Part shown: one piece after another, positions 1 to 64,000 of the stretch
Layout of the letters: every line of letters starts with the position of its first letter
Position numbering within the stretch: the first letter of the stretch is position 1
NCBI GenBank assembly: GCA_051362555.1
Contig: CM120641.1
Coordinates: 11,160,001-11,224,000, forward strand
Origin: Lingula anatina
Lineage: Eukaryota; Animalia; Brachiopoda
Direction: 5' to 3'
Length of the DNA: 64,000 nucleotides
Notes under the pieces: generated by a model
The model's database searches: none
Told to the model about the DNA's origin: nothing
The model's input: only the letters and a program-made list of their open reading frames with translations
Position numbers and translations under genes: made by a program

Positions 1-3000
1 TGTGAAGTTACATCACCTGCGACAGTTGTAGTCTCTTGTGCAGTCACACCAGAGGCTTGTGTTGTAACATCTGCAGCTGCTGTGGTGCTTGCATCAGTAA
101 CAGCAGCTGTCTGTGCCTGTGTGGTTACATCGGCAGCAGCAGTAGTCTGGGCTTGAGTTGTTGCTGCCTGTGAAGTTACATCACCTGCGACAGTTGTAGT
201 CTCTTGTGCAGTCACACCAGAGGCTTGTGTTGTAACATCTGCAGCTGCTGTGGTGCTTGCATCAGTAACAGCAGCTGTCTGTGCCTGTGTGGTTACATCG
301 GCAGCAGCAGTAGTCTGGGCTTGAGTTGTTGGTGCCTGTGAAGTTACATCACCTGCGACAGTTGTAGTCTCTTGTGCAGTCACACCAGAGGCTGGTGTTG
401 TAACATCTGCAGCTGCTGTGGTGCTTGCATCAGTAACAGCAGCTGTCTGTGCCTGTGTGGTTACATCGGCAGCAGCAGTAGTCTGGGCGTCATTTGTTGC
501 TGCCTGTGAAGTTACATCACCTGCGACAGTTGAAGTCTCTTGTGCAGTCACACCAGAGGCTTGTGTTGTAACATCTACAGCTGCTGTGGTGCTTGCATCA
601 GTAACTGCAGCTGTCTGTGCCTGTGTGGTTACATCGGCAGCAGCAGTAGTCTGGGCTTGAGTTGTTGCTGCCTGTGAAGTTACATCACCTGCGACAGTTG
701 AAGTCTCTTGTGCAGTCACACCAGAGGCTTGTGTTGTAACATCTGCAGCTGCTGTGGTGCTTGCATCAGTAACAGCAGCTGTCTGTGCCTGTGTGGTTAC
801 ATCGGCAGCAGCAGTAGTCTGGGCTTGAGTTGCTGCTGCCTGTAAAGTTACATCACCTGCGACAGTTGAAGTCTCTTGTGCAGTCACACCAGAGGCTTGT
901 GTTGTAACATCTGCAGCTGCTGTGGTGCTTGCATCAGTAACAGCAGCTGTCTGTGCCTGTGTGGTTACATCGGCAGCAGCAGTAGTCTGGGCTTGAGTTG
1001 TTGCTGCCTGTGAAGTTACATCACCTGCGACAGTTGTAGTCTCTTGTGCAGTCACACCAGAGGCTTGTGTTGTAACATCGGCAGCAGCAGTAGTCTGGGC
1101 TTGAGTTGTTGCTGCCTGTGAAGTTACATCACCTGCGACAGTTGTAGTCTCTTGTGCAGTCACACCAGAGGCTGGTGTTGTAACATCTGCAGCTGCTGTG
1201 GTGCTTGCATCAGTAACAGCAGCTGTTTGTGCCTGTGTGGTTACATCGGCAGCAGCAGTAGTCTGGGCTTGAGTTGTTGCTGCCTGTGAAGTTACATCAC
1301 CTGCGACAGTTGAAGTCTCTTGTGCAGTCACACCAGAGGCTTGTGTTGTAACATCTGCAGCTGCTGTGGAGCTTGCATCAGTAACAGCAGCTGTCTGTGC
1401 CTGTGTGGTTATATCGGCAGCAGCAGTAGTCTGGGCTTGAGTTGTTGCTGCCTGAGAAATTACATCACCTGTGACAGTTGAAGTCTCTTGTGCAGTCACA
1501 CCAGAGGCTTGTGTTGTAACATCTGCAGCTGCTGTGGTGCTTGCATCAGTAACAGGAGCTGTCTGTGCCTGTGTGGTTACATCGGCAGCAGCAGTAGTCT
1601 GGGCTTGAGTTGTTGCTGCCTGTGAAGTTACATCACCTGCGACAGTTGTAGTTTCTTGTGCAGTTACACCAGAGGCTTGTGTTGTAACATCTGCAGCTGC
1701 TGTGGTGCTTGCATCAGTAACAGCAGCTGTCTGTGCCTGTGTGGTTACATCGGCAGCAGCAGTAGTCTGGGCTTCAGTTGTTGCTGCCTGTGAAGTTACA
1801 TCACCTGCGACAGTTGTAGTCTCTTGTGCAGTCACACCAGAGGCTTGTGTTGTAACATCTGCAGCTGCTGTGGTGCTTGCATCAGTAACAACGGCTGTCT
1901 GTGCCTGTGTGGTAACATCGGCAGCAGCAGTAGTCTGGGCTTGAGTTGTTGCTGCCTGTGAAGTTACATCACCTGTGACAGTTGTAGTCTCTTGTGCAGT
2001 CACACCAGAGGCTTGTGTTGTAACATCGGCAGCAGCAGTAGTCTGGGCTTGAGTTGTTGCTGCCTGTGAAGTTACATCACCTGCGACAGTTGTAGTCTCT
2101 TGTGCAGTCACACCAGAGGCTGGTGTTGTAACATCTGCAGCTGCTGTGGTGCTTGCATCAGTAACAGCAGCTGTCTGTGCCTGTGTGGTTACATCGGCAG
2201 CAGCAGTAGTCTGGGCGTCATTTGTTGCTGCCTGTGAAGTTACATCACCTGCGACAGTTGAAGTCTCTTGTGCAGTCACACCAGAGGCTTGTGTTGTAAC
2301 ATCTACAGCTGCTGTGGTGCTTGCATCAGTAACTGCAGCTGTCTGTGCCTGTGTGGTTACATCGGCAGCAGCAGTAGTCTGGGCTTGAGTTGTTGCTGCC
2401 TGTGAAGTTACATCACCTGCGACAGTTGAAGTCTCTTGTGCAGTCACACCAGAGGCTTGTGTTGTAACATCTGCAGCTGCTGTGGTGCTTGCATCAGTAA
2501 CAGCAGCTGTCTGTGCCTGTGTGGTTACATCAGCAGCAGCAGTAGTCTGGGCTTGAGTTGTTGCTGCCTGTGAAGTTACATCACCTGCGACAGTTGTAGT
2601 CTCTTGTGCAGTCACACCAGAGGCTTGTGTTGTAACATCTGCAGCTGCTGTGGTGCTTGCATCAGTAACAGCAGCTGTCTGTGCCTGTGTGGTTACATCG
2701 GCAGCAGCAGTAGTCTGGGCTTGAGTTGTTGCTGCCTGTAAAGTTACATCACCTGCGACAGTTGAAGTCTCTTGTGCAGTCACACCAGAGGCTTGTGTTG
2801 TAACATCTGCAGCTGCTGTGGTGCTTGCATCAGTTACAGCAGCTGTCTGTGCCTGTGTGGTTACATCGGCAGCAGCAGTAGTCTGGGCTTGAGTTGTTGC
2901 TGCCTGTGAAGTTACATCACCTGCGACAGTTGAAGTCTCTTGTGCAGTCACACCAGAGGCTTGTGTTGTAACATCTGCAGCTGCTGTGGTGCTTGCATCA

Positions 3001-6000
3001 GTAACAGCAGCTGTCTGTGCCTGTGTGGTTACATCGGCAGCAGCAGTAGTCTGGGCTTGAGTTGTTGCTGCCTGTGAAGTTACATCACCTGCGACAGTTG
3101 AAGTCTCTTGTGCAGTCACACCAGAGGCTTGTGTTGTAACATCTGCAGCTGCTGTGGTGCTTGCATCAGTAACAGCAGCTGTCTGTGCCTGTGTGGTTAC
3201 ATCGGCAGCAGCAGTAGTCTGGGCTTGAGTTGTTGCTGCCTGTGAAGTTACATCACCTGCGACAGTTGTAGTCTCTTGTGCAGTCACACCAGAGGCTTGT
3301 GTTGTAACATCTGCAGCTGCTGTGGTGCTTGCATCAGTAACAGCAGCTGTCTGTGCCTGTGTGGTTACATCGGCAGCAGCAGTAGTCTGGGCTTGAGTTG
3401 TTGCTGCCTGTGAAGTTACATTACCTGCGACAGTTGTAGTCTCTTGTGCAGTCACACCAGAGGCTTGTGTTGTAACATCTGCACCTGCTGTGGTGCTTGC
3501 ATCAGTAACAGCAGCTGTCTGTGCCTGTGTGGTTACATCGGCAGCAGCAGTAGTCTGGGCTTGAGTTGTTGCTGCCTGTGAAGTTACATCACCTGCGACA
3601 GTTGTAGTCTCTTGTGCAGTCACACCAGAGGCTTGTGTTGTAACATCTGCAGTTGCTGTGGTGCTTGCATCAGTAACAGCAGCTGTCTGTGCCTGTGTGG
3701 TTACATCGGCAGCAGCAGTAGTCTGGGCTTGAGTTGTTGCTGCCTGTGAAGTTACATCACCTGCAACAGTTGTAGTCTCTTGTGCAGTCACACCAGAGGC
3801 TTGTGTTGTAACATCTGCAGCTGCTGTGGTGCTTGCATCAGTAACAGCAGTTGTCTGTGCCTGTGTGGTTACATCGGCAGCAGCAGTAGTCTGGGCTTGA
3901 GTTGTTGCTGCCTGTGAAGTTACATCACCTGCGACAGTTGTAGTCACTTGTGCAGTCACACCAGAGGCTTTTGTTGTAACATCTGCAGCTGCTGTGGTGC
4001 TTGCATCAGTAACAGCAGCTGTCTGTGCCTGTGTGGTTACATCGGCAGCAGCAGTAGTCTGGGCTTGAGTTGTTGCTGCCTGTGAAGTTACATCACCTGC
4101 GACAGTTGTAGTCTCTTGTGCAGTCACACCAGAGGCTTGTGTTGTAACATCTGCAGCTGCTGTGGTGCTTGCATCAGTAACAGCAGCTGTCTGTGCCTGT
4201 GTGGTTACATCGGCAGCAGCAGTAGTCTGGGCTTGAGTTGTTGCTGCCTGTGAAGTTACATCACCTGCGACAGTTGTAGTCTCTTGTGCAGTCACACCAG
4301 AGGCTTGTGTTGTAACATCTGCAGCTGCTGTGGTGCTTGCATCAGTAACAGCAGCTGTCTGTGCCTGTGTGGTTACATCGGCAGCAGCAGTAGTCTGGGC
4401 TTGAGTTGTTGCTGCTTGTGAAGTTACATCACCTGCGACAGTTGTAGTCACTTGTGCAGTCACACCAGAGGCTTTTGTTGTAACATCTGCAGCTGCTGTG
4501 GTGCTTGCATCAGTAACAGCAGCTGTCTGTGCCTGTGTGGTTACATCGGCAGCAGCAGTAGTCTGGGCTTGAGTTGTTGCTGCCTGTGAAGTTACATCAC
4601 CTGCGACAGTTGAAGTCTCTTGTGCAGTCACACCAGAGGCTTGTGTTGTAACATCTGCAGCTGCTGTGGTGCTTGCATCAGTAACAGCAGCTGTCTGTGC
4701 CTGTGTGGTTACATCGGCAGCAGCAGTAGTCTGGGCTTGAGTTGTTGCTGCCTGTGAAGTTACATCACCTGCGACAGTTGAAGTCTCTTGTGCAGTCACA
4801 CCAGAGGCTTGTGTTGTAACATCTGCAGCTGCTGTGGTGCTTGCATCAGTAACAGCAGCTGTCTGTGCCTGTGTGGTTACATCGGCAGCAGCAGTAGTCT
4901 GGGCTTGAGTTGTTGCTGCCTGTGAAGTTACATCACCTGCGACAGTTGTAGTCTCTTGTGCAGTCACACCAGAGGCTTGTGTTGTAACATCTGCAGCTGC
5001 TGTGGTGCTTGCATCAGTAACAGCAGCTGTCTGTGCCTGTGTGGTTACATCGGCAGCAGCAGTAGTCTGGGCTTGAGTTGTTGCTGCCTGTGAAGTTACA
5101 TCACCTGCGACAGTTGTAGTCTCTTGTGCAGTCACACCAGAGGCTTGTGTTGTAACATCTGCACCTGCTGTGGTGCTTGCATCAGTAACAGCAGCTGTCT
5201 GTGCCTGTGTGGTTACATCGGCAGCAGCAGTAGTCTGGGCTTGAGTTGTTGCTGCCTGTGAAGTTACATCACCTGCGACAGTTGTAGTCTCTTGTGCAGT
5301 CACACCAGAGGCTTGTGTTGTAACATCTGCAGTTGCTGTGGTGCTTGCATCAGTAACAGCAGCTGTCTGTGCCTGTGTGGTTACATCGGCAGCAGCAGTA
5401 GTCTGGGCTTGAGTTGTTGCTGCCTGTGAAGTTACATCACCTGCGACAGTTGTAGTCACTTGTGCAGTCACACCAGAGGCTTTTGTTGTAACATCTGCAG
5501 CTGCTGTGGTGCTTGCATCAGTAACAGCAGCTGTCTGTGCCTGTGTGGTTACATCGGCAGCAGCAGTAGTCTGGGCTTGAGTTGTTGCTGCCTGTGAAGT
5601 TACATCACCTGCGACAGTTGTAGTCTCTTGTGCAGTCACACCAGAGGCTTGTGTCGTAACATCTGCAGCTGCTGTGGTGCTTGCATCAGTAACAGAAGCT
5701 GTCTGTGCCTGTGTGGTTACATCGGCAGCAGCAGTAGTCTGGGCTTGAGTTGTTGCTGCCTGTGAAGTTACATCACCTGCGACAGTTGTAGTCTCTTGTG
5801 CACTCACACCAGAGGCTTGTGTTGTAACATCTGCAGCTGCTGTGGTGCTTGCATCAGTAACAGCAGCTGTCTGTGCCTGTGTGGTTACATCGGCAGCAGC
5901 AGTAGTCTGGGCTTGAGTTGTTGCTGCCTGTGAAGTTACATCACCTGCAACAGTTGTAGACTCTTGTGCAGTCACACCAGAGGCTTGTGTTGTAACATCT

Positions 6001-9000
6001 GCAGCTGCTGTGGTGCTTGCATCAGTAACAGCAGCTGTCTGTGCCTGTGTGGTTACATCGGCAGCAGCAGTAGTCTGGGCTTGAGTTGTTGCTGCCTGTG
6101 AAGTTACATCACCTGCGACAGTTGTAGTCTCTTGTGCAGTCACACCAGAGGCTTGTGTTGTAACAGCTGCAGCTGCTGTGGTGCTTGCATCAGTAACAGC
6201 AGCTGTGTGTGCCTGTGTGGTTACATCGGCAGCAGCAGTAGTCTGGGCTTGAGTTGTTGCTGCCTGTGAAGTTACATCACCTGCGACAGTTGTAGTCTCT
6301 TGTGCAGTCACACCAGAGGCTTGTGTTGTAACATCTGCACCTGCTGTGGTGCTTGCATCAGTAACAGCAGCTGTCTGTGCCTGTGTGGTTACATCGGCAG
6401 CAGCAGTAGTCTGGGCTTGAGTTGTTGCTGCCTGTGAAGTTACATCACCTGCGACAGTTGTAGTCTCTTGTGCAGTCACACCAGAGGCTTGTGTTGTAAC
6501 ATCTGCAGCTGCTGTGGTGCTTGCATCAGTAACAGCAGCTGTCTGTGCCTGTGTGGTTACATCGGCAGCAGCAGTAGTCTGGGCTTGAGTTGTTGCTGCC
6601 TGTGAAGTTACATCACCTGCGACAGTTGAAGTCTCTTGTGCAGTCACACCAGAGGCTTGTGTTGTAACATCTGCAGCTGCTGTGGTGCTTGCATCAGTAA
6701 CAGCAGCTGTCTGTGCCTGTGTGGTTACATCGGCAGCAGCAGTAGTCTGGGCTTGAGTTGTTGCTGCCTGTGAAGTTACATCACCTGCGACAGTTGTAGT
6801 CTCTTGTGCAGTCACACCAGAGGCTTGTGTTGTAACATCTGCAGCTGCTGTGGTGCTTGCATCAGTAACAGCAGCTGTCTGTGCCTGTGTGGTTACATCG
6901 GCAGCAGCAGTAGTCTGGGCTTGAGTTGTTGCTGCCTGTGAAGTTACATCACCTGCGACAGTTGTAGTCTCTTGTGCAGTCACACCAGAGGCTTGTGTTG
7001 TAACATCTGCACCTGCTGTGGTGCTTGCATCAGTAACAGCAGCTGTCTGTGCCTGTGTGGTTACATCGGCAGCAGCAGTAGTCTGGGCTTGAGTTGTTGC
7101 TGCCTGTGAAGTTACATCACCTGCGACAGTTGTAGTCTCTTGTGCAGTCACACCAGAGGCTTGTGTTGTAACATCTGCAGTTGCTGTGGTGCTTGCATCA
7201 GTAACAGCAGCTGTCTGTGCCTGTGTGGTTACATCGGCAGCAGCAGTAGTCTGGGCTTGAGTTGTTGCTGCCTGTGAAGTTACATCACCTGCGACAGTTG
7301 TAGTCACTTGTGCAGTCACACCAGAGGCTTTTGTTGTAACATCTGCAGCTGCTGTGGTGCTTGCATCAGTAACAGCAGCTGTCTGTGCCTGTGTGGTTAC
7401 ATCGGCAGCAGCAGTAGTCTGGGCTTGAGTTGTTGCTGCCTGTGAAGTTACATCACCTGCGACAGTTGTAGTCTCTTGTGCAGTCACACCAGAGGCTTGT
7501 GTCGTAACATCTGCAGCTGCTGTGGTGCTTGCATCAGTAACAGAAGCTGTCTGTGCCTGTGTGGTTACATCGGCAGCAGCAGTAGTCTGGGCTTGAGTTG
7601 TTGCTGCCTGTGAAGTTACATCACCTGCGACAGTTGTAGTCTCTTGTGCACTCACACCAGAGGCTTGTGTTGTAACATCTGCAGCTGCTGTGGTGCTTGC
7701 ATCAGTAACAGCAGCTGTCTGTGCCTGTGTGGTTACATCGGCAGCAGCAGTAGTCTGGGCTTGAGTTGTTGCTGCCTGTGAAGTTACATCACCTGCAACA
7801 GTTGTAGACTCTTGTGCAGTCACACCAGAGGCTTGTGTTGTAACATCTGCAGCTGCTGTGGTGCTTGCATCAGTAACAGCAGCTGTCTGTGCCTGTGTGG
7901 TTACATCGGCAGCAGCAGTAGTCTGGGCTTGAGTTGTTGCTGCCTGTGAAGTTACATCACCTGCGACAGTTGTAGTCTCTTGTGCAGTCACACCAGAGGC
8001 TTGTGTTGTAACAGCTGCAGCTGCTGTGGTGCTTGCATCAGTAACAGCAGCTGTGTGTGCCTGTGTGGTTACATCGGCAGCAGCAGTAGTCTGGGCTTGA
8101 GTTGTTGCTGCCTGTGAAGTTACATCACCTGCGACAGTTGTAGTCTCTTGTGCAGTCACACCAGAGGCTTGTGTTGTAACATCTGCACCTGCTGTGGTGC
8201 TTGCATCAGTAACAGCAGCTGTCTGTGCCTGTGTGGTTACATCGGCAGCAGCAGTAGTCTGGGCTTGAGTTGTTGCTGCCTGTGAAGTTACATCACCTGC
8301 GACAGTTGTAGTCTCTTGTGCAGTCACACCAGAGGCTTGTGTTGTAACATCTGCAGCTGCTGTGGTGCTTGCATCAGTAACAGCAGCTGTCTGTGCCTGT
8401 GTGGTTACATCGGCAGCAGCAGTAGTCTGGGCTTGAGTTGTTGCTGCCTGTGAAGTTACATCACCTGCGACAGTTGTAGTCTCTTGTGCAGTCACACCAG
8501 AGGCTTGTGTTGTAACATCTGCAGTTGCTGTGGTGCTTGCATCAGTAACAGCAGCTGTCTGTGCCTGTGTGGTTACATCGGCAGCAGCAGTAGTCTGGGC
8601 TTGAGTTGTTGCTGCCTGTGAAGTTACATCACCTGCGACAGTTGTAGTCTCTTGTGCAGTCACACCAGAGGCTTGTGTTGTAACATCTGCAGCTGCTGTG
8701 GTGCTTGCATCAGTAACAGCAGCTGTCTGTGCCTGTGTGGTTACATCGGCAGCAGCAGTAGTCTGGGCTTGAGTTGTTGCTGCCTGTGAAGCTACATCAC
8801 CTGCGACAGTTGTAGTCTCTTGTGCAGTCACACCAGAGGCTTGTGTTGTAACATCTGCAGTTGCTGTGGTGCTTGCATCAGTAACAGCAGCTGTCTGTGC
8901 CTGTGTGGTTACATCGGCAGCAGCAGTATTCTGGGCTTGAGTTGTTGCTGCCTGTGAAGTTACATCACCTGCGACAGTTGTAGTCTCTTGTGCAGTCACA

Positions 9001-12000
9001 CCAGAGGCTTGTGTTGTAACATCTGCAGCTGCTGTGGTGCTTGCATCAGTAACAGCAGCTGTCTGTGCCTGTGTGGTTACATCGGCAGCAGCAGTAGTCT
9101 GGGCTTGAGTTGTTGCTGCCTGTGAAGTTACATCACCTGCGACAGTTGAAGTCTCTTGTGCAGTCACACCAGAGGCTTGTGTTGTAACATCTGCAGCTGC
9201 TGTGGTGCTTGCATCAGTAACAGCAGCTGTCTGTGCCTGTGTGGTTACATCGGCAGCAGCAGTAGTCTGGGCTTGAGTTGTTGCTGCCTGTGAAGTTACA
9301 TCACCTGCGACAGTTGTAGTCTCTTGTGCAGTCACACCAGAGGCTTGTGTTGTAACATCTGCAGCTGCTGTGGTGCTTGCATCAGTAACAGCAGCTGTCT
9401 GTGCCTGTGTGGTTACATCGGCAGCAGCAGTAGTCTGGGCTTGAGTTGTTGTTACCTGTGAAGTTACATCACCTGCGACAGTTGTAGTCACTTGTGCAGT
9501 CACACCAGAGGCTTGTGTTGTAACATCTGCAGCTGCTGTGGTGCTTGCATCAGTAACAGCAGCTGTCTGTGCCTGTGTGGTTACATCGGCAGCAGCAGTA
9601 GTCTGGGCTTGAGTTGTTGCTGCCTGTGAAGTTACATCACCTGCGACAGTTGTAGTCTCTTGTGCAGTCACACCAGAGGCTTGTGTTGTAACATCTGCAG
9701 TTGCTGTGGTGCTTGCATCAGTAACAGCAGCTGTCTGTGCCTGTGTGGTTACATTGGCAGCAGCAGTAGTCTGCACTTGAGTTGTTGTTACCTGTGAAGT
9801 TACATCACCTGCGACAGTTGTAGTCACTTGTGCAGTCACACCAGAGGCTTTTGTTGTAACATCTGCAGCTGCTGTGGTGCTTGCATCAGTAACAGCAGCT
9901 GTCTGTGCCTGTGTGGTTACATCGGCAGCAGCAGTAGTCTGGGCTTGAGTTGTTGTTACCTTTGAAGTTACATCACCTGCGACAGTTGTAGTCACTTGTG
10001 CAGTCACACCAGAGGCTTGTGTTGTAACATCTGCAGCTGCTGTGGTGCTTGCATCAGTAACAGCAGCTGTCTGTGCCTGTGTGGTTACATCGGCAGCAGC
10101 AGTAGTCTGGGCTTGAGTTGTTGCTGCCTGTGAAGTTACATCACCTGCGACAGTTGTAGTCTCTTGTGCAGTCACACCAGAGGCTTGTGTTGTAACATCT
10201 GCAGCTGCTGTGGTGCTTGCATCAGTAACAGAAGCTGTCTGTGCCTGTGTGGTTACATCGGCAGCAGCAGTAGTCTGGGCTTGAGTTGTTGCTGCCTGTG
10301 AAGTTACATCACCTGCGACAGTTGTAGTCTCTTGTGCACTCACACCAGAGGCTTGTGTTGTAACATCTGCAGCTGCTGTGGTGCTTGCATCAGTAACAGC
10401 AGCTGTCTGTGCCTGTGTGGTTACATCGGCAGCAGCAGTAGTCTGGGCTTGAGTTGTTGCTACCTGTGAAGTTACATCACCTGCGACAGTTGTAGTCTCT
10501 TGTGCAGTCACACCAGAGGCTTGTGTTGTAACATCTGCAGCTGCTGTGGTGCTTGCATCAGTAACAGCAGCTGTCTGTGCCTGTGTGGTTACATCGGCAG
10601 CAGCAGTAGTCTGGGCTTGAGTTGTTGCTGCCTGTGAAGTTACATCACCTGCGACAGTTGTAGTCTCTTGTGCAGTCACACCAGAGGCTTGTGTTGTAAC
10701 ATCTGCAGCTGCTGTGGTGCTTGCATCAGTAACAGAAGCTGTCTGTGCCTGTGTGGTTACATCGGCAGCAGCAGTAGTCTGGGCTTGAGTTGTTGCTGCC
10801 TGTGAAGTTACATCACCTGCGACAGTTGTAGTCTCTTGTGCACTCACACCAGAGGCTTGTGTTGTAACATCTGCAGCTGCTGTGGTGCTTGCATCAGTAA
10901 CAGCAGCTGTCTGTGCCTGTGTGGTTACATCGGCAGCAGCAGTAGTCTGGGCTTGAGTTGTTGCTGCCTGTGAAGTTACATCACCTGCAACAGTTGTAGT
11001 CTCTTGTGCAGTCACACCAGAGGCTTGTGTTGTAACATCTGCAGCTGCTGTGGTGCTTGCATCAGTAACAGCAGCTGTCTGTGCCTGTGTGGTTACATCG
11101 GCAGCAGCAGTAGTCTGGGCTTGAGTTGTTGCTACCTGTGAAGTTACATCACCTGCGACAGTTGTAGTCTCTTGTGCAGTCACACCAGAGGCTTGTGTTG
11201 TAACATCTGCAGCTGCTGTGGTGCTTGCATCAGTAACAGCAGCTGTCTGTGCCTGTGTGGTTACATCGGCAGCAGCAGTAGTCTGGGCTTGAGTTGTTGC
11301 TGCTTGTGAAGTTACATCACCTGCGACAGTTGTAGTCTCTTGTGCTGTCACACCAGAGGCTTGTGTTGTAACATCTGCAGCTGCTGTGGTGCTTGCATCA
11401 GTAACAGCAGCTGTCTGTGCCTGTGTGGTTACATCGGCAGCAGCAGTAGTCTGGGCTTGAGTTGTTGCTACCTGTGAAGTTACATCACCTGCCACAGTTG
11501 TAGTCTCTTGTGCAGTCACACCAGAGGCTTGTGTTGTAACATCTGCAGCTGCTGTGGTGCTTGCATCAGTAACAGCAGCTGTCTGTGCCTGTGTGGTTAC
11601 ATCGGCAGCAGCAGTAGTCTGAGCTTGAGTTGTTGCTGCCTGTGAAGTTACATCACCTGCGACAGTTGTAGTCTCTTGTGCAGTCACACCAGAGGCTTGT
11701 GTTGTAACATCTGCAGCTGCTGTGGTGCTTGCATCAGTAACAACAGCTGTCTGTGCCTGTGTGGTTACATCGGCAGCAGCAGTAGTCTGGGCTTGAGTTG
11801 TTGCTGCCTGTGAAGTTACATCACCTGCGACAGTTGTAGTCTCTTGTGCAGTCACACCAGAGGCTTGTGTTGTAACATCTGCAGCTGCTGTGGTGCTTGC
11901 ATCAGTAACAGCAGCTGTCTGTGCCTGTGTGGTTACATCGGCAGCAGCAGTAGTCTGGGCTTGAGTTGTTGCTGCCTGTGAAGTTACATCACCTGCGACA

Positions 12001-15000
12001 GTTGTAGTCTCTTGTGCAGTCACACCAGAGGCTTGTGTTGTAACATCTGCAGCTGCTGTGGTGCTTGCATCAGTAACAGAAGCTGTCTGTGCCTGTGTGG
12101 TTACATCGGCAGCAGCAGTAGTCTGGGCTTGAGTTGTTGTTACATGTGAAGTTACATCACCTGCGACAGTTGTAGTCACTTGTGCAGTCACACCAGAGGC
12201 TTGTGTTGTAACATATGCAGCTGCTGTGGTGCTTGCATCAGTAACAGCAGCTGTCTGTGCCTGTGTGGTTACATCGGCAGCAGCAGTAGTCTGAGCTTGA
12301 GTTGTTGCTTCCTGTGAAGTTACATCACCTGCGACAGTTGTAGTCTCTTGTGCAGTCACACCAGAGGCTTGTGTTGTAACATCTGCAGCTGCTGTGGTGC
12401 TTGCATCAGTAACAGCAGCTGTCTGTGCCTGTGTGGTTACATCGGCAGCAGCAGTAGTCTGGGCTTGAGTTGTTGCTGCCTGTGAAGTTACATCACCTGC
12501 GACAGTTGTAGTCTCTTGTGCACTCACACCAGAGGCTTGTGTTGTAACATCTGCAGCTGCTGTGGTGCTTGCATCAGTAACAGCAGCTGTCTGTGCCTGT
12601 GTGGTTACATCGGCAGCAGCAGTAGTCTGGGCTTGAGTTGTTGCTACCTGTGAAGTTACATCACCTGCGACAGTTGTAGTCTCTTGTGCAGTCACACCAG
12701 AGGCTTGTGTTGTAACATCTGCAGCTGCTGTGGTGCTTGCATCAGTAACAGCAGCTGTCTGTGCCTGTGTGGTTACATCGGCAGCAGCAGTAGTCTGGGC
12801 TTGAGTTGTTGCTGCCTGTGAAGTTACATCACCTGCGACAGTTGTAGTCTCTTGTGCAGTCACACCAGAGGCTTGTGTTGTAACATCTGCAGCTGCTGTG
12901 GTGCTTGCATCAGTAACAGAAGCTGTCTGTGCCTGTGTGGTTACATCGGCAGCAGCAGTAGTCTGGGCTTGAGTTGTTGCTGCCTGTGAAGTTACATCAC
13001 CTGCGACAGTTGTAGTCTCTTGTGCACTCACACCAGAGGCTTGTGTTGTAACATCTGCAGCTGCTGTGGTGCTTGCATCAGTAACAGCAGCTGTCTGTGC
13101 CTGTGTGGTTACATCGGCAGCAGCAGTAGTCTGGGCTTGAGTTGTTGCTGCCTGTGAAGTTACATCACCTGCAACAGTTGTAGTCTCTTGTGCAGTCACA
13201 CCAGAGGCTTGTGTTGTAACATCTGCAGCTGCTGTGGTGCTTGCATCAGTAACAGCAGCTGTCTGTGCCTGTGTGGTTACATCGGCAGCAGCAGTAGTCT
13301 GGGCTTGAGTTGTTGCTACCTGTGAAGTTACATCACCTGCGACAGTTGTAGTCTCTTGTGCAGTCACACCAGAGGCTTGTGTTGTAACATCTGCAGCTGC
13401 TGTGGTGCTTGCATCAGTAACAGCAGCTGTCTGTGCCTGTGTGGTTACATCGGCAGCAGCAGTAGTCTGGGCTTGAGTTGTTGCTGCTTGTGAAGTTACA
13501 TCACCTGCGACAGTTGTAGTCTCTTGTGCTGTCACACCAGAGGCTTGTGTTGTAACATCTGCAGCTGCTGTGGTGCTTGCATCAGTAACAGCAGCTGTCT
13601 GTGCCTGTGTGGTTACATCGGCAGCAGCAGTAGTCTGGGCTTGAGTTGTTGCTACCTGTGAAGTTACATCACCTGCCACAGTTGTAGTCTCTTGTGCAGT
13701 CACACCAGAGGCTTGTGTTGTAACATCTGCAGCTGCTGTGGTGCTTGCATCAGTAACAGCAGCTGTCTGTGCCTGTGTGGTTACATCGGCAGCAGCAGTA
13801 GTCTGAGCTTGAGTTGTTGCTGCCTGTGAAGTTACATCACCTGCGACAGTTGTAGTCTCTTGTGCAGTCACACCAGAGGCTTGTGTTGTAACATCTGCAG
13901 CTGCTGTGGTGCTTGCATCAGTAACAACAGCTGTCTGTGCCTGTGTGGTTACATCGGCAGCAGCAGTAGTCTGGGCTTGAGTTGTTGCTGCCTGTGAAGT
14001 TACATCACCTGCGACAGTTGTAGTCTCTTGTGCAGTCACACCAGAGGCTTGTGTTGTAACATCTGCAGCTGCTGTGGTGCTTGCATCAGTAACAGCAGCT
14101 GTCTGTGCCTGTGTGGTTACATCGGCAGCAGCAGTAGTCTGGGCTTGAGTTGTTGCTGCCTGTGAAGTTACATCACCTGCGACAGTTGTAGTCTCTTGTG
14201 CAGTCACACCAGAGGCTTGTGTTGTAACATCTGCAGCTGCTGTGGTGCTTGCATCAGTAACAGAAGCTGTCTGTGCCTGTGTGGTTACATCGGCAGCAGC
14301 AGTAGTCTGGGCTTGAGTTGTTGTTACATGTGAAGTTACATCACCTGCGACAGTTGTAGTCACTTGTGCAGTCACACCAGAGGCTTGTGTTGTAACATAT
14401 GCAGCTGCTGTGGTGCTTGCATCAGTAACAGCAGCTGTCTGTGCCTGTGTGGTTACATCGGCAGCAGCAGTAGTCTGAGCTTGAGTTGTTGCTTCCTGTG
14501 AAGTTACATCACCTGCGACAGTTGTAGTCTCTTGTGCAGTCACACCAGAGGCTTGTGTTGTAACATCTGCAGCTGCTGTGGTGCTTGCATCAGTAACAGC
14601 AGCTGTCTGTGCCTGTGTGGTTACATCGGCAGCAGCAGTAGTCTGGGCTTGAGTTGTTGCTGCCTGTGAAGTTACATCACCTGCGACAGTTGTAGTCTCT
14701 TGTGCAGTCACACCAGAGGCTTGTGTTGTAACATCTGCAGCTGCTGTGGTGCTTGCATCAGTAACAGCAGCTGTCTGTGCCTGTGTGGTTACATCGGCAG
14801 CAGCAGTAGTCTGGGCTTGAGTTGTTGCTGCCTGTGAAGTTACATCACCTGCGACAGTTGTAGTCTCTTGTGCAGTCACACCAGAGGCTTGTGTTGTAAC
14901 ATCTGCAGCTGTTGTGGTACTTGCATCAGTAACAGCAGCTGTCTGTGCCTGTGTGGTTACATCGGCAGCAGCAGTAGTCTGGGCTTCAGTTGTTGCTGCC

Positions 15001-18000
15001 TGTGAAGTTACATCACCTGAAACAGTTGAAGTCTCTTGTGCAGTCACAACAGAGGCTTGTGTTGTAACATCTGCAGCTGCTGTGGTGCTTGCATCAGTAA
15101 CAGCAGCTGTCTGTGCCTGTGTGGTTACATCCGCAGCAGCAGAAGTCTGGGCTTGAGTTGTTGCTGCCTGTGAAGTTACATCACCTGCGACAGTTGAAGT
15201 CTCTTGTGCAGTCACACCAGAGGCTTGTGTTGCAACATCTGCAGCTGCTGTGGTGCTTACATCAGTAACAGCAGCTGTCTGTGCCTGTGTGGTTACATCG
15301 GCAGCAGCAGTAGTCTGGGCTTGAGTTGTTGCTGCCTGTGAAGTTACATCACCTGCGACAGTTGTAGTCTCTTGTGCAGTCACACCAGAGGCTTGTGTTG
15401 TAACATCTGCAACTGCTGTGGTGCTTGCATCAGTAACAGCAGCTGTCTGTGCCTGTGTGGTTACATCGGCTGCAGCGGTAGTCTGGGCTTGAGTTGTTGC
15501 TGCCTGTGAAGTTACATCACCTGCCACAGTTGTAGTCTCTTGTGCAGTCACACCAGAGGCTGGTGTTGTAACATCTGCACCTGTTGTGGTGCTTGCATCA
15601 GTAACAGCAGCTGTCTGTGCCTGTGTGGTTACATCGGCAGCAGCAGTAGTCTGGGCTTCATTTGTTGCTGCCTGTGAAGTTACATCACCTGCGACAGTTG
15701 TAGTCTCTTGTGCAGTCACACCAGAGGTTTGTGTTGTAACATCTGCAGCTGCTGTGGTGCTTGCATCAGTAACAGCAGCTGTCTGTGCCTGTGTGGTTAC
15801 ATCGGCAGCAGCAGTAGTCTGGGCTTGAGTTGTTGCTGCCTGTGAAGTTACATCACCTGCGACAGTTGCAGTCTCTTGTGCAGTCACACCAGAGGCTTGT
15901 GTTGTAACATCTGCAGCTGCTGTGGTGCTTGCATCAGTAACAGCAGCTGTCTGTGCCTGTGTGGTTACATCGGCCGCAGCAGTAGTCTGGGCTTGAGTTG
16001 TTGCTGCCTGTGAAGTTACTTCACCTGCGACAGTTGTAGTCTCTTGTGCAGTCACACCAGAGGCTTGTGTTGTAACATCTGCAGCTGCTGTGGTGCTTGC
16101 ATCAGTAACTGCAGCTGTCTGTGCCTGTGTGGTTACATCGGCAGCAGCAGTAGTCTGGGCTTGAGTTGTTGCTGCCTGTGAAGTTACATCACCTGCGACA
16201 GTTGTAGTCTCTTGTGCAGTCACACCAGAGGCTTGTGTTTTAACATCTGCAGCTGCTGTGGAGCTTGCATCAGTAACTGCAGCTGTCTGTGCCTGTGTGG
16301 TTACATCGGCAGCAGCAGTAGTCTGGGCTTGAGTTGTTGCTGCCTGTGAAGTTACATCACCTGCGACAGTTGTAGTCTCTTGTGCAGTCACACCAGAGGC
16401 TTGTGTTGTAACATCTGCAGCTGCTGTGTTGCTTGCATCAGTAACAGCAGCTGTCTGTGCCTGTGTGGTTACATCGGCAGCAGTAGTAGTCTGGGCTTGA
16501 GTTGTTGCTGCCTGTGAAGTTACATCACCTGCCACAGTTGTAGTCTCTTGTGCAGTTACACCAGAGGCTTGTGTTGTAACATCTGCAGCTGCTGTGGTGC
16601 TTGCATCAGTAACAGCAGCTGTCTGTGCCTGTGTGGTTACATCGGCAGCAGCAGTAGTCTGGGCTTCATTTGTTGCTGCCTGTGAAGTTACATCACCTGC
16701 GACAGTTGTAGTCTCTTGTGCAGTCACACCAGAGGCTTGTGTTGTAACATCTGCAGCTGCTGTGGTGCTTGCATCAGTAACAGCAGCTGTCTGTGCCTGT
16801 GTGGTTACATCAGCTGCAGCAGTAGTCTGGGCTTGAGTTGTTGCTGCCTGTGAAGTTACATCACCTGCAACAGTTGTAGTCTCTTGTGCAGTCACACCAG
16901 AGGCTTGTGTTGTAACATCTGCAGCTGCTGTGGTGCTTGCATCAGTAACAGCAGCTGTCTGTGCCTGTGTGGTTACATCGGCAGCAGCGGTAGTCTGGGC
17001 TTGAGTTGTTGCTGCCTGTGAAGTTACATCACCTGCAACAGTTGTTGTCTCTTGTGCAGTCACACCAGAGGCTTGTGTTGTAACATCTGCAGCTGCTGTG
17101 GTGCTTGCATCAGTATCAGCAGCTGTCTGTGCCTGTGTGGTTACATCGGCAGCAGCAGTAGTCTGGGCTTGAGTTGTTGCTGCCTGTGAAGTTACATCAC
17201 CTGCGATAGTTGTAGTCTCTTGTGCAGTAACACCAGAGGCTTGTGTTGTAACATCTTCAGCTGCTGTGGTGCTTGCATCAGTAACAGAAGCTGTCTGTGC
17301 CTGTGTGGTTACATCGGCAGCAGTAGTAGTCTGTGCTTGAGTTGTTGCTGCCTGTGAAGTTACATCACCTGCCACAGTTGTAGTCTCTTGTGCAGTCACA
17401 CCAGAGGCTGGTGTTGTAACATCTGCACCTGTTGTGGTGCTTGCATCAGTAACAGCAGCTGTTTGTGCCTGTGTGGTTACATCGGCAGCAGCAGTAGTCT
17501 GGGCTTCATTTGTTGCTGCCTGTGAAGTTACATCACCTGCGACAGTTGTAGTCTCTTGTGCAGTCACACCAGAGGCTTGTGTTGTAACATCTGCAGCTGC
17601 TGTGGTGCTTGCATCAGTAACAGCAGCTGTCTGTGCCTGTGTGGTTACATCGGCAGCAGCAGTAGTCTGGGCTTGAGTTGTTGCTGCTTGTGAAGTTACA
17701 TCACCTGCGACAGTTGTAGTCTCTTGTGCTGTCACACCAGAGGCTTGTGTTGTAACATCTGCAGCTGCTGTGGTGCTTGCATCAGTAACAGCAGCTGTCT
17801 GTGCCTGTGTGGTTACATCGGCCGCAGCAGTAGTCTGGGCTTGAGTTGTTGCTACCTGTGAAGTTACTTCACCTGCGACAGTTGTAGTCTCTTGTGCAGT
17901 CACACCAGAGGCTTGTGTTGTAACATCTGCAGCTGCTGTGGTGCTTGCATCAGTAACTGCAGCTGTCTGTGCCTGTGTGGTTACATCGACAGCAGCAGTA

Positions 18001-21000
18001 GTCTGGGCTTGAGTTGTTGCTGCCTGTGAAGTTACATCACCTGCGACAGTTGTAGTCTCTTGTGCAGTCACACCAGAGGCTTGTGTTTTAACATCTGCAG
18101 CTGCTGTGGTGCTTGCATCAGTAACTGCAGCTGTCTGTGCCTGTGTGGTTACATCGGCAGCAGCAGTAGTCTGGGCTTGAGTTGTTGCTGCCTGTGAAGT
18201 TACATCACCTGCGACAGTTGTAGTCTCTTGTGCAGTCACACCAGAGGCTTGTGTTGTAACATCTGCAGCTGCTGTGGTGCTTGCATCAGTAACAGCAGCT
18301 GTCTGTGCCTGTGTGGTTACATCGGCAGCAGTAGTAGTCTGGGCTTGAGTTGTTGCTGCCTGTGAAGTTACATCACCTGTTACAGTTGTAGTCTCTTGTG
18401 CAGTCACACCAGAGGCTGGTGTTGTAACATCTGCACCTGTTGTGGTGCTTGCATCAGTAACAGCAGTTGTCTGTGCCTGTGTGGTTACATCGGCAGCAGC
18501 AGTAGTCTGGGCTTCATTTGTTGCTGCCTGTGAAGTTACATCACCTGCGACAGTTGTAGTCTCTTGTGCAGTCACACCAGAGGCTTGTGTTGTAACATCT
18601 GCAGCTGCTGTGGTGCTTGCATCAGTAACAGCAGCTGTCTGTGCCTGTGTGGTTACATCAGCTGCAGCAGTAGTCTGGGCTTGAGTTGTTGCTGCCTGTG
18701 AAGTTACATCACCTGCAACAGTTGTAGTCTCTTGTGCAGTCACACCAGAGGCTTGTGTTGTAACATCTGCAGCTGCTGTGGTGCTTACATCAGTAACAGC
18801 AGCTGTCTGTGCCTGTGTGGTTACATCGGCAGCAGCGGTAGTCTGGGCTTGAGTTGTTGCTGCCTGTGAAGTTACATCACCTGCGACAGTTGTTGTCTCT
18901 TGTGCAGTCACACCAGAGGCTTGTGTTGTAACATCTGCAGCTGCTGTGGTGCTTGCATCAGTATCAGCAGCTGTCTGTGCCTGTGTGGTTACATCGGCAG
19001 CAGCAGTAGTCTGGGCTTGAGTTGTTGCTGCCTGTGAAGTTACATCACCTGCGATAGTTGTAGTCTCTTGTGCAGTAACACCAGAGGCTTGTGTTGTAAC
19101 ATCTTCAGCTGCTGTGGTGCTTGCATCAGTAACAGAAGCTGTCTGTGCCTGTGTGGTTACATCGGCAGCAGTAGTAGTCTGTGCTTGAGTTGTTGCTGCC
19201 TGTGAAGTTACATCACCTGCCACAGTTGTAGTCTCTTGTGCAGTCACACCAGAGGCTGGTGTTGTAACATCTGCACCTGTTGTGGTGCTTGCATCAGTAA
19301 CAGCAGCTGTCTGTGCCTGTGTGGTTACATCGGCAGCAGCAGTAGTCTGGGCTTCATTTGTTGCTGCCTGTGAAGTTACATCACCTGCGACAGTTGTAGT
19401 CTCTTGTGCAGTCACACCAGAGGCTTGTGTTGTAACATCTGCAGCTGCTGTGGTGCTTGCATCAGTAACAGCAGCTGTCTGTGCCTGTGTGGTTACATCG
19501 GCAGCAGCAGTAGTCTGGGCTTGAGTTGTTGCTGCCTGTGAAGTTACATCACCTGCGACAGTTGTAGTCTCTTGTGCAGTCACACCAGAGGCTTGTGTTG
19601 TAACATCTGCAGCTGCTGTGGTGCTTGCATCAGTAACAGCAGCTGTCTGCGCCTGTGTGGTTACATCGGCCGCAGCAGTAGTCTGGGCTTGAGTTGTTGC
19701 TGCCTGTGAAGTTACTTCACCTGCGACAGTTGTAGTCTCTTGTGCAGTCACACCAGAGGCTTGTGTTGTAACATCTGCAGCTGCTGTGGTGCTTGCATCA
19801 GTAACTGCAGCTGTCTGTGCCTGTGTGGTTACATCGGCAGCAGCAGTAGTCTGGGCTTGATTTGTTGCTGCCTGTGAAGTTACATCACCTGCGACAGTTG
19901 TAGTCTCTTGTGCAGTCACACCAGAGGCTTGTGTTTTAACATCTGCAGCTGCTGTGGTGCTTGCATCAGTAACTGCAGCTGTCTGTGCCTGTGTGGTTAC
20001 ATCGGCAGCAGCAGTAGTCTGGGCTTGAGTTGTTGCTGCCTGTGAAGTTACATCACCTGCGACAGTTGTAGTCTCTTGTGCAGTCACACCAGAGGCTTGT
20101 GTTGTAACATCTGCAGCTGCTGTGGTGCTTGCATCAGTAACAGCAGCTGTCTGTGCCTGTGTGGTTACATCGGCAGCAGTAGTAGTCTGGGCTTGAGTTG
20201 TTGCTGCCTGTGAAGTTACATCACCTGCCACAGTTGTAGTCTCTTGTGCAGTCACACCAGAGGCTGGTGTTGTAACATCTGCACCTGTTGTGGTGCTTGC
20301 ATCAGTAACAGCAGCTGTCTGTGCCTGTGTGGTTACATCGGCAGCAGCAGTAGTCTGGGCTTCATTTGTTGCTGCCTGTGAAGTTACATCACCTGCGACA
20401 GTTGTAGTCTCTTGTGCAGTCACACCAGAGGCTTGTGTTGTAACATCTGCAGCTGCTGTGGTGCTTGCATCAGTAACAGCAGCTGTCTGTGCCTGTGTGG
20501 TTACATCGGCAGCAGCAGTAGTCTGGGCTTGAGTTGTTGCTGCCTGTGAAGTTACATCACCTGCGACAGTTGTAGTCTCTTGTGCAGTCACACCAGAGGC
20601 TTGTGTTGTAACATCTGCAGCTGCTGTGGTGCTTGCATCAGTAACTGCAGCTGTCTGTGCCTGTGTGGTTACATCGGCAGCAGCAGTAGTCTGGGCTTGA
20701 GTTGTTGCTGCCTGTGAAGTTACATCACCTGCCACAGTTGTAGTCTCTTGTGCAGTCACACCAGAGGCTTGTGTTGTAACATCTGCAGCTGCTGTGGTGC
20801 TTGCATCAGTAACAGCAGCTGTCTGTGCCTGTGTGGTTACATCGGCAGCAGTAGTAGTTTGGGCTTGAGTTGTTGCTGCCTGTGAAGTTACATCACCTGC
20901 CACAGTTGTAGTCTCTTGTGCAGTCACACCAGAGGCTGGTGTTGTAACATCTGCACCTGTTGTGGTGCTTGCATCAGTAACAGCAGCTGTCTGTGCCTGT

Positions 21001-24000
21001 GTGGTTACATCGGCAGCAGCAGTAGTCTGGGCTTCATTTGTTGCTGCCTGTGAAGTTACATCACCTGCGACAGTTGTAGTCTCTTGTGCAGTCACACCAG
21101 AGGCTTGTGTTGTAACATCTGCAGCTGCTGTGGTGCTTGCATCAGTAACAGCAGCTGTCTGTGCCTGTGTGGTTACATCAGCTGCAGCAGTAGTCTGGGC
21201 TTGAGTTGTTGCTGCCTGTGAAGTTACATCACCTGCAACAGTTGTAGTCTCTTGTGCAGTCACACCAGAGGCTTGTGTTGTAACATCTGCAGCTGCTGTG
21301 GTGCTTGCATCAGTAACAGCAGCTGTCTGTGCCTGTGTGGTTACATCGGCAGCAGCAGTAGTCTGGGCTTGAGTTGTTGCTGCCTGTGAAGTTACATCAC
21401 CTGCGACAGTTGTAGTCTCTTGTGCAGTCACACCAGAGGCTTGTGTTTTAACATATGCAGCTGCTGTGGTGCTTGCATCAGTAACTGTAGCTGTCTGTGC
21501 CTGTGTGGTTACATCGGCAGCAGCAGTAGTCTGGGCTTGAGTTGTTGCTGCCTGTGAAGTTACATCACCTGCGACAGTTGTAGTCTCTTGTGCAGTCACA
21601 CCAGAGGCTTGTGTTGTAACATCTGCAGCTGCTGTGGTGCTTGCATCAGTAACAGCAGCTGTCTGTGCCTGTGTGGTTACATCGGCAGCAGCAGTAGTCT
21701 GGGCTTGAGTTGTTGCTGCCTGTGAAGTTACATCACCTGCGACAGTTGTAGTCTCTTGTGCAGTCACACCAGAGGCTTGTGTTGTAACATCTGCAGCTGC
21801 TGTGGTGCTTGCATCAGTAACAGCAGCTGTCTGTGCCTGTGTGGTTACATCGGCAGCAGCAGTAGTCTGGGCTTGAGTTGTTGCTGCCTGTGAAGTTACA
21901 TCACCTGCCACAGTTGTAGTCTCTTGTGCAGTCACACCAGAGGCTGGTGTTGTAACATCTGCACCTGCTGTGGTGCTTGCATCAGTAACAGCAGCTGTCT
22001 GTGTCTGTGTGGTTACATCGGCAGCAGCAGTAGTCTGGGCTTCATTTGTTGCTGCCTGTGAAGTTACATCACCTGCGACAGTTGTAGTCTCTTGTGCAGT
22101 CACACCAGAGGCTTGTGATGTAACATCTGCAGCTGCTGTGGTGCTTGCATCAGTAACAGCAGCTGTCTGTGTGGTTACATCGGCAGCAGCAGTAGTCTGG
22201 GCTTGAGTTGTTGCTGCCTGTGAAGTTACTTCACCTGCGACAGTTGTAGTCTTTTGTGCAGACACACCAGAGGCTTGTGTTGTAACATCTGCAGCTGCTG
22301 TGGTGCTTGCATCAGTAACAGCAGCTGTCTGTGCCTGTGTGGTTACATCGGCAGCAGCAGTAGTCTGGGCTTGAGTTGTTGCTGCCTGTGAAGTTACATC
22401 ACCTGCGACAGTTGTAGTCTCTTGTGCAGTCACACCAGAGGCTTGTGTTGTAACATCTGCAGCTGCTGTGGTGCTTGTATCAGTAACAGCAGCTGTCTGC
22501 GCCTGTGTGGTTACATCGGCCGCAGCAGTAGTCTGGGCTTGAGTTGTTGCTGCCTGTGAAGTTACATCACCTGCGACAGTTGTAGTCTCTTGTGCAGTCA
22601 CACCAGAGGCTTGTGTTGTAACATCTGCAGCTGCTGTGGTGCTTGCATCAGTAACAGCAGCTGTCTGTGCCTGTGTGGTTACATCGGCAGCAGCAGTAGT
22701 CTGGGCTTGAGTTGTTGCTGCCTGTGAAGTTACATCACCTGCCACAGTTGTAGTCTCTTGTGCAGTCACACCAGAGGCTGGTGTTGTAACATCTGCACCT
22801 GCTGTGGTGCTTGCATCAGTAACAGCAGCTGTCTGTGCCTGTGTGGTTACATCGGCAGCAGCAGTAGTCTGGGCTTCATTTGTTGCTGCCTGTGAAGTTA
22901 CATCACCTGCGACAGTTGTAGTCTCTTGTGCAGTCACACCAGAGGCTTGTGTTGTAACATCTGCAGCTGCTGTGGTGCTTGCATCAGTAACAGCAGCTGT
23001 CTGTGCCTGTGTGGTTACATCGGCAGCAGCAGTAGTCTGGGCTTGAGTTGTTGCTGCCTGTGAAGTTACATCACCTGCGACAGTTGTAGTCTCTTGTGCA
23101 GTCACACCAGAGGCTTGTGTTGTAACATCTGCAGCTGCTGTGGTGCTTGCATCAGTAACAGCAGCTGTCTGTGCCTGTGTGGTTACATCGGCAGCAGCAG
23201 TAGTCTGGGCTTGAGTTGTTGCTGCCTGTGAAGTTACATCACCTGCGACAGTTGTAGTCTCTTGTGCAGTCACACCAGAGGCTTGTGTTGTAACATCTGC
23301 AGCTGCTGTGGTGCTTGCATCAGTAACAGCAGCTGTCTGTGCCTGTGTGGTTACATCGGCAGCAGCAGTAGTCTGGGCTTGAGTTGTTGCTGCCTGTGAA
23401 GTTACATCACCTGCGACAGTTGTAGTCTCTTGTGCAGTCACACCTGAGGCTTGTGTTGTAACATCTGCAGCTGCTGTGGTGCTTGCATCAGTAACAGCAG
23501 CTGTCTGTGCCTGTGTGGTTACATCGGCAGGAGCAGTAGTCTGGGCTTGAGTTGTTGCTGCCTGTGAAGTTACATCACCTGCGACAGTTGTAGTCTCTTG
23601 TGCAGTCACACCAGAGGCTTGTGTTGTAACATCTGCAGCTGCTGTGGTGCTTGCATCAGTAACAGCAGCTGTCTGTGCCTGTGTGGTTACATCGGCAGCA
23701 GCAGTAGTCTGGGCTTGAGTTGTTGCTGCCTGTGAAGTTACATCACCTGCCACAGTTGTAGTCTCTTGTGCAGTCACACCAGAGGCCTGTGTTGTAACAT
23801 CTGCAGCTGCTGTGGTGCTTGCATCAGTAACAGCAGCTGTCAGTGCCTGTGTGGTTACATCGGCAGCAGCAGTAGTCTGGGCTTGAGTTGTTGCTGCCTG
23901 TGAAGTTACATCACCTGCGACAGTTGTAGTCTCTTGTGCAGTCACACCAGACGCTTGTGTTGTAACATCTGCAGCTGCTGTTGTGCTTGCATCAGTAACA

Positions 24001-27000
24001 GCAGCTGTCGGTGCCTGTGTGGTTACATCGGCAGCAGCAGTAGTCTGGGCTTGAGTTGTTGCTGCCTGTGAAGTTACATCACCTGCCACAGTTGTAGTCT
24101 CTTGTGCAGTAACACCAGAGGCTTGTGTTGTAACATCTGCAGCTGCTGTGGTGCTTGCATCAGTAACAGAAGCTGTCTGTGCCTGTGTGGTTACATCAGC
24201 CGCAGCAGTAGTCTGGGCTTGAGTTGTTGCTGCCTGTGAAGTTACATCACCTGCGACAGTTGTAGTCTCTTGTGCAGTCACACCAGACGCTTGTGTTGTA
24301 ACATCTGCAGCTGCTGTTGTGCTTGCATCAGTAACAGCAGCTGTCGGTGCCTGTGTGGTTACATCGGCAGCAGCAGTAGTCTGGGCTTGAGTTGTTGCTG
24401 CCTGTGAAGTTACATCACCTGCCACAGTTGTAGTCTCTTGTGCAGTAACACCAGAGGCTTGTGTTGTAACATCTGCAGCTGCTGTGGTGCTTGCATCAGT
24501 AACAGAAGCTGTCTGTGCCTGTGTGGTTACATCAGCCGCAGCAGTAGTCTGGGCTTGAGTTGTTGCTGCCTGTGAAGTTACATCACCTGCGACAGTTGTA
24601 GTCTCTTGTGCAGTCACACCAGAGGCTTGTGTTGTAACATCTGCAGCTGCTGTGGTGCTTGCATCAGTAACAGAAGCTGTTTGTGCCTGTGTGGTTACAT
24701 CGACCGCAGCAGTAGTCTGGGCTTGAGTTGTTGCTGCCTGTGAAGTTACATCACCTGCGACAGTTGTAGTCTCTTGTGCAGTCACACCAGAGGCTTGTGT
24801 TGTAACATCTGCAGCTGCTGTGGTGCTTGCATCAGTAACAGCAGCTGTCTGTGCCTGTGTGGTTCCATCGGCAGCAGCAGTAGTCTGGGCTTGAGTTGTT
24901 GCTGCCTGTGAAGTTACATCACCTGCGACAGTTGTAGTCTCTTGTGCAGTCACACCAGAGGCTTGTGTTGTAACATCTGCAGCTGCTGTGGTACTTGCAT
25001 CAGTAACAGAAGCTGTCTGTGCCTGTGTGGTTACATCGGCAGCAGCAGTAGTCTGGGCTTGAGTTGTTGCTGCCTGTGAAGTTACATCACCTGCGACAGT
25101 TGTAGTCTCCTGTGCAGTCACACCAGAGGCTTGTGTTGTAACATCTGCAGCTGCTGTGGTGCTTGCATCAGTAACAGCAGCTGTCTGTGCCTGTGTGGTT
25201 ACATCCGCAGCAGCAGTAGTCTGGGCTTGAGTTGTTGCTGCCTGTGAAGTTACATCACCTGCGACAGTTGTAGTCTCTTGTGCAGTAACACCAGAGGCTT
25301 GTGTTGTAACATCTGCAGCTGCTGTTGTGCTTGCATCAGTAACAGCAGCTGTCGGTGCCTGTGTGGTTACATCGGCAGCAGCAGTAGTCTGGGCTTGAGT
25401 TGTTGCTGCCTGTGAAGTTACATCACCTGCCACAGTTGTAGTCTCTTGTGCAGTCACACTAGAGGCTTGTGTTGTAACATCTGCAGCTGCTGTGGTGCTT
25501 GCATCAGTAACAGCAGCTGTCTGTGCCTGTGTGGTTACATCGGCAGCAGCAGTAGTCTGGGCTTGAGTTGTTGCTGCCTGAGAAGTTACATCACCTGCGA
25601 CAGTTGTAGTCTCTTGTGCAGTCACACCAGAGGCTTGTGTTGTAACATCTGCAGCTGCTGTGGTACTTGCATCAGTAACAGAAGCTGTCTGTGCCTGTGT
25701 GGTTACATCGGCAGCAGCAGTAGTCTGGGCTTGAGTTGTTGCTGCCTGTGAAGTTACATCACCTGCGACAGTTGTAGTCTCTTGTGCAGTAACACCAGAG
25801 GCTTGTGTTGTAACATCTGCAGCTGCTGTGGTGCTTGCATCAGTAACAGAAGCTGTCTGTGCCTGTGTGGTTACATCAGCCGCAGCAGTAGTCTGGGCTT
25901 GAGTTGTTGCTGCCTGTGAAGTTACATCACCTGCGACAGTTGTAGTCTCTTGTGCAGTCACACCAGAGGCTTGTGTTGTAACATCTGCAGCTGCTGTGGT
26001 GCTTGCATCAGTAACAGCAGCTGTTTGTGCCTGTGTGGTTACATCGGCCGCAGCAGTAGTCTGGGCTTGAGTTGTTGCTGCCTGTGAAGTTACATCACTT
26101 GCGACAGTTGTAGTCTCTTGTGCAGTCACACCAGAGGCTTGTGTTGTAACATCTGCAGCTGCTGTGGTGCTTGCATCAGTAACAGCAGCTGTCTGCGCCT
26201 GTGTGGTTACATCGGCCGCAGGAGTAGTCTGGGCTTGAGTTGTTGCTGCCTGTGAAGCTACTTCACCTGCGACAGTTGTAGTCTCTTGTGCAGTCAAACC
26301 AGAGGCTTGTGTTGTAACATCTGCAGCTGCTGTGGTGCTTGCATCAGTAACAGCAGCTGTCTGTGCCTGTGTGGTTACATCGGCAGCAGCAGTAGTCTGG
26401 GCTTGAGTTGTTGCTGCCTGTGAAGTTACATCACCTGCGACAGTTGTAGTCTCTTGTGCAGTCACACCAGAGGCTTGTGTTGTAACATCTGCAGCTGCTG
26501 TGGTGCTTGCATCAGTAACAGCAGCTGTCTGTGCCTGTGTGGTTACATCGGCAGCAGCAGTAGTCTGGGCTTGAGTTGTTGCTGCCTGTGAAGTTACTTC
26601 ACCTGCGACAGTTGTAATCTCTTGTGCAGTCACACCAGAGGCTTGTGTTGTAACATCTGCAGCTGCTGTGGTGCTTGCATCAGTAACAGCAGCTGTCTGT
26701 GCCTGTGTGGTTACATCGGCAGCAGCAGTAGTCTGGGCTTGAGTTGTTGCTGCCTGAGAAGTTACATCACCTGCGACAGTTGTAGTCTCTTGTGCAGTCA
26801 CACCAGAGGCTTGTGTTGTAACATCTGCAGCTGCTGTGGTGCTTGCATCAGTAACAGCAGCTGTCTGTGCCTGTGTGGTTACATCGGCAGCAGCAGTAGT
26901 CTGGGCTTGAGTTGTTGCTGCCTGTGAAGTTACATCACCTGCGACAGTTGTAGTCTCTTGTGCAGTCACACCTGAGGCTTGTGTTGTAACATCTGCAGCT

Positions 27001-30000
27001 GCTGTGGTGCTTGCATCAGTAACAGCAGCTGTCTGTGCCTGTGTGGTTACATCGGCAGGAGCAGTAGTCTGGGCTTGAGTTGTTGCTGCCTGTGAAGTTA
27101 CATCACCTGCGACAGTTGTAGTCTCTTGTGCAGTCACACCAGAGGCTTGTGTTGTAACATCTGCAGCTGCTGTGGTGCTTGCATCAGTAACAGCAGCTGT
27201 CAGTGCCTGTGTGGTTACATCGGCAGCAGCAGTAGTCTGGGCTTGAGTTGTTGCTGCCTGTGAAGTTACATCACCTGCGACAGTTGTAGTCTCTTGTGCA
27301 GTCACACCAGAGGCTTGTGTTGTAACATCTGCAGCTGCTGTTGTGCTTGCATCAGTAACAGCAGCTGTCGGTGCCTGTGTGGTTACATCGGCAGCAGCAG
27401 TAGTCTGGGCTTGAGTTGTTGCTGCCTGTGAAGTTACATCACCTGCGACAGTTGTAGTCTCTTGTGCAGTCACACCAGAGGCTTGTGTTGTAACATCTGC
27501 AGCTGCTGTGGTACTTGCATCAGTGACAGAAGCTGTCTGTGCCTGTGTGGTTACATCGGCAGCAGCAGTAGTCTGGGCTTGAGTTGTTGCTGCCTGTGAA
27601 GTTACATCACCTGCCACAGTTGTAGTCTCTTGTGCAGTCACACCAGAGGCTTGTGTTGTAACATCTGCAGCTGCTGTGGTACTTGCATCAGTGACAGAAG
27701 CTGTCTGTGCCTGTGTGGTTACATCGGCAGCAGCAGTAGTCTGGGCTTGAGTTGTTGCTGCCTGTGAAGTTACATCACCTGCGACAGTTGTAGTCTCTTG
27801 TGCAGTCACACCAGAGGCTTGTGTTGTAACATCTGCAGCTGCTGTGGTGCTTGCATCAGTAACAGCAGCTGTTTGTGCCTGTGTGGTTACATCGGCAGCA
27901 GCAGTAGTCTGGGCTTGAGTTGTTGCTGCCTGTGAAGTTACATCACCTGCGACAGTTGTAGTCTCTTGTGCAGTCACACCAGAGGCTTGTGTTGTAACAT
28001 CTGCAGCTGCTGTGGTGCTTGCATCAGTAACAGAAGCTGTTTGTGCCTGTGTGGTTACATCGGCAGCAGCAGTAGTCTGGGCTTGAGTTGTTGCTGCCTG
28101 TGAAGTTAAATCACCTGCGACAGTTGTAGTCTCTTGTGCAGTCACACCAGAGGCTTGTGTTGTAACATCTGCAGCTGCTGTGGTGCTTGCATCAGTAACA
28201 GAAGCTGTCTGTGCCTGTGTGGTTACATCGGCAGCAGCAGTAGTCTGGGCTTGAGTTGATGCTGCCTGTGAAGTTACATCACCTGCGACAGTTGTAGTCT
28301 CTTGTGCAGTAACACCAGAGGCTTGTGTTGTAACATCTGCAGCTGCTGTTGTGCTTGCATCAGTAACAGCAGCTGTCGGTGCCTGTGTGGTTACATCGGC
28401 AGCAGCAGTAGTCTGGGCTTGAGTTGTTGCTGCCTGGGAAGTTACATCACCTGCCACAGTTGTAGTCTCTTGTGCAGTCACACCAGAGGCTTGTGTTGTA
28501 ACATCTGCAGCTGCTGTGGTGCTTGCATCAGTAACAGCAGCTGTCTGTGCCTGTGTGGTTACATCGGCAGCAGCAGTAGTCTGGGCTTGAGTTGTTGCTG
28601 CCTGAGAAGTTACATCACCTGCGACAGTTGTAGTCTCTTGTGCAGTCACACCAGAGGCTTGTGTTGTAACATCTGCAGCTGCTGTGGTGCTTGCATCAGT
28701 AACAGCAGCTGTCTGTGCCTGTGTGGTTACATCGGCAGCAGCAGTAGTCTGGGCTTGAGTTGTTGCTGCCTGTGAAGTTACATCACCTGCGACAGTTGTA
28801 GTCTCTTGTGCAGTCACACCAGAGGCTTGTGTTGTAACATCTGCAGCTGCTGTGGTACTTGCATCAGTGACAGAAGCTGTCTGTGCCTGTGTGGTTACAT
28901 CGGCAGCAGCAGTAGTCTGGGCTTGAGTTGTTGCTGCCTGTGAAGTTACATCACCTGCGACAGTTGTAGTCTCTTGTGCAGTCACACCAGAGGCTTGTGT
29001 TGTAACATATGCAGCTGCTGTGGTGCTTGCATCAGTAACAGCAGCTGTCTGTGCCTGTGTGGTTACATCGGCAGCAGCAGTAATCTGGGCTTGAGTTGTT
29101 TCTGCCTGAGAAGTTACATCACCTGCGACAGTTGTAGTCTCTTGTGCAGTCACACCAGAGGCTTGTGTTGTAACATCTGCAGCTGCTGTGATACTTGCAT
29201 CAGTAACAGAAGCTGTCTGTGCCTGTGTGGTTACATCGGCAGCAGCAGTAGTCTGGGCTTGAGTTGTTGCTGCCTGTGAAGTTACATCACCTGCGACAGT
29301 TGTAGTCTCTTGTGCAGTAACACCAGAGGCTTGTGTTGTAACATCTGCAGCTGCTGTTGTGCTTGCATCAGTAACAGCAGCTGTCGGTGCCTGTGTGGTT
29401 ACATCGGCAGCAGCAGTAGTCTGGGCTTGAGTTGTTGCTGCCTGTGAAGTTACATCACCTGCCACAGTTGTAGTCTCTTGTGCAGTCACACCAGAGGCTT
29501 GTGTTGTAACATCTGCAGCTGCTGTGGTGCTTGCATCAGTAACAGCAGCTGTCTGTGCCTGTGTGGTTACATCGGCAGCAGCAGTAGTCTGGGCTTGAGT
29601 TGTTGCTGCCTGAGAAGTTACATCACCTGCGACAGTTGTAGTCTCTTGTGCAGTCACACCAGAGGCTTGTGTTGTAACATCTGCAGCTGCTGTGGTACTT
29701 GCATCAGTAACAGAAGCTGTCTGTGCCTGTGTGGTTACATCAGCCGCAGCAGTAGTCTGGGCTTGAGTTGTTGCTGCCTGTGAAGTTACATCACCTGCGA
29801 CAGTTGTAGTCTCTTGTGCAGTCACACCAGAGGCTTGTGTTGTAACATCTGCAGCTGCTGTGGTGCTTGCATCAGTAACAGCAGCTGTTTGTGCCTGTGT
29901 GGTTACATCGGCCGCAGCAGTAGTCTGGGCTTGAGTTGTTGCTGCCTGTGAAGTTACATCACCTGCCACAGTTGTAGTCTCTTGTGCAGTCACACCAGAG

Positions 30001-33000
30001 GCTTGTGTTGTAACATCTGCAGCTGCTGTGGTGCTTGCATCAGTAACAGCAGCTGTCTGTGCCTGTGTGGTTACATCGGCAGCAGCAGTAGTCTGGGCTT
30101 GAGTTGTTGCTGCCTGTGAAGTTACATCACCTGCGACAGTTGTAGTCTCTTGTGCAGTCACACCAGAGGCTTGTGTTGTAACATCTGCAGCTGCTGTGGT
30201 ACTTGCATCAGTAACAGAAGCTGTCTGTGCCTGTGTGGTTACATCGGCAGCAGCAGTAGTCTGGGCTTGAGTTGTTGCTGCCTGTGAAGTTACATCACCT
30301 GCGACAGTTGTAGTCTCTTGTGCAGTCACACCAGAAGCTTGTGTTGTAACATCTGCAGCTGCTGTGGTGCTTGCATCAGTAACAGCAGCTGTTTGTGCCT
30401 GTGTGGTTACATCGGCAGCAGCAGTAGTCTGGGATTGAGTTGTTGCTGCCTGTGAAGTTACATCACCTGGGACAGTTGTAGTCTCTTGTGCAGTCACACC
30501 AGAGGCTTGTGTTGTAACATCTGCAGCTGCTGTGGTGCTTGCATCAGTAACAGCAGCTGTCTGTGCCTGTGTGGTTACATCGGCAGCAGCAGTAGTCTGG
30601 GCTTGAGTTGTTGCTGCCTGTGAAGTTACATCACCTGCCACAGTTGTAGTCTCTTGTGCAGTCACACCAGAGGCTTGTGTTGTAACATCTGCAGCTGCTG
30701 TGGTGCTTGCATCAGTAACAGCAGCTGTCTGTGCCTGTGTGGTTACATCGGCAGCAGCAGTAGTCTGGGCTTGAGTTGTTGCTGCCTGAGAAGTTACATC
30801 ACCTGCGACAGTTGTAGTCTCTTGTGCAGTCACACCAGAGGCTTGTGTTGTAACATCTGCAGCTGCTGTGGTACTTGCATCAGTAACAGAAGCTGTCTGT
30901 GCCTGTGTGGTTACATCGGCAGCAGCAGTAGTCTGGGCTTGAGTTGTTGCTTCCTGTGAAGTTACATCACCTGCGACAGTTGTAGTCTCTTCTGCAGTAA
31001 CACCAGAGGCTTGTGCTGTAACATCTGCAGCTGCTGTGGTGCTTGCATCAGTAACAGAAGCTGTCTGTGTCTGTGTGGTTACATCAGCCGCAGCAATAGT
31101 CTGGGCTTGAGTTGTTGCTGCCTGTGAAGTTACATCACCTGCGACAGTTGTAGTCTCTTGTGCAGTCACACCAGAGGCTTGTGTTGTAACATCTGCAGCT
31201 GCTGTGGTACTTGCATCAGTAACAGAAGCTGTCTGTGCCTGTGTGGTTACATCGGCAGCAGCAGTAGTCTGGGCTTGAGTTGTTGCTGCCTGTGAAGTTA
31301 CATCACCTGCGACAGTTGTAGTCTCTTGTGCAGTAACACCAGAGGCTTGTGTTGTAACATCTGCAGCTGCTGTGGTGCTTGCATCAGTAACAGCAGCTTT
31401 CTGTGCCTGTGTGGTTACATCGGCAGCAGCAGTAGTCTGGGCTTGAGTTGTTGCTGCCTGTGAAGTTACATCACCTGCGACAGTTGTAGTCTCTTGTGCA
31501 GTCACACCAGAGGCTTGTGTTGTTACATCTGCAGCTGCTGTGGTGCTTGCATCAGTAACAGCAGCTGTTTGTGCCTGTGTAGTTACATCGGCAGCAACAG
31601 TAGTCTGGGCTTGAGTTGTTGCTGCCTGTGAAGTTACATCACCTGCCACAGTTGTAGTCTCTTGTGCAGTCACACCAGAGGCTTGTGTTGTAACATCTGC
31701 AGCTGCTGTGGTGCTTGCATCAGTAACAGAAGCTGTCTGTGCCTGTGTGGTTACATCGGCAGCAGCAGTAGTCTGGGTTTGAGTTGTTGCTGCCTGTGAA
31801 GTTACATCACCTGCCACAGTTGTAGTCTCTAGTGCAGTCACACCAGAGGCTTGTGTTGTAACATCTGCAGCTGCTGTGGTGCTTGCATCAGTAACAGCAG
31901 CTGTCTGTGCCTGTGTGGTTACATCGGCAGCAGCAGTAGTCTGGGCTTGAGTTGCTGCTGCCTGTGAAGTAACATCACCTGCGACAGTGGAAGTGTCTTG
32001 TGCAGTCACACCAGAGGCTTGTGTTGTAACATCTGCAGCTGCTGTGGTGCTTGCATCAGTAACAGCAGCTGTCTGTGCCTGTGTGGTTACATCGGCAGCA
32101 GCAGTAGTCTGGGCTTGAGTTGTTGCTGCCTGTGAAGTTACATCACCTGCGACAGTTGTAGTCTCCTGTGCAGTCACACCAGAGGCTTTTGTTGTAACAT
32201 CTGCAGCTGCTGTGGTGCTTGCATCAGTAACAGCAGCTGTCTGTGCCTGTGTGGTTACATCGGCAGCAGCAGTAGTCTGGGCTTGAGTTGTTGCTGCCTG
32301 TGAAGTTACATCACCTGCCACAGTTGTAGTCTCTTGTGCAGTCACACCAGAGGCTTGTGTTGTAACATCTGCAGCTGCTGTGGTACTTGCATCAGTAACA
32401 GAAGCTGTCTGTGCCTGTGTGGTTACATCGGCAGCAGCAGTAGTCTGGGCTTGAGTTGTTGCTGGCTGTGAAGTTACATCACCTGCGACAGTTGTAGTCT
32501 CTTGTGCAGTAACACCAGAGGCTTGTGTTGTAACATCTGCAGCTGCTGTGGTGCTTGCATCAGTAACAGCAGCTTTCTGTGCCTGTGTGGTTACATCGGC
32601 AGCAGCAGTAGTCTGGGCTTGAGTTGTTGCTGCCTGTGAAGTTACATCACCTGCGACAGTTGTAGTCTCTTGTGCAGTCACACCAGAGGCTTGTGTTGTT
32701 ACATCTGCAGCTGCTGTGGTGCTTGCATCAGTAACAGCAGCTGTTTGTGCCTGTGTAGTTACATCGGCAGCAACAGTAGTCTGGGCTTGAGTTGTTGCTG
32801 CCTGTGAAGTTACATCACCTGCCACAGTTGTAGTCTCTTGTGCAGTCACACCAGAGGCTTGTGTTGTAACATCTGCAGCTGCTGTGGTGCTTGCATCAGT
32901 AACAGAAGCTGTCTGTGCCTGTGTGGTTACATCGGCAGCAGCAGTAGTCTGGGTTTGAGTTGTTGCTGCCTGTGAAGTTACATCACCTGCCACAGTTGTA

Positions 33001-36000
33001 GTCTCTTGTGCAGTCACACCAGAAGCTTGTGTTGTAACATCTGCAGCTGCTGTGGTGCTTGCATCAGTAACAGCAGCTGTCTGTGCCTGTGTGGTTACAT
33101 CGGCAGCAGCAGTAGTCTGGGCTTGAGTTGCTGCTGCCTGTGAAGTAACATCACCTGCGACAGTGGAAGTGTCTTGTGCAGTCACACCAGAGGCTTGTGT
33201 TGTAACATCTGCAGCTGCTGTGGTGCTTGCATCAGTAACAGCAGCTGTCTGTGCCTGTGTGGTTACATCGGCAGCAGCAGTAGTCTGGGCTTGAGTTGTT
33301 GCTGCCTGTGAAGTTACATCACCTGCGACAGTTGTAGTCTCCTGTGCAGTCACACCAGAGGCTTTTGTTGTAACATCTGCAGCTGCTGTGGTGCTTGCAT
33401 CAGTAACAGCAGCTGTCTGTGCCTGTGTGGTTACATCGGCAGCAGCAGTAGTCTGGGCTTGAGTTGTTGCTGCCTGTGAAGTTACATCACCTGCGACAGT
33501 TGAAGTCTCTTGTGCAGTCACACCAGAGGCTTGTGTTGTAACATCTGCAGCTGCTGTGGTGCTTGCATCAGTAACAGCAGCTGTCTGTGCATGTGTGGTT
33601 ACATCGGCAGCAGCAGTAGTCTGGGCTTGAGTTGTTGCTGCCTGTGAAGTTACATCACCTGCCACAGTTGTAGTCTCTTGTGCAGTCACACCAGAGGCTT
33701 GTGTTGTAACATCTGCAGCTGCTGTGGTGCTTGCATCAGTGACAGCAGCTGTCTGTGCCTGTGTGGTTACATCGGCAGCAGCAGTAGTCTGGGCTTGAGT
33801 TGTTGCTGCCTGTGAAGTTACATCACCTGCCACAGTTGTAGTCTCTTGTGCAGTCACACCAGAGGCTTGTGTTGTAACATCTGCAGCTGCTGTGGTGCTT
33901 GCATCAGTAACAGCAGCTGTCTGTGCCTGTGTGGTTACATAGGCAGCAGCAGTAGTCTGGGCTTGAGTTGTTGCTGCCTGTGAAGTTACATCACCTGCGA
34001 CAGTTGTAGTCTCTTGTGCAGTCACACCAGAGGCTTGTGTTGTAACATCTGCAGCTGCTGTGGTGCTTGCATCAGTAACAGCAGCTGTCTGTGCCTGTGT
34101 GGTAACATCGGCAGCAACAGTAGTCTGGGCTTGAGTACTTGCTGCCTGTGAAGTTACATCACCTGCGACAGTTGTAGTCTCTTGTGCAGTCACACCAGAG
34201 GCTTGTGTTGTAACATCTGCAGCTGCTGTGGTGCTTGCATCAGTAACAGCAGCTGTCTGTGCCTGTGTGGTTACATCGGCAGCAGCAGTAGTCTGGGCTT
34301 GAGTTGTTGCTGCCTGTGAAGTTACATCACCTGCGACAGTTGTAGTCTCCTGTGCAGTCACACCAGAGGCTTTTGTTGTAACATCTGCAGCTGCTGTGGT
34401 GCTTGCATCAGTAACAGCAGCTGTCTGTGCCTGTGTGGTTACATCGGCAGTAGCAGTAGTCTGGGCTTGAGTTGTTGCTGCCTGTGAAGTTACATCACCT
34501 GCGACAGTTGTAGTCTCTTGTGCAGTCACACCAGAGGCTTGTGTTCTAACATCTGCAGCTGCTGTGGTGCTTGCATCAGTAACAGCAGCTGTCTGTGCCT
34601 GTGTGGTTACATCGGCAGCAGCAGTAGTCTGGGCTTGAGTTGTTGCTGCCTGTGAAGTTACATCACCTGCCACAGTTGTAGTCTCTTGTGCAGTCACACC
34701 AGAGGCTTGTGTTGTAACATCTGCAGCTGCTGTGGTGCTTGCATCAGTTACAGCAGCTGTGTGTGCCTGTGTGTTTACATCGGCAGCAGCAGTAGTCTGG
34801 GCTTGAGTTGTTGCTGCCTGTGAAGTTACATCACCTGCGACAGTTGTAGTCTCCTGAGCAGTCACACCAAAGACTTTTGTTGTAACATCTGCAGCTGTTG
34901 TGGTGCTTGCATCAGTAACAGCAGCTGTCTGTGCATGTGTGGTTACATCGGCAGCAGCAGATGTCTGGGCTTCAGTTGTTGCTGCCTGTGAAGTAACATC
35001 ACCTGCGACAGTGGAAGTGTCTTGTGCAGTCACACCAGAGGCTTGTGTTGTAACATCTGCAGCTGCTGTGGTGCTTGCATCAGTAACAGCAGCTGTCTGT
35101 GCCTGTGTGGTTACATCGGCAGCAGCAGTAGTCTGGGCTTGAGTTGTTGCTGCCTGTGAAGTTGCATCACCTGCGACAGTTGTAGTCTCCTGTGCAGTCA
35201 CACCATAGGCTTTTGTTGTAACATCTGCAGCTGTTGTGGTGCTTGCATCAGTAACAGCAGCTGTCTGTGCATGTGTGGTTACATCCGCAGCAGCAGTTGT
35301 CTGGGCTTGAGTTGTTGCTGCCTGTGAAGTTACATCACCTGCCACAGTTGTAGTCTCTTGTGCAGTCACACCAGAGGCTTGTGTTGTAACATCTGCAGCT
35401 GCTGTGGTGCTTGCATCAGTTACAGCAGCTGTCTGTGCCTGTGTGGTTACATCGGCAGCAGCAGTAGTCTGGGCTTGAGTTGTTGCTGCCTGTGAAGTTA
35501 CATCACCTGCGACAGTTGTAGTCTCTTGTGCAGTCACACCAGAGGCTTGTGTTGTAACATCTGCAGCTGCTGTGGTGCTTGCATCAGTAACAGCAGCTGT
35601 CTGTGCCTGTGTGGTTACATCGGCCGCAGCAGTAGTCTGGGCTTGAGTTGTTGCTGCCTGTGAAGTTACATCACCTGCGACAGTTGTAGTCTCTTGTGCA
35701 GTCACACCAGAGGCTTGTGTTGTAACATCTGCAGCTGCTGTGGTGCTTGCATCAGTAACAGCAGCTGTCTGTGCTTGTGTGGTTACATCCGCAGCAGCAG
35801 TAGTCTGGGCTTGAGTTGTTGCTGCCTGTGAAGTTACATCACCTGCGACAGTTGTAGTCTCTTGTGCAGTCACACCAGAGGCTTGTGTTGTAACATCTGC
35901 AGCTGCTGTGGTGCTTGCATCAGTAACAGCAGCTGTCTGTGCCTGTGTGGTTACATCGGCAGCAGCAGTAGTCTGGGCTTGAGTTGCTGCTGCCTGTGAA

Positions 36001-39000
36001 GTAACATCACCTGCGACAGTGGAAGTGTCTTGTGCAGTCACACCAGAGGCTTGTGTTGTAACATTTGCAGCTGCTGTTGTGCTTGCATCAGTAACAGCAG
36101 CTGTCTGTGCCTGTGTGGTTACATCGGCAGCAGCAGTAGTCTGGGCTTGAGTTGTTGCTGCCTGTGAAGTTACATCACCTGCGACAGTTGTAGTCTCCTG
36201 TGCAGTCACACCAGAGGCTTTTGTTGTAACATCTGCAGCTGCTGTGGTGCTTGCATCAGTAACAGCAGCTGTCTGTGCCTGTGTGGTTACATCGGCAGCA
36301 GCAGTAGTCTGGCCTTGAGTTGTTGCTGCCTGTGAAGTTACATCACCTGCGACAGTTGAAGTCTCTTGTGCAGTCACACCAGAGGCTTGTGTTGTAACAT
36401 CTGCAGCTGCTGTGGTGCTTGCATCAGTAACAGCAGCTGTCTGTGCATGTGTGGTTACATCGGCAGCAGCAGTAGTCTGGGCTTGAGTTGTTGCTGCCTG
36501 TGAAGTTACATCACCTGCCACAGTTGTAGTCTCTTGTGCAGTCACACCAGAGGCTTGTGTTGTAACATCTGCAGCTGCTGTGGTGCTTGCATCAGTGACA
36601 GCAGCTGTCTGTGCCTGTGTGGTTACATCGGCAGCAGCAGTAGTCTGGGCTTGAGTTGTTGCTGCCTGTGAAGTTACATCACCTGCGACAGTTGTAGTCT
36701 CCTGAGCAGTCACACCAGAGGCTTTTGTTGTAACATCTGCAGCTGTTGTGGTGCTTGCATCAGTAACAGCAGCTGTCTGTGCATGTGTGGTTACATCGGC
36801 AGCAGCAGTAGTCTGGGCTTGAGTTGTTGCTGCCTGTGAAGTTACATCACCTGCCACAGTTGTAGTCTCTTGTGCAGTCACACCAGAGGCTTGTGTTGTA
36901 ACATCTGCAGCTGCTGTGGTGCTTGCATCAGTAACAGCAGCTGTCTGTGCCTGTGTGGTTACATCGGCAGCAGCAGTAGTCTGGGCTTGAGTTGTTGCTG
37001 CCTGTGAAGTTACATCACCTGCGACAGTTGTAGTCTCTTGTGCAGTCACACCAGAGGCTTGTGTTGTAACATCTGCAGCTGCTGTGGTGCTTGCATCAGT
37101 AACAGCAGCTGTCTGTGCCTGTGTGGTAACATCGGCAGCAACAGTAGTCAGGGCTTGAGTACTTGCTGCCTGTGAAGTTACATCACCTGCGACAGTTGTA
37201 GTCTCTTGTGCAGTCACACCAGAGGCTTGTGTTGTAACATCTGCAGCTGCTGTGGTGCTTGCATCAGTAACAGCAGCTGTCTGTGCCTGTGTGGTTACAT
37301 CGGCAGCAGCAGTAGTCTGGGCTTGAGTTGTTGCTGCCTGTGAAGTTACATCACCTGCGACAGTTGTAGTCTCCTGTGCAGTCACACCAGAGGCTTTTGT
37401 TGTAACATCTGCAGCTGCTGTGGTGCTTGCATCAGTAACAGCAGCTGTCTGTGCCTGTGTGGTTACATCGGCAGTAGCAGTAGTCTGGGCTTGAGTTGTT
37501 GCTGCCTGTGAAGTTACATCACCTGCGACAGTTGTAGTCTCTTGTGCAGTCACACCAGAGGCTTGTGTTGTAACATCTGCAGCTGCTGTGGTGCTTGCAT
37601 CAGTAACAGCAGCTGTCTGTGCCTGTGTGGTTACATCGGCAGCAGCAGTAGTCTGGGCTTGAGTTGTTGCTGCCTGTGAAGTTACATCACCTGCCACAGT
37701 TGTAGTCTCTTGTGCAGTCACACCAGAGGCTTGTGTTGTAACATCTGCAGCTGCTGTGGTGCTTGCATCAGTTACAGCAGCTGTCTGTGCCTGTGTGTTT
37801 ACATTGGCAGCAGCAGTAGTCTGGGCTTGAGTTGTTGCTGCCTGTGAAGTTACATCACCTGCGACAGTTGTAGTCTCCTGAGCAGTCACACCAAAGACTT
37901 TTGTTGTAACATCTGCAGCTGTTGTGGTGCTTGCATCAGTAACAGCAGCTGTCTGTGCATGTGTGGTTACATCGGCAGCAGCAGTAGTCTGGGCTTCAGT
38001 TGTTGCTGCCTGTGAAGTAACATCACCTGCGACAGTGGAAGTGTCTTGTGCAGTCACAACAGAGGCTTGTGTTGTAACATCTGCAGCTGCTGTGGTGCTT
38101 GCATCAGTAACAGCAGCTGTCTGTGCCTGTGTGGTTACATCGGCAGCAGCAGTAGTCTGGGCTTGAGTTGTTGCTGCCTGTGAAGTTACATCACCTGCGA
38201 CAGTTGTAGTCTCCTGTGCAGTCACACCAGAGGCTTTTGTTGTAACATCTGCAGCTGCTGTGGTGCTTGCATCAGTAACAGCAGCTGTCTGTGCCTGTGT
38301 GGTTACATCGGCAGTAGCAGTAGTCTGGGCTTGAGTTGTTGCTGCCTGTGAAGTTACATCACCTGCGACAGTTGTAGTCTCTTGTGCAGTCACACCAGAG
38401 GCTTGTGTTGTAACATCTGCAGCTGCTGTGGTGCTTGCATCAGTAACAGCAGCTGTCTGTGCCTGTGTGGTTACATCGGCAGCAGCAGTAGTCTGGGCTT
38501 GAGTTGTTGCTGCCTGTGAAGTTACATCACCTGCGACAGTTGAAGTCTCTTGTGCAGTCACACCAGAGGCTTGTGTTGTAACATCTGCAGCTGCTGTGGT
38601 GCTTGCATCAGTAACAGCAGCTGTCTGTGCATGTGTGGTTACATCGGCAGCAGCAGTAGTCTGGGCTTGAGTTGTTGCTGCCTGTGAAGTTACATCACCT
38701 GCCACAGTTGTAGTCTCTTGTGCAGTCACACCAGAGGCTTGTGTTGTAACATCTGCAGCTGCTGTGGTGCTTGCATCAGTGACAGCAGCTGTCTGTGCCT
38801 GTGTGGTTACATCGGCAGCAGCAGTAGTCTGGGCTTGAGTTGTTGCTGCCTGTGAAGTTACATCACCTGCGACAGTTGTAGTCTCCTGAGCAGTCACACC
38901 AGAGGCTTTTGTTGTAACATCTGCAGCTGTTGTGGTGCTTGCATCAGTAACAGCAGCTGTCTGTGCATGTGTGGTTACATCGGCAGCAGCAGTAGTCTGG

Positions 39001-42000
39001 GCTTGAGTTGTTGCTGCCTGTGAAGTTACATCACCTGCCACAGTTGTAGTCTCTTGTGCAGTCACACCAGAGGCTTGTGTTGTAACATCTGCAGCTGCTG
39101 TGGTGCTTGCATCAGTAACAGCAGCTGTCTGTGCCTGTGTGGTTACATCGGCAGCAGCAGTAGTCTGGGCTTGAGTTGTTGCTGCCTGTGAAGTTACATC
39201 ACCTGCGACAGTTGTAGTCTCTTGTGCAGTCACACCAGAGGCTTGTGTTGTAACATCTGCAGCTGCTGTGGTGCTTGCATCAGTAACAGCAGCTGTCTGT
39301 GCCTGTGTGGTAACATCGGCAGCAACAGTAGTCAGGGCTTGAGTACTTGCTGCCTGTGAAGTTACATCACCTGCGACAGTTGTAGTCTCTTGTGCAGTCA
39401 CACCAGAGGCTTGTGTTGTAACATCTGCAGCTGCTGTGGTGCTTGCATCAGTAACAGCAGCTGTCTGTGCCTGTGTGGTTACATCGGCAGCAGCAGTAGT
39501 CTGGGCTTGAGTTGTTGCTGCCTGTGAAGTTACATCACCTGCGACAGTTGTAGTCTCCTGTGCAGTCACACCAGAGGCTTTTGTTGTAACATCTGCAGCT
39601 GCTGTGGTGCTTGCATCAGTAACAGCAGCTGTCTGTGCCTGTGTGGTTACATCGGCAGTAGCAGTAGTCTGGGCTTGAGTTGTTGCTGCCTGTGAAGTTA
39701 CATCACCTGCGACAGTTGTAGTCTCTTGTGCAGTCACACCAGAGGCTTGTGTTGTAACATCTGCAGCTGCTGTGGTGCTTGCATCAGTAACAGCAGCTGT
39801 CTGTGCCTGTGTGGTTACATCGGCAGCAGCAGTAGTCTGGGCTTGAGTTGTTGCTGCCTGTGAAGTTACATCACCTGCCACAGTTGTAGTCTCTTGTGCA
39901 GTCACACCAGAGGCTTGTGTTGTAACATCTGCAGCTGCTGTGGTGCTTGCATCAGTTACAGCAGCTGTCTGTGCCTGTGTGTTTACATTGGCAGCAGCAG
40001 TAGTCTGGGCTTGAGTTGTTGCTGCCTGTGAAGTTACATCACCTGCGACAGTTGTAGTCTCCTGAGCAGTCACACCAAAGACTTTTGTTGTAACATCTGC
40101 AGCTGTTGTGGTGCTTGCATCAGTAACAGCAGCTGTCTGTGCATGTGTGGTTACATCGGCAGCAGCAGTAGTCTGGGCTTCAGTTGTTGCTGCCTGTGAA
40201 GTAACATCACCTGCGACAGTGGAAGTGTCTTGTGCAGTCACAACAGAGGCTTGTGTTGTAACATCTGCAGCTGCTGTGGTGCTTGCATCAGTAACAGCAG
40301 CTGTCTGTGCCTGTGTGGTTACATCGGCAGCAGCAGTAGTCTGGGCTTGAGTTGTTGCTGCCTGTGAAGTTACATCACCTGCGACAGTTGTAGTCTCCTG
40401 TGCAGTCACACCAGAGGCTTTTGTTGTAACATCTGCAGCTGCTGTGGTGCTTGCATCAGTAACAGCAGCTGTCTGTGCCTGTGTGGTTACATCGGCAGTA
40501 GCAGTAGTCTGGGCTTGAGTTGTTGCTGCCTGTGAAGTTACATCACCTGCGACAGTTGTAGTCTCTTGTGCAGTCACACCAGAGGCTTGTGTTGTAACAT
40601 CTGCAGCTGCTGTGGTGCTTGCATCAGTAACAGCAGCTGTCTGTGCCTGTGTGGTTACATCGGCAGCAACAGTAGTCTGGGCTTGAGTTGCTGCTGCCTG
40701 TGAAGTAACATCACCTGCGACAGTGGAAGTGTCTTGTGCAGTCACACCAGAGGCTTGTGTTGTAACATCTGCAGCTGCTGTGGTGCTTGCATCAGTAACA
40801 GCAGCTGTCTGTGCCTGTGTGGTTACATCGGCAGCAGCAGTAGTCTGGGCTTGAGTTGTTGCTGCCTGTGAAGTTACATCACCTGCGACAGTTGTAGTCT
40901 CCTGTGCAGTCACACCAGAGGCTTTTGTTGTAACATCTGCAGCTGCTGTGGTGCTTGCATCAGTAACAGCAGCTGTCTGTGCCTGTGTGGTTACATCGGC
41001 AGTATCAGTAGTCTGGGCTTGAGTTGTTGCTGCCTGTGAAGTTACATCACCTGCGACAGTTGTAGTCTCTTGTGCAGTCACACCAGAGGCTTGTGTTGTA
41101 ACATCTGCAGCTGCTGTGGTGCTTGCATCAGTAACAGCAGCTGTCTGTGCCTGTGTGGTTACATCGGCAGCAGCAGTAGTCTGGGCTTGAGTTGTTGCTG
41201 CCTGTGAAGTTACATCACCTGCCACAGTTGTAGTCTCTTGTGCAGTCACACCAGAGGCTTGTGTTGTAACATCTGCAGCTGCTGTGGTGCTTGCATCAGT
41301 TACAGCAGCTGTCTGTGCCTGTGTGTTTACATCGGCAGCAGCAGTAGTCTGGGCTTGAGTTGTTGCTGCCTGTGAAGTTACATCACCTGCGACAGTTGTA
41401 GTCTCCTGAGCAGTCACACCAAAGGCTTTTGTTGTAACATCTGCAGCTGTTGTGGTGCTTGCATCAGTAACAGCAGCTGTCTGTGCATGTGTGGTTACAT
41501 CGGCAGCAGCAGTAGTCTGGGCTTGAGTTGTTGCTGCCTGTGAAGTTACATCACCTGCGACAGTTGTAGTCTCCTGTGCAGTCACACCAGAGGCTTTTGT
41601 TGTAACATCTGCAGCTGCTGTGGTGCTTGCATCAGTAACAGCAGCTGTCTGTGCCTGTGTGGTTACATCGGCAGTAGCAGTAGTCTGGGCTTGAGTTGTT
41701 GCTGCCTGTGAAGTTACATCACCTGCGACAGTTGTAGTCTCTTGTGCAGTCACACCAGAGGCTTGTGTTGTAACATCTGCAGCTGCTGTGGTGCTTGCAT
41801 CAGTAACAGCAGCTGTCTGTGCCTGTGTGGTTACATCGGCAGCAACAGTAGTCTGGGCTTGAGTTGCTGCTGCCTGTGAAGTAACATCACCTGCGACAGT
41901 GGAAGTGTCTTGTGCAGTCACACCAGAGGCTTGTGTTGTAACATCTGCAGCTGCTGTGGTGCTTGCATCAGTAACAGCAGCTGTCTGTGCCTGTGTGGTT

Positions 42001-45000
42001 ACATCGGCAGCAGCAGTAGTCTGGGCTTGAGTTGTTGCTGCCTGTGAAGTTACATCACCTGCGACAGTTGTAGTCTCTTGTGCAGTCACACCAGAGGCTT
42101 GTGTTGTAACATCTGCAGCTGCTGTGGTGCTTGCATCAGTGACAGCAGCTGTCTGTGCCTGTGTGGTTACATCGGCAGCAGCAGTAGTCTGGGCTTGAGT
42201 TGTTGCTGCCTGTGAAGTTACATCACCTGCGACAGTTGTAGTCTCCTGAGCAGTCACACCAGAGGCTTTTGTTGTAACATCTGCAGCTGTTGTGGTGCTT
42301 GCATCAGTAACAGCAGCTGTCTGTGCATGTGTGGTTACATCGGCAGCAGCAGTAGTCTGGGCTTGAGTTGTTGCTGCCTGTGAAGTTACATCACCTGCCA
42401 CAGTTGTAGTCTCTTGTGCAGTCACACCAGAGGCTTGTGTTGTAACATCTGCAGCTGCTGTGGTGCTTGCATCAGTAACAGCAGCTGTCTGTGCCTGTGT
42501 GGTTACATCGGCAGCAGCAGTAGTCTGGGCTTGAGTTGTTGCTGCCTGTGAAGTTACATCACCTGCGACAGTTGTAGTCTCTTGTGCAGTCACACCAGAG
42601 GCTTGTGTTGTAACATCTGCAGCTGCTGTGGTGCTTGCATCAGTAACAGCAGCTGTCTGTGCCTGTGTGGTAACATCGGCAGCAACAGTAGTCTGGGCTT
42701 GAGTACTTGCTGCCTGTGAAGTTACATCACCTGCGACAGTTGTAGTCTCTTGTGCAGTCACACCAGAGGCTTGTGTTGTAACATCTGCAGCTGCTGTGGT
42801 GCTTGCATCAGTAACAGCAGCTGTCTGTGCCTGTGTGGTTACATCGGCAGCAGCAGTAGTCTGGGCTTGAGTTGTTGCTGCCTGTGAAGTTACATCACCT
42901 GCGACAGTTGTAGTCTCCTGTGCAGTCACACCAGAGGCTTTTGTTGTAACATCTGCAGCTGCTGTGGTGCTTGCATCAGTAACAGCAGCTGTCTGTGCCT
43001 GTGTGGTTACATCGGCAGTAGCAGTAGTCTGGGCTTGAGTTGTTGCTGCCTGTGAAGTTACATCACCTGCGACAGTTGTAGTCTCTTGTGCAGTCACACC
43101 AGAGGCTTGTGTTGTAACATCTGCAGCTGCTGTGGTGCTTGCATCAGTAACAGCAGCTGTCTGTGCCTGTGTGGTTACATCGGCAGCAGCAGTAGTCTGG
43201 GCTTGAGTTGTTGCTGCCTGTGAAGTTACATCACCTGCCACAGTTGTAGTCTCTTGTGCAGTCACACCAGAGGCTTGTGTTGTAACATCTGCAGCTGCTG
43301 TGGTGCTTGCATCAGTTACAGCAGCTGTCTGTGCCTGTGTGTTTACATTGGCAGCAGCAGTAGTCTGGGCTTGAGTTGTTGCTGCCTGTGAAGTTACATC
43401 ACCTGCGACAGTTGTAGTCTCCTGAGCAGTCACACCAAAGACTTTTGTTGTAACATCTGCAGCTGTTGTGGTGCTTGCATCAGTAACAGCAGCTGTCTGT
43501 GCATGTGTGGTTACATCGGCAGCAGCAGTAGTCTGGGCTTCAGTTGTTGCTGCCTGTGAAGTAACATCACCTGCGACAGTGGAAGTGTCTTGTGCAGTCA
43601 CAACAGAGGCTTGTGTTGTAACATCTGCAGCTGCTGTGGTGCTTGCATCAGTAACAGCAGCTGTCTGTGCCTGTGTGGTTACATCGGCAGCAGCAGTAGT
43701 CTGGGCTTGAGTTGTTGCTGCCTGTGAAGTTACATCACCTGCGACAGTTGTAGTCTCCTGTGCAGTCACACCAGAGGCTTTTGTTGTAACATCTGCAGCT
43801 GCTGTGGTGCTTGCATCAGTAACAGCAGCTGTCTGTGCCTGTGTGGTTACATCGGCAGTAGCAGTAGTCTGGGCTTGAGTTGTTGCTGCCTGTGAAGTTA
43901 CATCACCTGCGACAGTTGTAGTCTCTTGTGCAGTCACACCAGAGGCTTGTGTTGTAACATCTGCAGCTGCTGTGGTGCTTGCATCAGTAACAGCAGCTGT
44001 CTGTGCCTGTGTGGTTACATCGGCAGCAACAGTAGTCTGGGCTTGAGTTGCTGCTGCCTGTGAAGTAACATCACCTGCGACAGTGGAAGTGTCTTGTGCA
44101 GTCACACCAGAGGCTTGTGTTGTAACATCTGCAGCTGCTGTGGTGCTTGCATCAGTAACAGCAGCTGTCTGTGCCTGTGTGGTTACATCGGCAGCAGCAG
44201 TAGTCTGGGCTTGAGTTGTTGCTGCCTGTGAAGTTACATCACCTGCGACAGTTGTAGTCTCCTGTGCAGTCACACCAGAGGCTTTTGTTGTAACATCTGC
44301 AGCTGCTGTGGTGCTTGCATCAGTAACAGCAGCTGTCTGTGCCTGTGTGGTTACATCGGCAGTATCAGTAGTCTGGGCTTGAGTTGTTGCTGCCTGTGAA
44401 GTTACATCACCTGCGACAGTTGTAGTCTCTTGTGCAGTCACACCAGAGGCTTGTGTTGTAACATCTGCAGCTGCTGTGGTGCTTGCATCAGTAACAGCAG
44501 CTGTCTGTGCCTGTGTGGTTACATCGGCAGCAGCAGTAGTCTGGGCTTGAGTTGTTGCTGCCTGTGAAGTTACATCACCTGCCACAGTTGTAGTCTCTTG
44601 TGCAGTCACACCAGAGGCTTGTGTTGTAACATCTGCAGCTGCTGTGGTGCTTGCATCAGTTACAGCAGCTGTCTGTGCCTGTGTGTTTACATCGGCAGCA
44701 GCAGTAGTCTGGGCTTGAGTTGTTGCTGCCTGTGAAGTTACATCACCTGCGACAGTTGTAGTCTCCTGAGCAGTCACACCAAAGGCTTTTGTTGTAACAT
44801 CTGCAGCTGTTGTGGTGCTTGCATCAGTAACAGCAGCTGTCTGTGCATGTGTGGTTACATCGGCAGCAGCAGTAGTCTGGGCTTGAGTTGTTGCTGCCTG
44901 TGAAGTTACATCACCTGCGACAGTTGTAGTCTCCTGTGCAGTCACACCAGAGGCTTTTGTTGTAACATCTGCAGCTGCTGTGGTGCTTGCATCAGTAACA

Positions 45001-48000
45001 GCAGCTGTCTGTGCCTGTGTGGTTACATCGGCAGTAGCAGTAGTCTGGGCTTGAGTTGTTGCTGCCTGTGAAGTTACATCACCTGCGACAGTTGTAGTCT
45101 CTTGTGCAGTCACACCAGAGGCTTGTGTTGTAACATCTGCAGCTGCTGTGGTGCTTGCATCAGTAACAGCAGCTGTCTGTGCCTGTGTGGTTACATCGGC
45201 AGCAACAGTAGTCTGGGCTTGAGTTGCTGCTGCCTGTGAAGTAACATCACCTGCGACAGTGGAAGTGTCTTGTGCAGTCACACCAGAGGCTTGTGTTGTA
45301 ACATCTGCAGCTGCTGTGGTGCTTGCATCAGTAACAGCAGCTGTCTGTGCCTGTGTGGTTACATCGGCAGCAGCAGTAGTCTGGGCTTGAGTTGTTGCTG
45401 CCTGTGAAGTTACATCACCTGCGACAGTTGTAGTCTCCTGTGCAGTCACACCAGAGGCTTTTGTTGTAACATCTGCAGCTGCTGTGGTGCTTGCATCAGT
45501 AACAGCAGCTGTCTGTGCCTGTGTGGTTACATCGGCAGTAGCAGTAGTCTGGGCTTGAGTTGTTGCTGCCTGTGAAGTTACATCACCTGCGACAGTTGTA
45601 GTCTCTTGTGCAGTCACACCAGAGGCTTGTGTTGTAACATCTGCAGCTGCTGTGGTGCTTGCATCAGTAACAGCAGCTGTCTGTGCCTGTGTGGTTACAT
45701 CGGCAGCAGCAGTAGTCTGGGCTTGAGTTGTTGCTGCCTGTGAAGTTACATCACCTGCCACAGTTGTAGTCTCTTGTGCAGTCACACCAGAGGCTTGTGT
45801 TGTAACATCTGCAGCTGCTGTGGTGCTTGCATCAGTTACAGCAGCTGTCTGTGCCTGTGTGTTTACATCGGCAGCAGCAGTAGTCTGGGCTTGAGTTGTT
45901 GCTGCCTGTGAAGTTACATCACCTGCGACAGTTGTAGTCTCCTGAGCAGTCACACCAAAGGCTTTTGTTGTAACATCTGCAGCTGTTGTGGTGCTTGCAT
46001 CAGTAACAGCAGCTGTCTGTGCATGTGTGGTTACATCGGCAGCAGCAGTAGTCTGGGCTTCAGTTGTTGCTGCCTGTGAAGTTACATCACCTGCCCCAGT
46101 TGTAGTCTCTTGTGCAGTCACACCAGAGGCTTGTGTTGTAACATCTGCAGCTGCTGTGGTGCTTGCATCAGTTACAGCAGCTGTCTGTGCCTGTGTGGTT
46201 ACATCGGCAGCAGCAGTAGTCTGGGCTTGAGTTGTTGCTGCCTGTGAAGTTACATCACCTGCTACAGTTGTAGTCTCTTGTGCAGTCACACCAGAGGCTT
46301 GTGTTGTAACATCTGCAGCTGCTGTGGTGCTTGCATCAGTAACAGCAGCTGTCTGTGCCTGTGTGGTTACATCGGCAGCAGCAGTAGTCTGGGCTTGAGT
46401 TGTTGCTGCCTGTGAAGTTACATCACCTGCGACAGTTGTAGTCTGTTGTGCAGTCACACCAGAGGCTTGTGTTGTAACATCTGCAGCTGCTGTGGTGCTT
46501 GCATCAGTAACAGCAGCTGTCTGTGCCTGTGTGGTTACATCGGCCGCAGCAGTAGTCTGGGCTTGAGTTGTTGCTGCCTGTGAAGTTACATCACCTGCCA
46601 CAGTTGTAGTCTCTTGTGCAGTCACACCAGAGGCTTGTGTTGTAACATCTGCAGCTGCTGTCGTGCTTGCATCAGTAACAGCAGCTGTCTGTGCCTGTGT
46701 GGTTACATCGGCCGCAGCAGTAGTCTGGGCTTCAGTTGTTGCTGCCTGTGAAGTTACATCACCTGCGACAGTTGTAGTCTCTTGTGCAGTCACACCAGAG
46801 GCTTGTGTTGTAACATCTGCAGCTGCTGTGGTGCTTGCATCAGTAACAGAAGCTGTCTGTGCCTGTGTGGTTACATCGGCAGCAGCAGTAGTCTGGGCTT
46901 GAGTTGTTGCTGCCTGTGAAGTTACATCACCTGCCACAGTTGTAGTCTCTTGTGCAGTCACACCAGAGGCTTGTGTTGTAACATCTGCAGCTGCTGTGGT
47001 GCTTGCATCAGTAACAGCAGCTGTCTGTGCCTGTGTGGTTACATCGGCAGCAGCAGTAGTCTGGGCTTGAGTTGTTGCTGCCTGTGAAGTTACATCACCT
47101 GCGACAGTTGTAGTCTCTTGTGCAGTCACACCAGAGGCTTGTGTTGTAACATCTGCAGCTGCTGTGGTGCTTGCATCAGTTACAGCAGCTGTCTGTGCCT
47201 GTGTGGTTACATCGGCCGCAGCAGTAGTCTGGGCTTGAGTTGTTGCTGCCTGTGAAGTTACATCACCTGCGACAGTTGTAGTCTCTTGTGCAGTCACACC
47301 AGAGGCTTGTGTTGTAACATCTGCAGCTGCTGTGGTGCTTGCATCAGTAACAGCAGCTGTCTGTGCTTGTGTGGTTACATCTGCAGCAGCAGTAGTCTGG
47401 GCTTGAGTTGTTGCTGCCTGTGAAGTTACATCACCTGCGACAGTTGTAGTCTCTTGTGCAGTCACACCAGAGGCTTGTGTTGTAACATCTGCAGCTGCTG
47501 TGGTGCTTGCATCAGTAACAGCAGCTGTCTGTGCATGTGTGGTTACATCAGCAGCAGCAGTAGTCTGGGCTTGAGTTGTTGCTGCCTGTGAAGTTACATC
47601 ACCTGCGACAGTTGTAGTCTCTTGTGCAGTCACACCAGAGGCTTGTGTTGTAACATCTGCAGCTGCTGTGGTGCTTGCATCAGTAACAGCAGCTGTCTGT
47701 GCTTGTGTGGTTACATCCGCAGCAGCAGTAGTCTGGGCTTGAGTTGTTGCTGCCTGTGAAGTTACATCACCTGCGACAGTTGTAGTCTCTTGTGCAGTCA
47801 CACCAGAGGCTTGTGTTGTAACATCTGCAGCTGCTGTGGTGCTTGCATCAGTAACAGCAGCTGTCTGTGCATGTGTGGTTATATCGGCAGCAGCAGTAGT
47901 CTGGGCTTGAGTTGTTGCTGCCTGTGAAGTTACATCACCTGCCACAGTTGTAGTCTCTTGTGCAGTCACACCAGAGGCTTGTGTTGTAACATCTGCAGCT

Positions 48001-51000
48001 GCTGTGGTGCTTGCATCAGTTACAGCAGCTGTCTGTGCCTGTGTGGTTACATCGGCAGCAGCAGTAGTCTGGGCTTGAGTTGTTGCTGCCTGTGAAGTTA
48101 CATCACCTGCGACAGCTGTAGTCTCTTGTGCAGTCACACCAGAGGCTTGTGTTGTAACATCTGCAGCTGCTGTGGTGCTTGCATCAGTAACAGCAGCTGT
48201 CTGTGCCTGTGTGGTTACATCCGCAGCAGCAGTAGTCTGGGCTTGAGTTGTTGCTGCCTGTGAAGTTACATCACCTGCGACAGTTGTAGTCTCTTGTGCA
48301 GTCACACCAGAGGCTTGTGTTGTAACATCTGCAGCTGCTGTGGTGCTTGCATCAGTAACAGCAGCTGTCTGTGCCTGTGTGGTTACATCGGCCGCAGCAG
48401 TAGTATGGGCTTGAGTTGTTGCTGCCTGTGAAGTTACATCACCTGCGACAGTTGTAGTCTCTTGTGCAGTCACACCAGAGGCTTGTGTTGTAACATCTGC
48501 AGCTGCTGTGGTGCTTGCATCAGTTACAGCAGCTGTCTGTGCCTGTGTGGTTACATCGGCAGCAGCAGTAGTCTGGGCTTGAGTTGTTGCTGCCTGTGAA
48601 GTTACATCACCTGCGACAGCTGTAGTCTCTTGTGCAGTCACACCAGAGGCTTGTGTTGTAACATCTGCAGCTGCTGTGGTGCTTGCATCAGTAACAGCAG
48701 CTGTCTGTGCCTGTGTGGTTACATCCGCAGCAGCAGTAGTCTGGGCTTGAGTTGTTGCTGCCTGTGAAGTTACATCACCTGCGACAGTTGTAGTCTCTTG
48801 TGCAGTCACACCAGAGGCTTGTGTTGTAACATCTGCAGCTGCTGTGGTGCTTGCTACAGTAACAGCAGCTGTCTGTGCCTGTGTGGTTACATCGGCCGCA
48901 GCAGTAGTATGGGCTTGAGTTGTTGCTGCCTGTGAAGTTACATCACCTGCGACAGTTGTAGTCTCTTGTGCAGTCACACCAGAGGCTTGTGTTGTAACAT
49001 CTGCAGCTGCTGTGGTGCTTGCATCAGTAACAGCAGCTGTCTGTGCTTGTGTGGTTACATCCGCAGCAGCAGTAGTCTGGGCTTGAGTTGTTGCTGCCTG
49101 TGAAGTTACATCACCTGCCACAGTTGTAGTCTCTTGTGCAGTCACACCAGAGGCTTGTGTTGTAACATCTGCAGCTGCTGTGGTGCTTGCATCAGTAACA
49201 GCAGCTGGCTGTGCATGTGTGGTTACATCGGCAGCAGCAGTAGTCTGGGCTTGAGTTGTTGCTGCCTGTGAAGTTACATCACCTGCGACAGTTGTAGTCT
49301 CTTGTGCAGTCACACCAGAGGCTTGTGTTGTAACATCTGCAGCTGCTGTGGTGCTTGCATCAGTAACAGCAGCTGTCTGTGCTTGTGTGGTTACATCCGC
49401 AGCAGCAGTAGTCTGGGCTTGAGTTGTTGCTGCCTGTGAAGTTACATCACCTGCGACAGTTGTAGTCTCTTGTGCAGTCACACCAGAGGCTTGTGTTGTA
49501 ACATCTGCAGCTGCTGTGGTGCTTGCATCAGTAACAGCAGCTGTCTGTGCATGTGTGGTTATATCGGCAGCAGCAGCAGTCTGGGCTTGAGTTGTTGCTG
49601 CCTGTGAAGTTACATCACCTGCCACAGTTGTAGTCTCTTGTGCAGTCACACCAGAGGCTTGTGTTGTAACATCTGCAGCTGCTGTGGTGCTTGCATCAGT
49701 TACAGCAGCTGTCTGTGCCTGTGTGGTTACATCGGCAGCAGCAGTAGTCTGGGCTTGAGTTGTTGCTGCCTGTGAAGTTACATCACCTGCGACAGCTGTA
49801 GTCTCTTGTGCAGTCACACCAGAGGCTTGTGTTGTAACATCTGCAGCTGCTGTGGTGCTTGCATCAGTAACAGCAGCTGTCTGTGCCTGTGTGGTTACAT
49901 CCGCAGCAGCAGTAGTCTGGGCTTGAGTTGTTGCTGCCTGTGAAATTACATCACCTGCGACAGTTGTAGTCTCTTGTGCAGTCACACCAGAGGCTTGTGT
50001 TGTAACATCTGCAGCTGCTGTGGTGCTTGCATCAGTAACAGCAGCTGTCTGTGCCTGTGTGGTTACATCGGCCGCAGCAGTAGTATGGGCTTGAGTTGTT
50101 GCTGCCTGTGAAGTTACATCACCTGCGACAGTTGTAGTCTCTTGTGCAGTCACACCAGAGGCTTGTGTTGTAACATCTGCAGCTGCTGTGGTGCTTGCAT
50201 CAGTAACAGCAGCTGTCTGTGCTTGTGTGGTTACATCCGCAGCAGCAGTAGTCTGGGCTTGAGTTGTTGCTGCCTGTGAAGTTACATCACCTGCCACAGT
50301 TGTAGTCTCTTGTGCAGTCACACCAGAGGCTTGTGTTGTAACATCTGCAGCTGCTGTGGTGCTTGCATCAGTAACAGCAGCTGTCTGTGCCTGTGTGGTT
50401 ACATCGGCAGCAACAGTAGTCTGGGCTTGAGTTGTTGCTGCCTGTGAAGTTACATCACCTGCTACAGTTGTAGTCTCTTGTGCAGTCACACCAGAGGCTT
50501 GTGTTGTAACATCTGCAGCTGCTGTGGTGCTTGCATCAGTAACAGCAGCTGTCTGTGCCTGTGTGGTTACATCGGCAGCAGCAGTAGTCTGGGCTTGAGT
50601 TGTTGCTGCCTGTGAAGTTACATCACCTGCGACAGTTGTAGTCTCTTGTGCAGTCACACCAGAGGCTTGTGTTGTAACATCTGCAGCTGCTGTGGTGCTT
50701 GCATCAGTTACAGCAGCTGTCTGTGCCTGTGTGGTTACATCGGCCGCAGCAGTAGTCTGGGCTTGAGTTGTTGCTGCCTGTGAAGTTACATCACCTGCGA
50801 CAGTTGTAGTCTCTTGTGCAGTCACACCAGAGGCTTGTGTTGTAACATCTGCAGCTGCTGTGGTGCTTGCATCAGTAACAGCAGCTGTCTGTGCTTGTGT
50901 GGTTACATCCGCAGCAGCAGTAGTCTGGGCTTGAGTTGTTGCTGCCTGTGAAGTTACATCACCTGCGACAGTTGTAGTCTCTTGTGCAGTCACACCAGAG

Positions 51001-54000
51001 GCTTGTGTTGTAACATCTGGAGCTGCTGTGGTGCTTGCATCAGTAACAGAAGCTGTCTGTGCCTGTGTGGTTACACCGGCAGCAGCAGTAGTCTGGGCTT
51101 GAGTTGTTGCTGCCTGTGAAGTTACATCACCTGCCACAGTTGTAGTCTCTTGTGCAGTCACTCCAGAGGCTTGTGTTGTAACATCTGCAGCTGCTGTGGT
51201 GCTTGCATCAGTAACAGCAGCTGTCTGTGCCTGTGTGGTTACATCAGCCGCAGCAGTAGTCTGGGCTTGAGTTGTTGCTGCCTGTGAAGTTACATCACCT
51301 GCGACAGTTGTAGTCTCTTGTGCAGTCACACCAGAGGCTTGTGTTGTAACATCTGCAGCTGCTGTGGTGCTTGCATCAGTAACAGCAGCTGTCTGTGCAT
51401 GTGTGGTTACATCGGCAGCAGCAGTAGTCTGGGCTTGAGTTGTTGCTGCCTGTGAAGTTACATCACCTGCGACAGTTGTAGTCTCTTGTGCAGTCACACC
51501 AGAGGCTTGTGTTGTAACATCTGCAGCTGCTGTGGTGCTTGCATCAGTAACAGCAGCTGTCTGTGCCTGTGTGGTTACATCGGCCGCAGCAGTAGTCTGG
51601 GCTTGAGTTGTTGCTGCCTGTGAAGTTACATCACCTGTGACAGTTGTAGTCTCTTGTGTAGTCACACCAGAGGCTTTTGTTGTAACATCTGCAGCTGCTG
51701 TGGTGCTTGCATCAGTAACAGCAGCTGTCTGTGCCTGTGTGGTTACATCGGCAGCAGCAGTAGTCTGTGCTTGAGTTGTTGCTGCCTGTGAAGTTACATC
51801 ACCTGCGACAGTTGTAGTCTCTTGTGCAGTCACACCAGAGGCTTGTGTTGTAACATCTGCAGCTGCTGTGGTGCTTGCATCAGTAACATCAGCTGTCTGT
51901 GCCTGTGTGGTTACATCGGCAGCAGCAGTAGTCTGGGCTTGAGTTGTTGCTGCCTGTGAAGTTACATCACCTGCGACAGTTGTAGTCTCTTGTGCAGTCA
52001 CACCAGAGGCTTGTGTTGTAACATCTGCAGCTGCTGTGGTGCTTGCATCAGTAACAGCAGCTGTCTGTGCCTGTGTGGTTACATCGGCAGCAGCAGTAGT
52101 CTGGGCTTGAGTTGTTGCTGCCTGTGAAGTTACATCACCTGCGACAGTTGTAGTCTCTTGTGCAGTCACACCAAAGGCTTGTGTTGTAACATCTGCAGCT
52201 GCTGTGGTGCTTGCATCAGTAACAGCAGCTGTCTGTGCCTGTGTGGTAAGATCGGCAGTAGCAGTAGTCTGGGCTTGAGTTGTTGCTGCCTGTGAATTTA
52301 CATCACCTGCGACAGTTGTAGTCTCTTGTGCAGTCACACCAGAGGATTGTGTTGTTACATCTGCAGCTGCTGTGGTGCTTGCATCAGTAACAGCAGCTGT
52401 CTGTGCCTGTGTGGTTCCATCGGCAGCAGCAGTAGTCTGGGCTTGAGTTGTTGCTGCCTGTGAAGTTATATCACCTGTCACAGTTGTAGTCTCTTGTGCA
52501 GTCACACCAGAGGCTTGTGTTGTAACATCTGCAGCTGCTGTGGTGCTTGCATCAGTAACAGCAGCTGTCTGTGCCTGTGTGGTTACATCGGCAGCAGCAG
52601 TAGTCTGTGCTTGAGTTGTTGCTGCCTGTGAAGTTACATCACCTGCGATAGTCACACCATAGGTTTGTGTTGTAACATCTGCAGCTGCTGTGGTGCTTGC
52701 ATCAGTAACAGCAGCTGTTTGTGCCTGTGTGGTAACAATAGAAGCAGCAGTAGTCTGTGCTTGAGTTGTTGCTGCCTGTGAAGTTATATCACCTGCGACA
52801 GTTGTAGTCTCTTGTGCAGTCACACCAGAGGCTTGTGTTGTAACATCTGCAGCTGCTGTGGTGCTTGCTTCAGTAACAGCAGCTGTCTGTGCCTGTGTGG
52901 TTACATCGGCAGCAGCAGTAGTCAGGGCTTGAGTTGTTGCTGCCTGTGAAGTTGCATCACCTGCGACAGTTGTAGTCTCTTGTGCAGTCACACCAGAGGC
53001 TTGTGTTGTAACATCTGCAGCTGCTGTGGTGCTTGCATCAGTAACAGCAGCTGTCTGTGCCTTAGTCGTTACATCGGCAGCAGCAGTAGTCTGGGCTTGA
53101 GTTGTTGCTGCCTGTGAAGTTGCATCACCTGCGACAGTTGTAGTCTCATGTGCAGTCACACCAGAGGCTTGTGTTGTAACATCTGCAGCTGCTGTGGTGC
53201 TTGCATCAGTAACAGCAGCTGTCTGTGCCTGTGTGGTTACATCGGCAGCAGCAGTAGTCTTGGCTTGAGTTGTTCCTGCCTGTGAAGTTACATCACCTGG
53301 GACAGTTGTAGTCTCTTGTGCAGTCACACCAGAGGCTTGTGTTGTAACATCTGCAGCTGCTGTGGTGCTTGCATCAGTAACAGCAGCTGTCTGTGCCTGT
53401 GTGGTAACAATGGAAGCAGCAGTAGTCTGGGCTTGAGTTGTTGCTTCCTGTGAAGTTACATCACCTGCCACAGTTGTAGTCTCTTGTGCAGTCACACCAG
53501 AGGCTTGTGTTGTAACATCTGCAGCTGCTGTGGTGCTCCCATCAGTAACAGCAGCTGTCTGTGCCTGTGTGGTTACATCGGCAGCAGCAGTAGTCTGTGC
53601 TTGAGTTGTTGCTGCCTGTGAAGTTATATCACCTGCGACAGTTGTAGTCTCTTGTGCAGTCACACCAGAGGCTTGTGTTGTAACATCTGCAGCTGCTGTG
53701 GTGCTTGCATCAGTAACAGCAGCTGTCTGTGCCTGTGTGGTTACATCGGCAGCAGCAGTAGTCTGGGCTTGAGTTGTTCCTGCCTGTGAAGTTACATCAC
53801 CTGGGACAGTTGTAGTCTCTTGTGCAGTCACACCAGAGGCTTGTGTTGTAACATCTGCAGCTGCTGTGGTGCTTGCATCAGTAACAGCAGCTGTCTGTGC
53901 CTGTGTGGTAACAATAGAAGCAGCAGTAGTCTGGGCTTGAGTTGTTGCTGCCTGTGAAGTTACATCACCTGCGACAGTTGTAGTCTCTTGTGCAGTCACA

Positions 54001-57000
54001 CCAGAGGCTTGTGTTGTAACATCTGCAGCTGCTGTGATGCTTGCATCAGTAACAGCAGCTGTCTGTGCCTGTGTGGTTATATCAGCAGCAGCAGTAGTCT
54101 GTGCTTGAGTTGTTGCTGCCTGTGAAGTTATATCACCTGCGACAGTTGTAGTCTCTTGTGCAGTCACACCAGAGGCTTGTGTTGTAACATCTGCAGCTGC
54201 TGTGGTGCTTGCTTCAGTAACAGCAGCTGTCTGTGCCTGTGTGGTTACATCAGCAGCAGCAGTAGTCACACCAGAGGCTTGTGTTATAACATCTGCAGCT
54301 GCTGTGGTGCTTGCATCAGTAACAGCAGCTGTCTGTGCCTGTGTGGTTACATCGGCAGCAGCAGTAGTCTGGGCTTGAATTGTTGTTGCCTGTGAAGTTA
54401 CATCACCTGCGACAGTTGTAGTCTCTTGTGCAGTCACACCAGAGGCTTGTGTTGTAACATCTGCAGCTGCTGTGGTGCTTGCTTCAGTAACAGCAGCTGT
54501 CTGTGCCTGTGTGGTTACATCAGCAGCAGCAGTAGTCAGGGCTTGAGTTGTTGCTGCCTGTGAAGTTGCATCACCTGCGACAGTTGTAGTCTCTTGTGCA
54601 GTCACACCAGAGGCTTGTGTTGTAACATCTGCAGCTGCTGTGGTGCTTGCTTCAGTAACAGCAGCTGTCTGTGCCTTAGTCGTAACATCGGTAGCAGCAG
54701 TAGTCAGGGCTTGATTTGTTGCTGCCTGTGAAGTTGCATCACCTGCGACAGTTGTAGTCTCATGTGCAGTTACACCAGAGGCTTGTGTTGTAACATCTGC
54801 AGCTGCTGTGGTGCTTGCATCAGTAACAGCAGCTGTCTGTGCCTGTGTGGTTACATCGGCAGCAGCAGTAGTCTGGGCTTGAGTTGTTCCTGCCTGTGAA
54901 GTTACATCACCTGGGACAGTTGTAGTCTCTTGTGCAGTCACACCAGAGGCTTGTGTTGTAACATCTGCAGCTGCTGTGGTGCTTGCATCAGTAACAGCAG
55001 CTGTCTGTGCCTGTGTGGTAACAATAGAAGCAGCAGTAGTCTGGGCTTGAGTTGTTGCTGCCTGTGAAGTTACATCACCTGCGACAGTTGTAGTCTCTTG
55101 TGCAGTCACACCAGAGGCTTGTGTTGTAACATCTGCAGCTGCTGTGGTGCTTGCATCAGTAACAGCAGCTGTCTGTGCCTGTGTGGTTATATCAGCAGCA
55201 GCAGTAGTCTGTGCTTGAGTTGTTGCTGCCTGTGAAGTTATATCACCTGCGACAGTTGTAGTCTCTTGTGCAGTCACACCAGAGGCTTGTGTTGTAACAT
55301 CTGCAGCTGCTGTGGTGCTTGCTTCAGTAACAGCAGCTGTCTGTGCCTGTGTGGTTACATCGGCAGCAGCAGTAGTCAGGGCTCTAGTTGTTGCTGCCTG
55401 TGAAGTTGCATCACCTGCGACAGTTGTAGTCTCTTGTGCAGTCACACCAGAGGCTTGTGTTGTAACATCTGCAGCTGCTGTGGTGCTTGCATCAGTAACA
55501 GCAGCTGTCTGTGCCTTAGTCGTTACATCGGCAGCAGCAGTAGTCTGGGCTTGAGTTGTTGCTGCCTGTGAAGTTGCATCACCTGCGACAGTTGTAGTCT
55601 CATGTGCAGTCACACCAGAGGCTTGTGTTGTAACATCTGCAGCTGCTGTGGTGCTCCCATCAGTAACAGCAGCTGTCTGTGCCTGTGTGGTTACATCGGC
55701 AGCAGCAGTAGTCTGTGCTTGAGTTGTTGCTGCCTGTGAAGTTATATCACCTGCGACAGTTGTAGTCTCTTGTGCAGTCACACCAGAGGCTTGTGTTGTA
55801 ACATCTGCAGCTGCTGTGGTGCTTGCATCAGTAACAGCAGCTGTCTGTGCCTGTGTGGTTACATCGGCAGCAGCAGTAGTCTGGGCTTGAGTTGTTCCTG
55901 CCTGTGAAGTTACATCACCTGGGACAGTTGTAGTCTCTTGTGCAGTCACACCAGAGGCTTGTGTTGTAACATCTGCAGCTGCTGTGGTGCTTGCATCAGT
56001 AACAGCAGCTGTCTGTGCCTGTGTGGTAACAATAGAAGCAGCAGTAGTCTGGGCTTGAGTTGTTGCTGCCTGTGAAGTTACATCACCTGCGACAGTTGTA
56101 GTCTCTTGTGCAGTCACACCAGAGGCTTGTGTTGTAACATCTGCAGCTGCTGTGATGCTTGCATCAGTAACAGCAGCTGTCTGTGCCTGTGTGGTTATAT
56201 CAGCAGCAGCAGTAGTCTGTGCTTGAGTTGTTGCTGCCTGTGAAGTTATATCACCTGCGACAGTTGTAGTCTCTTGTGCAGTCACACCAGAGGCTTGTGT
56301 TGTAACATCTGCAGCTGCTGTGGTGCTTGCTTCAGTAACAGCAGCTGTCTGTGCCTGTGTGGTTACATCAGCAGCAGCAGTAGTCACACCAGAGGCTTGT
56401 GTTGTAACATCTGCAGCTGCTGTGGTGCTTGCATCAGTAACAGCAGCTGTCTGTGCCTGTGTGGTTACATCGGCAGCAGCAGTAGTCTGGGCTTGAATTG
56501 TTGTTGCCTGTGAAGTTACATCACCTGCGACAGTTGTAGTCTCTTGTGCAGTCACACCAGAGGCTTGTGTTGTAACATCTGCAGCTGCTGTGGTGCTTGC
56601 TTCAGTAACAGCAGCTGTCTGTGCCTGTGTGGTTACATCAGCAGCAGCAGTAGTCAGGGCTTGAGTTGTTGCTGCCTGTGAAGTTGCATCACCTGCAACA
56701 GTTGTAGTCTCTTGTGCAGTCACACCAGAGGCTTGTGTTGTAACATCTGCAGCTGCTGTGGTGCTTGCTTCAGTAACAGCAGCTGTCTGTGCCTTAGTCG
56801 TAACATCGGTAGCAGCAGTAGTCAGGGCTTGATTTGTTGCTGCCTGTGAAGTTGCATCACCTGCGACAGTTGTAGTCTCATGTGCAGTTACACCAGAGGC
56901 TTGTGTTGTAACATCTGCAGCTGCTGTGGTGCTTGCATCAGTAACAGCAGCTGTCTGTGCCTGTGTGGTTACATCGGCAGCAGCAGTAGTCTGGGCTTGA

Positions 57001-58293
57001 GTTGTTCCTGCCTGTGAAGTTACATCACCTGGGACAGTTGTAGTCTCTTGTGCAGTCACACCAGAGGCTTGTGTTGTAACATCTGCAGCTGCTGTGGTGC
57101 TTGCATCAGTAACAGCAGCTGTCTGTGCCTGTGTGGTAACAATAGAAGCAGCAGTAGTCTGGGCTTGAGTTGTTGCTGCCTGTGAAGTTACATCACCTGC
57201 GACAGTTGTAGTCTCTTGTGCAGTCACACCAGAGGCTTGTGTTGTAACATCTGCAGCTGCTGTGGTGCTTGCATCAGTAACAGCAGCTGTCTGTGCCTGT
57301 GTGGTTATATCAGCAGCAGCAGTAGTCTGTGCTTGAGTTGTTGCTGCCTGTGAAGTTATATCACCTGCGACAGTTGTAGTCTCTTGTGCAGTCACACCAG
57401 AGGCTTGTGTTGTAACATCTGCAGCTGCTGTGGTGCTTGCTTCAGTAACAGCAGCTGTCTGTGCCTGTGTGGTTACATCGGCAGCAGCAGTAGTCAGGGC
57501 TCTAGTTGTTGCTGCCTGTGAAGTTGCATCACCTGCGACAGTTGTAGTCTCTTGTGCAGTCACACCAGAGGCTTGTGTTGTAACATCTGCAGCTGCTGTG
57601 GTGCTTGCATCAGTAACAGCAGCTGTCTGTGCCTTAGTCGTTACATCGGCAGCAGCAGTAGTCTGGGCTTGAGTTGTTGCTGCCTGTGAAGTTGCATCAC
57701 CTGCGACAGTTGTAGTCTCATGTGCAGTCACACCAGAGGCTTGTGTTGTAACATCTGCAGCTGCTGTGGTGCTTGCATCAGTAACAGCAGCTGTTTGTGC
57801 CTGTGTGGTTACATCGACAGCAGCAGTAGTCTGGGCTTGAGTTATTCCTGCCTGTGAAGTTACATCACCTGCCACAGTTGTAGTCTCTTGTTCAGTCACA
57901 CCAGAGGCTTGTGTTGTAACATCTGCAGCTGCTGTGGTGCTTGCATCAGTAACAGCAGCTGTCTGTGCCTGTGTGGTAACAATGGAAGCAGCAGTAGTCT
58001 GGGCTTGAGTTGTTGCTGCCTGTGAAGTTACATCACCTGGGACAGTTGTAGTCTCTTGTGCAGTCACACCAGAGGCTTGTGTTGTAACATCTGCAGCTGC
58101 TGTGGTGCTTACATCAGTAACAGCAGCTGTTTGTGCCTGTGTGGTTACATCGGCAGCAGCAGTAGTCTGGGCTTGAATTGTTGTTGCCTGTGAAGTTACA
58201 TCACCTGCGACAGTTGTAGTCTCTTGTGCAGTCACACCAGAGGCTTGTGTTGTAACATCTGCAGCTGCTGTGGTGCTTGCATCAGTAACAGCA
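1..58293. repeat. Coding tandem repeat (VNTR), 168-bp unit, about 349 copies in the window
   Basis: The unit tgtgaagttacatcacc...gagttgttgctgcc recurs every 168 bp. Phase checked at 1, 1621, 2401, 21721, 22891, 52291, 53281, 54391, 57181 and 58021. The only phase shifts are deletions of 60, 60, 6, 18, 66 and 66 bp. Most copies differ from consensus by only a few substitutions. Confidence 0.99.
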
Positions 58294-58661: not shown

Positions 58662-58718
58662 GGCTTGATTAATAGTCCAGCATGCATGGCATTGAGGTCT
58701 GTTGAATTTATTCTTTAA

Positions 58719-58745
58719 CTGAAACAGGAATAAAATTAGGATTGT
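58719..58745 (-). promoter_or_regulatory. Candidate 3' splice site (branch point, polypyrimidine tract, CAG) upstream of the giant exon
   Basis: The minus strand reads ...atcctaattttattcctgtttcag|ttaaag, with a ctaat branch-like motif and tttcag acceptor. The exon would begin at 58718. The nearest upstream in-frame stop (TAA) is at 58755-58757. Confidence 0.55.
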
Positions 58746-59084
58746 AAAATTTAATTAACAAATGATTAATTAGTGCTTGACTTGCATGTCTTTATGCAGT
58801 TCAGAAACATGAAACTGTTTTTGAATGTAGTGTGAAATCTTTCAGCGTATACAAAAAAGTGACGAATGATGGGTGCATTATCCATCAACATTTGGTTAAC
58901 TCATATCTCATAACAATGTTTCGGAACTTTTTTGGTTGAGTGTACAATGACAATGTATTCACATAATCCTAATGTATAAATTATACATCAAGCCCCCAGT
59001 TTGGTGTCTAATTTTTAGATATCTTTGCAAAGAAAAATCAACTTCATTTTTCACATTTTGATCTAGGTACAAGAAGGTTTGATC

Positions 59085-59146
59085 GTGAAAGGTCTACTTT
59101 TTCAGCAAAAGCCCCCACTCCCCTGAAATTTCTGGCTACGGACCTG
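59085..59146. mobile_element. Possible degenerate end of a MITE or non-autonomous DNA transposon
   Basis: ctggctacggacctg (59132-59146), preceded by C-runs, resembles the ctggctacgggcctg terminal inverted repeat I recall from invertebrate MITEs. No partner TIR was found in the window and the similarity is from memory, not a search. Confidence 0.25.
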
Positions 59147-59416
59147 TAGTACTAGGATTAGTTGACCTGTTGCCTTCAACCAGGCTTCTCACATGTGGGC
59201 TGGACCAAAGAAGTAGATAAGTAGTACATAGGTCACCTTTGTTAACACTGGACGAAAAATGGGAGTATGGCATAATCTCAAATACAGGAACGTAAGGTTT
59301 CGAAAAAACCCACAGTGATGTTGTCAGCGACAGTTACTCAACTTCCCTACTTAATGAACTCTGCCAATAGTGAACGCATTCAACACCGTACCTGAGCAGT
59401 TTTTGCGTCCAGCTGC

Positions 59417-59423
59417 TATATAA
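59417..59423 (+). promoter_or_regulatory. LTR TATA box
   Basis: tatataa about 95 bp into the LTR, inside a 9-bp inverted repeat; identical copy at 63367-63373. Confidence 0.65.
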
Positions 59424-59494
59424 GCTGGACGTTTTCTACAGCGGTATGCAGTGCGGCATCGACACACTCCGACGACCACAGCTTGTAGCAACGA

Positions 59495-59960
59495 CCGGCG
59501 GCTCGACAGCAGCGGTTCTCTCCAGCGCCTCGCACCGGCCTACGATTCCGCGGTCACCCCGGTGGCTCGACAGCAGCGGTTCTCTCCAGCGCCTCGAACC
59601 GGCCTACGACTCCGCGGTCACCCCGGCGGCTCGACAGCAGCGGTTCTCTCCAGCGCCTCGAACCGGCCTACGACTCCGCGGTCACCCCGGCGGCTCGACA
59701 GCAGCGGTTCTCTCCAGCGTCTCGCACCGGCCTACGACTCCGCGGTCACCCCGGCGGCTCGACAGCAGCGGTTCTCTACAGCACCTCGCACCGGCCCACG
59801 ATTCTGCGGTCACCCAGGCGGCTCGACAGCGGTCTACTCCTGCTCCAATCATCGGCCCAAGACTCGACGGTCACCCCGGCGGCTCGATATCGGTCTACTC
59901 GACTCCTGCGCCACTCACTGCCCACGACCCAGCAGTCATCCCGGCGGCTTACGACAGTGG
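59495..59960 (+). repeat. GC/CpG-rich 64-bp tandem array inside the 5' LTR (5 conserved plus about 3 degenerate units)
   Basis: Unit ccggcggctcgacagcagcggttctctccagcgcctcgcaccggcctacgactccgcggtcacc starts at 59495, 59559, 59623, 59687 and 59751. Degenerate copies start at about 59815, 59876 and 59941. Confidence 0.95.
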
Positions 59961-60049
59961 TATCTCTCGATAGTAGTCCAACCGACAGCGATCCATTTCG
60001 ATTTGGTTTAATTTTATTTTCATTCAATTTTTGTAACCATTTATTCGCT

Positions 60050-60055
60050 ATTAAA
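60050..60055 (+). terminator. Candidate LTR polyadenylation signal (ATTAAA)
   Basis: attaaa followed by T/GT-rich sequence (ttcgttcttgttg) near the LTR 3' end. Confidence 0.45.
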
Positions 60056-60115
60056 TTATTTATTTATTTATTTACTTCGTTCTTGTTGCTTCTGTCACCG
60101 TCTCGTCCGCAACAT

Positions 60116-60133
60116 TGGTCTCGCGAGCCGGAT
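60116..60133 (+). other. Primer binding site, tRNA-Tyr-like
   Basis: tggtctcgcgagccggat directly after the LTR. It matches the metazoan tRNA-Tyr PBS TGGTCCTTCGAGCCGGAT at 15 of 18 positions, and its complement ends G-A-CCA (G72/A73, as in eukaryotic tRNA-Tyr). Confidence 0.75.
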
Positions 60134-60148
60134 TTCAACACCTACGGC

Positions 60149-60949
60149 ATGGATGAACGGAGATTGAAAGCCGCAAGAACCGGACGCCTGGCTGCCTTCA
60201 CTAAACGTGTGCTGAAAGCAAGACAGCTCATCCATGATGAATCCACTAGAAAACATCGGTTATCGGAGATGAAAGACGAAATAACTACTCTAAAAAATGA
60301 ATGCGAAACTTCTAACTTGAAATACATCGACATTCTGGAAGATGAAACGGCCATCACAGACGCCCAGATCTGGTTTGCTGACGTTGAAGAAACCTGCGCA
60401 GATTGTTTGGGAGAAATCTCCGAGGTTATACAAGTGACCAAGGAACAGCCGCAGCCAATTCAACAGCCTCAATCCCAAGAGCCTCAAGTCCATGATGTTC
60501 CCGTCGCTCCTACCCCAGCACCAATAGACGCATGGATTGATGAACTTGTTCCATATAGTGAGACTGTTTTAGCCACACCCAATGATTCAGAGAAGTCCTA
60601 TGAAGAATTACTTCTGAAGTGCATGTTCGAGAAGGATGCTCCGCGAGCCTCCATATCGCCATTCAACGGGTCTGCACTAGACTGGCCAAGGTTTGCTGAA
60701 CTATTTTACGAAGAAGTGCACAAGCAACCCTATTTTAAGGATACCCGACGCATGTGGTTACTACAGAGCAGTGTAACTGGTCAAGCAAAACAACATATCG
60801 CGGGATATGGAATCGATGGTGCAGCATATGCCATAGCCTTGAAAGCTCTAAAACACAGATTCGGACATAGATCGCTGGTGGCCCGAGCATTTTTGGAACG
60901 AGTGACAGATGGCCCAACAATCAAGGACATGGGACCGGGTACAACTTGA
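60149..60949 (+). pseudogene. gag: BEL/Pao gag N-terminal part (coiled coil plus DUF1759-like capsid region), frameshifted at about 60931
   Basis: ATG at 60149 (MDERRLKAAR), 16 nt after the PBS. Contains ISPFNGSALDWPRFAELF...LLQSSVTGQAK...YAIALKALKHRFG, typical of BEL/Pao Gag. Homology continues in the +1 frame after GPTIKDM. Confidence 0.85.
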
Positions 60950-63212
60950 ATCGTTTTATGTCAACATCCGAGACTGTATTTTTGTTCTAAAGCGGATGAA
61001 TTATCAAGCAGACGTCATGAATTTGGACACGGTACGACGTTGTACACTTCGCCTCGCACTACGTATGAGAGAACGTTGGGCTGAGTGCTGCCGTATTCTG
61101 CGAGCAACCCACGAACCAACTCTAGAAGATTTGGAAGGCTGGTTATCAGACAGAGTAACTTCACTATTTGATCCACTCCTCGCAGAAGATGTTTATGAGA
61201 CGGTTCAACCCAGAAGTCGTAAAGCGTCCTCCTTTCACACTACTCAGCCTGTTCCTGAGGAGAGAAAACCTGTTGACCATCCATTCTCCAAGACGTCATC
61301 TTCGAGACCCTCTTCGCAGTCCACCTGTGTTGTTTGTGGATGTCTCCATGCACTTTACAAGTGTGAACTTTATCTAGCAATGACAACAAAGAAACGGTTT
61401 GAATGCGTCAATTCCCATCGACTTTGCAGGCATTGTCTACGGCCAGGACACATTGCATCTGATTGTACCTCCCCTGGGCGCTGCAGAGCTGATAATTGCA
61501 ACAAGAGACATCACACAACTCTCCATGACGTCCCACAGGAAGTTTACCACCCTCGGTCCACGTGTGTATCTTCCAGTGCAGTGCAGGCAGAAGTACAGGC
61601 CCCGTCAGCAACTGAAAAAGCTCAACCCAAGAGATCCTTTGCTACGCAAAATCCTAATTCTGAAGTTTATCTGCAAGTTGTTCCTGTGATCGTGGCGTCA
61701 CCCACCGGTGAGAAGATCAACACTAGTGCCTTACTAGACTGTGGAAGTCAACTAACTATGATACGCCGTGATTTAGCCAGTCAGCTCAACTTGTCTGGTC
61801 CAATGGAGATCCTACAGATGGGAACAGTAACTCGAGATGAAGATTGCCAGCGAGCACAGCTAGTCAGTTTCACCATTTCCTCAGCCATTGAAGACGATGA
61901 TGCTTCTTTCCCAGTCCAGCAGGCATGGGCGGTAGACAAGTTGAACATACCCCCGCAACGCTCCGTCAAGATCAACAATTTGCCACACCTCCGAGATCTG
62001 AAAGATGTTTTACCAGACTGCCCTGATATTGGCTTGTTAATCGGTGGTGATGTACCTGACATCATGGTCCAGACAGACATCAGACGTGGTCCTCCGGGAA
62101 CTCCCATAGGTATAAAGACTGGTCTTGGTTGGCCACTTCTTGGAAGATTGGCAGACCCGACTACGAAACAGCACCGTCTTCACGTCCTCCACGCTAGTTT
62201 CAAGTCCATTGACAGAGGGGATGCTGATCAACTTGAGAAATTTTTCACGACAGAATCATTTGGTTGCAAGTTTGAAGGCAATGCAGCAACTTCCGTAGAT
62301 GACAGACATGCCCAGAGCCAGCTTGACCAGAAAACCAACTATAAATCTGGACGTTACTCGGTTCCAATGCTGTGGAAAAACGAAAATACAGTTTTACCCT
62401 CAAACTACGTAATGGCTCTCAAGCGTTACCAGTTCCTGTGCCGCAAGTTGAGAACCAATCCAGAGCGATCCCGCAGCTACTCTGAAATCATCAACACATG
62501 GCTGGAGAAAGGTTATGCCAGAAAGATGACGGACAGTGAAGTCCAGACACAGAGCCCCATCACCCGGTATTTGCCGCATCATGACGTTTACACTTCGAAT
62601 AAGACCAGAGTCGTTCAAGACTGTGCAGCCAGATATGCAGGGACGTCGCTGAACGACAAGTTACTTACAGGTCCAGACCTCCTCAACAGTTTGACAGAAG
62701 TTCTACTGAACTTCCGACGGGGATCCATTGGTTTATCTGCAGACATTGAGTCCATGTTTCACAGAGTGCTGTGTTTGAAAACTGACAGATACTGTTTACG
62801 TTTCCTGTGGTCTGATGATCTACGCATTGAACAGCCTGACAAGTATCAGATGTGCGTTCATCCATTTGGTGCCAAGTCGTCTCCCACGTGTGCCAACTAT
62901 GCTTTGCGCTGTACAGCAACTGACAACGCCGACAAGTTTTCTTCCCTAGCAGTTGAAACTACACTGCGGAACTTCTACATGGATGATTTATGTACCAGTC
63001 AACCATCTGTGGACCTCGCCATATCCTTATCCCATGAATTGGTGGATCTACTGAGCATTGGTGGATTTCGTTTGACGAAGTGGGTATCCAACTCCAGAGA
63101 TGTATTGTCCTCCCTCCCTGCATCAGAAGTTGCCATCAAGAACTTTGACCTCTCTATGGATGCCATGCCTTCCCAGCGGGTACTCGGTTTCATATGGGAC
63201 ACTAATGATTAA
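60933..63212 (+). pseudogene. pol: BEL/Pao gag C-terminus, protease and reverse transcriptase; truncated before RNase H and integrase
   Basis: Zn knuckles CVVCGCLHALYKC, CRHCLRPGHIASDC and CRADNCNKRHHTTLH (61326-61526). Protease ALLDCGSQ (D at 61737). RT motifs YLPHH, SLNDKLLTGPDLLNSL, ADIESMF, LRFLW, PFGAKSSP, FYMDD (YMDD at 62976-62987) and GGFRLTKW. Ends RVLGFIWDTND*. Confidence 0.93.
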
Positions 63213-63260
63213 TTATATATTTAATTTTTGACACTGTCGCTTCCAGTTAATCGTGTTACT

Positions 63261-63271
63261 GCGAGGGGGTA
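63261..63271 (+). other. Polypurine tract
   Basis: gcgagggggta immediately before the 3' LTR start (tgt at 63272). Confidence 0.8.
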
Positions 63272-64000
63272 TGTCAGCGACAGTTACTCAACTTCCCTAC
63301 TTAATGAACTCTGCCAATAGTGAACGCATTCAACACCGTACCTGAGCAGTTTTTGCGTCCAGCTGCTATATAAGCTGGACGTTTTCTACAGCGGTATGCA
63401 GTGCGGCATCGACACACTCCGACGACCACAGCTTGTAGCAACGACCGGCGGCTCGACAGCAGCGGTTCTCTCCAGCGCCTCGCACCGGCCTACGACTCCG
63501 CGGTCACCCCGGCGGCTCGACAGCAGCGGTTCTCTCCAGCGCCTCGCACCGGCCTACGACTCCGCGGTCACCCCGGCGGCTCGACAGCAGCGGTTCTCTC
63601 CAGCGCCTCGAACCGGCCTACGACTCCGCGGTCACCCCGGCGGCTCGACAGCAGCGGTTCTCTCCAGCGTCTCGCACCGGCCTACGACTCCGCGGTCACC
63701 CCGGCGGCTCGACAGCAGCGGTTCTCTACAGCACCTCGCACCGGCCCACGATTCTGCGGTCACCCAGGCGGCTCGACAGCGGTCTACTCCTGCTCCAATC
63801 ATCGGCCCAAGACTCGACGGTCACCCCGGCGGCTCGATATCGGTCTACTCGACTCCTGCGCCACTCACTGCCCACGACCCAGCAGTCATCCCGGCGGCTT
63901 ACGACAGTGGTATCTCTCGATAGTAGTCCAACCGACAGCGATCCATTTCGATTTGGTTTAATTTTATTTTCATTCAATTTTTGTAACCATTTATTCGCTA
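63272..64000 (+). repeat. 3' LTR (partial; predicted to end at 64064)
   Basis: 729 bp matching 59322-60050 with 3 substitutions seen. Confidence 0.95.
63445..63910 (+). repeat. 64-bp tandem array inside the 3' LTR
   Basis: Same array as in the 5' LTR, offset by 3950 bp. Confidence 0.95.

Follow-up and report, generated by a model that had tools for sequence, protein, structure and literature searches.

The Balbiani ring (BR) proteins of Chironomus have a role in tube silk. Their genes BR1, BR2 and BR6, expressed in the secretory gland, carry a central coding tandem array of about 35 kb that short-read assemblies lose (PMC4192438). The flatworm adhesive protein Mlig-ap2, a secreted and glycosylated giant of 14,794 aa from a marine spiralian, combines a vWD, TIL and LDL head and a TSP1 tail with repeats of 221–255 aa and has no database homologue (PMC6410801). 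Human mucins with VNTR exons, MUC12 in particular, possess one very large Ser/Thr-rich repeat exon in which the open reading frame (ORF) is kept; MUC12 alleles encode up to 23,080 aa and cover an allele size range of 55,233 bp, and repeats degenerate at the array boundary (2026 preprint, PMC13345508). A typical mucin PTS domain contains at least 40% Ser+Thr and often more than 5% Pro, and the gel-forming mucins MUC2, MUC5AC and MUC5B are secreted, O-glycosylated, repeat-rich chains (PMC4948705). At the upper end of protein size, PKZILLA-1 (45,212 aa, the longest protein known) and titin are multi-domain and multi-exon (17 exons; bioRxiv 10.1101/2024.01.29.577497).

Here, we report a real, frame-protected giant repeat ORF in the brachiopod Lingula anatina. 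It lies in a stretch of 64,000 nt (contig CM120641.1 of assembly GCA_051362555.1, positions 11,160,001–11,224,000 of the forward strand), hereafter the window. The stop-free frame extends over at least 58.7 kb and is likely one giant exon of a Lingula gene. The reading that we favor, with a probability of roughly 60%, is that this gene, likely through a single giant exon, encodes a mucin-like polymer exceeding 19,500 residues that is predicted to be secreted and to carry dense O-glycosylation. A gene for a secreted protein of megadalton scale can, on this reading, pass for a "satellite" in an invertebrate genome that is well studied and have no entry in any of the protein collections searched.

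The locus resembles the MUC12-type mucins in its single very large Ser/Thr-rich repeat exon, in the higher divergence at the array boundary and, probably, in large length differences between individuals. No sequence relationship to them was found, the Lingula repeat being composed of Thr, Ala, Gln, Val and Asp with almost no Pro, and the signal-like head seems to be located in the same exon as the array. The comparison with membrane mucins (SEA, EGF, NIDO-AMOP-VWD, TM) is limited to the N-terminal part, as the Lingula C-terminus lies beyond the window. With the gel-forming mucins the predicted product would share secretion, O-glycosylation and a repeat-rich chain, whereas the VWD-C8-TIL head, the CysD interruptions and indeed any Cys are missing from the ORF. 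Compared with the BR genes, the Lingula array, known here as a genomic ORF, is at least 1.7 times longer and unrelated in sequence; in contrast to Mlig-ap2, the protein has no folded head and a unit of 56 aa. The likeness to PKZILLA-1 and titin is one of size class only, and the part seen in the window is less than half the length of PKZILLA-1. An initial sequence-only reading of this DNA had considered known coding exons (MUC16 about 22 kb, TTN about 17 kb) to be much shorter, a statement that the MUC12 alleles have made outdated; on present evidence the locus is not a size record, since long MUC12 alleles match it. Its unusual points are the chemistry (almost no Pro, no Cys, no folded head) and a hinted tenfold length range.

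Open reading frame and composition

Six-frame translation of the window yielded one minus-strand frame that is stop-free from 58754 to position 3 (19,584 codons), i.e., up to the left window edge as originally claimed; the next-longest stop-free run across all six frames has 768 codons. The sole Met of the frame occurs in the context AGCCATGA. Counted from this Met, the product has a mass of 1.86 MDa, with 5.31 kDa per repeat unit, in good agreement with the earlier estimates of at least 1.85 MDa and about 5.3 kDa. The unique N-terminus, the start codon and the roughly 349 repeats of 56 aa described at that stage were likewise recovered. Coordinates of all features are collected in Table 1.

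Table 1. Features of the window, with positions counted from its first letter.
Feature	Positions	Strand	Description	Basis
Tandem array	1..58298	-	about 347–349 units of 168 nt (56 aa)	TRF and anchor matches
ORF	3..58661	-	19,553 codons, one Met, stop-free within the window, continues beyond the left edge	translation
Predicted signal peptide, aa 1–40	58542..58661	-		judged by hand from signal-peptide rules
Ser/Thr-rich unique linker, about aa 41–121	58299..58541	-	Cys-free, without a Pfam match	
Probable 5' leader part of the exon	58662..58718	-	open in the main frame too	
Predicted splice acceptor	58719..58745	-	CTAAT branch-like motif (58739–58735), pyrimidine tract, CAG ending at 58719	sequence only
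Young LTR retrotransposon, presumably BEL/Pao type	59322..64000	+	neighbor outside the gene, on the opposite strand; lies 660 nt upstream of the ATG	

Six residues dominate the composition of the product: Thr (30.1%), Ala (27.6%), Gln (11.8%), Val (10.8%), Asp (7.0%) and Ser (5.8%). Ser and Thr total 7,018, and Thr and Val together make up 41%. Pro occurs 33 times in 19,553 aa (0.17%), Cys is absent, and three N-glycosylation sequons are present. Trypsin would find 58 sites in the whole product. Ser+Thr averages 35.9% over 1,946 windows of 100 aa, of which 0.2% reach 40%, and Pro accounts for at most 2% of any such window; both values lie below those usual for PTS domains. Tandem repeats within one large exon that keeps its ORF, another PTS-type feature, are found at the genomic level, with exon boundaries predicted. 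Of the traits of gel-forming mucins, neither an N-terminal VWD-C8-TIL arrangement nor Cys-rich domains are seen, as there is no Cys and no Pfam match within aa 1–400. Hence, the label "mucin-like" given in the sequence-only reading is fair as an analogy, but with Ser+Thr at 36%, Pro at 0.17% and no Cys the protein cannot be filed among the mucins.

Repeat array

The array contains 349 anchor matches, whose spacing is exactly 168 nt in 342 of 348 cases. The six remaining spacings (102, 102, 108, 108, 150, and 162 nt) are all multiples of three, and the short units correspond to in-frame deletions of 2, 6, 20, and 22 aa. Each 56-aa unit carries 20 Ser/Thr and 5 acidic residues, giving a net charge of -5 before sugars, and consists of three related modules of 17–20 aa that begin with DVT(T/S)QA. 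The unit is a triplication of this module (TRF period 54, about 54% matches).

Full units are on average 98.4% identical to the majority unit and represent 190 distinct sequences among 342; the unit at 50684–50517 is identical to the majority unit. Divergence from it is highest near the head (4.66 differences), and the values near the left window edge are among the lowest (1.4–1.9), hence the end of the array is probably not close to that edge. Local higher-order repeats are present at lags of 13, 7, 20, and 11 units. The first 35 units (52500–58298, minus strand) are set apart from the rest as a sub-array of higher divergence, in which a higher-order repeat spans 13 units. CpG is strongly depleted across the array, with an observed/expected ratio of 0.17.

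Head, leader, and splice acceptor

The head begins with a basic n-region, followed by the hydrophobic residues 21–31 and by A-V-A before the likely cut. Residues 21–31 constitute the most hydrophobic 11-residue window of the entire ORF (Kyte-Doolittle 2.07). By the usual rules on hydropathy and residue pattern, the N-terminal residues are a plausible signal peptide; the best 19-residue window has a value of 1.38, which makes a type II anchor that escapes cleavage the less probable option.

The branch-like CTAAT, the pyrimidine tract and the CAG end make an upstream exon likely, and the single Met together with the signal-like head argues against an in-phase coding exon there. The initial description as "single-exon" therefore applies to the ORF inside the window, while the strong acceptor points to at least one further exon upstream. 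The leader contains three out-of-frame upstream ATGs (58692, 58687, and 58683, minus strand); the second opens a 9-codon uORF whose TGA stop overlaps the main ATG and which could tune translation.

Frame protection

Among 2,000 shuffled units, 44% retained at least one open frame, so that an open unit by itself says little about coding. Outside the array, the frame is open over 152 codons, a length that none of 5,000 shuffles matched. A more direct view is offered by variation among the units, in which 175 of the 504 possible single-base changes occur somewhere in the array. Ten of the possible changes would create a stop codon in the ORF frame; none of them was seen, and 4.57 were expected after matching for mutation type (P = 0.0013). 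Neutral behavior is found in each of the other five frames, with 11 of 22, 12 of 29, 8 of 23, 15 of 29, and 6 of 14 possible stop gains seen and 9.1, 12.6, 8.4, 14.9, and 5.5 expected, respectively. At the 7 Gln first positions, C>T was seen 0 times, C>A 5 times and C>G 2 times; at the remaining 19 CpA sites, C>T occurs 7 times. Non-coding satellite DNA is free of frame constraint, whereas here stop gains are depleted in one frame only. This supports a coding array over a neutral satellite, as had been proposed from the sequence for a giant repeat exon behind an apparent satellite.

After type matching, synonymous variants are modestly enriched (50 versus 40.4 expected, P = 0.009); without this correction the variant fractions are equal (50/142 synonymous, 125/352 non-synonymous). 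Changes that create Pro are not depleted (10 versus 8.7 expected). The tolerated Pro changes and the in-frame deletions fit an unfolded chain selected for composition over fold.

Array integrity and length variation

The longest exact duplicate within the array measures 2,743 nt, and all 3-kb words are unique. Variants cluster regionally, with a median span of 103.5 units compared with 273.5 after shuffling; such clustering and the higher-order repeats would be expected of unequal exchange and should be resolvable by long reads.

The head or part of it is present in ten public DNA runs from four studies. Depth was examined in runs X1 and X2, with X3–X7 and the low-share X8–X11 and X21 set aside. 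In X2, which represents another sample, one contig across 58265–59350 shows three differences, of which one is coding and synonymous, and the unique head is open and intact as in the window. The exact repeat contig of X2 has a repeat-to-head depth ratio of 69, corresponding to approximately 96 units after correction. In X1, a possible source run, the summed repeat depth is 1,400–3,200 times that of the head. When 349 units were simulated, the summed ratio varied with the settings between about 100 and 7,000; the X1 ratio falls within or above the simulated values and is thus compatible with 349 or more units. The setting closest to the observed contig counts yields about 830–1,000 units in X1, averaged over haplotypes and any other loci with the repeat. 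Read as rough depth ratios, not as true copy numbers, and with library bias able to mimic length differences, these values hint at a large length polymorphism between samples (about 100 versus perhaps 800–1,000 units). The displayed loose ends of contigs on one unit consist of repeat sequence only. The concern that the assembly might over-expand the array finds no sign in public DNA depth.

Taken at its upper end, this range would mean an array of 140–170 kb (about 800–1,000 units) in one open exon and a secreted chain of 46,000–56,000 residues, longer than PKZILLA-1, with about 100 units in other Lingula individuals. Such a near-tenfold polymorphism in a Cys-free, nearly Pro-free mucus or fibre protein without relatives we regard as unlikely.

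Homologue and literature searches

No homologue was found for aa 1–253 among 1.84 billion protein representatives, for aa 1–184 among proteins of 323–2,000 aa, or for aa 1–400 among proteins of 4,400–14,000 aa. In a local control, repeat-only or head-only targets would score E<1e-34. The ORF is thus absent from protein collections in which the positive control would have matched, which is in line with the suggestion that it is unannotated. Pfam gave no match to aa 1–400 and Foldseek none at E≤0.001; ESM Atlas returned no usable match for aa 1–400 or aa 1–125, a result that speaks neither for novelty nor for absence. A literature search of titles and abstract starts found no description of the gene. 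The main text of the 2026 Lingula genome paper (PMC13121700) does not mention mucin, tandem repeat or satellite, and its supplements and gene models could contain the gene.

Expression data

Six RNA runs (X12, X13, X15, X18, X19, and X20), five of them labeled poly(A) or oligo-dT and one unspecified, were compared with 58131–59490, reading 6–30% of each; X14, X16, and X17 were set aside. Within these fractions, no read fell on the unique head in any of the six runs, and no RNA run was among the matches listed in a run search with the head. Repeat-unit reads were found in X18 (about 9–10 from 7 starts, in both orientations) and X19 (4 from 2 starts), and none were found in the 6–30% read of X12, X13, X15, and X20. 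Since hundreds of copies collapse on one unit, these reads represent a trace level indistinguishable from DNA carry-over. For the minus-strand transcription called for by the sequence-only reading, the reads examined amount at most to traces on the repeat in two of six runs, with nothing on the head. The absence of head reads weighs little, because poly(A) coverage of giant mRNAs declines once the distance to the 3' end exceeds about 10 kb (PKZILLA preprint, bioRxiv 10.1101/2024.01.29.577497).

RNA reads at 58775–58960 and 59050–59140 were rejected as expression evidence, because they continue into sequence that does not match and derive from a dispersed repeat. A small dispersed element at 58852–58934 has 15-nt inverted arms and an internal hairpin (58867–58887); it is matched by many RNA reads and by DNA contigs from other loci, and its depth in X1 is about 70–100 times that of single-copy sequence.

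Predicted product and alternative explanations

In the favored reading, the N-terminal signal peptide would bring the polypeptide into the secretory pathway, and many of the Thr and Ser residues would receive GalNAc-type glycans. The resulting glycosylated polyanion may adopt the form of an extended, water-binding bottle brush of about 5–7 micrometres, a length that follows from the usual rise per residue. Such a brush could thicken mucus or an adhesive secretion, of burrow and pedicle or of mantle and lophophore, the tissue being a guess. Because the 19,553 residues contain no Cys, cross-linking or a membrane anchor must lie in the C-terminus beyond the window, or else a gel would form through entanglement and cation bridging. 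The array would lengthen and shorten by unequal exchange, with selection maintaining frame and composition more than exact residues. Several published observations are consistent with this. Lingulids have a pedicle anchored by mucous secretion (PMC10733332), Lingula shell proteomes include low-complexity orphans rich in Ala, Ser, Thr, and Asp (PMC4595640, PMC13425148), and human mucin VNTR exons of similar size retain their ORFs (PMC13345508). If expressed, the exon would be among the largest coding exons reported, and its product would be a candidate component of the mucus of lingulid burrows or pedicles or of the phosphate shell's matrix of Ala-rich orphans.

The product of a real gene might also be a β-solenoid or cross-β rod, in which every unit contributes three coils of 17–20 aa and the Asp residues line up as a ladder that may bind Ca2+. 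Instead of a glycan brush, it would then be a structural fibre or a scaffold that binds mineral. We consider this doubtful, though the least so of the alternatives. Single-sequence AlphaFold2 places a β-helix over residues 119–340 (pLDDT about 57–75 there), closest to the Ca2+-dependent bacterial ice-binding structure 3p4g (Z 20.0, rmsd 2.2, 217 aligned residues, 9% identity), and an alignment-based model built on 19 array stretches reaches a mean pLDDT of 88.8. However, the two models disagree, one showing short coils and the other one unit per turn with 24-residue strands; in the latter, a SufD/SufB-type structure is the best match (Z 11), 3p4g drops to Z 6, and five models spread from pLDDT 52 to 89. 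Moreover, AlphaFold2 is documented to model repeats as solenoids with confidence but unrealistically, human MUC22 being one example both as such and after permutation (PMC11795689), so that with discordant models the solenoid stays in the position of a rival. The near absence of Pro, the high Thr+Val content and the Ala/Thr/Asp-rich shell orphans (PMC13425148) count in its favor, whereas Pro substitutions show no depletion and the array tolerates deletions of 2, 6, and 22 aa. A text search of two shell-proteome supplements, where sequences may not be given, did not find the repeat motifs. A different fate of the chain, quite unlikely in our view, is that of an egg polyprotein of cortical granules or jelly, cut at Asp-initiated modules into thousands of glycopeptides. 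Its models are fish hyosophorin and polysialoglycoprotein; hyosophorins are tandem repeats of one glycopeptide, rich in carbohydrate and depolymerised at fertilisation (PMC3528131). Four Asp-initiated modules do recur 208–281 times each in the ORF, and an ovary-only gene would account for the near-silence in RNA runs, but no sequence relationship to hyosophorin was found among the 1.84 billion representatives, and the product is far above the 200-kDa size of the fish proteins.

The remaining explanations question the protein itself. A non-coding satellite, a gene recently silenced, e.g., by the LTR insertion upstream, or an array inflated by the assembler appears very unlikely. The proportion of shuffled units with an open frame, the trace-level RNA evidence, the young retroelement close to the ATG, and the X2 depth suggesting about 96 units can be cited for one or other of these. 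Against them stand the frame-specific stop depletion, the unique head that is open and intact in a second sample, the lack of any exact duplicate of 3 kb or more, and the repeat depth in X1. The least probable possibility is that the gene is real and much of the array is spliced out or untranslated, leaving a far smaller product. No read spans the array, which contains nine GTRAG motifs; against this, stop depletion was measured on variants spread along the whole array, the majority unit lacks both a GTRAG donor and an AG preceded by a pyrimidine tract, and GTRAG is missing from the head as well.

Neighboring retroelement

The element upstream of the ORF matches DUF1759, a zinc knuckle, a protease, and a partial RT; we take it to belong to BEL/Pao on account of DUF1759. 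Its pol frame shares 88% identity with Lingula anatina LOC106177695, compared with 29–41% for the next matches; as a single mobile-element marker, it points to Lingula as the likely organism. Over 729 compared bases, the LTR from 59322 and the one from 63272 show 3 differences. The element looks internally deleted, because the internal part is only about 3.2 kb long and the pol frame stops just short of the second LTR. The X2 contig extends 29 bases into the LTR, which is below the 31-base bridging threshold. Each LTR carries a 64-nt tandem repeat in about six copies, and LTR depth in X1 is about 18 times that of single-copy sequence.
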